Origin: Vermamoeba vermiformis
Taxonomy: Eukaryota
DNA: 64,000 nt
Direction of reading: 5' to 3'
NCBI GenBank assembly: GCA_045837725.1
Contig: JBEWZL010000239.1
Location: forward strand, 620,001-684,000
Shown: positions 1-64,000 of the stretch, in pieces
Position numbering within the stretch: position 1 is the stretch's first letter
Layout: each line of letters starts with the position of its first letter
Notes under the pieces: generated by a model
What the model was told of the DNA's origin: nothing
Database searches by the model: none
What the model saw: only the letters and a program-made list of their open reading frames with translations
Program-made: the position numbers and the translations under genes

Positions 1-1089
1 CAATCAGGGCATTCCAGTTGATGTGAGTGTGTCCGAACACGTGACTGACAGATTTGATGCTCTAAAAATAACTCCTAGTTGGGTCGTACTCACCGAAAAT
101 AAAGGCGTCAGTTACGTACGCGGATCTGCTCATCTAATTTTAGCGAGCCAACAACTTTAGGCAAGTACGGAATAAACAGCCTCTCACGTGCTAGCCAGAT
201 TGTGAGTGGTGGCAATGTGACAGCTGGCTACTTACGCGGCAGACACTCTGGTCGCGGCAAGAAGTGCGAGAATGAAATGACAGGTGCGTCGTAACTGCGA
301 TTGACACGTGTCAAATTGAGGTTCAGAAAGTATTGCTCGGGTGTATTCAGCACAGAATCATCGCCCTGGTTGAGGTGTTCTGGCAGCCATTTGCTGCATC
401 TAAAATTAGATAGATTGACAGCTGGTGGCACATTACCAAAAGCGGTAATCATTCCAGCCTGCGAGAATTCGTTTCTCTTCGTCCTGCGCGAGGGGCACGG
501 CATCGAATGAGCGGTGGTACCTGCAGTGTCACAGTGTTATATATATAGCGCTGCCTATACTCCTGCGCGTACCACGAGAACAGCGGCACGATCCAGATCG
601 GATGTGCAGTGCCAATCTTGGTCGGTTCAGTGAGTACACCGTGCTTGCGACAGAGGAGCAGGATCTTGTTGAACTTGTCTACGGAGTGCTGTATTGAGGG
701 GTCGTTGCGATCGTCCGTCAGCCACAGATCGTGATTGCCTAATTAGTATCGTCAGTCTCAACTCAGGACTGGCTTGACTGACCTGGCACATAGAAGACGT
801 AGTGAAATTTGGAGGTGAGAGCGACGAAGAACTCTTCCAATAGCGCTAGTCGGTGCGTCACTGCGTCATAATAGTAAATTAAAGACTAATTAGTCTGCAA
901 CTTTTCTGAATTAATGCGCGGTGCATTGAACCACTCATAATGCAACACTAGTGGTGCCGTACCATCACCTGCTACGATCAGTGCATCGTGGATGTATTCT
1001 GTGTTCGATAGATTGCGCACCCACTCCATGTTCGGTGCGTAGTCGATGTGCACATCTGAAGTGCAAAACACGCGCAAGGAGGGCTGCAT
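1..1089 (-). CDS. Calcineurin-like metallophosphoesterase, multi-exon; 3' end runs off the window
   Basis: Spliced translation gives all five metallophosphoesterase motifs in order: SDVH, VAGD, PGNHD, SHFLP, FGHTH. GT-AG introns restore the frame. Confidence 0.85.
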
Positions 1090-1287
1090 GATGTGAGTAG
1101 CGATACTACTGCTACTGAGGGTATGTACTTGGTGCTCGGTGACCACTCGTGTCTCGTGTGTTTGTATCGATCAAAATAAAGCGAGTTTACAACGTCAGCA
1201 TTTATTTTTGTATACAACCGACCACGTGACTGCAGTCATTGATCACGTGACTGATATACCAGTTCCCACAACAGAAATCACGTGCCT

Positions 1288-2425
1288 CTACACGCCCAGT
1301 GCCTCCACGACCCCCTCGCCCGTGGTGCTGTCGTACAAGAAAGTGTTGCGCAGTGGCTCGTCGACACGTGTCAGCAGTTTGATGGCCTCCTGTGCCACCA
1401 CGCCACCAATCACCGCGCACACCGGAGACAGCTCCGCGCGGGCATTGACTGCCACATTTCTGCAAAGATTAGTCGTACAGTTCACTGAAAAAACACGTGA
1501 CTCACTTGAGATAACTGTCGCTGACCAGGGCTGTGTCAGCACCGCGTGACGTCAGCAAGCTATTTTTAGTCTCCACCAGGGCCTGCATCTCGTCCTCACT
1601 CCGCGGCAGTGGATGCGCATCCAAGTAGTGCAGCAGCGCTGTTGACAGGTGTCAATCAGTGACTCAGAGCGAGTGCACGACACGTACCTTGTGTGGCTAT
1701 AAATAGCTTGTGTGTCTGACGGTCCACTTTGCACTGCGACACGTGCTCGTAGCTCGGGAACACGATCTCGCGCTGCTCTTCAATTTCCTTATCGGGCAAT
1801 TTCCTAATTAGGGGCAAGTGAGTCACGTGTCCCACAACAGCCGTGGTGGCGTACCGTTTGTACTGGTGCGTGAGTAGATCTGAGAATGCATAGCCGTATC
1901 GACCCAACACTTGCGCGACAATGAGCGGTACTTGCGCTGCGCGCGTGCGTGCATTCAACGCTTGGATGTGCGCGTGGCTGAGTCCGATCGCGATGATGAG
2001 GTCGTACTGCTTGACAGTGCTCGCAGTATGGTGCAGCACGGACTCACTCGCAGCGTGTATGTTGACGAGGGGATTCATCGCCTTCAAGCGCTCGATAAAG
2101 GCCTGCACGCGCTGCTGGGTGTTGAGCATCGGATGTGGGGTACAAGTGCAGTACTTACATTAGTGCCTATTTTGTTGGGGCCTATCAGACAGTTGGCAGT
2201 CAAATCAGCGGCACTCACAGGTACATCTGCCTGTCGATCGTCGAGGTAGAGTGCGGCGATACCTGCGAGCACGAGGTCCTTGGTGAGTTCAGCTGCGAGG
2301 CCGTTCAGTGAACCACACACGAGCACGTGACTGGCACTCAATTTCTTCTGCGCTGCCACGCCCCACACGCGCAGCTGGCGATCGTAGAGGCGTGGATCTA
2401 GCGGTGCTGCTTCTTGTGTTGTCAT
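1288..2425 (-). CDS. SAE1: SUMO-activating enzyme subunit 1 (E1, ThiF family)
   Basis: LYDRQLRVWG, GLAAELTKDLVLAGI, LKAMNPLV and C-terminal ELSPVCAVIGGVVAQEAIK...NTFLYD. Length matches Aos1/SAE1. Confidence 0.85.
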
Positions 2426-2624
2426 CGTAGAGTGCAGCTATAGTCGATATATATATCGGTGCCTAATGATGACCTCTCGCGTGGTAGTGTAGTGCGCAGG
2501 GCGGTGAAATTGAAAAAAAAACAATTTCTTATTATTATTATTGACACTTTGTACGACACAACGCCACATGCACTGCTGAACCACACTAGTAGTAGTAGTA
2601 GCAACAACTATCAATCGGCAGCAA

Positions 2625-5600
2625 ATGAGTCTCAAAGATGTGCAAGCAGCGCTAGGTACACCGCAGTTGTGGGTGACGGTGCAGCAGGTGGTGGATGGGG
2701 CTGCAGAGTGGCACGACGAAGAGCTCTGCACACTGCTCGAACAGCTCTGCGACACGCCTAGTAATGTGGCGCCCAATGCACTCGACACGCACAACAGCAA
2801 CATTGTCGTGCGACAGCTGATCGGAAAATTAGTGCATCGGTCAAAGCCTGGCAATCCTTCGCGACCCGTGCAGTGCTTGCAACACATGCTCAACAAGGTG
2901 TTGAATAATAAGAAAGCATCGCTCTCTGCCAAGCTGTACGTAATCCAAGAGCTTGAATATCAGATGGAATATTTCAATTTTAATTATTATTATTACAATA
3001 CCCAATATATATTAATGCATTAATGTTGCGCAATAATTCCTGATCTCCATGCCACTGCACCTCTAACCTCACCCCCTTGCAGCACGGCCCTGCTCGTGAT
3101 CGGAGCGCTGTACACGTACCGCACCATGCAGCTCGTCACACAGCTCGCCAACACTCTCGCTGTCTTCAACAAACTGCTCGCCGTGCGCGACAAGGACGAT
3201 GAACTGCCGCGCGAGGAGGTCTATCTCAACGAGGCTGCGGTCACTGCCAACAACGGCGTCAATCACGTGCTCATGTTGCGCACCCTCGACTATCAGCCTG
3301 CTCGCAATGAACTGCGCGCCATAAAAGGTAAGTGGCACCCTGTCTATTAATAGGCATGTTGTCTATATACGGTCATGCTGGACTAACAGCTGGCTCAGTG
3401 TACTGCGTGCGACAAGTGCACGTGATCTGTTTGGCCCTGGTCGATTACAACGGACTCGCCAGTCACGTGCCTGAAATTTCAAAATTGATCCGCTCCGTGC
3501 TCAAAGATCGCAGTGCGGAAGTGCGTCACGTGGTCTACGATCTATTTTTAGCACTGGTCCGACAGTTCAAGCCCGTGCTGTCCACCGCGCAGAGCCCTGC
3601 AGCTAATAATAGCAACAGTCCCGCAGCCAATCCCTCGACAGCAGTGGGTGTGGACTGGATGCTCGCAAATCTCGTGCACGATCTCCTCAACTGTCACGTG
3701 CATCACGGTCAGTTCTTGGCGGCCATTCACGCGCACTATCATTTGACACGTGTCAAAACCAGTGTTGCAACGCGCACTGAAACCACTGAGGCGAGCGCGG
3801 AGCAGTTGCCCAAATTAGGCAAAGCCAGTCCAGTCGCAGCATATCTGGCACGTGCTGGTGCATCAAGTGCCACCACGTTCATGAATCAATACGATCTCGT
3901 CACAATCTCGCACCATTATCTCCGATTGTGGGCTCAAATCTCGCAGACACCTGTCAAACTCGCAGTGACATATGTCAAAGATGTCAAAGCAGCGATCACG
4001 TGCTCATTGATGGCATTTTTAGACGCACTGCCCGTGCACGTGATTCAAGCCAATCTGTCGCACCTCGTGGAGGTGATTTTGACCCTGATCGATGATCTCC
4101 GCGACAATCTCCCGTACGTGATCACGTGCTTGCGACGCAGCATCGCACGACGCATGGACAGCACTGGCCGCGATGCATACTTGCAATATTTGATCACGCT
4201 GCTGAACACACTGCTGTCCAAATCAGGCGAGGAGAATTCGTCCGTCCAGCACAAATTGAGCGCGATTGTGCTGCTGAAAGAATTGACCGAGTGTTTGCAG
4301 CACGAGAGCGAAGGATTGGAAATGTCACGTGATCAGTTAGTCACGTGCTTGGAGACGGCGCTCGGTCGTGCGCAGCTAAATTTAGATGACGATCTCCAGC
4401 GCGAGATTGCAGTGTGGTCGAGCACGGTGTACAAGGCGATGGTGCGCTGCGTGCCGAGTCAGATCGCGCCACATCTGCAAACACTCGTCCAGGGCCTGCT
4501 TGCCACCATCGGAACTGGCTCCGAACTCGATCACGTGACCCTCAATCGCGCGCGTGTTCAAGCGCACTTTGTGGTGGCATCACTGGCAGCACTGCGCAGT
4601 CCAGCGAGTCACGTGACGGCGATGAAAGCTGGTGGCACGGGTGTGACCTCCGACACGCTGCACAAATATCTCGGAATATCTCCGGCCCTGGTCGATCAAC
4701 TCTACGCCCTGGTCGACAAGCTGTTCAATCTCAAACTCGATCTCGTGGCCTGGATGCTGTTGGCGGCACTGATTCGCACGGGAGTCACTGGCGTGGAGAA
4801 TCACGTGACTTATTTGGTGCAACAGTGGACTCAGTGGCAACAGGTATCACCATATTTGTACATACCTATTTTTAGACCGCAACTAATGCACTTTCATGAA
4901 CAGCGCGGCGCCACTCCTCAGAGTGACTCAGCCCTGGTCGAATATCTGCAAAAGAGTGCCATCGTACTGCAGTCCGTGCTGTCATATTTGCAGCACGTGG
5001 TGACACCTGACACCAGCGAGCAACTGTTCACCACGGAGATCTACCACGTGATCACGCGCTTGTTGAACACGTGCCTGCATCACGTGCTGACACCAGTGCC
5101 CGAGACTGTCACGCCACCCCGCGCAGAACTGCAAAGATTGCGACTAACGCTGCTGCGCGGCTATGCCATGCTGTACGGCCTCGACGTGCCATCCTATGCG
5201 GGACACTGGCCCACTGCGGAACAACTCTCGTTCTATCAGCAGTGCCACGCCTATCACGTGCTCAACACTCCCGCATCGGAGGTGCCACCAGTGGCGGAAT
5301 TACCGCAAGTGGCACTGCTGCCAGCCCCGCACTTGATGCAAGCCGTGATGAGTGTGCTGTGCGACACACTGCAATCTGAGCACGATCTCGCGGTGTCGAG
5401 TGCGCTGTGGCAGCACGTGATACCAGCCGAAGATCACGTGCTCCTGGCCATTGATCCGCCCAAGGCACACCCTGCCCACGCACTGCCTGCCCTGCAACAG
5501 CTCAAGAACTATCACCGCCACCACGACGAGGTGACAGGTGCCACCACGATATACTCATTCGTGCGCGAGTATGTAGCCCTGGCCGACGACCCTGCCTCGC

Positions 5601-8600
5601 TGTGGGATCTGCATCTCTCCGCGCTCAGTGAATCGCGTGCCGTGACGACGAGTGACGTGCCCCACACGCGCAGCAGTCAGCAGTGGAGCAGCAGCGTGGC
5701 CGTGGCGAGTGTGGATGTGGCTGCGACGCTGTTCCCCGTGCTGCTGTTCAGTCACCACGACAGCAATCAGAACAAGATCCTCGATCAGTTCACGGCCTAT
5801 GTGCACGCTGCGGATCAAGCGCTCAAGCCGCACGCGCAGCTCAATCTGCTCACGACACTGCTGCTCACTGCCAAGTACCTCAGCGAACAGCACAAGTTCC
5901 TGGCCCTGGTGAGTGGCAAGGACGGTGTCAGTCACGTGCTCGGTGTGGTCAGCAAGCTCGCAGCCCTGGTCGAGCAGTACATTGCCAGTGTAGATCCGCT
6001 GTTGCGTCGCATCAGTGCGCAGGTGCTGGCCCTCACTGCGCCGCTGTTGGGCGATGCATTTGCCGCGCAGTTGGTGCAAAAGCTGTTCAACACGGTGCAA
6101 GCGCGCAGTGCCGCGAGTGAAGTGCTGTCGAACGAACACGAGTACTACCAGTACGAGTACCAGAACAGCAAGGAGGACGAGGAGGTGCTGAGCGGCTGTC
6201 TACTCACCCTCGCACTGCTGCTCAAACAGATCGGCGGCATCAAGAGCACCGCGCACATGGTACGCACCGCACAACAGGCCCTGGCACGCTTGCTATCCTC
6301 GCTCAAGACACGCGTGCTGTCCAGTCCCAGTCAGTCGCACGTCAAGTGGTTCACGCCGCGTCACTTGCACTGCACACTGCTCACCGTGCTCGAGATCAGC
6401 TGTGAACTCGCACTCACGCAGGGCCCACAGTTCTCGCTGCAACTGCTCACCACCACTGCACAGCTGCTCGTCAAGGAGCACTATGACCCGTACTGGCACG
6501 ATTTGCCACCCTTCGATCTGCATCGCGCAGGTGCTAAAAATAGCCCCGCAGCAGAGAGTGTACCGCGCACACCGAGCACGCAAGTCAGTTACATGACGAC
6601 ACGTGGCGTGAATGGTGCCACCATGTGCATTGCGCGGCTGTTGGGATCGATCGTGCAGAGTCTCGGACCTGAACTCCGACTCGAATCGCAGCCTGCCAGC
6701 GTCACTTCGCACACGCAGCGCATTCTGGCGATCCAACAGTGTTTGACACGTGTCAACCAGGGCGTGTTGACGCAGCACGAACTGCACTTGTTGCAGCAGA
6801 AGATCTTGCTGTTCAGTCCGCAGCTCATCACGCACAATCTCGCCAAGACACTGCGCCACTTGCTCGATGAGCGGCACTTGCTGTCGCACTGTCCAAATCT
6901 CCGCGCGAGCTCCATCAGCACGTGCCGATCAGTCACGCAGTTCTTGATCAACAAAGCGGAACAACAGCCCCCCACGGACTCGTTGCAGTTCTTGATGGAC
7001 TTTGTGACCTTCTTTTTCACGCCCAATCCTGCCACGTCACTGCACCGCTTGGACGACATCTTGGTGATGGCACGTGACGCATTTATCCATATTTGTACAT
7101 TCCACTAACTTCCTTTGCAGCTCGACAAAGAGAGCAGTCAACACATCCGCGCGGAGATCAAGCAGCTGATCACATTGGTGCTCGACTTTACGCGCTACGA
7201 GTCACCGATCACGTGGCTCAAATTGTTGCAACGTCACGTGACTGGCACCATCACCGCCCAGCCCGCAGCCCCGACCTCACCGAGCACACGTGCGGTGGCA
7301 GTGGAGGACGAGGAAGAAGGCCAAATGACAGGTGGTGACACGCAGCTGTCAAACAGTGACCCGGACAGCACGCGATATTTGCACTGGACGACAAAGAGAT
7401 TTGCAGTCAAGTGTCTCGTGCGACTGATGACGTCACTGATCGACCAGGGCTGGCACTACGATCTCCTCAAGCCCGCGCCGTCCACTGAGCGCGGCACTCG
7501 TCTGGTGGAGCACGTGGAGGAGATTGTGAGCACGTGCTACTTGCCTGCCACGTCATCGATCGATCCGCTGCGTCACGTGGGACTGGTGGCCATTGGCGTG
7601 CTGTTGCAACGATTCGGTGCGAGTCGCGAAGTGACAGGCGATGACTTTTACGACATGTCACGTGCTGACACGAGTCACGTGCCCAAATATCTGCTGGCAC
7701 AACAGGCCATGCAGCTGGTGTCACCACTGCGTCAGGGTCTGACAGCACGCAATTCACTCTTGGTGGCACTCTCCCTGCCCATCACGTGCAATTTCTTAAT
7801 TTGGGCAATGACTACGCGCTCCATGACAGAGACTGAAATCAAAAAATATTTTGCTATTTTTAGCTCAGCAGTCACTAGCGCACTGGACAAGAGCACTGAC
7901 CGCGGCTACGGTCACGTGATTGAAGACCAAAAAAGGCTAACTGCTTTGATGACCAGTGCGCAGCTCTATGTCGCTGCTGCCGATCTGCCAAACTTTGCAA
8001 CTATTTTCAGCAACTTTCACAAACAACTTTACTCGGCCTGGCACGTGGCACTGCAGACCTGCGCGCAGACCCTGAGCGAACAATTCACTGAACCAGCGCT
8101 GGGAGAACTGCCCTGGTCGATGGATGACCGCACGTGGTATCTATTATTAGAAGCATGTGCCACCAGCGCACGTGATCAATCGCTCAGCACCGATGTGCAG
8201 CTATATTTAGAACTGGCACTCTACGCGATCAATTCGCTGCTGGGCACCAAGCACGTGACTGGCGCTTCAGTGAAAAGTTGTCTGCGCACACTGGTGGCAC
8301 TCTATCAATCGAGTCACGTGACTGATGAGCTCAAGGTGAGTGTTTGCATCAATTTACTCTGTTCACTGAACTAACGCCGCCACAGAAGTCGAGCAGTCAC
8401 GTGATCAAGACCATTCAAGCAGTCATTGCAGTTGTGCAGCAGGCTAATAATAGCGCTGAAATCAACGCCATTTGCACCGAGCTGCTCAACGCGCTTGTTT
8501 CCAAATTAGGAAAAGAGTTCTTCGAGAACGAAGACAAGTCGCTGACTGACACTTTGTGGCAGATGATGATTGACTTGCTGACACGTGTCAAGATCACTGA

Positions 8601-9471
8601 CAGCACCAATTATGGCAATATCAGTGCTGTGCTCAACTGTGTGCAGCAGTGTCTAAAAATAGCACCGTGTTCACTGAAGCACGCCGTGGAGTTGAACGCA
8701 CAATTGTTGCAAATGCTGTCAAATGTCAATCTCAACCAGACAGTAATTCCGCTAGCCGCCAAGACGTTGGTGGCACTGCTGTCATCCACGCGACAGTACG
8801 ATGAGCTGAGTGTGCTGACAGTGAACTCACTGCTCACGTTCATGAACGAGTCACTCACCAACACCCCCGCATTCAAAGAGCTATTTTTAGTGCTCATCTA
8901 CACCACGACACTGCTGCCCATCGAGCACATGACCGTACATCGCAGCGTGCTCGAATTGTTGCAAAGACTGCTCCGCAATCCAGTGCCCCTGACCGAGCAC
9001 GTGCTCGAGACAGTGCGACAGCAGTACGTGCAGTCCTGGCTCGAGACAGGTGCGGGCAGTGCAGTGAGTCAGTTCTACGTGCAAGGCCTCACTGCTGACG
9101 TCATCACCGTGCTGCAACAGAGTGCCAAGTCCCTCGCAGCCACACGCATCAGCGCACTCAAGTACGTCATTCTCTTGCAGTCCGTGGCACCGCAGCCTGC
9201 ACAGAGTCTCGCGCTCACCTTGCCCACACTCGTCTCTACCCTCAAGAGCACAGACCGTGCACTCGCAGACACTGCGCTGCAAGTGCTGCTACGTCTCGCG
9301 CAAAGCATGGCCAATGAGTTCCGCGCGCAAGTGCAACAGCTTCCCGTGGAGTGGCGCACGTGCTTTGAAGAGGCAGTGCGTGCTCATCTCAGCAAACAAC
9401 AACAAGCTGCGCAGAAGACAACGACGACCAGCATGGCACTCGATATGTCCAAGTACAACGACGACAAATAG
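2625..9471 (+). CDS. HEATR5: HEAT repeat-containing protein 5 (Laa1/SWEETIE-like AP-1 accessory factor)
   Basis: ORFs at 2625, 3096, 3332, 7115 and 8344 join through short introns into a ~2100-aa helical protein. Recognised blocks: LKDRSAEVR, MLDKE, WTTKRFAVKCL, QLVSPLRQGL. Confidence 0.7.
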
Positions 9472-9562
9472 GCACATTGCCACCCAATTTTGTGAATAAA
9501 TTCGTCCAACAAGGACACGTGTTTTATATTACAAAGCAGTTATTACTTTACTATGTACAGAC

Positions 9563-11990
9563 TCACGGATCATGAGTGGCGAGGGAAGCGAGGGCGTAGA
9601 ACACAATGCGGTGGTCAGGTGTCAGCACCGCTTCAATGCTCAGGGCCGGGCTGTCAGGGTCACACAGCTCCACGATCAGTTCTTTCACTTGTTCGCGCGT
9701 CAGTTCAATCTTCTGCGCGCTGTCTTCTTTCACTTTCTGCTCAGCGAGCTCTTTGAATCGCTTGGCTGTGGCTAGCAGACGTGGCATGGGCATGCGCTTG
9801 CGTGTCTCAGCACTGGCACTCTTGCGCTGCAGCATGAGCTTGAGCAGCGGCACGAGTTCGCGCACACTCATGGGCTGCACCTCTTCAGCGAGGGCCACAA
9901 TCGCTACTTGTTCGTCCTCGGCGTACAGCTGAATGCCGTTCAACACCAAGATCTGCTCGTCGTCCTCGTCAGGGGCGTGCAGCAGCTTCAAACACGCCGC
10001 GAGCAGTCGTTCGTCAATGCTCTCGTCGCTGCGCTCAATCTCCTGCGCGGTGATCAGCACTGGCTGCTTCAGCTCAATGCGCGGGGCGAGTTTGTGGTGC
10101 TGCATGAGTCGCTGATAGTACACTGCCAGCTGCAGGCGCGTCACATCACACACGACGAGACACTGTTTGACTGCCACCACCCACAGCCCACGTGACTGCG
10201 GTATTTGCCCAAGCACGTGACAGTTGAGCCAATCAGTGCCACTCGCAATCACGTGGGGCCGCGCAGTGTCTGCCACGCACTCAATCTCCTCCACAGTGCG
10301 TGTTTGGTCCTCGCTGGTCTTGGCGCGCTTGTTGGCTGGCTCTTCGTCGTCATCACTCGCCTCTCGCGCTCGTTTGTCGGCGCGATGCAGTTCTGCTGCT
10401 GATTGAAACCCGGGCAACTGATCGATATTTGCAGGTGTGGTGGGCTTGACGGGACTAGCTGCAAAGTCATCGTCCTCAATGTGCTGGCCCTGGTTGATGA
10501 CTGCTTGGGCAAGCGGTGCTCTGTATTGCGCGGTCAGTCCAATAGTGCAAATGACACGTGTCAGTGTACGTACTTGACAGGGGTGTTGAAGTAGGTCTGT
10601 TGCGCGGGTTTGACAGGCGAGGCAGGCACAGGATAGATGGCACTCAAATAGCTGCGCCAATAGCTCGTCAGTGTCTCTTCGTCGCGTATCAGCACGGCGC
10701 GCTTGTTGGGCGAGAGATTGACGTCAAAGTAGTCCACGGGCAGTGTCAGCGACACCACGGCAAAGGGCCACTTGCGGCGCTGATCGAATTGCCGTCGAAA
10801 ATGTCGCGTGAGTTCTTTGCCGAATTGCGTGCCTTCGACTGGTCTGCCGTTCATGAACAGGAAGAGTCGGTCAGGACTGGACTTGGCGACCACTTCGCTG
10901 TCTGCTCGATGACACGTGTCAATCACCTGATCTGCACCAACAGCTGTCTCTACGTACCTGCGTCAGGGCGAGGAATGTAGGCCTCGAGCTGAAATTGAAT
11001 GCGTGTGCCAGGGTCAGGCACGTGACTGCAGTGTGCCTGCCAGACCTCCTCCGCAGTCACGTGCTGCAAGTTGTCGTGTGTCTCGGGACCAAACACCGCC
11101 AATATCACCTCGCCAATCGTGCTCTGCGGATTCTTGTGCAGATCATAGCGCGTGGTGGGCTCGATCCACGAGAGGTGCAGTTTGAGCAGGGGACGGATCA
11201 AGCAGTAGCTGTACACCATGCTCACCACGCGCTTGTGTTCGGCACTCTTCTCCACTGCGGCTTCGAGCACTTTGCGGCGCACAGGAGTGGGATTGAACAG
11301 ACCGCGCACGGTGACGGTGGTGCCCTGCGGCTGTGCTTGCTGTCGGAGTGTCACGCGCGGCTGTTCCAAGAGCAGCTGTGTCTTGTTGCTGCTGTCCCAC
11401 TGCACGCACCACCCCTCACCCGCACTGTCGCGCGCACGTGATGCAATCGCCACACTGTCCGCGAGGTCAATCAGCGAGGCCAGTGCTTCCCCTCTGAAGC
11501 CGTAGCTCGTGGCCATGGCGGTGGCGAGGTCCACCACGGGCTCATCGAGTGAACTGTCTGCAGCACTGAGCGCGGTGTTGGGCAGCTCGTGTGCATCGTG
11601 ACGAAACACGCCTGCAGTGTGATAGGTCAGGACGAGCGAGGTGGTGACAGATCTGACGTACCAAGCTTGGAGGTGTAATAGCGTCGTCCAGCAATCGCGA
11701 GGTCGGGATATGTAATGCCACTACCATTGTCGCGCACGCTGAATTGTGTCAGACCGTGGCCCCACAATTTAATTTGAATTTGTGTCGCTCCTGCATCCAA
11801 CGCATTTCTAGCAGAAAAAATTTTAGAAAAATATGAAAAATAAATACAAAAATTCCTACTCTATTAACTCCTTTAAAGCGGTGACAAGATCTGTGACAAC
11901 TTGATCGGAGGAAATTCGTCTAATAGTGTCTTTGTTGAGCTTCTTTAGCGTGGGTGCATCCCCACTAGTGGATTCGCTATTGTCACTCAT
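9563..11990 (-). CDS. PMS1: MutL homolog, PMS1 (MutL-beta)-like
   Basis: ISSDQVVTDLVTALKELIENALDAGAT, DNGSGI, YYTSKL, YGFRGEALASL, GTTVTV, DVNLSPNKR. The C-terminal domain lacks DQHA. Confidence 0.8.
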
Positions 11991-12249
11991 CGCCTAGCTC
12001 ATCGGTGGTGTTGCGCACAAATTAAATTCTGAGAATAAAATGACAAAAAAACAGCTGCTTTGTGCTATTGCTTTCGTAAATCGTGCATGTACATGCCATA
12101 TATTAATAATGTTATATTTATGTTTTGTACAACGCTCAGCACATTCACAACTCATACATTACACATCGTACTTGCCGGTGTGCGGAACAATCAATAGTAA
12201 AAATGGCATTATTAAGCAGGCCTCTCATTGCAATCCATAATTAAGCGCA

Positions 12250-13218
12250 TTATTTAGGATCATCAAAGCTAATAGTCATCTTTTCTTCGATCTCCTCAAT
12301 GTTGCTAATCATCTAGATCCAATACAGTCAGTTAGCACCATCAGAGACGAGAGGTAATATATTGAATACATACGCGCTTGAATTCCTCGAATGAAATACG
12401 ACCGTCCTTGTCCTGATCACCCTCGAGAATAGTCTTGTCGACAATCTGCTGCAGCTGAACATCGTTGAGATTGGATCCGACCATCATCTTGAGCACTTGA
12501 AACAGCTCGCCGTTGCTGATGAATCCATCGCCGTCAATGTCGTACACCTGAAACGCGACTAGCAAGGGGTCAGTACTGGTGCAATAACAATACTTCTGCA
12601 TGTACTGAAAACAAATTCTCTTGTGCATGTACTCGGTATAGAATAATTGCTTGACAATAATATTCCAAGCATAATAATAATATTCCAAGCGCATAATAAT
12701 AATAATTTAAGCGTATAATAATAGAAGTATAGTCTTACACTTGAGTTTGCCCTCTTTGTTGCCCTTGTCGCTGAAAATAGACAGCGCACTGATAAATTCT
12801 TTGAATTCGACTTCGTTGTCCTTGTTCGTGTCAAATATAGAGATCACTCGCTCCAATAAGGGGTTTACTAGTGATCGATGTTGTTAGTGGTAGTTCTGCG
12901 CGTCATAATTTGCAACGCGATCCGAAAAATAATAGAAACAACAGAAGAAATGAATTAAAAATCAAGATATACAGCAAACAAACATACCTGCAAGCTCGGG
13001 AATGGACATAAACTCGTCAATTGTTAATGTGCCTGAGCTGTCCTTGTCAAGTTTCTTAAATCTTCGATGCAATCTTTTGAGCTCTTTTTCAGAGACTAAG
13101 GACTATATTAACACAAAATATACTACACTATAATTATATATCGTATTAACATACAATTGGACATAACTTTCATTGCGTCAATTTCTTCTTGAGTTAACGC
13201 AGACGGATTTTGACCCAT
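12250..13218 (-). CDS. CNB1: Calcineurin regulatory subunit B
   Basis: MGQNPS start (myristoylation Gly), [52 protein letters not shown]. Four EF hands. Confidence 0.95.
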
Positions 13219-13462
13219 ATTCCAAGATTAATGAGATTGATAGCCTAATATATAATACTATGATACAATACAAAATAATACCAATCCTGGTTGTTTGTAG
13301 GTTGGTTTGTAACTGACTGCGATTTTTCGGTTTGACAGATAGCACGATACACTGAGGGCCAATACTACGGATAAGCGCACAAGGTATTGTCACTGAGGCA
13401 TATGGAGCAATATCATACACTTTATATTACAATTTGAGACACGAGGCAAAGGTTCCACGAAC

Positions 13463-14150
13463 TCAGATCCAAGCAGATCCGCTCTGCGTCCAATACAGCG
13501 CAGTGCCCAGCACTCCAGCGCCTATCAACACAGGTGCAAACAAGCGCCTCCACGGTGCAGTGGCGCGGTGCGCATTGCCAGCAGAGTGCGGGTGCAGCGA
13601 GAGCTCTAGCTGATGAATCTCATCGCGCACAAGATCCATCTCCGCGCGTGTGCGCTCAATGGCCTGCTCGTGCTGCATCAGTGCCTGGTCGGTGCGCGTC
13701 AGTTCAGCTTCCAGCACTTGTACGGCACGCTGTTCTTCATTCACTTCTTCGCTGATGCGTTGTAGTCGTGTTAGCAGGTGCTCTTTGAGACTCGGCATTG
13801 ATTTGATCTCGCTGGTTGACAAGCAGAGTTAGATCTCGCGGAGAACAAAAAAAAGATCTGTTGAATCTGCAGAGAAATGCGCCAATGTTTTTAAATATTT
13901 TTTTGTATTATTACTTAAATTATTGTTGCAATATACGACGTGAATGGGCTCATAAGATATTTCATATATATTTTATAATCACGAAAATTACTACGATAAC
14001 TGTACTACAGTAAATATTATATTGTTTAACGTACTCATCAAGTCGTTTCCTCTCGCTCATTAATTGTTCGACGCGTGTTAGCGTACGGATCACTTCTTGC
14101 AATGCTGGATCTCCTCGATCTTCACCGCGCGGACTTGGCAGTGACGTCAT
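13463..14150 (-). CDS. Hypothetical coiled-coil protein with C-terminal transmembrane anchor (2 exons)
   Basis: Exon MTSLPSPRGE...KRLD with a gtacgt donor joins in frame to the acceptor ctaac...accag. Heptad-rich middle and hydrophobic tail LFAPVLIGAGVLGTALYW. Confidence 0.6.
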
Positions 14151-14320
14151 TGTGCTTAACGTATTGACAAGTGACCAAATTAATACGCGCACAAAGTGGA
14201 TCGTGTTTTATCAATTTTATTGTTGGACAAAATGAAATTGAGTGCGAAATTGAACTCGATTTACTTACTTCTACTCTCTAAGACACCAATATATTTCAAA
14301 ACCGAAAGACAAGTAACCAC

Positions 14321-15504
14321 ATGGCGACTTCTAAGCCTGCCCGACGTGCGACTCATGCAGGTAGTTGGTACTCTGACAATGGTAATCTTGATAACATCTG
14401 ACGCCAAATCCACTTACCCTTGTTCAACAAGCCCAAAAATTGTCCAAACAATTAACTGATTGGCTAAATGTTGTCGACATTAAAGATGCGACTACTAGAG
14501 CCATTATTGCGCCGTAAGTCAAATATTTCAAAACTTTTCAAGCTGAAATTAATATTTGTTCCGAACAATATTAGCCATGCCGGCTATAGATATTCAGGCC
14601 CCAGTGCTGCCTATGCATATAAGAGCTTGGTTGCAGCCGCGCCTCAAGTGTAAGAATGAAGTCAAATCCGTAAAATTGGCTAGTTGCTTACTATTGACGC
14701 CTCCAGCAAGAGAATAGTGCTGCTAGGACCCTCGCATCACCATCCGTTCAGCAAGTGTGGCCTCACTAAGCTCACTACTTGGCAAACACCGCTCGGAGAC
14801 CTGCGCATTGACACCAAGTGTAGGTACCTCTGATGTTGTTACACGACATTAGTACCCTCCCTATTCGATGAGTGTCTTATCACCACTGAATACTAACACT
14901 CGACTCAGTCACGGAAGAGCTCTACAAGGCAGGTGACTTTGTGTACTTGGATCGTGCGGTCGAAGAGGCCGAACACAGTCTGGAGATGCACTTGCCGTAC
15001 ATTGTGCACGCGATGGCTGGCCACGAGTACCAACTAGTGCCCGTGATGGTGGGCAGCATCAGCAGCAGTCAAGCGCAGCAGTACGGACACTTGTTGGGTC
15101 AGCAGCTGGTGGCAGATCCGCACCTGTTCATCATCGCCAGCAGTGACTTCTGTCATTGGGGCACCAGATTCGGCTACACTCCGCACGACGAGGAGCAGCC
15201 TATCTGGGAGTACATTGACAGCCTCGATCACGAGGGCATGCACGCGATTGAGAGCGGTGATGCGGATGTGTTTCACAGCTACTTGAAGCGGACCAAGAAC
15301 ACCATCTGTGGCCGCAATCCCATTCAGATACTCATGCACGCCGTCAGCCACTACAACAAACATCACAGCAAGACTGCACCGAACAAGCACGACGAGTCCG
15401 CGGCACTCGTGACACGCTTCGTGCACTACGCCCAGAGCTCGCAGTGCGTGGCGACAGAGGACTCGTCAGTCAGCTACGCCGCGGCCCTCGTGCACGGCCA
15501 GTGA
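14321..15504 (+). CDS. MEMO1: MEMO1 family protein
   Basis: ATHAGSWY, PHAGYRYSG, LGPSHH, EHSLEMHLPY, SSDFCHWG, NTICGRNPI, DSSVSYA. Confidence 0.95.
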
Positions 15505-15938
15505 GGGGCACAGGACTCGGTGTACAGTGTATATAGAACTTGGTGGCAGTAAATGCGCAGATATTAGTCACAGTACTCACGGAACCACTACAGATTTTAA
15601 CAAGTTGAATAGTATTTGTAAAGGATTGATGAATTATCCGTTATCAACCTCCATCTGAATTTGCTTCCATTTGATCGCCAATTCCTCCATAATAATCCAC
15701 AAAAATATCATATCGATAAGTATGCCTTTATATTAATGATTTACATGATACTGAATAGCACTTGGTTAGATACATCTTGCCTAAAAATTATTATAATTGT
15801 CAGGTTCTACCCAATATTAATTAATATATAACTCCTTACATTACAATCACGCTATTTAGTTGTTGGCATATTTGTGAGGGTGTTGAGCTGCGTTGATAAA
15901 TGATTAATAATATTTTTAGATTAGAGTAATAATTAAAA

Positions 15939-16160
15939 TTATTTACCGTGGTGCTTAGTTCTTTGAGCGGCATAGCCAAGAATAGCAAAAGTACCCCAGA
16001 AGTGCCAGAAAACTGCACCGCTAGAGGTCTTGACGTAGCGCATGTAATAAGCATCAAAAGCGCGCTTGATGCCCGGAACAGAGAAGAGAGAAGAGATGCG
16101 AGGCAAAGCTTCAGTCAACTTGACTTGAGCGAGAGGAGTCTTGTTCTTATAATCAGCCAT
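15939..16160 (-). CDS. Mitochondrial ATP synthase subunit f-like; last few codons uncertain (possible short terminal exon after the gtaaat donor at ~15946)
   Basis: PLAQVKL, RAFDAYYMRYVK followed by one TM helix and a basic/His tail. Size ~75 aa. Confidence 0.6.
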   Translation of the reverse strand: MADYKNKTPLAQVKLTEALPRISSLFSVPGIKRAFDAYYMRYVKTSSGAVFWHFWGTFAILGYAAQRTKHHGK

Positions 16161-16269
16161 TATGGTGTTGTTCTCTGAGTTTTAGGTCTAAACAATTTGT
16201 CGCCAGATCTGCTGAACTCAGTGCGTAACAGCAACTCGCAGATACAACCACAATAGCTATACCATCAAT

Positions 16270-17398
16270 ATGCTCGCACAACTACGCCAGAGGTGTGGCA
16301 TACAATTGTCTAAGCGAGCGCAGAGAGTGCTGCTTGATCACGCTACGTGCAAACAGATGCGCATGTTAGGTACTGCACTGAATATTTAAATATTATTATT
16401 TTCCTATATATACTGGTTTATCGTACATTAGTAGTCGCCTGCCTGAAACTCAATGTAATTTCTAATTTTTTGCTGCAGGATCCATCGCATCCATGATGCC
16501 CAAGCGTTCAGACAAATCACCAAGCATATTTATTGATATCAATTATAACACACTCACGCACCAGCGACAATCACCGCTGCGCACTGCGTTTGTCAGCATG
16601 CAGATCCAATCGCGTCACTACCACACCACGCAGCACATGTTGTCGCGCAAACACCTGATCCAGCGCAAGAAAGAGACTGACGACATTTATCGCAAAATAG
16701 ACCCGCCAGAACACACGCCGCCATTCGGTGCTGCTTCGCCCGATGTGAAACTGGTCGAGTGGCGCGTGTCACGCTGGCTCGGTCGCTTTTTGATCCTGCT
16801 GGCCGTGCTGGGCGCGCTGCTGCTGCTCTTCTTGTACACCGTGTTCGGCAATGAGGAGGAGCGGCTGCTGAACGACGTGCCTGACCTGCTGCTCTTCATG
16901 ACCGCGGAGTTCATTCAGTCCTCGCTGCTCACCGATCACGTGGTCGCTTCCAAATTAGGCAATGACGCACACACCGACAGCGCATTTGTTCGCGTGATTT
17001 ATCATCGCAAAGACAATCACGCGCACGTGGTGGCACCAGTGTGGGGCACTGCCACTGTGCCCGCGAAGAGTGTGCGCAGTCAGTCCGTGGTCGTGCATCC
17101 GAGCACACAACGCGTCAACAACGGCACTCTGACGCTGAACATGATCGCCAAAGAGGACGAGTGGTACATTGGACACGCGGTCATTGAGTTCGCGGACAAC
17201 ACCAAGCGCGAGTTGAAGGTCGTGCCCAAGCCTCACAATCTGCGCGCATTTGCTGCTGTGCGTCACGAAGAGATGGCAAGACGCATGGTACGTATATATA
17301 TATGTAGATCAGTATTGTAGAAGTATACTCATCACTAGGTGTATTCGCAGAAAGACGAAGATGACGATGATGACGACGAAGAGGACGAAGCGATGTAA
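16270..17398 (+). CDS. Putative mitochondrial inner-membrane protein, Coa1/Tim21-like
   Basis: Basic N-terminal presequence-like region, one TM, then the pattern V..KLG...A.V.APVWG...GTL......W.I. Acidic tail. Three exons. Confidence 0.45.
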
Positions 17399-17476
17399 CA
17401 GCGTGCAAGTGAAGGGCTGCGTTGTGATCGAAATAAAACTGCACTATGTACAAATGAGGCTATATATATATTACAA

Positions 17477-19357
17477 CTAATTCGCATGGTGGTGTATCGA
17501 CGAGTGACTCTCAAACAGTCGTCGCATGTCTGGCAACAGTTCACTGGCCTGTTGAATGAGCGAGAACTGAATGGTGCGCAGTGCATTGTCATTGCTCGAC
17601 AGGCGTTCAGTGAGAAAGGCGCGAATGGATTTGATCACTGCTTCCGCGCGCTTGATGTACTGCGACTCGGAGAGCACGTGACGCGACTCTTCATCGATGA
17701 GCAGCAGCGGCACAGTGAGCGTGGTGACATCGAACTGGGCTGCAAGGGCCATGATGTTTTTGAGTCCCTGCAGCAGCGTGGCCAAGCTCTGATCTGCTGC
17801 AGCACTCTTCTTGTCCGAGCAGAGATGAAACACCACGTGACAGAGTCCCAAGTTGGAATGTCGCGTGATGAACACGTCACCTGGCTGCAGCGACTTGGAG
17901 TGACGCTTGACTTGCTGCAATTGTTGCTCGACATCATCGAAGTGAAATTCTGTGGACGAGTGGCACAGCGACAAGAATTCTGAGCGGCACATTAGTACAA
18001 GACTAATATCATCGCCAGCTGACACCTGTCACTCACCGCGATAGGTCGGAGTCTCCATGGACATGCCCGTATCACACAACAGCACCACAGCTGCGAGTGA
18101 GTTGGAATACAGTGCAGACTTGCTTTCAATGAGTGCTTGAGGGTGTTTGATGCGATCCAATCTGCAAGGTGACACGTGTCAACAGCCGACCTCGCACAAG
18201 TGTCAAACACTTACCTGCACAACTGCAACACATCGCCCACGAACAGATTGAAGTTGTACGCCACTCTGAGCTGCGAGCCCAAATAGGCAGTGAATGACTC
18301 GTACACATCAGTCACGTGACTCAGTCCTGACGCGACTGCTGGATTGACAGGTGTCACTGAAGCACTCGGCCTGTTTTCTTTGAGTGATTTCCGCTTTTCA
18401 GCAGGTGTCATCTTGTGCTCCTTTGACGCATCTGACAGTTGATTAGACACGTGTCATTTGCAGACTTGCAGCTAATACCCACCAGCACTCAGCTGACTCT
18501 TGTCTTTGAGATAGAGGTCTATAATAAACTTTTGATACTCCTGTTTCTGTCCTTGCTTGGCCTGTTCAAGCTCTGAGGCCCAACGAGACTCGAGTTGATC
18601 GAGCTGAATGATGTGCTTGCCAATCAACAGCTGGATCTGATCCTCGTTCTGACTTTGCATCGCTTGCTCCATTTCAAAGTGTTGTCTGATGACTGGTAAT
18701 TAATACTGCTCAACTAACAGCTAGTCCACGTACCTCTCACGTAGTTGTGCGACAGCTTGATCTCGGTCCTCAATGCTCTTCACAATAGCCATCTTAAACG
18801 ACTCTTCTAACTGTCGCAACTCTTCGCCGTGCATCGGTGAATTCATGAGGGCGTGATGAGCTTCAGAGAATGTAACTTGTCGGCGCATATCTTGCGTTTG
18901 ATCTGTAAGGCGCCATGTCACCGTACAATTGTTGTATTGACGGGACAATAACCGTGCAGCTTCAACTGCATCTAATTCCGATGCCACTAGGGAGTAGTAG
19001 AATAAGTATAATCTTACTTTATGTAGCGTTGGCAGCAATATTTCATTATTATTCCAATTTATTTTCGAAAATAAATTAAATTAATAACGAGCGTAATTAA
19101 TAAGTACCTAGTTCGGACTCTTTAATTTGAGAGCGACGATCTTCTTCCAACAGAGCTGCAGCACAAGAGAGTATAGTTTGTTCAATGTACGGCGGCAAAT
19201 TCTCTGCTTGCATGCACCGCTGAACAAGCTCGCTAATGTCGCTGTCTTTCTCTACATTAAGAGATAGCACGCAGTACTTGCTTCCAATTGGCAGCCGCGC
19301 GCTCAGCTCCATCCGCTGAGGAGCTATTAATTTATACGTGCCTGCCTTTGTCTCCAT
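17477..19357 (-). CDS. C12orf4: C12orf4/FERRY3 (DUF2362) homolog
   Basis: ESFTAYLGSQLR, LYSNSL, STEFHF, GDVFITRHSNL..CHVVFHL, KRAEAVIK. Confidence 0.85.
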
Positions 19358-19520
19358 ACTTCGGCTGTTTACATCAAATGTAACGCAGCACTATTGTTGT
19401 TATGTTGTGCTCAAAAATCATTATTCGTTGACCTGAGCGGAGAAAATGACATTTGTGCAGATCCACTTGCGAAACGCTCATTTAATTTAGTGCTAATAAT
19501 ACAACTATTCTACAATTAAT

Positions 19521-19979
19521 TTACAACACAGCAATTATATTATCTGCTGCCTCTGCTAACTCATCTCTGAGAGTGTCAAACTCGACACCGAGGATTTCAA
19601 ACGCCTTCATGACGGCAGGATCAAACCCCAGGACTTGCAAGGCTTTAGAAATATTTTTGGACTTAATAACAAATGTCTTTCTCGTGGCATATTTACTCCT
19701 GATGGATTCGTCAATTGCACTGTCAATTTGGTTTACGTCTGTCCCCAGAAGAACGGCTAATTTCTCTTTACTAGGGTCGTGTCCTAGTATTTCGCATGCT
19801 TTTTTATTCTCTTTTCTGTTGTTAATTCGTTGTTGTCTTGAATCTAACGTGGTATCTTTTAATTTAAGAACCTCTTCTGGGTCATCAAAATCCAAACCAA
19901 GTTTGTCTTTAACTTTTTCTCTATTTCCACTACTCGGCGAATTAGAATCAGCTGGCACAGGACTAGTTTCAGGATCCAT
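19521..19979 (-). CDS. Hypothetical intronless protein with five K-x-x-x-x-LG repeats
   Basis: Open frame from ATG 19979 (152 aa) with natural protein composition. Repeats KVKDKLG, KACEILG, KLAVLLG, KALQVLG, KAFEILG. Confidence 0.65.
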   Translation of the reverse strand: MDPETSPVPADSNSPSSGNREKVKDKLGLDFDDPEEVLKLKDTTLDSRQQRINNRKENKKACEILGHDPSKEKLAVLLGTDVNQIDSAIDESIRSKYATRKTFVIKSKNISKALQVLGFDPAVMKAFEILGVEFDTLRDELAEAADNIIAVL

Positions 19980-20219
19980 CGCGTTGAATCTTGCAATTAG
20001 TCTTGGACTGAAAACGAAAATTAAAATAATAAGACCACAAATAACTTGTGATGGCTTTGGGTAAAAAAAGACATAACTGCCTTTAAATTTCCAACGAGCA
20101 AGAGCAGGTGTTCCGCGATTGGTCAAAAATAAAATTGATAAACCAAACCCATTTTTTTTCCATCTCGTCTTGATATTCCTTCTCTCTTTTTCAGCTCTAA
20201 CAGACGAAGCTTTGACGAC

Positions 20220-20932
20220 ATGGATAACAGAAAAAGATCAGTCCAAACTTTTGGCCGCAAGGTATATATTAATTATAGGCCAGTGTTAACTCGAGTCGAT
20301 AAGCGATGCGAAGATTTAGAATTAATTCGATTGGAATCAATAATAATGCTGTACAAAATGCGAAATAATTTACAGCGTATTATTAATAATGGCAATTGGA
20401 ATACTTTATTTAGAACGGAAGAATAATTATTAATAATTTTTTTTATTGGATTAGAAAACCTCAGTTGCTGTTGCCTACGTTACTGATGGAAAGGGTTTGA
20501 TTAAAGTCAACGGTCAACCCTTGAGCTTGGTTGAACCTGAGCCTCTCAGATTCAAGGTTTTCGAGCCTATTTTGTTGTTGGGATCAAGCCAATTCTCCAA
20601 CATCGACATCCGCATTCGCACTAACGGAGGTGGTTATGTCTCTCAAATTTACGCCATTCGTCAAGCTATCGCCAAGGCTTTGATTGCTTGGCAACAAAAG
20701 TGTAAGTGATATTTATTATTTAATATTAATTATTATTTTCGTTCTAAACCACCTATGGACTCAAAATTAAACGACTATCATTATAGACGTCGATGAGGCC
20801 ACCAAGAGAAAGACCAAGGAACTTTTGGTTTCATACGACAGAAGCTTGCTCGTCTCTGATCCTCGTAGATGCGAACCCAAGAAGTTCGGAGGTACTGGTG
20901 CTCGTGCTCGTTTCCAAAAGTCCTACCGTTAA
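20220..20932 (+). CDS. RPS16: 40S ribosomal protein S16 (uS9)
   Basis: [49 protein letters not shown]. Two introns. Confidence 0.97.
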
Positions 20933-21269
20933 GTCGTCTGTCTATAATACTCCAAAAAATAAAGTATTTTTTAACGTTAGGCACAATCATTGGATCTTTG
21001 TATTTGATCACCTAAAATATTATTAATTGAGATAACGTTTAACCCGCCCGCACTAACCTTATAAAAATTTAAATTGCGAGGAGTAATTGCATAGATAAAA
21101 GGTTAATAAATACCAGAACAGTTTAGATCGCGATCTAGCTGTTTGTGCACAGACTACTTTAAGTCCAGTCATCCATTCTCTTTACAAAAACCACGTAATA
21201 GATGCAGCAGAGGTTGACCATCAACTATTTTTGATATTTATAATATTTATTTTGTCAAAAGAGGAGGGT

Positions 21270-22046
21270 TTATTTCTTAGCAGCTTCAGCGGCAGCCTCG
21301 GCTTCCTTTGCCTTTCGGCCGACGTTGCGGGCTTCATTGCGCAACTTGCGGAGCTTGGCGTAAACGCTTTCTTTCTTCTCGTCAGCGGTGGCAGCGCGAG
21401 CCTTGGGGACACGGCGGCTGGAAGTAAGAGGAAGAGCTTTCTTTTGTTGGGTAACCTTCTTAAGTTCTTCAGGGGAAGCATCACCAGCCTTGGGCTTTTG
21501 AGGCTTCTTGGTGTTCTTCTTCACACGCTTGGGGAACAAGACCAACTTGGATTTGTAGATTTGGAGACGTCTGACGTTCTCTTGCAAAGCCTTCTCGTCC
21601 TTGTTGGTTCTTCGGTAATCAACAGAGATACCGAGGGATTGAGCAGCAGCGACTTCAACGCCAGCGGCCTAATTAATATTTGTTAATTATTTTTCAGATC
21701 CAAAATAATAATTCAATTAAATATTAGCGCCATTTTTGCGACAATCCAACGATCATCTTCACCATGTAAACGCCCTTATATTATTATTTAAATCTAAACT
21801 TACTCTGAGTTCTTCGAGGGTGAAACCACGACCCAATCTTTGTCTGCGGTTGTACTTGATCGACATGCAACGAACAACAGGTCGGAGCAAACCAGAAACA
21901 GGCTTGGGGAACACCTTAGCAGCCTTCTCTTGGCGAGCGACGGAGCGCTTCTTCTTCTTGGAAGCTTGATCGAGGTAAACACGAACACGCTTGTCCCAAT
22001 CTTTGCGGAAGTGGGAGTTGGGGATAACGTTGTTATTTCTGACCAT
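21270..22046 (-). CDS. RPL13: 60S ribosomal protein L13 (eL13)
   Basis: NNVIPNSHFRKDW, LRPVVRC, GRGFTLEEL, YKSKLVLFP. One CDS intron and a probable 5' UTR intron at ~22056-22314. Confidence 0.97.
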
Positions 22047-22488
22047 TTTTGTTCCTATGAAGATAATATTGAGCAAAAATAATTAAAGAGTAATAAAAAA
22101 TAATTAATATCTTCCACATTATCAGCCAAAACACTCGCTAAAAATAATAATTATCCAACGAATAATAGCTATGAATTAAATTAAATGCAGTAATCCACTT
22201 GTTGGGGGTGATTATTGTTGATCACATTCGCATTTAGTTTCCTCTTCGAAACAATACTTGTGTGGGCGAGTGTAAAGGGTGTAATAATGTTGCTAGTTAG
22301 TATATGAATATTACCCTCTCTTTAGACACGTCTCTTTGACTCCGACGAACAGGAATAGAACATGAAGGAAAAGAAGCGAAAGGACAAAACATCGAAAATT
22401 TCTGCGCAATTTTTTTTCCGAGTTTTTTTGGCCCAAAATGCAACCGCGACGAAAACTATCTTCCGGTCCTCCACATTTTCTTTTCATC

Positions 22489-23081
22489 ATGACAGACGAT
22501 TTATTTGATCCACTACTAGACGTTGAGAACCAGTTCTCGCAACAAGGCCGAAATGAGGGCCGATCTGATGGCCAAACTCAAGGCTACGACGAGGGGTTCT
22601 CCTTTGGGCGCAGCAAGAGCACAGAACTCGGCAAAGAGTTAGGCTTTTATTTGGGTTGCGTCGAAATGTGGTTTTTGTTGTATTCCAAGTACCCAGAGCG
22701 TTTCCACATAAGGTAAGATCTATCATTTTCCCTTCTGTGTTTCATTCTGTTAGCTGGATCCTTCGATGATTATACAAATGTTATCTTATAATACGTGACG
22801 ATATCCTATTTTAAGTTTCAGCCTTGTATGAGCAAGGATCAATTTATCATCAGTTTTTATTTAAATCCGTAATTTTGCTCTTTACGTAACATCTTACTTG
22901 TAGGACCAAGAAATCTATAGAAAACGTTAGAAAATTAATTAGAGAATTTTCTTTCGACGCCAAGAAGGACAACATCATCGATCAGATCGAAGAGATCCGA
23001 GCAAAATTCAAGCTGGTTCAAACTCTTGTCGGTGCCAAACAAAAGATCGTGGAAACATCTGCCCCTTCGCTATCTTTTTAA
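22489..23081 (+). CDS. LTO1: LTO1/ORAOV1 (Yae1_N GxxxG-repeat protein)
   Basis: DDLFD, GRNEGRSDGQTQGYDEG, ELGKELGFYLG; second exon IEEIRAKFK...LSF. Confidence 0.85.
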
Positions 23082-23257
23082 TTGTTTATATTGTGTAAAT
23101 AAATGTAAATATTTCTTCGGTAGATCTTCGCCGCGAAAACTTCGTTCTGATTCTGTGCATTATTTTGTCGTTAAAACGAACATCATAATAGCAAAACTCT
23201 TTCATTACATATATAAAAACAGCAACAAAAGGCTAATAAGAGAAGCAAGTCAGCCTA

Positions 23258-26036
23258 ATGTCAAGTTTTGAGGCCGAGATCGGGACGGCCAAGGTCAAAC
23301 ATAGCACGGTAAATATCATGCACTATATATCACGTTGTTTTGGCCATTCTTAAACACCAACTTCGGATATCAAATCATATTAATAATATTTTTAGACGCA
23401 TCCGAAATATTTACACAGCAACAGCACTTCCCATAAATGGGCATTTGGAGCGATAGCAGAATTAATAGGTATATTTAAAATTAATTACAAATAAATTTGA
23501 TGTTCTGACTCGCGATCCAGACAATGCCGTGGATGCGCGAGCAACACGGTTTTACATCGACACAAATACAGTGAAAGAGCGCTTAGAAGAGGTCCGATTT
23601 TTGTCTTTTCAAGTAAGTACTTTCAGCGGAATAATATCTTTCGCGTCTCTTGCTAATTGGTGGCAAGGATAATGGCACGGGCATGAAGCCACGTGATTTG
23701 CACAAGATGTGCAGCTTTGGGCACTGCGACAAAGTGAAGACTGACGACTTGACACCGATCGGACACTACGGCAACGGCTTCAAGAGTGGTTCGATGCGCC
23801 TCGGCAAAGATGTGATGGTATTCACCAAGACGACTTCCGCGCGGAGCATTGCCCTCTTGTCGCAGGTAAGTCACGCCACATAACACCTGAATGCGCGCAG
23901 TATTGTGACCTCTCGCCACGACAGTCCTTCCTCGCAGCGATCGATGCAGAAGAGGTGTTGGTGCCCATGGTGACGTGGAACAATGCTGGCAAGATCACCG
24001 CGGACGACGAGCTCAATCTGACTGTGGACGACATGAAGCGCAGTTTGGAGCTGATTAAGAAGCACTCTATATTCAAGACTGAAGCAGCACTCGCCGAGCA
24101 GTTCGATTCCCTCACTTCACGCACGGGCACTCGCATTGTAGTGTTCAGATTGAAGCGCTTGGAGATGCGCAACTTGCTGGAGCTGTCGTTCAATGACAAG
24201 CACGACATTCAGCTCACACAGGACACGCCCATTGAGAAGAAGGGCGAATATGTGCACCCTGCACTCTATTCACTGCGCGAGTACTGCAAAGTGTTGTATT
24301 TGGAGCCCAAATTGATGATTTTCCTCCGCGGTAGAAAAGTGCGGTCCACGCGCATGACACAAGAGCTGTACCATCCCAAACAAGTCATCTACAAGCCACA
24401 GAAGTTCATGGATGATGACGGCGTCAAGTTGGAGTCGCGCATTGTGTACGGCTTCAACAAGCGATCCAAGCGCGAGTACGGCATGATGTTGTATCAAAAG
24501 AACCGATTGATTCGATTCTTCGTGCCTGTGGGCATGCAGAAACAGGCTGGCAGTCGAGGACGTGGTGTGCTCATCATCGTAAGTAGTGTGCGGTGTTCGG
24601 TCACAGTGCTCATCCGTCAATGACAGACTGACGCGTACTTCTTGTCGCCCACGCACAACAAACAAGAGTTCATGCGCGATGACAAGTACCGAGGACTCGA
24701 AGACGCCATCAAGACCAACCTCAACCACTACTGGAACTCGTGCAACATTGACGCGAACAAGGGAAATGAAGGCATCGGTGACTTTATGAGCAAGTTGTAC
24801 GGACGCGACAACAGAGGTCCGTATTGGATTCAGTGCGACAACTGCTTGAAGTGGCGTCGTGTGGCTGAAGATCCTGAACACCTCAAAGAGGATGTGAGTA
24901 CTGCCTATATTATATTTATATATGGTGACTCTGATTAACTGGTGCGCAGTGGACGTGTGCGATGAACACCGATCACAAGCACAACAGTTGTTCCATACCG
25001 CAACAGCCCGATGACATTATTCCGCTCATTCCTGCGTATGTATTTCCGCGTCAGTCATTGCATACATTCTGACACAGCGACAGCAAATACAAGCGAAAGG
25101 AGCGCAAGAGCACCAAGTCCAAAGCAGACGGGGCTGAGAGTGACGACGAAGTGCCAGACAACTTCAACGTCGAGGACGACGAGCTGATCGAGCACGAGGC
25201 GAGTGAGTCCAGCGAGGCACCTGAGCCTCCCAAGCGTGCTAAAGCAAGTGCACCCAAGCCTGCACCAAAAAAGGCAAGTGGCGGCACTACTCCACGCCAG
25301 ACAGCGAAGAGGAAGCGATCAGAAGAGTCAGATTCAGAGGAGGTCGTTGAACCTGTCAAAACTAAGCGACCGCGCCGTGCTGAAGCGAGTTCTGAGTCAG
25401 TGCCAGCACGTGTCACAGTCAGCGACACAAATGGCCATTCACTGAACGGCAGCACACCCGAACCCAAGCGACGTGCAGCAGAGAGAAGTCGTGCCAAGCC
25501 AGCGAGTGACGAGTCTGCAAGTGTGACACCTGTCACTCCAGCTGCTCCAGCGACACCTGTCACCCCCGTGTCAAAAGCTAACGGCACTGCAAGTCGAGCA
25601 CTGAGCCAGTCCAGCAGTGATCGAGATCTGCAAATATTATTCAGCAAGCTGCAAGTGATCTGTGCACGACTCGGTGGCAAACCATATCAAAATCTAACAC
25701 TCGCCAAGCTGAAAACATTGGACGAGGTACGTGCCATATTAGTACTACGCTGTATTTGTACTAACCAGTGCGCAGCTCAAATTCTGCGAAATGATTGAAG
25801 AGAAGTTGCAGTCCGCGAGCATGTCACTCAAAGAGCGCGTGGCACACTTGACAGCGCACACACCGCGCGATGAAGAGCCTGCTGCGGAGGTTGAAGAACA
25901 GCCGAGCGATGTCGCAATGACTGGCGATGAAGACACGCATCACGTGACTGACACCCACGTGAGTGACAGCAACGACAACGACAAGCACGTGATTAAAGAC
26001 GAGGAAGAGCGGCCAGTATTCTTCAATTTCTTGTAA
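23258..26036 (+). CDS. MORC: MORC family GHKL ATPase with CW-type zinc finger
   Basis: [73 protein letters not shown]. Confidence 0.92.
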
Positions 26037-26101
26037 AAATAAAATGATTTATGTACAGTAAAACAGTGCAAATGTTTTTTGAATTTGAGACCAAATACAG
26101 C

Positions 26102-27121
26102 TCAGAGAATGGACTTCTTGGCGACATTCAACAAGCGCTGCTTCTCGCGCAGTTTGATGTTGATGTGCTGCACGATCAGATCGATGGCCACCAGGTTTTC
26201 TTTGCCGCGCGGAATAATGACATCGCAGTACTTCTTGGTCTGTGTTTGACACGTGTCAGTAGGTGATTGCAAGGACGAGGCAGTGACAGGTGTCAACTAC
26301 TCACCGGGAACACGTAGGTGTCAAAAGAGGGCTTGACAAAGGTCTCGTACTGGTGCAGAATGGACTCCAAGGTACGACCGCGCTCTTTCATGTCACGCAC
26401 CACTCTGCGCGCCAGTCTCATGTCTGCGTCTGTGTCGACAAAGATTTTCTGTGAACGAGTCTGTCAATCCATTACCTAATTAGGAAATGCTGTCGCAAAC
26501 AACTGACCATATCAAGCATGTTGCGCAAGCGTTCGTCGTGGAAGGTCAAGATGCCCTCGAGTATGAGCACGTCCACGCCGTAGATCGATTGCGTCTCTTC
26601 GCAGCGCGCATTGGTCACAAAGTCGTACACGGGTATCTCCACGCGCTTGCCCTCTGCTAGACGTGCGGTCGTGCTGGGGACAGTCAGTTAATGGGCCTAG
26701 TAATATTAGTGACTGCGGTGCTACGTGCCTGACAATGAGGTCCCAGTCGAGGGCCGCAGGGTGGTCCCAGTTGTATTCACTGACGCGCGCCAACTGCTCG
26801 GGGGTGAGCGGCAAGTAGAACGAGTCGAGTGAGATGCGATCCACGCGATGATTGTCGAGCTGCTTGATGATGTGTTCGCACACTGAGGTCTTGCCCGAGG
26901 CCGTGCCTGCATCCGTACGGGTCAGAACAATTGTCCGAGATCTGACACGATCAGGGTGTTGAGTTACCTCCAGCGACTCCAATAATAAAAGGCTTAGTGC
27001 GACCAGTCTTAGAAGAGGATTTGTTCTTGTCTTTGACGGCTGAGCGTGGGATGGGCTTCTCTTCTTCAAAAGAGTCGAACTTCCAAAAACCAAGTGAGGG
27101 CAGCGATGAGCTCAAGGACAT
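26102..27121 (-). CDS. UCK: Uridine-cytidine kinase (no UPRT domain)
   Basis: IIGVAGGTASGKT P-loop, [43 protein letters not shown]. Confidence 0.92.
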
Positions 27122-27628
27122 GATTGATAATATTTCTTATGTACAATGCTCAAGTCTGGACTGCAAATTAAAATAATGGCGCTTTAATAAATTATTGCGA
27201 TCGAGTGGATCCATTTTTTAAATTGTACAAAGAGGCGCAAATTTGTGGCCAAAAAGCAACCATAATAATATAATAATATTACAATAGGTAACAGACGGTG
27301 CCCCTTGAAAAATAACTTACCACTTGTTGCGGCAAGACCAATTAATGAATGTTAAATGACTCCGAATAATTATTCACAAATAACTAGCACCCAGTATTCT
27401 GCGTAATTTCTGATAATTGAAGGTAGTCATATTTAATTGTTCGTTGAGTGATAGCGCTTCTCTGGGTTGAAAAATGGTTGCATCCACGCTAAATCCAGAA
27501 TTCATTGTCGAAATAAGTTGTTTTGAAGCTAAATATTATTTCGGAATAATTTTAAATACAGGTAATAGCCCGCAAATGCACAAGTAGCCTCTTCATTAAT
27601 TACATTCGGTTGAAATCCGTCGGTTTTC

Positions 27629-27989
27629 TCATTTCTTTTTGACAAGACCTTTGCTGCCCGCAGCTCGTGCTTGCAACTCTTTCAAGGCTTGGGCCTCTTC
27701 ACGTTGCTTTTGCTTGAAGGCAAGGTCTTCCTGTATTTACAAGCGAGTTATAATTACGCCGATCGATTCTTCAAAAATTACGTAAAATTAACGGTAATTA
27801 ATTAATATTATAGTTAAACACTATTAAATAATATTCTAGTGAGCACTTTACTTACGTCGGTCATTTCACCGCCTTGTTTCTTCGCGGCCTTCAAAGGCTT
27901 CTTTTTACCACCTGCGCAGCACATCCGTCAGTCATTTACGTCTTCAAGCCTAATATATCGTGCTCATACTCACCTTGTCGTCCAGACAT
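27629..27989 (-). CDS. TMA7: Translation machinery-associated protein 7
   Basis: Three exons give MSGRQGGKKKPLKAAKK...DEDLAFKQKQREE. Not in the ORF track. Confidence 0.9.
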
Positions 27990-28151
27990 GTTGTGTAGTG
28001 TTGTGTTTGTAAGTTAAATTATTTGCTCGCCTGTTTCGGACTTGTTTTTTACAGGCCGCAAAAATTCAGCCAAAAAAAACTGACGTCGATGCTGGCGTAT
28101 TATTTGATAGTATTATTGTAATATACATATCAACAATTAATATAACCAGCC

Positions 28152-31100
28152 ATGGACGATAAGAAACCTGATGACGGTGAATGTACGTTGGATAATGATT
28201 GATATTTTCAAATGGCATTACGCAGCTGAATTTCATTTGAAATTGCGTGCATATTATTACAACAGCAATTAAATAGCTCGATCATAGTGTTGCTATTTAC
28301 ATTCAAGCACATAATTTTTCAAAATAATTTTTCCAATTTTCCTTTCAATAATAATAATATTTGATTGCAGACGTGGTGCCGTACAAGTCCATGGACAAGG
28401 GCGCTATTCTCCAAGAGGCGCGCATATTGTTCAGTCAATCGCCGCTCAAGACTAGAGACTGCTACAACCTCACCACTAAAATTCTCTATCTTTTGATGAA
28501 AGGAGATGAGCTCAACACCAAAGAGGCCACTGATGTCTTCTTCGCAGTGACCAAGCTGTTTCAGTCCAATGATGTACGTAGCATGTGCAGACAAGCGATG
28601 TCAGATCTACCTTAACCTCGCTGCATCTAACTGATTGGTACCCATCAGCTCTCACTGCGCCGCATGGTGTATTTAGTGCTCAAAGAACTCACTGCAGTGG
28701 CGCAAGATGTGATTATAGCGATCAGTATTCTCGTCAAGGACATGAACAGCGAGCAAGACATTCAAAAGGCCAATGCGATCCGTGTCTTGTGTCGCATCAC
28801 TGATGTACGTGTTGCTAGTGCTATATATGATAGTGATATATATATATATAAGTATCCATACTCACGCCCCTCCAGACGACCATGTTAGCGCAGATCGAGC
28901 GCTACGTCAAGACAGCGCTGGTGGACAAGGACGCCTATGTGTCGAGCAGCGCGCTGGTCTCGTCGATGCACTTGACACACTCGAGCGCAGAGGTCGTGCG
29001 GCGCTGGGTCGATGAAGTGCAGAACGCGCTCAACGGCAAGACACAGATGGTGCAGTACCACGCCCTCGGTGTGCTGCACAAGATCCGTCAACACGATCGA
29101 CTCGCCGTGCTCAAAACTATCACCACACTCGCTAAGGGTACGTACGAGACTACGAGTGACACGTGTCAAATGCTGACTCGCACCGCACAGGCAGCACCAT
29201 TCGCTCCCCTTACGCGCACTGCTTGCTGATCCGCTACGTGACGCAGCTGTTGCAAGAGGGCACGGACAAGGAGCGCGATGCAGCACTGTACAGCTATCTC
29301 GAACAGTGTCTGCGCAATCGCAGCGAACTCGTCTCGTACGAGGCAGCACGTGCTTTCTGTTCACTGAAAACAGTCGATGCACGTGACATGAACAGCGTGA
29401 TTGCCGCACTGCAAATGTTGATGAACACCACCAAGGCTGCAATGAGATTTGCAGCTGTCAAGACACTGCACAGCGTAAGTACGACAGTTTGACACGCAAC
29501 ACGCTGATTGACACGTGTCACGCTTCAGATCGCAGACAAATATCCCGCACTCATCTCCAACACGTGCAGCACAGACCTCGAGGCGCTGATCGTGGACAGC
29601 AACAAGTCCGTGGCCGCACTGGCCATTGTGACGAGCATGAAGACTGAGGGCGAGGTCGGTGTGGACAAACTGCTGCGTCAACTGCCGAGTCTGATGCCCG
29701 AACTGCCCGACGAGCACAAGATTGTGATTGTGGACAGTGTGCGCGAACTCGTGGCCAAGTACCGCCACAAGCACCAAGCAGTGATCAATGCGCTGTCTGG
29801 ACTGATGCGCGACGGTGGCTACGAATTCAAGAAGACACTGGTCGAGACCATTCTGTTCATCATGAAAGAGGTCCCCGAGTCCAAGGAGTCTGCACTCACG
29901 CAGCTGTGCGAGTTCATCGAGGACTGCGAGTTCCCCGGCATGACAGCGCGCATCATTCACTTGCTCGGCACTGAAGGACCGCGCACATTGAATCCCTCGC
30001 GCTACATCCGCCACATCTACAACCGCATCATTCTCGAGTCCCCGCAGGTCCGTGCTTCAGCTGTGCAGGCCCTCACCAAGTTCGGTGTCTTGTTGCCCGA
30101 GCTCAAGCCCCGCATTGTGGCGCTGTTGAAGCGCTGCTTGATCGACAACGACGACGAGGTGCGCGACCGAGCCACACTGTGCTTGCATCTGTTGCAGCAA
30201 GAGGACGCCAAGGCACTCAAGCTCATCTTGCCCGAGGTCGATGTGCCGCTCGTCAATCTCAAGCGCGCACTCGTGCAGTACCTCGAACACCACGCGCAGC
30301 ACAAACAAGTGGCGCCCTTCGATGTGAGCACCGTGTCGCGCGAACAGATTGTGGAGAAGAAAGAGAAGAAAGAGACCAAAGCCGCGCCCGACAATGTGGC
30401 CCAGAAACAACTGCTCAGCATTCAACAGGCCAATGCCGCGGTCAATGTCGATGTTGTGCAGCAGAAGAATGAGGAGCTCGAGGCCAAGATTGAAGCTTTT
30501 CAACGTCAGTTCAAAGTCGGTGCGCTGTCACACACCACCAAGAGCAGCGACTTGACTGAAGCCGAGACTGAATTCGTGGTCAGCTGTGTCAAGCACTTCT
30601 TCGCCAATCACGTGCTCTTCCAAGTAAGTACCACAGACCTGCCCCTCAGCACCACTAACGCGACACTAGTTCAATGTGCGCAACACACTCAACGATCAAG
30701 TCATCGACAACGTCTCCGTGGAGATGGTGCCTGATGAGGACGCCGATGGATTCAAGTACGTCTGTTGACACGTGTCACATGTCGAAACTGACCTCTTTCT
30801 ACCAGGGTCGAAGCAGTGCTCGAAGCCAGTCGTGTGGGCTGCGGTGAGACACGTGCGGTGTGGCTCTTGTTGCACCGTCCCAGCAGTGCAGTGCCCGTCA
30901 CAGCTTCGTTCCACAACACACTCAAATTCACCACCAAGGACTGGGACTCCGCGAGTGGTGAGGTCGATGACAGCAGTGCCATGCCCGATCAGTATCAGAT
31001 TGAAGATGTGGAGATCTCCCTCGCCGATTACATCAAGGGCACAACTGTCGAAGAGTTTGCGGCACGCTGGGAAGAATTGGGCGAGGAACACGAGTGCACT

Positions 31101-31452
31101 GAGACCTTCTCGCTGTCCAATGCCAAGTCACTGCAAGGTAAGTGCTGGTCCCTCGCATATGTCGAGTCCAGCTATCATGTGCCTAGTCACAGTACTCACT
31201 CTTCATCGCACAGAGGGTGTGAAGGACATACTCGACTTCTTGGGCATGACACCGCAAGAGAAGAGCGATCTTGTGCCTGCTAAGCGCACGAAGCACGCCA
31301 TGTTCCTCGCAGGTGAATATCTCGGAGGTATTCCGCTCTTGGCACGTGTCAGAATGCAGATCCCACCGAGCGGCGGTGTCGGAGTGCAACTGTGCATCCG
31401 ATCCACTGACGGCGAGTTATCAGCTGCTATTGCTGGAGCTATGTTTGCCTAA
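28152..31452 (+). CDS. COPG: Coatomer subunit gamma
   Basis: ILQEAR, FFAVTKLFQSND, LRRMVYL, LCEFIEDCEF, YIRHIYNRIILE, DDEVRDRA, LTEAETEFVV. Confidence 0.95.
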
Positions 31453-31622
31453 TAGCATTGTAGTCAATAAACAGTTTTGTATCTCAATTCAGGACAGTTT
31501 GCCCAATGCAAATGTTGATGGACAACAGATCGAGTACAAAAAAGGAAATTGTCCATCACTGCGAACAACATAAAAAACTCGTTGTTGCGGTTTAGTATTG
31601 ATCAAATAGCAAAGTGAACGCA

Positions 31623-32868
31623 ATGCACAAGTATTTGCTGTTGTCTAGCTTATTCCAAATAGCCCTCTCGACTTCGCTAGCTGGACTAACCTTCGATCCG
31701 GTTCAGTTTAATCAGGACAATGATTGTGACGTCGATCTAACAGTAAGTAGCTACGAACATGCATTTCTCGTCTTACATCAACCTTCAGGACCTCTTGTCT
31801 CCGAACACTTCTCTGTCAGTTTCAGATCGAGCTCAACTCTCCTATTCTCTAGCGCAGTGTCATTGGCAGACTATGGATAGGCCATGGGTACAAATTTGTG
31901 ACAAAGATGTGCGTGATTGTCTGGCCTCATTGCCTAATTCGGCACTCGCGGACTGGATCCTGCATTGGACTTTGGTCTCGAAGGCAGAACGACACGTCAA
32001 AGCGACACTCAGACACTACACTACGCGAATGATGAGCATTGATGGCGAGAGACTGTCACGTGACATCTCTCAAGGCCAGGAACGGCTCTCTCACGAGATC
32101 TCAGCCCTGGTCGATGGTGCTGATCATCTCCGTGTCAAACACAGTCTGTTTGCAGCGGAGTTCACTGAATTTGTAGGACTTGTTCTATTTAAGGAAATGT
32201 ACTCACTTAGATCTCAGGTGACACGTTTGACACCTCTCCGCGCACTCGTTCAATCGTTGACACGTGCTGTCACGCACATTCGTACTCTGATGGATGCATT
32301 GAGTGCACACCACACGAGACTAGTCTGTAAGTGCTCATTCATACAGCGTCACAACTCTCGTACTAACAACGCGTTAGATATCTTTTGGATTGTGCGAACA
32401 GTGTGCCTGGTCCGCGTGCTCAGAGCGCCCTTCAATCGCGTGGCTTCGTGTCTCGGCACTGAGTGTCGTGTCAACTTCACGCGCGCAACGGATGGTCTCT
32501 TGTTCGTGCAGCTGTTCGTATTGTATCCACTATTCGCTGTGCAACTTTCACCTGCGGCCATATTACTGATGCATAGTGTAGCGTTGCTGCTCGGGTATCT
32601 GTGGCGTGGTCCTAGAGTGGAAAAGCAGATTCAAAGCACTGTCGCTGAATCACAATCTGATTGGTCGCGAGCGAGGCTGTCATTGTACCGTCAACTGCAG
32701 CAAGTAAGTAGTGCTATTGTACCTGTCAGACATGAGCTCATTGTTACTGTTCAGTGCGCTGATGTGCGTGCTCGTGTGAAGTTAAGACGCGAATGGACCA
32801 ATCAACGGTGCAGCCGATCGATCATTAGACATCTGCCAGGACACGGTTCAAGGGACAGTTCGCTTTAA
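31623..32868 (+). CDS. Hypothetical membrane protein
   Basis: Signal-like N-terminus, long open frame, gtaagt donors at ~31743, 32328 and 32704, and two hydrophobic segments near the C-terminus. Confidence 0.5.
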
Positions 32869-32910
32869 TTAGTGATGGGTTAAATGTACATAATAATTGT
32901 AAATAGCTCT

Positions 32911-35091
32911 TTAAAACACCATTTCATGTTCATCATCGTGACGTGCCTCGTGTTGCATCAACGAGGGAGTGGGTGAGTAGTAGTAGAACATGGGGTAGTT
33001 GAGAATGTTGTAGTAGTCCGCTGTGTGGTGCGTTAGACCAATCAGAATATAGACAATACGAACTTACTCGTGTACAGATCAGCATAGCGCTGCACTTGCA
33101 TGCCAAAAAAGGACAGTTTGAGGCCACTGCGGAACAGACTTCCGAACCACGTGTTGTACTCATTGTTCAACTCTTCAAGAGCCTCGCGCATCTGCTTGCG
33201 AATGAGCGTGGTGTCGGGCTGTGACTTGGCCGCGTAGTCCATGCCTCGGTAGATCTCTGACTTGATGTACTCGAGCTTGAGCAGGCGTTGGTAGATTGGC
33301 TGCACTTGTTTCCACACTTGCAGCTCTTTGCGCAGCTCAGGCACGACGAGCAGTGTGCGCCAGCCATGTTTCTTCTTTGAAATGATAATGTCTGCAAAGA
33401 TGTGATCTCCCGTGTACAGCACTCGATCACCGCTCTGAATGACACATGTCAACAATGAACTCACATTCACTGTGTCAAAATGAGGTACTTACAGTGACAT
33501 TTGCCAACTTTTCAAACAGCGTCATGTTGCCACCTTGATACACGCGGCCAGGTTGGAACTTGCCAGTCACGTGACCAATCTTCAACTGACCAGTCTCTTT
33601 GTCTACCTCGCGCAGGGTCGTACCTTTCATGAAAAATGCGGGCTTGGCAGCACTCACAATGACTTGGTCTGAATGTCTTAATGTTAGTGGTTGAGTTCTT
33701 TGCTCAGATAATGCATCATCACTCACCAAAGTATTCCATCCACGAGGTGTACTGGTCGTTGAAGCCATCGAGCAGGTACGACATGACCTTGTCGGTGTAG
33801 TACCAGGGACTGTTGGTCAGCAAGAAGGTCTGCTTCTTCCACTGCTTCAAGGTGTGCAAGAAGATGGACAGCTTTTCAGTGCGCACAATGTACCGTCCAA
33901 TGTCCTCGAGTGTCTTCTTCTTCAACGGACCATTGTCTGTGTGCACGCTAGGAGAGTGTGAGTGACACGTGTCAAACAAAGACTTCTGAGTCACGTACTA
34001 GTCAATGGCATAGCGCACATCGTGGAACAGATTGGCGTAAGAGATGTCTTCAATCGTCACGTCCTCGCTCTTCTTCAGCTGCGAGATGCCCTCGAGGTGC
34101 GTGACCAGATCTGTGTACAAACACGCCTCGGGCAACGTAAAAAGCGTGTTGAGGAGGTAAAAGCGCTTGCCAATATCATCACTGTGCACGCGCATTGAAG
34201 GATAGAACTCTGAAATGTTTTTTTTCTGAATTTTAGTTCGGCCGTGAACACAGGCGCTGATATTGCCAAAATTGTCTATTTTTAAAAAATTCCCCGTTTC
34301 AATGTCCAAAAAGAGACCTCTGCGATTATATTAGAACAAAATTATAGTGTGGTCATAATAACGTACCTGATTGAGTAATTAGGGTCGTATTTGAGTTCAG
34401 AAATGCTCTTCGGATAACCCATCTGCAACAACTTTTCGATAGCAAGTTCGTATTCAAGGAATTCATATTCCTGCGTGTAGACTATAACGCACATTAGTAT
34501 ACATATAATGGGGTGTTACGCGCATCGGTTACGTACTGGCTAACGTGTAGTCCATATCAACTGAAGTTAAAGGTAAGTCAAGGAAAATTAAAGTAAGAGC
34601 TTGATTAAGCTGAAATTCAAGTAGCAGCTAGTGTTTAGGATACAGCCAAAGTAGTCAATGGTGTCGAGTCTGAGCGGTCTATTCACGAATATACGCTGTT
34701 CGATGGGTCTCTTGTACATACTCGCCGGCGAAAGTTTTTCGAGATCAGCCTTGGTGAGCGAACCTTTATAAATGCTTTCCAAAATGTCATCTAGAGCATT
34801 GCAATTAGTGCTGGAACATTTTGTGATTTTTTTGATTTAATTTAATTATTTTTCGAATTACGCACGTTCGCAAAATTACAAATTGCAACTACTTAGTGAT
34901 GTAGAGGACCAGAAATACGGAATTACAATATAAAATATAATATCCAAAATAATCAGGAGCAGGTTTAGGTCAATTACAAAACAGGAAAATCTTTGTAAAC
35001 TGAATTTCACCGACCGACAGTGCTTACCGATCACTTTCTGCTTTTCGAGTCGTTCCATGCCAGAGTGTGTTAATGGGTTATCTCCTTCCAT
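32911..35091 (-). CDS. NT5C2: Cytosolic purine 5'-nucleotidase (cN-II, HAD family)
   Basis: RIFVNR, GFDMDYTLA, LNTLFTLPEA, FLLTNS, VSAAKP.FF, LYTGDHIFADI, GWRT.L.VPEL, RYADLY. Confidence 0.93.
34561..34643 (-). other. U12-type (minor spliceosome) GT-AG intron
   Basis: Donor GTATCCT, branch site TTTTCCTTGACT ~17 nt from the AG. Removal restores GFDMDYT. Confidence 0.8.
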
Positions 35092-35722
35092 AATAGAGTT
35101 TTGATTAAATTGGTGTTGCTTGGATTGCTGTTGTGTTGAAATTGAAAAATTCAATTGGCGAAATTTACTTTAGTTTTGCTACCTTTGCTTTCTTTTGAAG
35201 TAGGGTAAGTATACAGATTGGGATATACTTGACGGCATGCTAGTCGAACGGTTGAAGATTTATGCAAAGAAGAGGTAGGAATAATTTGGTTGCTTCGGAG
35301 ATTGATCCTTCAAGCCTAATTTTGGATTTACGAGCCGACAGTAGATTGGCATCGACAACGTACTTACATGGATAATTAAGATGAGGGAGTCAAGAAGTGA
35401 TGGATTTAATTTGTTCATCGGAGTCTGGTGGATCCGTTCTAACAAAATTTCACTGAAGTGCCCAAAAATGTCCGCGAGATTAATTGTTTGATTCAATAGT
35501 TCTGTAATGTAATTTTTGTACATAAACGAACTTCCAACTACATTTGTTGTACATTAGGCCTAATGTACAATAGAGTACTGTATAATTATTATTGACTGCT
35601 AAGACGGGAACAACTGTTCACTAAATGTGAAATTTGTTCATGAAAGGAATCACATGATATTTTCAGCGAGTCTAACAATATTTTATTCTTGCTGCTCAAA
35701 TTAGACACAAACACAACAAAGT

Positions 35723-38520
35723 ATGGACCCTAGAGTAATTCGTCGTATTAAGACTGTTCAAGACCACTTGATCACTCCTGCCTCTGAGGCGGATGTAGTG
35801 CGTGCTGAAACCGCCGGACAAGAGTACGGTCAGACCTTGAATGCTGAAATGCAAACCATGGCCGACGAGCGCAAGAAGTCCACATTCAATGTGCGCGAGA
35901 TGACCTACTTCTTGGACGAGGGACGACAGAACACTGAAGTGAAGGTGCGGATTTGAATTTTATTGGGTAAATTTAACCACTAATATATTTAATTATAGGA
36001 GCGCATTGCGTTACAAATCGAGCGTGACCCCGTCCTATTGAAGAAGAGATTTTTCGATTATTCGTTGGAGGAAGATCGCGCGAGGTAAGATCTCAGTTTC
36101 GGACTACGAACTAGTCGCGAATCTTTCTTTTAGTAGCAAACTAATCACTTAAATAATATTTTTATCACGTCCGTTCATCAAAGAAGCCTTTAAAAATTAT
36201 GATCTGGGGAACTGCGTTATTCCCAGCCGCGGGATGTACCGGACAGTACCCTTGAAATTCGTCCCAATACATCCCTATGATATATTATTGATCATATGTG
36301 CCTATATTTCCAGAACAATGGCTTCAGTTCGTCGCTCCGTCGCCGTTAGAAAACAATTGCGTGATCCGGCACTGACTCGTGTGTTTGGCGAGTTGATGGG
36401 CAAATATGACCGCGCATTTACGATGCGCACTTATGTGCACGACATTTTGTTCAACGAGACTATCTGGGCTCAAGGCACTGCTGAACAATACAAAGAGTGG
36501 GAGCCTCTGATCAAGAACTACAACGTGATTGGCTGCTTTGCCATGACTGAAATGGGTCACAGCTCATTCTTGCGAGGTAAGAGAGCATAGTGGTCGTATA
36601 ATAGAGGTCAAGAGATACTTCAAGTGTCAGATGTGTGAGCGGAGCACTAATCAGTTTCGTACTCCGAACAGGACTCGAGACCACAGCAACATTCGTGAAA
36701 GAAACAGATGAGTTCATCATTCACAGGTCTGTAGCGATGAGGACTGTATTTGTAGCTCCTATTAACGTGCTTGTAGCCCCACACTCACCTCGACCAAGTG
36801 GTGGATCGGCATGGCTGGTCAGGTACGTCCTTTGATTGGTTGATACAGAGGCCAGTGATTGACACGTGTCAAACAGACTGCTACACACACCGTCGCGTTG
36901 TGTCAATTAAAAGTTGACGACAAAGAGCACGGCCTCTACTGGTTCATCGTGCCCTTGCGTGACCGACACACCGGTGAATTGATGCCTGGTGTCTCGGCGG
37001 GTCATTTGGGCGCCAAGATGGGTCGCGGTGGCTTGGACAATGGTTGGATTCAGGTACTGACCGCACTTTGACACGTGTCACGTGATGTCTAACTCGTATT
37101 TGCAGTTCTCGAATGTCCGTGTGCCTCGTGGAAACATGTTGATGAAATGGGCTCAAGTAGCACGTGATGTACGTACTGACTAGTGTATGACAGGTGTCAA
37201 ACAATGACTCACAACGAATTATCAGGGTACTTTCACACCTCCTCCTAACGCAGCTATCTCTTACGCCACATTGATTGGTGAGCGCATCCTCGCGGTGCGT
37301 CCATTCATTAATAGCAAATTATGATCACGTGATTAATCTCCGTTCAGATGGTTTCAGTGCACGATCAAGTCGGTCAATGCGTCACTATTGCCACTCGTTA
37401 TGCCGCTGTGCGTCGTCAAGGAGCACGTGACGAACAAGTGTTGGACTACCAGTCACACTACTCGGTCCTGTTGCCCATCATTGCTGGTGTCTACGCCGTG
37501 CACTTCTTGCGCCGCACACTGGAGAAGTCGTGGAAAGACACCTTGGAGGGCTCGACTGAAGAGTTGCTGCGCGTGATTCAAGACTACCACGCCATTGCTG
37601 CTGGTCTCAAGGCCTGGTTTGGCTGGTGGGGTGCTGATGCTCTTGAAGCCATTCGTCGCAGTACGTACTAGTCTTGAGTGTTCGAGGAAATTTTCTAACA
37701 TGAAACAGCTCTCGGAGGTCATGGCTACAGTGCTTACAACGCCGTGGCTGGTCACCTCGCTGACTACGGTGTCATCACCACTGGTGGCGGTGACAACACT
37801 ATTCTCGCACAACAATGCGCGCGTTATTTGTTGAGCTCGTTGCAGCGTGCTCGTCAAGGCAAGGCGCTGTTGGACTCAGTCAAATACTTTGGCAAGTGGA
37901 AGGAGCTCTTGGGCCAGAAGAGATTCACTGTGCAACGCGCTGAAGAACTCAGCAATGCCGAGAACTATTTGACTGCCTTGCGCTGGTTGTCCGTCACCTT
38001 GGTTGGCAAGGCTGGTGAACGATTGGCCAGTGCGATGAGCAGCGGTCAAGACCCGAGTGATGCGTGGAACAACAACTTGATGGAGCTGATCAACTGCTCC
38101 AAGCCTCATTCAGTGCTCTACGTGGTGGAGACCTTCCATCGCATGATTGACACGGCTCAAGATGCCTCGCTCAAGCCTGTCTTGAAGCAGTTGTGCGACT
38201 TGTTTGCCATGCACTATTTGAAGCAGTTCTTGGTGCACTTCATCGAGCACGGCTACATGACTGCCGAACAAGCGCAGTTGATTCGTCAATACGAACTCAC
38301 TCTCTGCAAGCAATTGCGTCCCAATGCCGTGCCACTCGTCGATGCACTCAACATCCCCGATTGGATCTTGAAGGCTCCAATTGGTCGCTACGACGGCAAC
38401 ATTTACGAGAACTATTTCCGCACCATTCTCGAGGCCACTACTTCTGACACTGTGCACGGTGGTACTACTCCGTATTGGAGCAAAGAAGTTGCACCTCTTA
38501 CTAGCCCTCACCACCAGTAA
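35723..38520 (+). CDS. ACOX: Peroxisomal acyl-CoA oxidase
   Basis: GCFAMTEMGHSS, GLETTAT, TKWWIG, DNGWI, IATRYAAVRRQ, GGHGY, LRPNAVPLVDA, IGRYDGNIYE. N-terminal PTS2-like RIKTVQDHL. Confidence 0.95.
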
Positions 38521-38583
38521 AGTGATCAATTTGTATCAGTAAAGTAATTTCAACAAAAAATCAAGTTTTATTCACAAAAAGGT

Positions 38584-41500
38584 TTAAAGTGTTGTGGGGT
38601 CTTTGAGCATGCGATTCTTTGTCGTGCCAATGCTGTGCGACAAAATGAACTGTCTCAATTGGTCGTAGCGCTGCGAGTCCAAGAATAGAGGACGACCGCG
38701 CTTCAAGCCTGGATCTTCTTCACCGTGCGCGTCCAAATAAGGCGAGGAGTATGCAAAGCCAGATCTGTGAGTGGTTAGTCGACTGATCAGCCGGAAACAA
38801 TTTGTCAGTGACATACCGAGTGTTGAACACCAAGACGAGACTTTGACTGACGAGCAGCACAGCGCCTTGACCACGCGAACACTCTTGGCTGTGGTACCAA
38901 CACTCGCCTTCGACTTTGCGTGTCATGCTGTTCTTTCGCTTGCAGCAGTCAGTGCCAGTGCAGCACAACTTGCCGCACAACAAACAGAGCGCTGGTTCAG
39001 TGGGCACTGTGCCACACTTCTCGCACTTGGTTTTGTACGTCTATTGAACGCGTTAGTGTTTGTTGACAACATTATAAAGTGCAGTACCTGAATGACTTGT
39101 ACGAATTCTTTGGGCAGTTTCCACAATTGGAAAGCGGTGGGCACAGAGTTCACGGACAAGAAGTCGCGCCACGACACATTTTCAGGGGCAAATCGTGCCA
39201 ATCGGTCATCGCTCTCTTGCAACTCACGCGTCAAGCCCTTCAGTTTGGCAGCGAGATTTTCAATGCGCGCTTGGACCTTCAAATTGTCGCTCTGATGGTC
39301 TTCTTTGTCGTACTTCTCCTGTTCTACTTTCACTTTATCGTTGAGTTCGTTGCGCTCCTTGTTTTCAGCTTCGAACCACTTCTCCATGGTCGATTTGTAC
39401 CATTCACTGAATCCATTCGTGACATGTGTCATCCACTTGCTCGTCACTTCATGAGCGCCATTATTCGCGGTACCAATAAGCGCATTAGATTCAATGCCGA
39501 CAGCGGTAGCAAGCTTCTCAAACTCTTCGAGAAGTGTTGCTGGCGCGCCTTCATCGGTCATATTCACGTCGCCGTTGTTGTTTTTGGCTGGAGGGTTGTA
39601 AAGCAGCTCTTTCAACAAAGCTACACGACGCAAGAACGGCAGTGTTGAGGCGAGGATCTTCGCCCACTTAGTTGCATCGGCTTGATTGGCATTCGTGTTG
39701 GACGCAGTGTCGCTTGACTCCTTAGGTGCACGAGACAAAATGACTTGTTCGAGCTGTTGAAGAGCAGTTTGAATGTCGTTGTTGACAGCGTAGGTTTGGT
39801 CTCCTTGTTCTGATATGACACGTGTCAAATAAAGTCAAGAGTCAGAGTAAGCTACATACGCGAATAGAACTGGAACCAGTCAGGATAGAAATTGAATGCG
39901 AGGATCGATTGAGCTAATTGAGCTTGATAAATGATGCCCACTGCAGCGGTGAACAGATTGGAATCAATTTCTCTGGTCTTCTTGACACTGACGCTCAAGA
40001 GTAACAAGCGCATCAAGGACTTGAACGAGTCTTCGAGGATGAAGTTCTATCGAATGGACATTAGCACGTGTTCAGTACACCTACTTAGCTGTTCGACTTA
40101 CAGACTCAGTATTGCCCAGGATGATTTGGATCAACAGCTCGAACTTTTCAAATCCTTTCTCGCCGAGCAGATAAGCAAAGGCAATGGCTGATTGCAACAT
40201 GTCGTGCATGAGTGCCTTGGTCTTGGGCTTGATCGAGTTCAAGTCTGCAAAGTGATAGTCGTGTCCATCGCTCGGGGGTTCGAGACCGAGAGCCTTTTCT
40301 TGCTCGAATGTTGATGTTCGTGCTGAGACCTCCAGCAATGACAGCGTGTAGCTCATTGCATTCGAGAGCACCAAAATGAGCTCTTCGCTCACCGCTTGAG
40401 GGAATTCAGAGTCATCTTCCGTGCATGACAGACGATTGGCGAAGCCTTCAAGAGCGTCCTGTGTACAATACGTGCGTTAAACAAAAAACACTCCTGCACG
40501 AATTGCGCTTAACATCTGTGACATACCTTGATCAGAGCCAATGTGTCTGCGTTGGCCAATACGTCAGTCGAGTCCTTTTGAGGACGAGCAAGCTTCGAGT
40601 AATTAGCAAGGACGTTCATCCAGCTTTCAGTCGCGGGAGCTGGATTTTGACTCGGGAATCGAGGCAAGTACGGCACAACGACATTGGACACGCGCTTGCA
40701 CAAAGGACACGCGAACTCGCCGCGAGTGAAGTCCAGTAACGAACCACCCATCAACATTTGTTCAAAGCGTTGTGGCAAGGAGCTGAAGTACTTGTCGTAG
40801 CAATCAAAGTGAATGTTGTGGCCGCACAGCTGCACATAGGGACCGAGATAAGGACTGCGGTGGCGGTGCAATGCGCGGCGTTGTTCAGGGACTACAGCGG
40901 CAAGTGTCAACAGAGCTGAGCGTTGAGCGAGACCAATAGAACCCCAAGGACGAGTGACTGGGTTGTCAAAGGCCTCGCGACACAGCATGCACTCCTCTTC
41001 TTCGTGACCTTCAGATTTTTCTTCACCTTTTTCCTCAGCCTGCAATCACGTTAGAATTGATTGAACAAACGAACATCGTATGACACGTACAGGTTTTTCA
41101 GCCAACTCATCTTTGTGCTTGGACTCGAATTGTTGTTGTCTGTTGGCCATTTGAGCCAGCGCCCGTTGACGTGCTTCCATTGCTTTTCGTTTTCTTTCGG
41201 CCTGTTCATCAGCTGCTGAAACAGGTGCGGGAGCTGAAGAACTGGCGATGAGTTGTTTGAAGTGCGCATTTCTCTCGCTCAAGGTGTTCAAGACCCATTG
41301 AATGCTCGGCTGCACGGCAACATTCTCGCTGTTGGACTTGAGTTCAATCAACTTGCTGAGAATTGTCGACGAGACGCGTGAATCAAATGTGCGTGTCAAG
41401 GAGAAGAAATCGTTTTCAATAGGGCCATCCTTCAGAGCCAAAAGAGCGACTTGAATCAGATAGACTGATTGGTGCAGCGACATTGGCGTGAATTTGTGCA

Positions 41501-44500
41501 AAATATCGAAAATAACGTGATGCAATGCTGGGGCCTTCAATACATCCACTGCAGTCATAGTCTTGTTAGTTTGTAACTTTCATAAGAGAGAACCACTTAC
41601 GCATTGGAGCATATGCTGGGAATATTGAGTGGCTCAATGGCGGAGGAGCCATGACACTATGACCGTCTTTTACACTAAAAAAAACCATCAAAAATCGTAC
41701 TCCGACACGAATTGAGTCTAAGTCAATTACCTCTTTTGAGCGACTTCACGGTACTTCTCGTAGGCCTTTTCACGTTCTTCGGGTGAATAGAACGTGAAGA
41801 ACGGATCAAACACTTTGGTGTACTCAGGCTTCAGTTCAAACGAGCCTTGTTCACGCTCACGTGGCTTCTTGAACACCGCCACTTCTTTGACAATCTTTTC
41901 AACTTCAGGGTGATCTTTTAATTCAATAGGCAAGCCCCTAATAGCACGGTTAGTATGTATTTAGTTTTGGCTTGGTGCCTTACTTCTTGATTTCTGAGAA
42001 AGTACGCTTCTGGATCCAGAGCTTGTGAATCACTTCGCGCTTGATAACTTCACGGTCGTTCAAAGGACCAGGAACGTTCTTGACGAGATTAATCAAGAGA
42101 TACAACATCTCTTCGATCAATGCACGTTGAAGTTTATCTTGTTCTTGTTCATCGGCTGTTTTCGCTTTGTCTTCAGTGGAGATATTTGCTGCAAATCCTT
42201 CGTCGCTGAAGAATTTCAGAACACCGAAGCGGGATAATAGCGATGCAATGAATTCGTTAGGATTCAGCAAGACAGCAGCTGTTTGAAGCATGGCCAAGTC
42301 AATTTCGAGCATGGTGCCTCGCAGTAACTTGGTGCGGTAATTGAATGCTTGACCCACAATAGAATCGCCGTTGCGGACCCACAAATTGAGCTTTGATTGT
42401 GCTACTACGACTTGAATTCTCAATGCATACTCCAACAATCCATTAATGAATGAAGCTCGTTGGGCATCAGAAACGCCAGAAAGAGCAATCATTGGGGCTA
42501 ATGCGTGGTACTTGGCAGGACTAAAGAGTTGTTAGGATGCAAATAGAATACTAGTATTTGCTGCGACTTACTCGGCCCCAACAGCAGCCAACAAGAAGTT
42601 GGTGTAGAGTCGCTGCAGGGGAATGTGGAACGAAATAGGCCTATTGTTATCCTATTAGATTCTTTATCAATCAAATCATCTTCTACTTACTGTGTCATTA
42701 CGTCGTAGTCCACTATTCTGACAGGTGTTGAAAACAAACGATGTTGCAGTTCAGTCATGTTCAAGTTGTCAGTGGCGAGCCATTGCATCAACTTGCCACT
42801 CAAATGCTGCAACAAAGTATCGAGCAGTGGCATCTGTCCTTGGTCGGTAGCTGTCAACGTGTTTTGCGCAACAGCAGCGGTGAATCTTTTTGCCAATAAT
42901 GGGAACACGCATGATTGCGAGTACGAGAGATCAAGTGAACGAGCCCAGCCTTTAGTCTCGGTACCAACATGCTCGCCTGAACGTCGAGTCTCTTGCAATG
43001 CATACTATTGCGATATTAATACCAGCCTCGATGATCTAATTTTCAAACTTACTTGAGAATAATCAAACAATTTACACCACGAGACCAGTGCGTCAAACTG
43101 ATGCTGAAACACGTAATCGACAACAGTGTCAAGTGCGTAAATGTATTCCAAGTTATGATGGATGACACGAATGTAATTGCCCTAAAGCAGTAATTATTAT
43201 TATTAATTCTATTGTTTGTCTGTTTCTTCTTACCTTGATGAGTTGATGACTCCAATCAATCATGTTCTTGTCATTCAACACGCGTTTGATTGCATTGTGA
43301 ATAGTGCTCAATGACACGCGTAGCAGATCGCAGTCTTTGACCAGTTGATAAGTCAAGTTGGGTAGGGTGAACAATTGCACGGAGAGCGTCAACATGGATT
43401 GGTCGTATGATGTCACACCGTGCAATAAGTACTCCACAAAGTTGGAATACAGATCAACATAAGCTGCAGCGAATTGTCTCTTCAAGAACGGGTCCTTCAT
43501 GAGTTGGAAAAAGAATTCTTCGAGAGGTTCTCGCACAGTTTCGGGCATGCAATTGTAAGCGTACATGAGCCAGTACAAGGACGACTTGGTCTTCGTATCG
43601 CTTTTCAATGTCACTATTTGTAGTGATGAAATTCCCAACAGGCGGCGCATGCCATTGTTGGAGTCACCAAACTCAGTCAGCCAACGCAACAAAGTAATGA
43701 CCTTCAACATGGTTAGTTGTGTCGCATGAAATATTTTGACTTACAGTGCTGTCGAGCATCACTGAACAACCGCCTTTGATCTCATTCTTTATGTTGATTT
43801 TGCCAAGAATTTCTCCTGCTTCACGGCATTGCTCTTCAGTGCCCACACGCACCACAGCACTGGTTCAATTGGTCAAATGGTTACATCGACATTTGCTGGC
43901 TTACCAATTCAAAGAGTCGGCGAGCATGCCGAATGACATGGCTTCAGTGACACTGAGGCCTGGTACTGCGAGTTTGAGCTGATCAATCACTTCATCAAAG
44001 CTGTGCTCGTCGTCGTTGTACATCAAAGTCACCCACGCGTCTTGCAGTGTTTTGTTCTTGCTCAGTTTTTGGAAGTAAAGGTAATTATCGTCCTATTTGT
44101 TGTTAGTGCTTAATTTGAGTTTGTAGTCTTACCTTATGAGCCAAGGTCTTGCCGAGTGGCTCTAAGATAGCTCTGCCGAGAATTTTGACAACTTCTTTGA
44201 CATTGTCAGCGACGTGTTCTGTAGGGTCATCGTCCTCGCTCACTCCTTGGTGATATTTACAATTGCCCTGGTGACAGCGTGTTAATAGAACAACAGTGAC
44301 ACTTTACCAACAGAATTACCTGAGGACGCCATGCCTCGGGGTCTCCGCAGTCGCAGCAGCCACCACCAGTCTTATTAGCGTACCAGTCGTGCTTTGAGTG
44401 ATCGCTGTTCTTAAAACATTCCTCGCAAATAGCGCAGCTCTCGTCGATCTGAGAAAGAATTAGAAAATAGAAACGTAGTCAGAATAGCGTACCGAACATT

Positions 44501-44978
44501 CGCGACAATGATACGCCATATCACCTTCTTTGTACACCTTGCCACAAATTCCTGATTTACTCTTGCTATTCAGGACTGCGAGTGTTTTTTTGGGATCTCC
44601 TCTAAAACAATCAATGTCAGCTTCCACGACGAGCCGAATATATTTTATAAAATGTATTAAATATACTTAAGAAGTACTAAGTGGTAAAGGTCACATGCAA
44701 ACGTGCCAGAAAAGCAGAAAAATTAACGGGACCAAAGATCTTACAGGAAAACATTTAAATTCTACTTACAGGCAGCATAACCATGATAGCCAATTGCTTA
44801 ATTGGTCATTACTCAATCTTTCTGAAATTAGACGATTAATCAGCCGAGGAAGCAAACTCGAGATCTGATCCAGGCCTCCAGGCTGCAGAGACAAGTCTCT
44901 TATGTAATTGGCGCAATATTGCGGCCCTTTTGAATATAAATCATTGATATTCGAAGAGAGCTCTGTTTGTGACTCCAT
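38584..44978 (-). CDS. UBR1: UBR1/2-type N-recognin E3 ubiquitin ligase
   Basis: UBR box (CGKV..YHCREC..CAICEECF..GGCCDCGDPEAW), ClpS-like YNDDEHSF, SFHIPL, WVRNG, RING (CMLC...CGH..H..C...CPLC), PYLDAHGEED. Confidence 0.93.
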
Positions 44979-45172
44979 CTGTAAAAGCGAAATAATAGTT
45001 CGATGTTTTTCACCTTCTGATGACCAAACAAGGAACAAATTAGTCAATGTAGTCAATGTTCGTAAAACGAGTGCAGTGCGCTGTAAATTAGTACGTGTTC
45101 GAACGATTGGATTGTTGCGCGGGTCATTGATTTTTCAAATCTGGGCGCCATATTTGTTTGTAAATATTTTAG

Positions 45173-45402
45173 CATTATATTTATACTTTAGACGTGCCAA
45201 AATTCGCAAAAGAGGTCGACAACTTCCCTCTTACTGTGGTATTCAACCCTAAAATCGAATTTTTGCTTCGACACGAGAAAATCCAGATGATCGAGTCTTG
45301 TCTGTCTGTGCCGGGCTTGACAGGCAAAGTTGAACGATACAACAACTTAATTATGACATACGTTGATGAGAATGGTATCGAGAAGAAGCTTGGTGCCACA
45401 GG
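45173..45402 (+). pseudogene. Orphan exon resembling the middle of a peptide deformylase
   Basis: AG/GT-bounded exon FPLTVVFNPKI...ESCLSVPGLTGKVERY...YVDENG matches PDF motif 2 and its flanks. No GxGxAAxQ or HExxH exon is visible nearby. Confidence 0.6.
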
Positions 45403-45998
45403 GTAAGTGTTGATTGTGCGCTGCCACCGGTGTCGTTGTTTAATATGGTAAGTCATCGTTATATTGAATATCGTAGAATGCCTAATTAATTCGATTACAT
45501 GTCGCATTAAATTTATTTTCGAATTGAATTTCAAAATTTACCTTCCTTATTTCTAATGTTGGTATATAACCTCAGCCTCAATATTGCTCTATGGAATTTA
45601 ATCCCGTGGCCAGTAGGTTTAGCTCCACTCACACTCATAAAACGATTTCTCCTCCATCTGATCGACTTACTTAACGAGTCCGACTAGCCAAAATTGAGCT
45701 AATTAAAGCGTCATCGATCTCCATTGCGGTGTTATTCCCAGGTTAATTCATGAAGCTCGTGCAAAACTGCGCAGAGATTAGCGGGAGATTAGCGGAACAA
45801 TTACTCCGGTCCATTTCGCTCCAAATACGGCATAATCCGACTACACCGATCACACCATCGCAAAAATTCTTGTTTCGAAAAGGTGCGTTATTTATTTGTA
45901 ACTTTGTATCGAACAGACCACGGCAGATCCTCTTGTTGGAAATTCAAGTCAAGGCAACAAAGATCCAGGACCTGGTCAACTGTGTATAATATATTTAA

Positions 45999-48900
45999 AT
46001 GGACAGCATTTCAATCAGTACTGAATGGCCCGATGATCCTACTAATCTATATGGCTGGATTTCTTACGCAATCGTACGTAAGAGCGTATTTGCGCTCAGA
46101 TCTGTCATGAAAACTCAACCGACTAATTTCATACTTTAGTCTGTGGCTATATTCCCCGCTCTATTAATCATTTTTGCTCTTGCTGCACCATGCGTGTTTA
46201 GCATCGTCTGTTGCTGCCGAAAGTAAGTGTCAGCCAATCAACCAAGCTAGATCTGGTTTTAAATTGCGTGTGTACGAATTTTAATTTCAATTTCAGGTAC
46301 GGCAAATGTGGTTCCCTGCCGACAGACTCTTCTGACTATAACTTGCGAGAACGAGCTACAGCAGCAGCAGTTACTTCGGTGGCTGTCGGAATTATTATGT
46401 ACGTGCATTGTTCATTGGTGGATCTTCTAACCGTAGCATTGTCAGTGGTGCTACCATTTGTTTAGGTGTAATGGCGCCTCTTATTCGAGAAGATGTTCGC
46501 AATTCAGTTTCTACTGTTACTTACGCAGCGCGGGGTGTAGCGGGATTTATTGAGGGCTTCGACGCATCATTGGACAGCTTAGGGTAAGCTCCGAGCATTG
46601 AAATATACACACCATGTATCTAATGACTTGAATAGGGGAGTTATCTTGTCGACGGTTAATGATACCTTGAATGAAACCAGACAATTTCCGATCGAAGAGT
46701 TTCTCCTGAAAACTTTTGCTATTCAAGACTCAATTAACATGGTATGGCATAAAAGACGTTATAGTGGTGTGGATTATCTAATTTTCTATATTTAGACTCG
46801 AAATGAAGTGTTCAATATTCGTTCAGAAACTTTGCAAGTGGATTTGGTTTTGGAACTGTTGCGAAGTGCGTCAAAGTTTAATTTATCCATGCAACGAATA
46901 TTAAACGTTCTTAATAATAGATAATATGTTGGAGGTGGAGCAGGGGCAGCAAAATGGATCAATTCCCAATTTTACGATCCCAGATGCGTTCTCCTTTAAC
47001 GCTACTGAGGACTCTGACCTGACCCTGAACTATATGAACGAGGGACTACAAGCAGCAATTGATAGAATGAACAGTCTCCGCGATCAAGGTACGGTCATGC
47101 GAGGTCTGTAATTAGCTCTGGAACTAACTCCACAAAATTCAGTGCTCTCGATCTATCTCTCGCTGACCACTCAGTCCTCTATCAATGTTGAGCCTATTAT
47201 TCAGCGCATTGATGATATTCAGAACTCATTTCAAGGCCAATTGACCTCAATGACTAGTGTCATTGACGGCACTGTCGATGAGATCAACTCGGTACGCTCA
47301 ACTGTCACCACCGTCGATAACATTAGGTAAAGCAAATACAAATCTACATTGTATGGTCATGCTAAACGTACATTAGAATGTGGGCCCTGCTTGCTATTCT
47401 CGGCGCAAACATTCTTCTGATCTGCGCTTTCTACTTGTTTTTCTTTGCCAAAGAGAACAGACTTCTCAAAGTGTAAGTATCATTATAATACAGTGCTATC
47501 TAAAGGCCTTCAGCTAATAACATTCAATTTCAGCCCTTTGGTCTCGATCGCGTTCTTTGTCGTCATTTTATTCTTAATTACTGCGGTCTACTTCGTCATG
47601 TGGAAAGCGAACAAAGATGTCTGCGACAATACAGAGTCATATTTACAGAAACCTAGTGTCCAGAACTCACTCAAGCAGTTGCTTATGACAGATGCGACTG
47701 CCATTGTTCGAGTTGGTTACAACACCTCCTCCGCTGATTTGGAGCCTAGCGGCAATACTACTGTGCAATCTCCGATCGACAAAGTACTCGGAGCAGTATT
47801 ATCAGTAAGTGCATTGAGCGTCCATTCGAATTATAATTCTAATTATTCCATGGACAGGATCCAACACCAATCCTGTATTGTTCCCGCGAGACCACAATTA
47901 TGCAACTCTATAATCTCGACCTATTGGACATTTTCGGACTCGCTGATATTCTCAACGTGACTATTTCAAGCGGAGTTCAGACCTTTACTGAAGAGATGAA
48001 GCGACAAACTGACATAGCAGATGCGCTCGTTCAATTGAACGACCTTCAATCTGGACTGGAAGGAATGCGCAATATGTTGAACTCCTACAGCTCAAACAGC
48101 ACTCACGTCATGGAACTCGTTGCCAATGCGACGATCCAAGTTTCCGATCTGTCCCAGTACGGCTACAACGAAACAGCGCACAATGAGGTGATGAACGATA
48201 TTAATGGTGTCACTGTCACCTACAACTTGTTCTATGATATTTATAATGTCTCCTCGCTCAATGTAAGTCAAGCATCAATTCTTTGCAATACTGCAGCGGA
48301 TTAATCCTTGTGTTCCAAAAAAGGCAAGTGATCCAACTTTCAATGGATTAACGCCCGCAGAACGTGATAATTTGCAACAAAATCGCGACAAAGCAGTCTC
48401 AATGACTCAATATCGTATGGGCGTCGAACAAAAGATTCAACCGACCTTGGATTTGCTCCACAACATCACGGGCAACTTACAGATGTTGCTCGGACACGTC
48501 CAGAACATCAACGGTTCTATTCAAGGTATGTAACAGTGATTGAATACTGCCCAGCCCCAGTAAGGCTAACGCTCCTATTCAGTCATGCTGGACAAGAAAG
48601 CCATGCTCGTGACTCAATTGACGGAGATGCAAGCGGAGTTGATGGCTGACTTGCACAAGATCTACTTAGCCCTCGATAGTGTGATCGACAATGTGCACAA
48701 CAAGACTCAGCGATTGGAGTTCGGTCGATGTGCTTGGCTCGGTGCATTCTGGGCTGGAGGAGATCCCGACAACACGGGCACTCCTTCACTGCACGAACAG
48801 TTCTGCGACGCGTTCTCGGTGCACTTGACTCTCTCGACTTGGGCCCTGTTCATCCTCGCACTCGCCATGGTCGTGGCGTGGGCACTGATGGTCGTCTATC

Positions 48901-49199
48901 ACAATCGTTTGAGAAGGCCCAAGACCCCGCCAGTGCTTGGCGCACACGTGCACGTCAATCCCTTCATGCGCCCTTCGTCCTCTGCTGGTCAAATTGCCGC
49001 GTCTACAGTCTGGGGTCACGGTGCTTGGGGCCCGACGAACCCTTACTACGCCTCACCCGTGGCAGAGTACGTGAATCCGTACTACGCAGTCAAAATGACC
49101 GTGATCACCGCTGATAACGCTAACAACCCTCACCCTGGAAAATCAGACGACACACCACGAGACAAAACTCCGCGAGACAAAACTCCTCGCGATCCTTAA
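45999..49199 (+). CDS. Prominin-like five-TM glycoprotein; start uncertain
   Basis: TM1, Cys-rich loop (CCCRKYGKCG), TM2, large helical N-glycosylation-rich loop, TM3-TM4, second large loop with cysteines, TM5 and a cytosolic tail. Many short introns. Confidence 0.55.
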
Positions 49200-49330
49200 A
49201 ATAATTCATAATTACCGTCTGACTCAGATCAAGGTATTAAATTTTGAATTTTTGCGATGTAAATACTTGTAAAATAAACTGTACATGTTCAATGATATCG
49301 CACATGTGTTTATCTTTGTACGGACTTCGA
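49158..49330 (+). repeat. ~170-bp direct repeat, copy 1 (last 13 codons and 3' region of the prominin-like gene)
   Basis: cgagacaaaactccgcga...taattaccgtctgact(t)cagatcaaggtattaaattttga...tgcgatgtaaatacttgtaaa...tgtttatctttgtacggac.tcga is shared with 52221-52390. Confidence 0.95.
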
Positions 49331-49380
49331 ACTTCGCGCCTTTTTTTATTTCTCTTTTATTTTAAACAACAAGTACACAA

Positions 49381-52145
49381 ATGGAGCATAATAATAAGTG
49401 CCGTTTGTTTACAAAAAAATGGGCAATAGCCACCGCAGACGCGGAGCATCGGTTAGACAACTATAGCGAGGTGGAATACGGCGAGCGGATGGCAACGCCC
49501 AGCAAAGCTTGCAACAAAACTGATGACGTCCATGGTAATTCTACTTCAATGTAATTACGCTGAAACTAATAGAAGTTCTCGCAGATATCATCCAAGAACT
49601 TCAAAAGATTAATATCAAAACACCTGGCAAATTACGCAGTTTTTCTAAGGTAACTTACTTTCCGTATGAATTAATTTAACAACCTTACAGAGTCTTTCGT
49701 CAAGCTCTAGCGCAAAATTTTCGTCTCCTGATTTTCCTAACTCGACCCTTGCAGATCATAACATCACTTTTTTGGAAGGAGCAAGTATCTCCGAGCTTGC
49801 TCAGAACGGTTTCGCAGACTTTCCTTTTATAATATTTGAAAAAGAGTTGCCCTTAGAGAGAGCGAGCCTGTCCAAGCTCCAGCGCTCTGTAATCGATCAA
49901 GAGCTACCCGTACGTTTCTTTTTATATTTATTGACTCACTAAAGATTTAATCTATAGGTTCACGACTACAAAGTGATTTGGCTCGAAAAAGGCGATAAAC
50001 ACGTGTTGACCAAGAATGGTGCAAACTGGGAAATTGAAGACGAAATAACCGAAGAACGCAGCGTCCTCTTCCAACCTTTTTTAAAGAAATTTGGTAAGAA
50101 GAGCCAAACAGGACGCAGGTCGGAAGACGCCGTTGGTGCGCCGATCCGAGACTTGTGCGGTGACCTGTTCTTCGTTAGCACAGGGTAAGTCATTTTTCGG
50201 TTAATAGCAATTTTGTCAAAATAATGACAGCTATTATTAGCAACAATCACCATATGCAGAATAGCCTTTATCAAGGTCCACTCACCTGCGAGCATCTAAA
50301 GCCGGACTTCGTCGCTGGTCCATTTGATATCATCGAGGAGAAAGTAGTTTCTGCTCTTGGTTTAGAGTCGCTTTTGGAGACAGCCGATCTCCTTTCAAGT
50401 TTTGATGTTGTTCCTGGTACTACAGTACACCCACTGCCATTTATTGTGGGCGAACTCAAAAAAGAAAACAAACCCTATTGTGCAGAGGACGGGTAAGTCA
50501 ATATCGAGCGATTAAGCGACAGTTAGCTAACTCCGCTTTAAGATACAAAGTAATGGTCGAGATGCTCATTGTTCGACTCGCACTTGACGCCTTGTTCGAG
50601 AAACCACCAGCCTATACATTCGGCATCCTTGAGGCTCATCACGAGTGGAGAATATTTGCAATGGTCAAAAATGGCGCAGGATATACCGTTGCCGAGATCT
50701 TCTTCGCGAATGATGCGAGAATGTTGGATCGCGTCTATATCGCCACCGTACTGCTTCGTTTGGCGACGTTCTTTGTGTGGCAGTTGCAATGTCTTAAACT
50801 TGTGTCTAAAGAACAACAAGAAGCGCTGAAGGAATTGTTTAAGCAAAAACAGACGCCTCGGACCACTCGCGCCAGTCATGAAAAAGAAACCAATGACATA
50901 GATGACGGATCTGATGCAGATGACGAGGATGATATAAATGACGGAGATGACGGAGACCCAAGTAAGAGAAGGAAATCTGAGGAGAAGAGTGAAAAAGGAC
51001 AAACGAATAACTTATCGGACGTGCGCCAGGTAAGTAATGCCGATGAAGTTTAACTACTATAGTGTTCTAATATTGTACAGTTAAACGGCAACGTTTTTTT
51101 GGCCAAGTGTCAAGGCGAAGATTGCATCATTAAAGTGGGGGAGATCCGCAAAATTCGACGAGAGTATACTAGATACAGGGAACTCCGAGGTAAATAACAA
51201 ATGCAATCAGAAAATATTTTACTAATTACAATTAGATTCTCAGTACATTGCTGAGTTACGGGCCGCGCACCAACTGAGTGCTACACGCGCATTCCTCGTG
51301 TTGAAACCATACAAACCCCTTCCCGTCTTCAAGTCAAAAGCTGACTTATTGCGCATAACAAAGCAATTACTCAGCGTATGTAAATTTGTCCAATCATATG
51401 TGTTAATATTGGGGTAGGTTTTGGCAGTCTTGCATGAACGAAGATTGGTTCATGGCGACATTAAAAATGGAAATATAGTGTGGGATGAAGCTACCAATAG
51501 CATCAAATTAATCGATTTTGAGGTAACGTTGGCATTAATGCTCCCTTATCACTGAATTCTAACGGCTATCCAGACGTGTGTACAGTTACCAAGCGGTGCT
51601 TTCTTTAAAACGCATCATGGAACAGAGCTTTTCAAAGCACCGGAGCTGCTTGAGGGACGTTGGTGTTCTGAAAAAGTCGACATATACTCGGCTGGTTTAG
51701 TGTGCGCAGCCATGGTTAGTTTCTGTTGTTCAACCGTTGGAGTCGCTCAACTAACGCGTTAACTCAGGTGTACGGTGGACAGATTCACACCACACATGCA
51801 CGTGAAGCGATACTCAAAGGCGTATTTTCGTCGCAAGTACCTCCGGAGTTTGCTGCTGTCATTCGTATGTTGAGGAATGGTTTTTTAACCAAACTAATGA
51901 TTGAATTAGCATTATTAAAGGGCATGCTGGCCGCAGCACCAGAAGATAGAATATCTGCCGACGAAGCTTTAACGATGTTGAATACTTTGGAAAATGAACA
52001 GGTCGCAACTGGCGTCCTGCCGTCTTCGGTGCCAGTTCGTGATGACAAAGAAAATCAACACGAAGCTAAGCCAAAGAAACCATTGGCTCAGCCTCAGCGA
52101 GCTCCGTTGGAGGGCATTATTAATTTAAGTCGGGTTCATAAATAA
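49381..52145 (+). CDS. PD-(D/E)xK restriction-endonuclease-fold domain fused to a Ser/Thr-type kinase (Crinkler/CR-effector-like)
   Basis: Twelve exons splice in frame. Nuclease part: SEDAV...KPDF...IVGELKK...FGIL....WRIF. Acidic linker. Kinase part: IIK, HGDIKNGN, IDFE, GTELFKAPE, DIYSAG, DRISA. Confidence 0.8.
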
Positions 52146-52220
52146 GTTGTTCCATGTAAATATGTAATAACGTAATAGTAAACTGTAAATATCTTTTCCG
52201 CCGTACTCGCGTCCACGGTG

Positions 52221-52390
52221 CGAGACAAAACTCCGCGATACAAAACCCTCGCGAGCCTCAAAATGATAATTCGTAATTACCGTCTGACTTCAGATCAAGG
52301 TATTAAATTTTGATAAATTTTGCGATGTAAATACTTGTAAATAAATTGTACCATGTTAACGCTATCTGTTTATCTTTGTACGGACCTCGA
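52221..52390 (+). repeat. ~170-bp direct repeat, copy 2
   Basis: Colinear with 49158-49330, roughly 85% identical by eye with small indels. Confidence 0.95.
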
Positions 52391-52406
52391 TCTCACTATT
52401 TACACA

Positions 52407-52916
52407 TTATTTTTGATCTTCCAAGGCGTCCAATGCATTTTCTTCAGTAGGTTTGGCTACTTTAACATCAAGTGCTACTATTTTAACTTTATCGCACGTC
52501 ACAGTCTCGTTGTCTGTTCGAAATGTTGCGTTTTCCAGAATAAATGTCCACACGTTGTCACAAAATCGGTATGTATGTAAATGACCCTAAAATATTTATT
52601 ATAAATTATAGACACCATAATGGATGCATTAATCAAGCAATAGAATTGTTTTGAATTTTTAATAAAAATCGAAAAGTTGATAACTTTGTATTCTTACCTT
52701 GAAAGAAGCCTTGTTCTTAACTCGTGTCGACAATGCCTCAGCAAACGACTGCGAGGATTAGTACCATATTGATAGCCAGTGATGGCTGGATCTTACCTTG
52801 TCAAACTGAGCCAAAACTTTTTCAGCCAGTTCTTCGCTGAGCACGTTATTGTTCTTGAGCTCTTCTAATGTGTCTGTTAAACAATCTCCTAACGTTGTTT
52901 TTCGGTAGATTGACAT
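52407..52916 (-). CDS. TOA2: Transcription initiation factor IIA gamma subunit
   Basis: [39 protein letters not shown]. Two introns. Confidence 0.95.
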
Positions 52917-53351
52917 TGTGTTCGTCTTGGTTGCAAAATAAAACTGAATCCAAAACTGTTTAATGTTCTTGGCGAACACACACTCGAATAAAATTAATAA
53001 AAATCATTCTTATTTAACCAAATCTCCTCACGAAGCTAGCTGTAGTCCAGTACAGGTTCCGTTTTTTAGATGTACGAACACTTGGTAAATAAGCGAATAA
53101 TTCTATCACACTCTATATTCAACCGACTCTGCAAGTACGTTTCGTAATATTTATTCTGAATCGTCTCAAGTGACATCAAATTACATCGCTTTGGCACCAA
53201 AATACGAAGTGACAACATGGACTCGCTGCTATTGTGTTTGACTGCGTGTCAACAGCGTGCAGTGCTGTTGTGAACCGAGCTCTGCACTGAATCAATCGGT
53301 GCGTGCTCTAGGTCCGTTGCTGATGCTAGAAAATTGACTGCCAGGCAACAG

Positions 53352-56052
53352 TTAGACAGTCCAAGGTGATTGGCTGCTCGAATTTGGATCCGAGTCAGCA
53401 GGCAGCAATGAGATTAATTTGCTGCGCAGAGTTTTGAGTCGTTCGAGGATCTGATCAAAGTCCGGGCGATCAGCTGGATTGCGCGCACAACAGTCGCGAA
53501 TGAGCTGTGCGTATTCAGCGGGGATATTGGGAGGCATTTCGGGCAATTGACCCTAGCGCAGTGATTAGAACAGTGTGACACGTGTCAATCAACGAGCTCG
53601 AGACTTACCTGATCAATGTACCGCAGCACAGTGATGGCATCGAGACCCTCGTACGGGGCACGGTGACTGATCAACTCCCACAGCACAATGCCGAAGGAAT
53701 AGACGTCGCTCTTCTCGGTGTATTCTGACGACTCGTTCACGACTTCAGGACCTTGCCACGTCAAAGTGCCTTTGTACTTGCGACGCGAACCACCGCTGTT
53801 GGGCTCAGCGTCCTCAGCAGGCGTGTCTTCAATGATCTTGCTCAAGCCAAAGTCCGCGACTTTAATGTGATAGTTCTCGTCCACGAGCAAGTTGAGACTC
53901 TTCAAATCGCCGTGCAAGATCTTGTGCGCGTGCAAGTACTGCATGCCGCGTGCAATTTCAATGGCAATGCCAGTCTTCTTGGGCCAGCCGAGCACAGACT
54001 CCTTCTTGAGCAACTCAAACAAGTTGCCACCGGGAATGTACTCGGTCACGTAGCACACTGCCGGGCCATCTAGACACGCGCCTAAAAACAGCACGACATT
54101 GGGATGACGGAGCTTGCTGGTGATGATGGAAGGTCAGTTCAGCTCAAGCAAAGCACGCAATCAGTGCACGTACCTGACCAAAGTGATTTCTTGCAAAAAT
54201 GCCTCGAAGCTTTCAGCCGACAGGGCACTCTTGAGCATCTTGACCGCGACTTCAATGCCGCGCCACGTGCCCAAGTACACGTCAGAGAACGAGCCTTCAC
54301 CGATCTTCGCGGTCAATTTCATCTCGTTGTAGGCAATCTCCCATTGGAAGGGACTGGCCTTGCGCTTGATCGAGAGCGGCATGTCAAGCACCTCGCGCTG
54401 CGCGTGATGATGGACGGGCACGTGCGGCTGAGGCTGCAAGACTTGAATGGCACGTTGCAACAAGTCACGGATTGACGTCTCGGTGACAGGTGTCACTTCG
54501 AGGGGCGTGCCAGTGGTGCCGTGGACATTGGGATTGGCTCCTGCCTCGAGCAACACCTTCACAATGTCGATGTAGCCCATGCGCGCTGCCCAATGCAGTG
54601 GTGTTTCACCTGGTTCATGAACGACTGTCAGTTTCACTGAAAGCAGTGCGGTGACATCTGTAAAAGATCTCGTGGACTTTAAGACTCGCTGCTGGCCTCT
54701 ACTTAATTCTTGTGACGAATTTTCAGCTGAAATTTGAGATTGTAAACTGACCAGGAAAAATAACAGCAATGATTTCAAGAATGACGTTGCGAATTGGTCA
54801 AAAACAAGCAGCGAATATTCGTGCGATGAATTTCAAGCAGCTTGATCGTATTGGTGGAATTTAATATGATTTAAAGCGCGTACCGTGATCATTCAAGCTG
54901 TTAATGTTGGCGCGATTGTCGATCAGTGTTCGGACAATAGCAACATGGCCCTATTTAGGAAATTCATGAGAATAAAGATCTAATTGATTCGTGTTCTAAG
55001 TACTATTCTAAATTTCGCTCAAGAAAAGTTTTTTTCAGGTTCACATCCGGACTCACCTTCCAACAAGCGTTATGTAACGGAGTCTCGCCATTGAGATTTT
55101 GAGCGTCAATAAGTGCACCTTTCTATAAGAGTATTAGATATGCAATGTATAATAAAGTATTGACTGGTGATGAGGGCAATTAATAAAAAACTAGATCTAC
55201 AAAATCTTTTTAACTTTAGTTAGGGCAATTTGGCGTGGATAAAGCCGAACTTGATTTAACAATAGGAACATGACTTATTAAACGATTTAATATGCGCAGT
55301 AACGTCGTGCAATTTTAACAGGATTTTTGTAGAAATCTCGAATTATTTTTGATTATAATATTTGCTGCGGAGCCAGTTCGGATCTGTTTTCGAAAGACAC
55401 GCAGCGTAAAATCTTTTTGATTCTTAAAATCTTAGCATATTCTCAATAACATACCAGCAACAGTTGTTCAATTGTGTCTTTGTAATTGTCAGGAAAGTTT
55501 CTTGCATAATAATGTAACGCTGTATTTCCTTCTCTGTTGCCTTTTTCCGCGACTAAATAATCATATTAATATTGGCATATAATAGAGACATGTAAAAGTA
55601 ATCTTGAATAACAAATTAGGAAAATAAAATAAAAACCGATAATAATTTAAAAAATAATTACCAGCAATATTAGGCTGCGACAGGAGCATATAGAACATGT
55701 CCTTATTTTTGCTAAGCGCAGCAAAATGTAAAACAGTCCATTTGCTCGTAGATTCGATGGCATTAATGTCAGCTCCTGCGTCAATTAGCAACTGCGCGAT
55801 CTTGAGGTTGCCCAACTGTGCCGCAGAATGCAATGGGTATCTTCCGACGTGATTAGGGGTATTGACGAGTGCTTTCTTCTTCTTAAGCAAAGCTGCCACG
55901 AGATCTTCGTCGCCCATCTCGGTTGCTTGGGCAAGCAGCTTGACTTTGTCTTTTCTCTTCATACTAAACGAGTTCTTCCTAGAAATTATTTTGTATGACT
56001 TGTCATTTGTATTGTTGTTCTTATTATCAAAGTATAAACTGGCTGTCTCCAT
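53352..56052 (-). CDS. Ankyrin-repeat tyrosine-kinase-like (TKL) protein kinase
   Basis: Ankyrin repeats (YPLHSAA, TALHY, TPLHNAC, TPLHWAA), then IGEGSFSDVY, VAVK, HGDLKSLN, DFG, GTLTWQGPE, DVYSFG. Confidence 0.92.
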
Positions 56053-56331
56053 CATTTTGGTTTATTTTTTGGATCCGAATTTTCTCTGGGGACAACTTAA
56101 CATGCAGTGTTGGACTATCTTCTTTAGCTTCTGATTAAATACGTGGAATGTGGTGTTGATCTAATAATCGTTGAAAAGATTAGATTTGACCTTTGTGTTT
56201 TGGGCTTTTATCAACTGAACAAATCCAACGTAAATTTCATCGAACTACTCCCACATAAATAGCCTCGAATTTAACGTTTGCAATTAAGTCTTCTTACTTA
56301 GAGCTAAGTAAGTGGCGCATATTTACTAGTT

Positions 56332-59300
56332 TTACTTCACATTGCAAACTTTCTTGTGGTTGATCCAATCCGCTTTCTGACAGACGACAGAGCAGTAGTG
56401 GATCTGCTTGCATCGCCCGCACAACGACAAGGGCACGCCAAATATTCCACATGTAGCGCAGAATTTCTTGGGCAGTCCAGGAGGGTGCACTATAATATTC
56501 CAATATACCGTTAGTGATCATTCGTCATCTTGCAATCTCACTGAAGTATACCATCGAACGAGTGCACTTCACCCGCTGGTGCTTTGCTCGGCTGCACGGG
56601 TTGCTGACTCGCGCGGGGACTAGATCGTGCGGGCTCAACGGGAGTGTCGTCAGGCAGTTCAATAATGCTCGACGGCACGCGGGGAGGCAAAGGGACTTTC
56701 GGGGCCTCGTCCATTTCCATTTGGAGATTGCACACGACAATCACTTTGGGGTCTGCAGAGGCCAAGAGCAGCTGATTCGTAGCCTGGCCGTCAGGGGCTG
56801 TTACTTGCGTCAGTTTGATGGCAATAGGGATCTCGCTGTGTTTGGTGTGAACGAAAATAACATTGCCAGTGACGAGATTGAGCACTTTGATTTGTTTCTT
56901 GGCCATAGAGCACGCTAAGTAGTCGCCGCACAGACTTAACACCACGCCCCAGCCTAAAGTATGAATTGTGAGTTGCGTGACTGGGCCGTGAAAATCTCTT
57001 CATGACACGCGTGTCAATTCTTACCATGCGTATCTTCGATGAAATTATGCAACAGGCGCTTCGTTTGATATGACCAAACCATGACGTGCTTCTCCTGTGT
57101 GCATGCAACGACGTAATTGTCGTTCATTTGACAGTCGAAGATCCACGTCCGCTTCACTTCTTCAGGCATTTCATACGCGTACAACAGCTCACCAGTCTCG
57201 AGCGAATGTTCTAACACGCACTTGGACGCAGAAATAATCGATTTCTTGTCCGGTGAAATGTACGCTTTGACCACGTGCGAGTAATGGCCGAACATCATGC
57301 GCTCTTGTTCATTGGTCTTTCTGTTCCACACGCGCACGACATTTTCACGCATGCAGCCAGTCACAGCGTAGTTGTCGTCAAACTAGTGTCGAGATTAGCA
57401 TGTGTGATGGACAGCAGGTGTTGAACTTACATCGACACAATAGACCGGACACGGGCTGCCAATGAAAGTGTTCTTGTTGGCTTTGGTCTGCACGTTGTCT
57501 ATTCGTATTTTAAAGTCCGTATGTGATGCATACGCGAGTTCTTTAGTATTCTCGTGATAACTGACTGCTGTTGGATGATCCACTTGGTAATGAATTCGTT
57601 CTCGATTGCCCAGCTGTCACTCGCGTTAGTATGACACGTGTCATTCGTTCAATTGACCTTACCGAGTTCGAAAAGTTCAAAAAACTAATTGTCTTGTGCC
57701 CTGAGCGCCATACAAAGTTATTTTTGGTGAATTCGCGTGGATGTCTCATCGGACCATCGGCCTCGGGTTCATGACACGTGTAACTCGTGGCTTGTAACTT
57801 CAACAGCTTCAAATTCTTACTGTAGTCCACATACCAGTTAGTAATTGAATAGTCTTAATTGTTCAGTGAACGTACGCTGAAGGACGATATTGAGGTGAGT
57901 CCTTGAATTCAAAGCGATGTACATCTGCTTGCAATAATTAGCTCGTTGTTCAGAACGGTAATTAACCTCCATACCCTTGGCTAGTTTCTTAATATAAGCC
58001 TTTAACTTCTCGTAGTCTTCAGCGTAATTGCCAGTCTCGAGCCCAAAATAGACACTCGGTGCCATTTTCAACATTTCATACGCCAAGCTGTATTTTTTCT
58101 GAATAACACAAGATGAATCATAAAATATCATTATTGTATAGTAAAGTAACGTACGATGGCCGCATAAGCTTTGACCATTTTGAAGTACTCGGGCGGATCA
58201 ATCAAATGATGCCAGTCATCCCAACTAATGGCCTCGTGATATTTCGCAATCGACAAGTCATATTTCTCCTCTTCAAATGACAACTTGGCAATGTCAGCTG
58301 ATTCTTTAGCGTAAGACTTGCGCGTCTTTTCGGTCTTTTTTCTGCACACGGCCACAGGGTCGTGACAGTGTTCGCAGATCGGAATTAATGGATCGTCTTT
58401 TGGCAGGTCCGCCCCCATTTTTAGTAATATCTCGCTGTAATCACCCATGTGGCCTTATTCACTGAATTAGCATTTCATGAACGGACAATCATGCTCGTAC
58501 CTTCATCGACACAATCGTGATAGAATGCCTCGCGAATGAGCGGCACTGCTTTGGTGTATTTGAACTTGGCCAGGGCCGCGACGAGTGCTGCATTGAAATG
58601 TGGTTTCTAAGAATAGAAGGCAAGGTGATTAATACATGCTGCTAGTGTTCAATTATGGTCGTCGTACTTGTTCAGTGTAGTTCATCAAACACTGCATGAA
58701 AAATTCACAAATTTGAGTTTTGTGCTCGTCTTCCACTTGTTCTGCGAGATTTTCTAGCGCCTCTGAAGCGAAATCTCGATTGGGCGCCTTTTGATTCTAT
58801 AAATGGTCATTAATATCATATGTGTATATACACACCACTATAGTCACGTACTGCAATGTATTCTTCGAGTGGTCTAATTGCGGCTGCTTTGAATTTTGGC
58901 AGCAATCTGACTAATTCATCGGGAGTCGCGTAATCGTCTTCTTTGCACGCAAATAACGGCACTAAAATGCGCGCGTCATCTTCAGTGAATCCTTCGTCGA
59001 CTGTATCGAGGGCCTGTTCATGGTAGAATTATTAGTGGCGTGTATGAATGAGATCTGCGTTTGTCGTACGCTAAGGGCTGAATATCGAGCAGCAGGATTG
59101 AGTTGCATCAATGATAAGTCACGTGCCATCGCTACGAGTGCTGGAATATGTTCTTTTGTAAAACCTAAGCGCTTGCATTCCTCGGGCGATAACTTGAGAA
59201 ATTTGAATTAATATAACGTCAAAATTACGAAAAATATTTTCTAAAAATAATAGGCGAGATAATGGTGATAAATAAACGGTTTGAGTAAAAAAATAAGAAA

Positions 59301-59483
59301 GAATATTCGGATCGATTATTTTTAGCTTTTGATTATTGGTTGACTTACGTCTTCTGGCACTTTTATTAAAAATGATAATGGTGGGTTTGCATATTGACGC
59401 ATAGTCTCTGGAGGAAACGTTGTGAAAGGGCGGATTTGCGCGCCTTCTTTCTTTTTCGCAGCCTTATTGGCTTTTCTTCTCAT
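56332..59483 (-). CDS. Multidomain protein: DUF1186-like helical domain, TPR-like segment, WD40 repeats, C-terminal MYND zinc finger
   Basis: LGFTKEHIPALVAMARD...AAIRPLEEYIA...FNAALVAAL...AVPLIREAF..DCVDE...GDYSEI. WD-like VRVWN/FGH/VMVWS repeats. Last exon CATC...LCGRCKQIHYCSVVCQKADWINHKKVC. Confidence 0.75.
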
Positions 59484-59633
59484 ATCTCCGTTATTCCTCT
59501 ATTTTTGTAATGTTTTTTCGAAAGATTTGTTGTTAGTTATCCTTAAAAAATATGTGTAATGAAAAAACGGTCTTTAGAGTTAATTTTGGATCCACAAAGC
59601 TTCCTCAAAGAGAATTCATTGCTTTATTACTTA

Positions 59634-62600
59634 TTACAACTCATCAGCAATGGTTAATTCTTCTCCAAATTTGAATTCGCTTTGATATTTTGACGCTTGC
59701 TGCGAAGACTTCATTTTCTTGTGCCAGCGCACATTTTCAATCAAAAGCACGAGACCAGGCAACAATAGCACACCGATGAATATGATAAATACCATCAAGT
59801 ACTCGAAGTCTGAGGCCGACACTTGGCCAGACACACTTACACCGCAGTTGTTTGGATCTGATCGCACGCCATTCGCGTCAATAACCTGCGAACAATTAAG
59901 TCAATACCAGTCGTATATAAATGGAGTATATACGTACGGTGACCACGTATTCAAATGCCGAGCCAGACTGCGCAAGAGTGTTCTGCATGGTGACATTGGT
60001 GTAGTTGACAGTCGCGAGCACGAGGCCGTTCGAACTGATCTCGTACTGACACGGGCAACAGCAGTCAGCAGGGTACAGACACGCAGTCCAGTTCAGCTTG
60101 GTGCCGATAGATGTGCCGAGCTCTGAGATCACATCGTAGTACTGCAAGTTCCACACGGGCTTGGGCACGGGACACGGCACATTGATGCTAAACTTGGACG
60201 AGCCTGCGTGTGCGGGCTCTGCATTATCGCCGACTGACACCTGTGACACGTGTCAATCACAGAACAGTTCAATATATGTGAATTAGAGTACTACGCACCG
60301 TGAAGTCGTAAGTACCAGGCGCAGCGTTCTCAGCCAAATAGACGTAGACATCTGCTGCTGCAACTTCCCCTGGCATCAACGAGGCCACGCCTGATGTGAA
60401 GCCCCGCGAGCCAAAGTGCGCTACGACGCCTTGATTGACGAATGGCAGGGCATTGGGCCGCAGTGAGACCCACATGGAGCTGTTGCCGCACGTCTTTTGA
60501 TCGAGATTGGTCAAGTTCAACGAGCCAATCACGAACTCTTGCTCGGCACCAACACTGAACACTGGCGCGTAGTCTGTTTGATTCACAATCACAAATGGCG
60601 GGAGAATGTTGCACGTGGAATTGACGATCAAGCGTAGATCAATTGAAGCCTAGCAGCCTTGTTAGTACGTCGTATTAATGCACAATTAGGCCACGTACTG
60701 CATACGACAAGGTAGACACAGGATCAGTAGCGTTGATGTACACGGTGAAGTTAAACTCGCCGTCGTATTTGACAGGCAGAGCCACTGAAAATGAGCCGCG
60801 ATAAACTTTGCCGCGCTCAAAATTAGAACTCGACGGGTCAGCACTGATGGGAATGCCCAACGACTTCATGTAGTCTTTTTGTGTTTGATCCAATGACACG
60901 CGGAACGTACTCTGCAAACACTATTAGTCACCACAGACAAGTATTGGACAGCACTTACCTTGTCGCAGTACTCGTTGTCAGTGCTGCGGACTTCAAAAGT
61001 AAACACCGCTGTGCTACCGGAAAAAGCATGCAATTCACTCGAACTCGTCAGTGTGACATTGGGCGTACCTCTGATGCATCGACCAATCAATATTGAACTC
61101 GAGGCATAACCGACTCGATTTCGAGCTGTGTCAGTGAGTGCAAATCTGCGACGGTGTTAGCGATGATAATGACAGACACTAGTGCTTACGTGAGTTGGAT
61201 GGGCACGGGGTCCGTGAGTGAACTGTTCAAACTCTGAAATCCGTCCGCCAATGTGATATTGACGTGTTCCCAAGTGTTGTTCGTGGCCGCGAGCAAATAT
61301 TGTTGTTTGCTCCAGCGCGGCACAATGTTCTGTATAATTATTTCAGTTAAAATCTAAGCCATGGTAATGCATCTTGATCGGTGACTCACCAATGACGTGT
61401 TGACGCTGCTGAAATCTACCGAGAGCACCGAGTCATCGCAGGGCCACGAGTCAGTGTTCTTGGACCAGAACTCGCATTTGAAGCCAGACTGATCAGAGCC
61501 GCGTGCAGGGGCATAGAGCTTTGGATTTTCAATGTTCACGAGCTTGGGACAGTTGACGTAAATGAACGGCGTGTTTCTCTCGCACGTCGTGGGTGATAGT
61601 GCAATCTTATTTTGATAGGTTAGAAATGATTCTTAATCGCTACAAGCTTACATTAATATTCTGTGATGATTGGGACCCATTGTCGTTAAAATTGACCGCA
61701 ATGCTCTTAGACTGTGAAGGCACATCCGGTGCTGTAGGACCGGACACGAGCAGCACTGATGTCGTTCTGAACACATGTTAGCTCAAATGATAGGCTAATT
61801 AATCGAACTTACTTGGTCCCTGCTTCTACGCGCAAACTGTCAGCCAAAACCAACGATTCAATTGGCAATTCTGAGAATTGGTTAAAATACTTTGCACAGA
61901 TAGAACTCAAGGTGTTACTTACCAGACACTTCAGTGGCCGTCAAATCAAAGTCGAGATCAGTGCAGCTGTGCGTGTTGTCAACGGTGACGAGTGTGAAGT
62001 AACTTATGATAACTTAGTATTAATATAATTATGTAGCTCGACTTACCCTTCACGTGCTGCCATTTTGAAGTTGACATCTTGCACATTGATCGAGGGCTTC
62101 CAGTCATCGAGACATTTGGGTCTAAATGTCACAAGCACTTGTTGCGTGGTTTCGAGTAGCACTGCGTCATTGGTGGTGGCATTCATCGCTAAGACCAGTG
62201 TGACATTAGTGCCGAGCAGTGACTCGTCGTCAGGCACGGTCAGTTCGAGCTGAATAGCGCGCGTGCTCTGTGATTGAAGTGTCACGAGAGCTGTGCCAGT
62301 GACATTTCCAGCGAGTTGTTCTTTGCTGTCGATCCACTGATACGGCCAGGCAGGGGACAATACGCGCACGTCAAACTGCTGCTCTTCACACGAGAATGAA
62401 TGCCCATTCTCCAGTGTGATGTCGATGGTAAGCTGCAAGCATTAGTTTGATGCTTAATAAGAAGGGTATGGCTTACCTTTCCACCGATCCTGGCCAGTGC
62501 CGTGCTGTTCGTTATTATTGCCGGCGGGTTCTTTTGACACGTGTCAGGAAAGACAACGCCAAGTGTCAACATCGAATTGTGTGAAGTGGAGTTGTAGCTG

Positions 62601-64000
62601 TTAGTGCCATTCAAATGAAACTTGAATGCAGATAGTGTCAATGACGATGTGCCTTGATAACTGAACTGACACTCGACATTGCAAGTCTGTTGCGGCAACA
62701 AGAACAACGAATTGGGCGTGCATTGAACGTCCCAGTCTTGGATCTGACTGAAATAAAAGTTGTAATTCAATGGCACGCACGTCATCGTGTCAGCATTGGT
62801 CACGGAAAGTGTCACATTGAATTGACTTCGCGTGTCCTTCAAATGAATGAATTGAGTCGTGCTCGTGCTCAATGTGTTGTTCATATCTGCTGCCCAGAGT
62901 GTCATGTCGGGAATATAAGAACGCTTCTTTGATGGCGGCAGCAACGGATATTCACCCGTTGTAGTTGTCACGAGTGACGTTGGCAAGAAGTAATCGGAGT
63001 GCGGCAGCACTGTGCTGTATGAATTGCCTAACAAGGAAATATTAGAACGTGTTGGTTTCTCGGTTAGTGACGTACTAATGGTGCAGTAGAAGTGTATGGT
63101 GACGGTGAGTTCGGCTTGATTTTTGTTGAACGTTCTCAAGCTGTCATAACGAATGCCAAAGGTCACCGCTGGATCACGATAAAACTCGCCAGGTCTCAAT
63201 TCAGTCACGTATTGCGTCGGTGCGTTGAAGTAATTCACATGCACAATCAAGCTACAAGTCGTTAGTCAGACATACTTTGTACTTGTTGGTGCGTACCTGT
63301 CTTCTGACACGACATTTTCTCCGTGATAAAACGAGAAAAAGAAGTACGGTAGTGGATTTCGATTGTACTCATCGGCCTTCTTAATCTTCAGTGCCATGTA
63401 CGAGCTATTGGCTGAGTTTTGTGGCAATTGATTGGCCGGTGACAGCGTGTACGTGCCTGCTGTGCTGACTTCTAAGACCTTCTCTGGCGGTATCCAGCCC
63501 AGTTGGACTATAAATAGAACATGTTAATTTGCATCCACGTGTCGTGTAGCGCACGTACTTCTGTACGGGGCGATGAACTGAAATATTTCTGCGTGCTCCA
63601 CCACTGATTGCCCATCCAGCCCGTAGGATCGCCGTACTCGACGAACTCGCCGCTCAACATTAATTTCCTGCCGGCGTGTCGCAGTCCAAAGTTGTGGCCG
63701 AGCTCGTGAACATACACACCGAGATTGTCACAGTTGGACACCCACGTGCGACACAACTCATTGCAGCCTACATTGCCGAGACCATTCCACTTGCACAGCT
63801 AATGAATCGGATTAATATGAAGTCTATTGGCAGTGATGAGACGTACCGTTAAGTGAAGGTGCGGACTGCTGGGCAACACGAAGATGTGATGTTCGTAGCG
63901 ACTGAACTCAACGCCATCACGTTCACGCGCCATCTGAGTAGCTCTGTCAGCCCAGTAGTCTGGCCTGCAATAAGGTTCATCGGCTATTTTTAGATCAAAA
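59634..64000 (-). CDS. Peptidase M11 (gametolysin-like) metalloprotease with beta-sandwich stalk and C-terminal TM; 5' end outside the window
   Basis: VHELGHNFGLRHA...EYGDPTGWMG, LGWI, then >1000 aa of beta-rich N-glycosylation-rich sequence and TM YLMVFIIFIGVLLLPGLVLLI. Confidence 0.8.

What the first reader, a model, noticed from the sequence alone, without database searches (positions are those of the whole stretch)
302..62546. Highly iterated 12-bp palindrome TGACACGTGTCA, concentrated in short introns
Seen: at least 19 exact copies in 64 kb, where chance expectation for a given 12-mer is about 0.004. Fourteen lie in short introns of nine unrelated genes and five in coding sequence. Some extend to 14-16 bp (TTTGACACGTGTCAAA at 3742). 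Near-variants also recur: TGACAGGTGTCA/TGACACCTGTCA at ~1644, 18020, 25524, 26284, 37188, 54484, and TGACACATGTCA at ~33440. Flanks are unrelated, so this is not a transposon family. Established: cyanobacterial HIP1 is a genome-wide iterated palindrome linked to methylation. Inference: a eukaryotic analogue maintained by a DNA-binding or chromatin protein, or by a biased methylation/repair process.
Basis: partly seen in the sequence, partly recalled or inferred. Interest (0 to 1): 0.8.

Follow-up and report, generated by a model that had tools for sequence, protein, structure and literature searches.

The report
Iterated 12-base palindrome in tiny introns
A protist genome stretch repeats one exact 12-letter palindrome, mostly inside its very short introns and often where the splicing branch site should be, which looks like a eukaryotic counterpart of the unexplained iterated palindromes of bacteria.

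Summary
TGACACGTGTCA occurs 19 times in 64 kb. Shuffles expect 0.03, and Markov orders 0-5 expect 0.004-0.54. Flanks are unrelated.

My own gene model gives 14 copies in introns, 5 in exons and 0 in unassigned DNA. Homologue alignments confirm 5 of the intronic copies.

The unit is two inverted half-sites, TGACA-NN-TGTCA, with a spacer of exactly 2 bp: 29 copies, against 0-3 for other layouts. The two half-sites vary independently. This points to recognition of double-stranded DNA by a dimer.

The core CACGTG is the window's commonest hexamer, with 118 copies. Coding sequence holds 87, against 37±4 in synonymous shuffles. It has symmetric flanks and raises His-Val dipeptides.

Splicing also shapes where the 12-mer sits:
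- 9 of 19 intronic copies end 3-8 nt before the 3' splice site.
- Only 1 of those 9 has another branch-site word.
- Upstream flanks follow the direction of transcription.

Best reading (0.4): a DNA-level palindromic word kept within transcription units, reaching full length only in introns, where its YTGAC is used as the branch site. The reader protein and the function are unknown. Genome-wide spread could not be tested, because no genome is held.

The parts
302..313 (.). exact copy; class uncertain. It is an exon of the minus-strand model 228-1089, read as LTRVN, or an intron of a plus-strand gene cut by the window edge
   Evidence: plus-strand alternative; no Pfam family on the ORF
3744..3755 (.). 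exact copy in the coding exon of the HEATR5/Laa1-like gene (+), read as LTRVK
   Evidence: no consensus donor within about 95 nt upstream
6744..6755 (.). exact copy in the coding exon of the HEATR5/Laa1-like gene (+), read as LTRVN
8579..8590 (.). exact copy in the coding exon of the HEATR5/Laa1-like gene (+), read as LTRVK
10552..10563 (.). exact copy in intron 10521-10573 (- gene), 10 nt after the 5' splice site; a separate CTGAC branch word lies downstream
10910..10921 (.). exact copy in intron 10902-10957 (- gene); ends 8 nt before the 3' splice site; no other strong branch word
18170..18181 (.). exact copy in intron 18162-18214 (- gene); ends 8 nt before the 3' splice site
26247..26258 (.). 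exact copy in intron 26240-26304 (- gene, uridine-kinase-like); ends 7 nt before the 3' splice site; preceded by C, giving CTGAC
29157..29168 (.). exact copy in intron 29138-29190 of the coatomer-gamma gene (+), in the spacer part; CTGAC branch word downstream
   Evidence: intron confirmed by a frame change against homologues
29509..29520 (.). exact copy in intron 29475-29528 of the coatomer-gamma gene (+); ends 8 nt before the 3' splice site
   Evidence: an 18-residue gap with stop codons against three homologues
30766..30777 (.). exact copy in intron 30756-30805 of the coatomer-gamma gene (+), 10 nt after the 5' splice site
   Evidence: stops and frame changes against homologues
33963..33974 (.). 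exact copy in intron 33948-33998 (- gene); ends 15 nt before the 3' splice site
36860..36871 (.). exact copy in intron 36823-36876 of the acyl-CoA-oxidase gene (+); ends 5 nt before the 3' splice site
   Evidence: an 18-residue gap with stops against homologues
37069..37080 (.). exact copy in intron 37054-37105 of the acyl-CoA-oxidase gene (+), in the spacer part; CTAAC downstream
   Evidence: frame change against homologues
39816..39827 (.). exact copy in intron 39810-39859 (- gene, UBR/PRT6-like); ends 6 nt before the 3' splice site
53576..53587 (.). exact copy in intron 53553-53608 (- gene, ankyrin-kinase), in the spacer part; CTAAT downstream
57632..57643 (.). exact copy in intron 57614-57662 (- gene), in the spacer part; CTAAC downstream
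60244..60255 (.). exact copy in intron 60241-60298 (- gene); ends 3 nt before the 3' splice site
62535..62546 (.). exact copy in an exon of the minus-strand gene model 59634-63999, read as DTCQ
1643..1654 (.). centre variant (TGACA-GG-TGTCA on +) in intron 1639-1687 (- gene); ends 4 nt before the 3' splice site
3966..3977 (.). centre variant TGACA-TA-TGTCA in the HEATR5-like exon
18020..18031 (.). centre variant in intron 17980-18036 (- gene), 5 nt after the 5' splice site
18345..18356 (.). centre variant (GG/CC) in an exon of the minus-strand gene 17477-18846
25524..25535 (.). centre variant (CC) in an exon of the MORC-like gene (+)
26284..26295 (.). centre variant in the same intron as copy 26247, 9 nt after the 5' splice site
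33440..33451 (.). centre variant (CA/TG) in intron 33435-33492 (- gene); ends 5 nt before the 3' splice site
37188..37199 (.). centre variant (GG) in intron 37169-37225 of the acyl-CoA-oxidase gene
   Evidence: a 19-residue gap with stops against homologues
39420..39431 (.). centre variant (TG/CA) in an exon of the UBR-like gene (-)
54484..54495 (.). centre variant (GG/CC) in an exon of the ankyrin-kinase gene (-)
57003..57016 (.). 14-nt palindromic variant TGACAC-GC-GTGTCA in intron 56981-57024 (- gene)
3264..9362 (+). densest run of the core CACGTG: 44 copies in the 6,483-nt coding sequence of the HEATR5/Laa1-like gene, in all three frames

Best explanation
TGACACGTGTCA is the full-length form of a strand-symmetric DNA word that this genome keeps inside its transcription units. 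It is built of two inverted half-sites, TGACA[C>G], set exactly 2 bp apart. That is the geometry read by a dimeric sequence-specific DNA-binding protein.

Coding sequence can rarely hold the whole 12-mer. One frame gives a TGA stop, and the others force LTRV or DTC. Exons therefore carry mainly the 6-10-bp core RK-CACGTG-MY, while the full word accumulates in the roughly 50-nt introns.

Inside such a tight intron the word is tolerated in only two places. It can sit in the spacer between the 5' splice site and a normal branch site. Or it can sit 3-8 nt from the 3' splice site, where its own YTGAC (a match to the branch consensus YTRAY) serves as the branch site.

Shown: the excess, the architecture, the restriction to predicted genes, the intron enrichment, the positional bimodality, and the loss of other branch words.

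Inferred: that a protein reads the DNA, that selection rather than biased repair maintains it, and that the A of TGAC is the branch point.
For: Architecture:
- TGACA-NN-TGTCA occurs 29 times with a spacer of 2, against 0-3 for every other spacer or orientation.
- There are no versions with variable loops.
- Position 6 of the 58 half-sites is C 47, G 7, T 4. The C/C, C/G and G/G dimers number 19/7/0, against 19.0/5.7/0.4 expected if the half-sites vary independently.
- The outer triplets are coupled. Of 118 CACGTG sites, 19 have both TGA and TCA, 2 only the left, 4 only the right, and 93 neither (Fisher P = 4e-16).
- A solved complex shows two TALE homeodomains on ATTGACAGCTGTCAAT, the same layout with another centre (PMC6158717, passages read).

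DNA-level symmetry of the core:
- CACGTG is the top hexamer, 118 copies against 24-55 expected by Markov orders 1-3.
- Coding sequence holds 87, against 37.0±4.1 (maximum 48) in 300 synonymous shuffles, in frames 45/26/16.
- The flanks mirror each other when oriented by gene: -2 R 66/82 and +2 Y 67/82; -1 T/G 65/82 and +1 A/C 60/82.
- His-Val occurs 27 times against 7.3 expected in the HEATR5-like protein.

Selection rather than copying:
- Flanks are unrelated.
- Introns with the word are no longer than others, median 53.5 against 52 nt.
- Only 5 one-off variants fall in the 10 outer positions, against 19 exact copies.

Splicing constraint:
- 3' distances are bimodal: 3-8 nt for 9 copies, at least 15 nt for 10 copies, and none at 9-14.
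- The cluster at 3-8 nt has permutation P = 0.002.
- Only 1 of those 9 introns has an independent strong branch word, against 81 of 106 short introns without the word (P = 1.7e-4) and 8 of 10 for the other copies.
- The implied branch A lies 12-17 nt from the intron end, within the range 6-35 (mostly 10-15) seen for ordinary introns.
- Y stands at -1 in 9 of 9 of these copies.
Against: - No copy lies in the 15.3 kb of unassigned, mostly intergenic DNA, although its G+C (0.38) matches that of introns (0.40). An ordinary transcription-factor site would be expected in promoters.
- In gene orientation the flanks of the 19 intronic copies are asymmetric. Upstream: C at -7 in 14/19 (P = 8e-7), T at -4 in 12, G at -3 in 11, A at -2 in 11, T at -1 in 13. 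The mirrored downstream letters occur in only 4-8 of 19. Branch-site use explains A at -2 and T at -1. It does not explain C at -7 or TG at -4/-3.
- The base next to CACGTG differs between exons (T or G in 65 of 82; A in only 12 of 82) and the 12-mer (A). So the exon core and the intron word may be two separate phenomena.
- No reader protein, binding data or modification data exist.
- All evidence comes from a single 64-kb window of an unidentified organism.
- The branch point is inferred, not mapped.
- The gene model is my own. Only 6 of the motif-bearing introns are confirmed by homology, and RNA depth was about 1.
Confidence: 0.4

Rival explanations
1. A purely RNA-level splicing element. 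The word would be an extended branch-site/3'-splice-site module, or an intronic enhancer or silencer, read in the pre-mRNA. Its self-complementarity would serve a small hairpin, or pairing between copies in neighbouring introns.
For: - All 19 copies lie in predicted transcription units, 14 of them in introns.
- Position is biased towards the 3' end, and other branch words are lost there.
- The upstream flank follows transcription direction. GATTGAC fits the local branch consensus TACTAAC at the -4 to +1 positions.
- TGACAC would extend pairing with the conserved GUG next to the GUAGUA box of U2 snRNA. The U2 sequence is recalled, not tested.
- Trichomonas introns carry a fixed 12-nt fused branch/3' motif, ACTAACACAYAG (PMC13548475, Table 2 passage read).
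- Copies cluster in adjacent introns of the same genes, in 6 adjacent pairs. My hand estimate of the chance expectation is about 2, uncorrected for gene G+C.
Against: - 10 of 19 intronic copies are not at branch distance, and 8 of those 10 have their own branch word.
- 5 exact copies and 5 centre variants lie in exons.
- The hairpin is weak, -2.1 kcal/mol. In context its pair probabilities range from 0.00 to 0.99.
- There are no variable-loop or compensatory versions.
- Single-stranded RNA readers do not need a palindrome.
- Ordinary introns show no extended branch consensus beyond TACTAAC.
- Only 18 of 142 introns carry the word.
Confidence: 0.27
2. A by-product of a biased mutation, repair or gene-conversion process, as proposed for HIP1. 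The process would create and restore CACGTG-centred palindromes in transcribed, G+C-richer DNA, with no reader and no function for the word itself.
For: - The core is over-represented everywhere, including unassigned DNA: 7 copies, against about 2 expected from base composition by my hand calculation from the compositions.
- It overrides protein sequence.
- Introns with the word are G+C-richer, 0.466 against 0.399, P = 0.001. The A+T-richer genes at 41-52 kb have none.
- Elhai's model for HIP1 is a methyl-dependent mismatch repair (abstract read).
Against: - CpG observed/expected is about 1, so there is no sign of deamination pressure.
- The one-step neighbours CATGTG and CACATG are only mildly low in coding sequence, 11 against 16.9 expected.
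- A repair bias does not explain a 12-bp word with coupled outer triplets.
- It does not explain the absence of the word from unassigned DNA of intron-like composition, or its placement relative to splice sites.
Confidence: 0.15
3. Traces of a very small mobile or intron-generating element (introner- or MITE-like). The palindrome would be the joined or minimal terminal repeats.
For: - Intron concentration.
- A shared 16-mer, TGATTGACACGTGTCA, occurs exactly in four introns (10902-10957, 29475-29528, 36823-36876, 60241-60298). Intron 53553-53608 has it from GAT onwards, and intron 1639-1687 has it with a variant centre.
- Very few decayed copies.
Against: - No similarity beyond 18 nt between any two copies.
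- Carrier introns are not longer.
- No target-site duplications were noticed on reading the flanks. I made no formal test.
- The exonic copies show no upstream donor sites.
- The intron-position comparison with other eukaryotes was uninformative for the motif-bearing introns.
Confidence: 0.08
4. An assembly or library artefact, such as adaptor or chimera junctions.
For: Palindromes can arise at artefactual junctions. The DNA runs that hold the window completely may be its own source.
Against: - The copies sit in introns whose lengths restore reading frames exactly against homologues.
- Four exonic copies lie in long open frames.
- Variants and flank preferences are biologically structured.
Confidence: 0.02

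Closest known systems
HIP1 (GCGATCGC) and alternate highly iterated palindromes of cyanobacteria (Elhai 2015, PMC4390886; abstract read)
   Same: - An exact short palindrome, orders of magnitude above expectation, that is not a mobile element.
- The CACGTG core occurs in coding DNA in all frames, at about one per 540 bp of the window. It is strong enough to shift dipeptide use.
   Different: - This is a eukaryote.
- The 12-mer is concentrated in spliceosomal introns and absent from unassigned DNA.
- Deviations cluster at the centre, not at the ends.
- No cognate methyltransferase is known, and there is no CpG signal.
- The word is tied to splice-site geometry.
Palindromic TALE-homeodomain dimer site ATTGACAGCTGTCAAT (TGIF1 homeodomain complex, PMC6158717; passages read)
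   Same: - Two inverted TGACA half-sites separated by exactly 2 bp.
- An A/T flank outside the half-site.
- Half-sites that behave independently.
   Different: - The centre is CG (19), GG/CC (7) or another pair (3), and never GC (0 of 29).
- The sites are intragenic, not in promoters or enhancers.
- No TALE protein of this organism has been examined.
E-box / G-box CACGTG sites of bHLH and bZIP dimers. GACACGTGTC turns up in plant promoter-motif papers (search listing only). The yeast CDEI/Cbf1 consensus RTCACRTG is recalled.
   Same: - A CACGTG core.
- The exon form, RT/G-CACGTG-A/CY, resembles Cbf1/USF-type sites.
   Different: - The outer triplets of the 12-mer are coupled all-or-none, not graded.
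- CAGGTG/CACCTG centres are tolerated, which a single bHLH class would not normally accept (recalled).
- The distribution is in gene bodies.
Fixed 12-nt branch-site/3'-splice-site motif ACTAACACAYAG of Trichomonas introns (PMC13548475, Table 2 passage read)
   Same: - A fixed 12-nt word at the 3' end of short introns.
- It contains the branch site followed by CAC and lies a few nt from AG.
   Different: - That motif is strand-specific, not palindromic, and present in essentially all introns of its type.
- Here only 18 of 142 introns carry the word, half of the copies are not at the 3' end, and exons carry it too.
Introner / MITE-type intron-generating elements (recalled)
   Same: A repeated sequence found in many introns of unrelated genes.
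   Different: - No extended similarity between copies.
- No increase in intron length.
- No terminal repeats beyond the 12-mer itself.

Membership tests
Highly iterated palindrome (HIP1-type) | An exact palindrome far above Markov expectation across the genome | tested here: inconclusive
   Met within the 64-kb window: 19 copies against 0.004-0.54 for orders 0-5. The genome-wide part cannot be tested because no genome is held.
Highly iterated palindrome (HIP1-type) | Present in coding and non-coding DNA regardless of reading frame | tested here: inconclusive
   Met for the core CACGTG: frames 45/26/16, 87 in coding sequence. Not met for the 12-mer: 14 intron, 5 exon, 0 unassigned; exon copies in two frames only.
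Highly iterated palindrome (HIP1-type) | One-letter deviations biased to the first and last letters (Elhai 2015 abstract) | tested here: not met
   10 of the 15 one-letter deviants found (14, plus TGACATATGTCA) change the two central letters.
Highly iterated palindrome (HIP1-type) | A cognate (orphan) DNA methyltransferase for the word or its core | not testable with these tools
   No genome or modification data. CpG observed/expected of about 1.0 gives no hint.
Dimeric TALE-homeodomain site | Inverted TGACA half-sites with a 2-bp spacer | tested here: met
   29 sites with a spacer of 2, against 0-3 for other spacers and orientations.
Dimeric TALE-homeodomain site | Central GC (TGACAG half-sites) | tested here: not met
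   GC centre in 0 of 29. Position 6 of the half-sites is C 47, G 7, T 4 of 58.
Dimeric TALE-homeodomain site | Bound by a TALE homeodomain protein of the organism | not testable with these tools
   No proteome or binding data.
bHLH/bZIP E-box or G-box | A CACGTG core with additive, graded flank preferences | tested here: not met
   The core is present in 19 of 29 sites. The flanks are all-or-none: 19 both, 2 plus 4 single, 93 neither.
Introner / MITE | Copies share extended sequence beyond the core | tested here: not met
   Longest shared exact stretch is 18 nt; flank identity is 0.29.
Introner / MITE | Carrier introns are longer by the length of the element | tested here: not met
   Median 53.5 against 52 nt.
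Branch-site / 3'-splice-site module | A YTRAY match placed at branch distance from the 3' splice site, with no other branch word | tested here: inconclusive
   Met for 9 of 19 intronic copies: A at 12-17 nt, Y at -1 in 9 of 9, only 1 of 9 with another strong word. Not met for the other 10. The branch point itself is not mapped.
Structured RNA hairpin | A stable stem with compensatory or loop variation | tested here: not met
   -2.1 kcal/mol; context pair probabilities 0.00-0.99; no variable-loop versions; no Rfam match in the window.

The most novel reading that the evidence does not exclude
This protist runs a gene-body tagging system. A dimeric reader of TGACAS half-sites, and of the shorter CACGTG core in exons, marks the organism's own transcription units at the DNA level. 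Possible uses are chromatin state, elongation control, or telling self from foreign DNA such as viruses. Selection for the tag would be strong enough to rewrite protein sequence and to replace the canonical branch site in about 6% of introns. The spliceosome would then have been forced to use a DNA signal as its branch site. This would be the first HIP-like system in a eukaryote and the first one coupled to splicing.
Probability: 0.15. Interest if true: 0.9.

Novelty: new variant of a known kind. Interest (0 to 1): 0.72.

Why it matters
Highly iterated palindromes have been known in cyanobacteria for decades and remain unexplained.

I found no report of the 12-mer as a genomic motif. The full-text search for it returned 2 unrelated virology papers (listing only). 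The 10-mer core returned 23 papers, which by their titles are primer or plant promoter-motif uses (listing only). A search combining CACGTG, introns and palindromes found nothing of this kind (listing only).

A eukaryotic case would add handles that bacteria lack: introns, nucleosomes, and a direction of transcription that is easy to read. These let DNA-level and RNA-level readings be separated by experiment.

It would also show that a sequence word unrelated to splicing can take over the branch-site role in minimal introns. That bears on how tiny introns evolve and on how much of an intron is free sequence.

If the word proves to be only a local or splicing-specific oddity, the finding reduces to an unusual branch-site variant.

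Tried and rejected
- Whole genome: none is held, so there is no genome-wide census.
- RNA evidence: three RNA runs of the same species label, laid on 20001-40000, proved to come from a strain 95-99% identical. They cover only 20-22.7 kb deeply. Depth over the motif-bearing genes was 0-3, and no joint in those introns was among the 15 joints listed (155 were not shown). The only lay call is spent.
- Close relatives: a coatomer-based scan of metagenome contigs gave 80 loci of at most 55% identity, none with the 12-mer. Orthologous-intron gain and loss could therefore not be studied.
- Intron age: I compared intron positions with 21 longer loci. One motif-free intron (position 130) is shared widely. 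The three motif-bearing coatomer introns were not informative, because most of the loci are intron-poor.
- Organism: two protein searches gave no same-species protein. The best named relatives of the oxidase are Balamuthia (44%) and a Mayorella transcript, a weak hint of Amoebozoa.
- Structured RNA: no Rfam family and no tRNA in the window. The hairpin is weak and inconsistent.
- U2 pairing: I considered extended pairing of the upstream flank with U2 snRNA (sequence recalled). I rejected it as a general rule because ordinary introns show no conservation beyond TACTAAC.
- Hidden introns: the idea that the exonic copies lie in unrecognised introns or before cryptic 3' splice sites fails. There are no consensus donors upstream, and an AG within 8 nt is expected in 56% of cases when AA follows.
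- Partner half-sites: upstream half-sites in the same intron, which might bridge the intron ends, number 3 in about 800 nt. That is not above background.
- Viral contigs: a scan for the 14-mer found a bacteriophage group using the same word before its genes. No link to this eukaryote was shown, and I do not count it as evidence.
- Earlier notes of this scan: none on this genome or sequence.
- Pfam on the frames around copies 302, 62535, 10552 and 10910: 0 families in 4 of 4.

Full report
**Observation.** The 12-mer TGACACGTGTCA occurs 19 times in the 64-kb window, at exactly the coordinates given. 100 dinucleotide-preserving shuffles gave a mean of 0.03 and never more than 1. Within one mismatch there are 33 sites against 0.32 expected.

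The excess does not come from low-order composition. Markov models of orders 0 to 5 trained on the window expect 0.004 to 0.54 copies. With the copies masked from training, the expectation is at most 0.044.

The copies are not pieces of a longer repeat. The longest exact stretch shared by any pair, 12-mer included, is 18 nt. Mean identity over 80 nt of flank is 0.29. Tandem Repeats Finder reports only four unrelated arrays. The third, confinement to this region, could not be tested because no genome is held.

**What kind of DNA this is.** The window is eukaryotic. 7 of 16 long frames hit Pfam families: HEATR5/Laa1, MORC, coatomer gamma, acyl-CoA oxidase, UBR/PRT6 and an ankyrin-kinase. No same-species protein appeared in two large protein searches. 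The best coatomer hit is 52% identical. The best named oxidase relatives are Balamuthia (44%) and a Mayorella transcript, a weak hint of Amoebozoa.

No gene finder was available, so I built one. I trained splice-site matrices on 52 introns that are required to join open frames. A dynamic-programming model then gave 20 genes and 142 introns of median 54 nt. The donors are GTAAGT, GTACGT or GTGAGT, the branch word is TACTAAC-like, and the acceptor is YAG. It assigns 39,132 bases to exons, 9,572 to introns and 15,296 to neither.

**Where the copies lie.** By this model, 14 copies are in introns of 10 genes, 5 are in exons and none is in unassigned DNA.
- 14 of 19 falling in the 15% of bases that are intronic has binomial P = 1.5e-8.
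- 14 against 0 for introns versus unassigned DNA has P = 1.6e-6. The two classes have nearly the same G+C, 0.40 and 0.38.

Homology confirms five of the intronic copies and one variant. Three coatomer homologues show an 18-residue gap over stop-containing DNA at 29475-29528, a frame change at 29138-29190, and stops and frame changes around 30756-30805. Oxidase homologues show an 18-residue gap at 36823-36876, a frame change at 37054-37105, and a 19-residue gap at 37169-37225.

RNA reads could not help. The only runs with raw reads come from a strain 95-99% identical and cover these genes at a depth of 0-3.

Of the five exonic copies, four are read as LTRV(K/N) and one as DTCQ. The third frame would be a TGA stop. 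None has a consensus donor within about 95 nt upstream, so they are not hidden canonical introns. Copy 302 may instead lie in an intron of a plus-strand gene cut by the window edge.

**Anatomy of the word.** The unit is two inverted half-sites. TGACA-NN-TGTCA occurs 29 times with a spacer of exactly 2. Every other spacer from 0 to 8, and every other orientation, occurs 0-3 times. Versions with longer, variable loops are not enriched.

The centre is CG in 19 sites, GG/CC in 7, CA/TG in 2 and TA in 1. Read as half-sites, position 6 is C 47, G 7 and T 4 of 58. The C/C, C/G and G/G dimers number 19, 7 and 0, against 19.0, 5.7 and 0.4 expected if the two halves vary independently.

The outer triplets are coupled. 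Of 118 CACGTG sites, 19 carry both TGA and TCA, 6 carry one of them and 93 carry neither (P = 4e-16). So the 12-mer is a unit of its own and not the tail of a graded E-box series. Of the 15 one-letter deviants, 10 hit the two central letters. This is the opposite of the end-biased deviations reported for HIP1 (Elhai 2015, abstract).

**A second, related excess.** CACGTG is the commonest hexamer of the window, with 118 copies against 24-55 expected by Markov orders 1-3.
- In the spliced coding sequences there are 87, against 37.0±4.1 (maximum 48) in 300 synonymous-codon shuffles. They fall in all three frames, 45/26/16.
- 44 of them lie in the 6.5-kb HEATR5-like coding sequence. There His-Val occurs 27 times against 7.3 expected. 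Over all models it is 58 against 29.3.
- Oriented by gene, the 82 exonic sites outside the 12-mer have mirror-image flanks. At -2, R occurs in 66; at +2, Y in 67. At -1, T or G occurs in 65; at +1, A or C in 60. Such symmetry is expected of a signal on double-stranded DNA, not of one read in mRNA.
- The base next to the core differs from that in the 12-mer: T/G in exons against A. So the two excesses may or may not share a cause.
- CpG observed/expected is about 1.0 in all three classes, so nothing points to methylation-driven decay.

**The link to splicing.** Among the 19 intronic TGACANNTGTCA copies, the distance from the word to the intron end is bimodal. It is 3-8 nt in 9 copies and at least 15 nt in 10, with none at 9-14.
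- Random placement reaches 9 copies in the 3-8 nt class with P = 0.002.
- In that class, only 1 of 9 introns has another strong branch word (CTAAC, CTAAT, TTAAC, CTGAC or TTAAT) at a usable distance. The figure is 81 of 106 for short introns without the palindrome (P = 1.7e-4) and 8 of 10 for the other palindrome copies.
- All nine have a pyrimidine before TGAC, giving the branch consensus YTRAY.
- The A of TGAC lies 12-17 nt from the intron end, within the range seen for ordinary introns (6-35, mostly 10-15).
- Introns with the word are not longer than others, 53.5 against 52 nt.

The simplest reading is this. In a 50-nt intron the word fits either in the spacer before a normal branch site, or at the 3' end where it must itself supply the branch site.

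In gene orientation the upstream flank is non-random: C at -7 in 14/19 (P = 8e-7), T at -4 in 12, G at -3 in 11, A at -2 in 11 and T at -1 in 13. The mirrored downstream letters occur in only 4-8 of 19. A at -2 and T at -1 fit the local branch consensus. C at -7 and TG at -4/-3 remain unexplained.

**Weighing the readings.**
- *RNA hairpin: poorly supported.* The hairpin is worth -2.1 kcal/mol, its pair probabilities in context range from 0.00 to 0.99, and it shows no loop or compensatory variation.
- *Mobile element: poorly supported.* The flanks are unrelated and the carrier introns are not longer.
- *Pure transcription-factor site: does not fit.* The word is absent from unassigned DNA, and its positions run from 0.16 to 0.91 of gene length, never in a first or second intron.
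- *DNA-level word: favoured.* The rigid two-half-site geometry, the independence of the halves and the strand-symmetric exon core favour recognition of double-stranded DNA by a dimer. The same geometry is seen in the solved TGIF1 homeodomain complex on ATTGACAGCTGTCAAT (PMC6158717, passages).

I therefore favour, at 0.4, a DNA-level word maintained within transcription units. It would be full-length only where coding does not forbid it, and it would be taken over as the branch site when it lies at the right distance.

A purely RNA-level splicing element (0.27) is the main rival. The closest precedent for it is the fixed ACTAACACAYAG at the 3' end of Trichomonas introns (PMC13548475, Table 2 passage). 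Biased repair in the manner proposed for HIP1 (0.15), a mini mobile element (0.08) and an artefact (0.02) follow.

**Novelty.** Full-text searches found no description of this word as a genomic motif. The 12-mer returned two unrelated virology papers. The 10-mer core returned 23 papers, which by their titles are primer or plant promoter-motif uses. A search combining CACGTG, introns and palindromes returned nothing of the kind (listings only). Earlier notes of this scan describe iterated palindromes only in bacteria and phages, and none on this DNA.

I file the finding as a new variant of a known kind, the highly iterated palindrome. Two things are new: the host is a eukaryote, and the word is coupled to intron architecture. 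The main limit is that everything rests on a single 64-kb window and on a gene model of my own. That model is confirmed by homology for six motif-bearing introns only.

Noticed in passing
L188 (IMGVR_UViG_3300047160_004968, 31.7 kb), L186, L156-L161, L140-L144, L093-L096, L120-L123, L150-L152, L105-L107, L163-L168: A group of IMG/VR contigs carries the same palindrome in a longer form, TTTGACACGTGTCAAA, about once per gene or gene block. One 31.7-kb contig has 18 copies of the 14-mer. The word usually lies 4-19 nt upstream of a start codon. ORFs of L188 hit tailed-phage tail and baseplate families (Baseplate_J, P2 GpU, Tail_P2_I, tape measure). These are bacteriophages with their own iterated palindrome, probably an operator or promoter word. 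No link to the window's eukaryote was shown.
   Followed up: partly
window 1-64000: CCGG is strongly depleted: observed/expected 0.13 in exons, 0.20 in introns and 0.43 in unassigned DNA. The CC/GG dinucleotide is at about 0.6, while CpG as a whole is at about 1.0. Several stop-containing palindromic hexamers (CCTAGG 0, TCTAGA 3, CTTAAG 3) are also rare.
   Followed up: no
window 3264-9362: The HEATR5/Laa1-like gene is an outlier. It has 44 CACGTG in 6.5 kb of coding sequence (6.8 per kb, against 0-4 per kb in the other 19 models) and only 5 introns, with one exon of 2.9 kb.
   Followed up: partly
window 20001-22700: RNA reads of the same species label differ from the window at many fixed positions (95-99% identity). 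They cover only this stretch deeply, with a mean depth of about 50-780 per 667-nt bin (both read directions summed). It holds a ribosomal protein L13e-like gene on the minus strand and a plus-strand gene with two read-supported introns (20260-20452 and 20702-20786) that my model did not call.
   Followed up: no
window 31392-31609: My gene model fuses coatomer gamma, which ends near residue 880 by homology, with a downstream gene through a 218-nt 'intron'. That stretch is probably intergenic.
   Followed up: partly
window 18162-18214, 29475-29528, 33435-33492, 26240-26304: In four introns with the palindrome near the 3' end, a TTTGACAC half-site or a second variant palindrome lies 7-14 nt after the 5' splice site. 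In predicted folds of three of the four (29475, 33435, 26240) it pairs with the palindrome. The count is not above background.
   Followed up: partly
window 12001-16000, 19000-24000, 41000-52000: A+T-richer stretches (G+C 0.40-0.46) and the genes in them (for example 45999-49199 and 49381-51478, with 21 introns between them) have no copy of the 12-mer and almost no CACGTG. The words follow local G+C.
   Followed up: partly

Follow-up and report, generated by a model that had tools for sequence, protein, structure and literature searches.

The stretch of Vermamoeba vermiformis DNA analysed here (64 kb, referred to below as the window) contains a segment of 2887 bp that holds one gene, lies between the convergent 3' ends of two other genes, and is flanked by two copies of a direct repeat that we call R1 and R2. 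The features of the locus, in window positions, are as follows:

48581..49199, + strand: last exon of an upstream multi-exon membrane-protein gene (ORF listing); it ends ...TPRDKTPRDKTPRDP, with its stop at 49197-49199
49158..49333, + strand: R1, the first copy of the direct repeat; covers the final 13 codons of the upstream gene, its stop and 134 nt of 3' flanking DNA
49334..52220, + strand: bracketed segment, 2887 bp; a single gene plus flanks of 47 nt (5') and 75 nt (3')
49381..52145, + strand: nuclease-like/kinase gene; 12 exons, 743 aa, open spliced frame
49381-49534, 49585-49649, 49691-49909, 49958-50184, 50241-50492, 50543-51029, + strand: exons 1-6 of this gene
49958..50843, + strand: putative PD-(D/E)xK-like region, spanning exons 4 and 5 and the opening 100 codons of exon 6
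50893..50956, + strand: acidic coding tandem repeat in the linker, period 9/18 (TRF)
51081-51189, 51236-51375, 51418-51522, 51574-51714, 51768-51864, 51910-52145, + strand: exons 7-12 of the same gene
51081..51990, + strand: protein kinase domain, exons 7-12 (Pfam Pkinase on exons 9 and 10; motifs)
52155..52191, + strand: two TGTAAATA motifs, 10 and 39 nt past the stop of the nuclease-like/kinase gene
52221..52393, + strand: direct repeat copy 2 (R2); a decayed copy, stop lost and frame broken (RDKTPRYKTLASLKMI...)
52407..52586, - strand: terminal exon of TFIIA-gamma, the convergent gene, with its stop at 52407-52409; runs X21 and X5 both cover it

When the whole window was compared with itself by blastn (E ≤ 1e-4), R1 and R2 were the sole dispersed repeat found; the two copies are colinear and 85% identical over 183 gapped columns (E 1.7e-50), the one remaining non-self row is a 48-nt palindrome at 19043-19090, and blastn detected no further copy of either R1/R2 or the 2.9-kb segment within the 64 kb. 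An earlier note on this DNA had described direct repeats of ~170 bp bracketing the gene and had placed the last 13 codons (RDKTPRDKTPRDP) and the stop of the upstream gene inside the first copy, and both descriptions are borne out; the distance from the end of R2 to the TFIIA-gamma stop, which it gave as 16 nt, is actually 13 nt. A MAFFT alignment of the two copies contains 167 aligned bases, with 15 mismatches and 15 gap columns (K2P 0.096), and R2 retains a decayed version of the codons present in R1. The central part of the repeat (repeat families D5, D6 and D8) is 96–100% identical between the copies, which could be due to constraint or to gene conversion. R1 includes a 15-nt tandem coding unit (49158-49186), and a degenerate 15-nt unit at 49143-49157 abuts its left edge from outside (77% to the unit over a 26-nt register); from these sequences the upstream gene's 15-nt coding repeat seems to run on leftward, in degenerate form, past the R1 boundary. 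R1 is native to the upstream gene, and the repeat is therefore host-derived rather than an element's own end. The junctions of the segment display no diagnostic microhomology except CG.

The upstream gene's exon structure is supported by GT..AG joints in spliced RNA contigs from run X5 (47472/47534, 47804/47858, 48262/48324 and 48523/48581). It had been labelled prominin-like in the earlier note, a label that we could not confirm, as none of the 10 exon-level ORFs scanned reached the Pfam threshold and none matched Prominin. The identity of the convergent gene, by contrast, was confirmed by matches to Pfam TFIIA_gamma_C (4.4e-23) and TFIIA_gamma_N (5.6e-16).

R1 and R2 enclose exactly one complete transcription unit. 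Its predicted exons are joined by 11 GT..AG introns of 41–56 nt (those of the neighbour are 53–61 nt long) and yield an open CDS of 2232 nt, so that the intact 12-exon gene previously proposed to lie between the repeats was reproduced. Its GC3 of 0.46 compares with 0.49–0.76 in 21 of the 23 other ORFs of at least 200 aa. Eight strain indels are listed inside the gene (the total is at least eight), six of them in predicted introns; of the other two, one is an indel of 3 nt in exon 1 and the second removes 1 nt from exon 6. The claim that the segment lacks reverse transcriptase, transposase, terminal inverted repeats and a poly(A) tail also held up: Pfam found no transposase or reverse transcriptase family on the 12 sense exons or the three longest antisense ORFs, none of the three inverted pairs detected is at the segment ends, and the segment ends ...CCACGGTG without an A run. 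Retroposition is ruled out as the origin of the gene because it keeps all 11 introns, and it has no poly(A) tail.

Outside domain searches were run exon by exon and not on the spliced 743-aa protein, which weakens every domain call given here. Pfam Pkinase (PF00069) matched exon 9 (4.9e-7, 29.8 bits, profile positions 111-142) and exon 10 (1.7e-6, 28.1 bits, profile positions 147-190); each single exon is below the 31.7-bit cut-off, and the two matches are colinear. The spliced translation contains the kinase catalytic residues, namely the lysine in IIKVG, HGDIKNGN (563), DFE (584) and APE (608), where DFE occupies the DFG site with the Asp kept and the Gly changed to Glu. Judged by these matches and motifs, the C-terminal half is a protein kinase. 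The N-terminal half is a putative PD-(D/E)xK nuclease at the level of a lead. Candidate nuclease residues in exon 5 are KPDF / SFDVV ... FIVGELKK, with ELK at residue 293, and GELK recurs in P0010, the sole homologue ORF that extends this far, and in a strain variant (P0024), too few sequences for conservation to be judged. The ESM Atlas, a language-model look-up that provides a lead and gives no alignment, placed the exon 6 part nearest to named clusters of PDDEXK_12 (PF20516), a family of fungal PD-(D/E)XK proteins (score 0.93, 176 of 256 features, 14 hits with the family set), and gave exon 5 a weak lead to the same family (score 0.75, with 15% of the cluster's members carrying it). Searches by hmmscan against Pfam found no PDDEXK_12 match in any exon or homologue at E ≤ 0.1–1, sequence searches of the PDB gave only rows of E ≥ 0.79 with the family profile and none with exon 5, a half-domain structure model of the nuclease region had no meaningful fold match, and a full-text literature search found no mention of PDDEXK_12 / PF20516. 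The kinase half of the restriction endonuclease (REase) plus kinase protein proposed in the earlier note thus stands on Pfam matches and catalytic motifs, and the REase half is a lead (D...ELK and the Atlas score) with no HMM or fold match.

Known relatives of the protein are about ten unannotated ORF fragments, which make up a family without annotated members: HMMER returned 11 hits, 10 of them credible, from 1.84 billion representatives. P0016 has the same domain order as the nuclease-like/kinase gene, at least six homologue ORFs share an end at an apparent intron position, and P0012, which comes from a different NCBI contig, matches exon 6 with 99% identity. Word-index protein searches found no matching protein longer than 285 aa with exon 6, none longer than 434 aa with family alignment A3, and with exon 5 only a 97% strain fragment; searches for related loci in metagenome, viral and genome contig collections gave pattern matches, none of which was confirmed by tblastn. 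A 1-nt deletion near 50894 (metagenome run X7) creates a premature stop in other strains, and ORFs P0001 and P0013 both end ...ETKT at a place where P0012 and the window read on. Two RNA runs contained no reads on the gene; the RNA reads of run X21 are 90–95% alike and stem from a lineage that falls short of near-identity. The lack of RNA, together with the frameshift allele in circulation, makes the gene look dispensable. The window and two metagenome runs, the three DNA sources, all have the filled site, and the empty site that had been suggested as a check was found in none of four runs (two metagenome and two RNA). Runs X11–X20 and X24, whose word shares are small, form no part of the evidence.

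Is the arrangement real? An assembly artefact, or a collapsed or expanded repeat, is hardly credible here. Artefactual copies would be identical, and R1 and R2 differ at ~9% of aligned sites and by indels; independent contigs also cover the right side, and for both reasons we regard an artefact as unlikely. The contigs of air-metagenome run X7 join the gene to R2 (up to 52245) and R2 to TFIIA-gamma (from 52280), with 0 differences, with a 34-nt hole inside R2, and X10 holds a diverged R2 beside TFIIA-gamma together with both flanks and pieces of the gene. The exon 6 match of P0012 on its separate contig likewise argues against an artefact.

A real bracket that is unique in the window, one complete unit inside it, a host-derived repeat and retained introns together make insertion with target duplication the most economical history. 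We therefore favour, at about an even chance, the view that DNA carrying one gene was long ago inserted between the convergent genes, in their spacer, with duplication of the target; the gene would encode a putative nuclease-kinase protein that resembles conflict proteins. An insertion accompanied by duplication of the host 3' end had already been proposed; its host-derived bracket, single gene and introns stand, and the event itself rests on economy of explanation. Whether the gene was inserted or the repeat was copied behind a resident gene is likewise judged by parsimony only, and insertion is the best reading. In this history a lineage-restricted gene would have entered the ~150-nt convergent spacer as genomic DNA, as a whole transcription unit with its introns, and the 176-bp stretch comprising the last 13 codons of the upstream gene plus its 3' flank would have ended up on both sides of the insert as a very long target duplication; R1 would have gone on serving as the upstream gene's end while R2 decayed. 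Dispersed duplication or templated insertion at the DNA level proceeds by replication template switching or by fill-in of staggered breaks. Here, host processes may have made the duplication in one of two ways: a fragment could have been captured at widely staggered breaks that were then filled in, or replication or repair could have switched template, copied the gene at another place and come back to a point upstream of where it had left. The gene's own nuclease need not have taken part. The locus is like such insertions in its retained introns, gene-sized insert, lack of transposon hallmarks and target duplicated on both sides; unlike the usual case, a 176-bp duplication that spares the ends of both neighbours is unusually tidy. 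The event is probably old, because R1 and R2 are ~10% diverged compared with ~2% between the sampled strains and all DNA sources are filled, and this age estimate is rough because the near-identical centre of the repeat may have been held by constraint or gene conversion.

An unlikely but respectable alternative is that the gene is ancestral at this place and that template switching or aberrant repair merely put a copy of the upstream gene's 176-bp end 3 kb further downstream, in the gap separating the gene from TFIIA-gamma. A single small event would suffice, without foreign DNA, R2 is clearly the copy that decayed, the introns of the gene resemble those of its neighbour in length, and the arrangement is the same in every DNA source sampled. 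Against it, the right edge of the source would have had to fall by chance within the 182 nt of spacer that precede the ATG, and the copy within the short spacer after the stop, and we roughly estimate the chance of framing exactly one gene in this way at less than 1 in 10; the low GC3, the lack of RNA reads and the frameshift alleles also fit an accessory newcomer better. Tandem duplication of the 3.06-kb unit of repeat plus gene, followed by loss of the second gene copy, is a common type of event that produces direct repeats in this order, but the second event would have had to match the repeat end at the left and halt 13 nt before the TFIIA-gamma stop at the right, and no remnant of a second gene copy was found in the window, so that we consider this route quite improbable. 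The geometry of repeat, insert and repeat is also exactly what would be expected, with homology duplicated on both sides, if a DNA circle bearing the gene plus one copy of R had integrated by a single crossover at R (Campbell-type integration); such a circle must already hold R, however, which presupposes a gene next to R, and no test result favours circles, which leaves this as a very improbable origin.

It is also improbable that the gene is a self-mobile one-gene element whose own PD-(D/E)xK nuclease cuts with a wide stagger and so creates a target-site duplication of 100–200 bp at each insertion. The bracket does frame the gene alone, the protein does have a nuclease-like region, and its architectural relatives (Spok and Crinkler/RHS, or CR, effectors) are at varying genomic places and are tied to mobile DNA in the literature. 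Set against these points, a second copy is absent from the 64 kb, word depth in X10 on pieces of the gene (0–3.5, a weak measure) is not above that on the flanks (0–6.2), the shared end of homologue ORFs at an apparent intron position is as in an ordinary gene family, and the credible relatives number just 10. The mechanism would be without precedent, and we know of no transposon class that employs a nuclease-kinase protein. No test result supports self-mobility or the use of the gene's own nuclease, both raised in the earlier note, and a host repair or replication mechanism leaves the same footprint as self-mobility.

Returning to the favoured insertion of a conflict-type gene, the predicted protein architecture most resembles that of nuclease-kinase conflict proteins, namely the Spok toxin-antidote drivers and the modules at the C-terminus of Crinkler/RHS effectors. 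According to the passages of PMC5289972 used here, about 1/6 of CR C-termini pair an REase with a kinase (for example Phytophthora infestans CRN8), and the REase is thought to be toxic and the kinase a regulator. By analogy, the most likely mode of action here would be a harmful nuclease restrained by the kinase. As in CR effectors, a nuclease-like region is followed by a kinase in a single polypeptide, an agreement in architecture in which the nuclease half is a lead. Unlike CR effectors, the gene has 11 introns, the N-terminus of the 743-aa model is not hydrophobic, a regex search of the model found no LxLFLAK-like or HVLV string (its sole FLAK is at residue 474, inside the kinase N-lobe), and there is no sequence link to any annotated CRN, since the HMMER hits are ORF fragments only. 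With that header motif absent, the identity as a Crinkler effector suggested in the earlier note is unsupported. Spok proteins of Podospora, as described in the sections of Vogan et al. 2019 (PMC6660238) on which we rely, consist of an N-terminal part to which no function is assigned, followed by a predicted PD-(D/E)XK nuclease, a linker and a kinase; killing by Spok3 requires the nuclease lysine and resistance requires the kinase aspartate, and Spok genes occupy differing places among strains, spread between species, and circulate as broken and absent alleles. The present protein shares with Spok a kinase that follows a linker, the nuclease-like region before them being a lead, and its gene shares the circulation of broken alleles, here a frameshift allele. 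It differs in lacking the Cys cluster C-x3-C-x13-C-x5-H-x7-H reported in the same sections (searched as C-x3-C-x10-16-C-x4-6-H-x6-8-H) and in having an ExK motif without a following QxxxY. Spok is known from ascomycetes and the likeness is one of architecture and not of sequence comparison, and those sections of PMC6660238 do not report long flanking duplications at Spok genes. A full-text literature search for Spok and Crinkler together found incidental mentions only ("spok" also matches "spoke").

Nuclease-kinase proteins thus recur in two famous conflict systems, the Crinkler effectors and the Spok spore killers, and their genes are at varying genomic places. To our knowledge, how single nuclease-kinase genes relocate is not known, and the present locus would be a clean and unusually legible insertion scar, with one gene, a 176-bp duplication and the ends of both neighbours intact. 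Further copies with their own long duplications, if found genome-wide, would establish a new mode of movement; should the gene be single-copy, the locus would be a neat but ordinary DNA-level gene gain in a compact genome. It is a long shot that the locus holds a Spok-like selfish toxin-antidote nuclease-kinase outside ascomycetes, which spreads as a bare one-gene DNA cassette and leaves a target duplication of ~170 bp. If true, this would be the first direct trace of relocation of the nuclease-kinase conflict genes (Spok and CR effectors), and further insertions of the kind could be sought by this footprint.

The 3' regions at the locus contain a recurrent motif, TGTAAATA. The two copies just past the stop of the nuclease-like/kinase gene are taken as that gene's own 3' signals, R1 carries one copy (49258) and R2 bears two on the + strand (52326 and 52336), and the TFIIA-gamma gene has its own on the minus strand (52404-52397), in the 13 nt between its stop and R2 and therefore outside the repeat. 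Rfam gave 0 matches on the window. The motif is present 15 times in the window, where 1.65 matches are expected, and none of 100 shuffles reached 15.

The presence of a gene bracketed by two direct repeats is confirmed, as are the two colinear copies of about 170 bp that the earlier note had described: blastn aligned copy 1 (R1) with copy 2 (R2) at 85% identity over 183 columns including gaps (E 1.7e-50), and in the MAFFT alignment 15 of 167 aligned positions are mismatched, with a further 15 columns holding gaps (K2P 0.096). A repeat search splits the pair into colinear blocks D1, D4, D5, D6 and D8 with offsets of 3060-3068 nt. Self-comparison of the whole 64-kb window at E<=1e-4 returned this pair, one 48-nt palindrome (19043-19090) and nothing else, and blastn found no further copy of the repeat or of the 2.9-kb segment between the copies elsewhere in the 64-kb window; since the window is otherwise repeat-free, the R1/R2 pair is far beyond chance. 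The features of the locus are as follows:

49158-49333 (+), R1: the last 13 codons (RDKTPRDKTPRDP) of the upstream gene, its stop (49197-49199), then 134 nt past the stop
49381-52145 (+), bracketed gene, within segment 49334-52220
52221-52393, R2
52410-52586 and 52758-52907 (-), TFIIA-gamma ORFs (Pfam TFIIA_gamma_C 4.4e-23, TFIIA_gamma_N 5.6e-16)

R1 begins within the last exon of the plus-strand upstream gene, and the ORF listing agrees with the earlier reading that it carries the end of that gene's coding sequence. A 15-nt unit, CGAGACAAAACTCCG, stands in tandem within R1 (49158-49186) and a degenerate unit precedes its boundary (49143-49157; D1, 77% over a 26-nt register), which argues that R1 is native to the upstream gene and that the repeat is host sequence, not a terminal repeat owned by an element. 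R2 keeps both 15-nt units and has lost the stop and reading frame, and so is the decayed copy of the two. The upstream gene is transcribed (four GT..AG joints in the spliced RNA contigs of sequencing run X5); none of its 10 exon-level ORFs scanned reached the threshold for a Pfam family, leaving "prominin-like" as a label of the earlier note alone. Just upstream of this membrane-protein gene, exon-level ORF 45173-45406 (+) matches polypeptide deformylase (2.3e-12). The Pfam C and N domains establish the convergent neighbour as TFIIA-gamma; its stop (52407-52409) is close to the end of R2, as had been proposed, at a measured distance of 13 rather than 16 nt. Taking out 49334-52393 would rebuild an ordinary convergent pair, with stops ~150 nt apart. 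The next gene rightward, 53585-54832 (-), encodes ankyrin repeats and a TKL-type protein kinase (PK_Tyr_Ser-Thr 1.2e-42); with 28% identity over 101 residues, it was ruled out as a local source of the bracketed kinase.

The bracketed gene is intact, with 12 exons, 11 GT..AG introns of 41-56 nt (most with CTAAY-like branch sites) and a spliced open frame of 2232 nt (743 aa), and the segment adds 47 nt 5' of the ATG, 75 nt 3' of the stop and nothing more. Strain variation supports this model, because the indels fall mostly within predicted introns: of the eight in the gene among the matches listed (seven in the air metagenome X7, one in the water metagenome X10), six are intronic, although introns account for only about a fifth of its length; exon 1 has the seventh, a 3-nt insertion, and exon 6 the eighth, a loss of 1 nt. 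The window holds 15 copies of the octamer TGTAAATA, about nine times the 1.65 expected, and 0 of 100 shuffles reached that count.

Positions of TGTAAATA in the window
Sites 1-8: 23094, 23104, 23408, 27734, 28294, 32898, 44254, 45159
Sites 9-15: 47640, 49258, 52155, 52184, 52326, 52336, 52397

Because it lies 3-60 nt past stop codons on the sense strand at the sites checked, TGTAAATA probably serves this organism as a signal of the 3'-end or PUF type (UGUAAAUA). One copy is in R1 and two are in R2; two more follow the bracketed gene's own stop (52155, 52184), so that on the 3' side the insert is complete as a transcription unit. The TGTAAATA of TFIIA-gamma is in the 13 nt outside R2, and for this motif the gene had no need of the duplication.

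In an exon-by-exon Pfam scan the protein kinase profile was hit by exon 9 (4.9e-7) and, in colinear order, by exon 10 (1.7e-6), and the motifs IIKVG, HGDIKNGN, DFE and APE, all present in the 743-aa model, make an active-looking, non-RD kinase likely. No Pfam or PDB sequence match was found for the N-terminal half. Exon 5 holds a plausible D...ExK motif (KPDF/SFDVV...FIVGELKK) and has weak ESM Atlas matches, including PDDEXK_12 (0.75) and Pkinase_fungal (0.79). For exon 6, represented by its first 100 codons, the best named Atlas clusters are the fungal "PD-(D/E)XK nuclease superfamily" (PF20516; score 0.93, 176 shared features, 14 hits of that family set); the Atlas tool itself gives 4-10 in 100 as the rate at which shuffled sequences attain 0.9. 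A predicted structure of the homologous half domain (homologue ORF P0010 plus 11 family rows; mean pLDDT 68) runs helix, three strands, two helices, and a PDB fold search with it gave no meaningful match. Thus, of the nuclease-plus-kinase protein read earlier, the kinase part stands and the PD-(D/E)xK-like N-terminal half is a lead.

A HMMER search with 100 residues of exon 6 against 1.84 billion representatives (E<=0.001) returned 11 proteins, one of which, P0008, is a spurious FN3/NHL repeat protein. The ten credible relatives are short ORFs whose contigs (Logan, ENA, JGI/IMG, NCBI) carry no annotation: P0001 is a 95% strain variant, P0009 a partial match (52% over 46 residues), and the other eight show 29-37% identity. 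They share a core, ELVWxNPPxFxFG...EWRxFxM, and at least six stop in ...VS or ...VT where exon 6 ends ...DVRQ|GTAAGT; these ORF ends suggest that the intron position is shared. P0016 crosses the exon 6/7 point without an intron and its continuation aligns with exon 7 (39%, pairwise E 3e-07), which makes the order nuclease-like, linker, kinase a family trait. Protein collections gave no member longer than 285 aa in one search or 434 aa in another, so that no full-length protein of this family is annotated there, an absence which the search tool's own rating treats as weak evidence.

The predicted order is the architecture of two known systems. In Crinkler/RHS (CR) effectors, according to a review (PMC5289972), roughly one C-terminus in six combines an REase with a kinase, and toxicity is ascribed to the REase; in Spok meiotic drivers, by the account of PMC6660238, a predicted PD-(D/E)XK nuclease kills and a kinase gives resistance. 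The likeness to both is one of architecture; the 743-aa model has neither the LxLFLAK/HVLV header of Crinklers nor the Spok cysteine cluster. By this analogy the protein may carry a nuclease-type toxicity restrained by its linked kinase, serving genetic or inter-organism conflict. It is a member of an unannotated family with a conflict-type architecture already known.

How did the gene come to lie between the repeats? An insertion is a reasonable reading. In the simplest history a single event would have put gene-sized genomic DNA, introns included, between R (the repeat) and TFIIA-gamma, duplicating R. Staggered-break fill-in and replication or repair template switching both yield inserts with duplicated flanks; here, breaks staggered by 176 nt could have been filled in around a captured fragment, or a template switch could have departed where R ends, taken up the gene from another place and come back in where R begins. 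The tidy outcome would follow because selection would discard insertions damaging either neighbour's end, retaining only those that spare both.

Had the gene been resident, with a 176-bp local duplication landing behind it, one small event would suffice, but the repeat pair would then frame the gene by chance, and we regard this as rather doubtful. The self-mobile element of the earlier note is distinctly unlikely, since the window has a single copy of the gene, whose family is small, with apparently conserved intron positions. A tandem duplication followed by an exact deletion is slightly less probable again, Campbell-type integration of a circle has a slimmer chance still, and an assembly error is hardly credible.

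Four sequencing runs were compared with the window. In X7 (depth 2) six abutting contigs span 49422-52651, carrying the bracketed gene to 52245 and R2 from 52280 into TFIIA-gamma, and X10 has both flanks, gene pieces and a more diverged R2 next to TFIIA-gamma; the filled state is common to every DNA source examined. Differences from the window among the records listed are ~2% (49/2154 positions in X10, 60/3195 in X7). Because R1-R2 divergence is four to five times this strain divergence, the duplication is probably older than the split of the sampled strains, barring gene conversion. X7 differs by about 2-5% upstream and not at all in its last 660 nt (about 4.6% in 49422-49989, 0 differences in 51987-52651), a mosaic which suggests that strains recombined within the bracketed gene.

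Both neighbours are covered in X5, with zero depth in 13/13 bins of 49443-52393 (spliced contigs, from which absence is not provable), and in the raw RNA reads of X21, with zero depth in 14 bins (49216-52393); in the diverged lineage behind X21 the gene may have been lost or never present, or may differ too much for its reads to match. Within 47400-54200, 137/191 matched X21 reads are only 90-95% identical to the window, though they bear the species label of its source; that label seems to cover clearly diverged lineages. No joint skipping the segment was seen in the four runs, where contigs cannot show absence, and no expression of the gene in X5 or X21, within the limits of contigs and a diverged lineage.

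One nucleotide is deleted in X7 at 50894, the edge of an acidic coding tandem repeat (period 9/18, 50893-50956). Two Logan ORFs, P0001 and P0013 (otherwise like P0012), end ...ETKT there at a premature stop; the window and the NCBI-derived P0012 read through. Since two different ORFs end there, a frameshift removing the kinase half is present on at least two haplotypes, unless the site is prone to recurrent error. With this broken allele, no RNA seen and a low GC3 (0.46, versus 0.49-0.76 in 21/23 other ORFs of at least 200 aa), the gene looks accessory and dispensable. Elsewhere, 18000-24000 and 34000-36000 are low in GC (0.39-0.44, versus 0.45-0.58 in the rest of the window); the former holds, near the palindrome at 19043-19090, a 238-aa ORF (19524-20237, -; GC3 0.32) that has no Pfam family, and these stretches, too, may be accessory or inserted.
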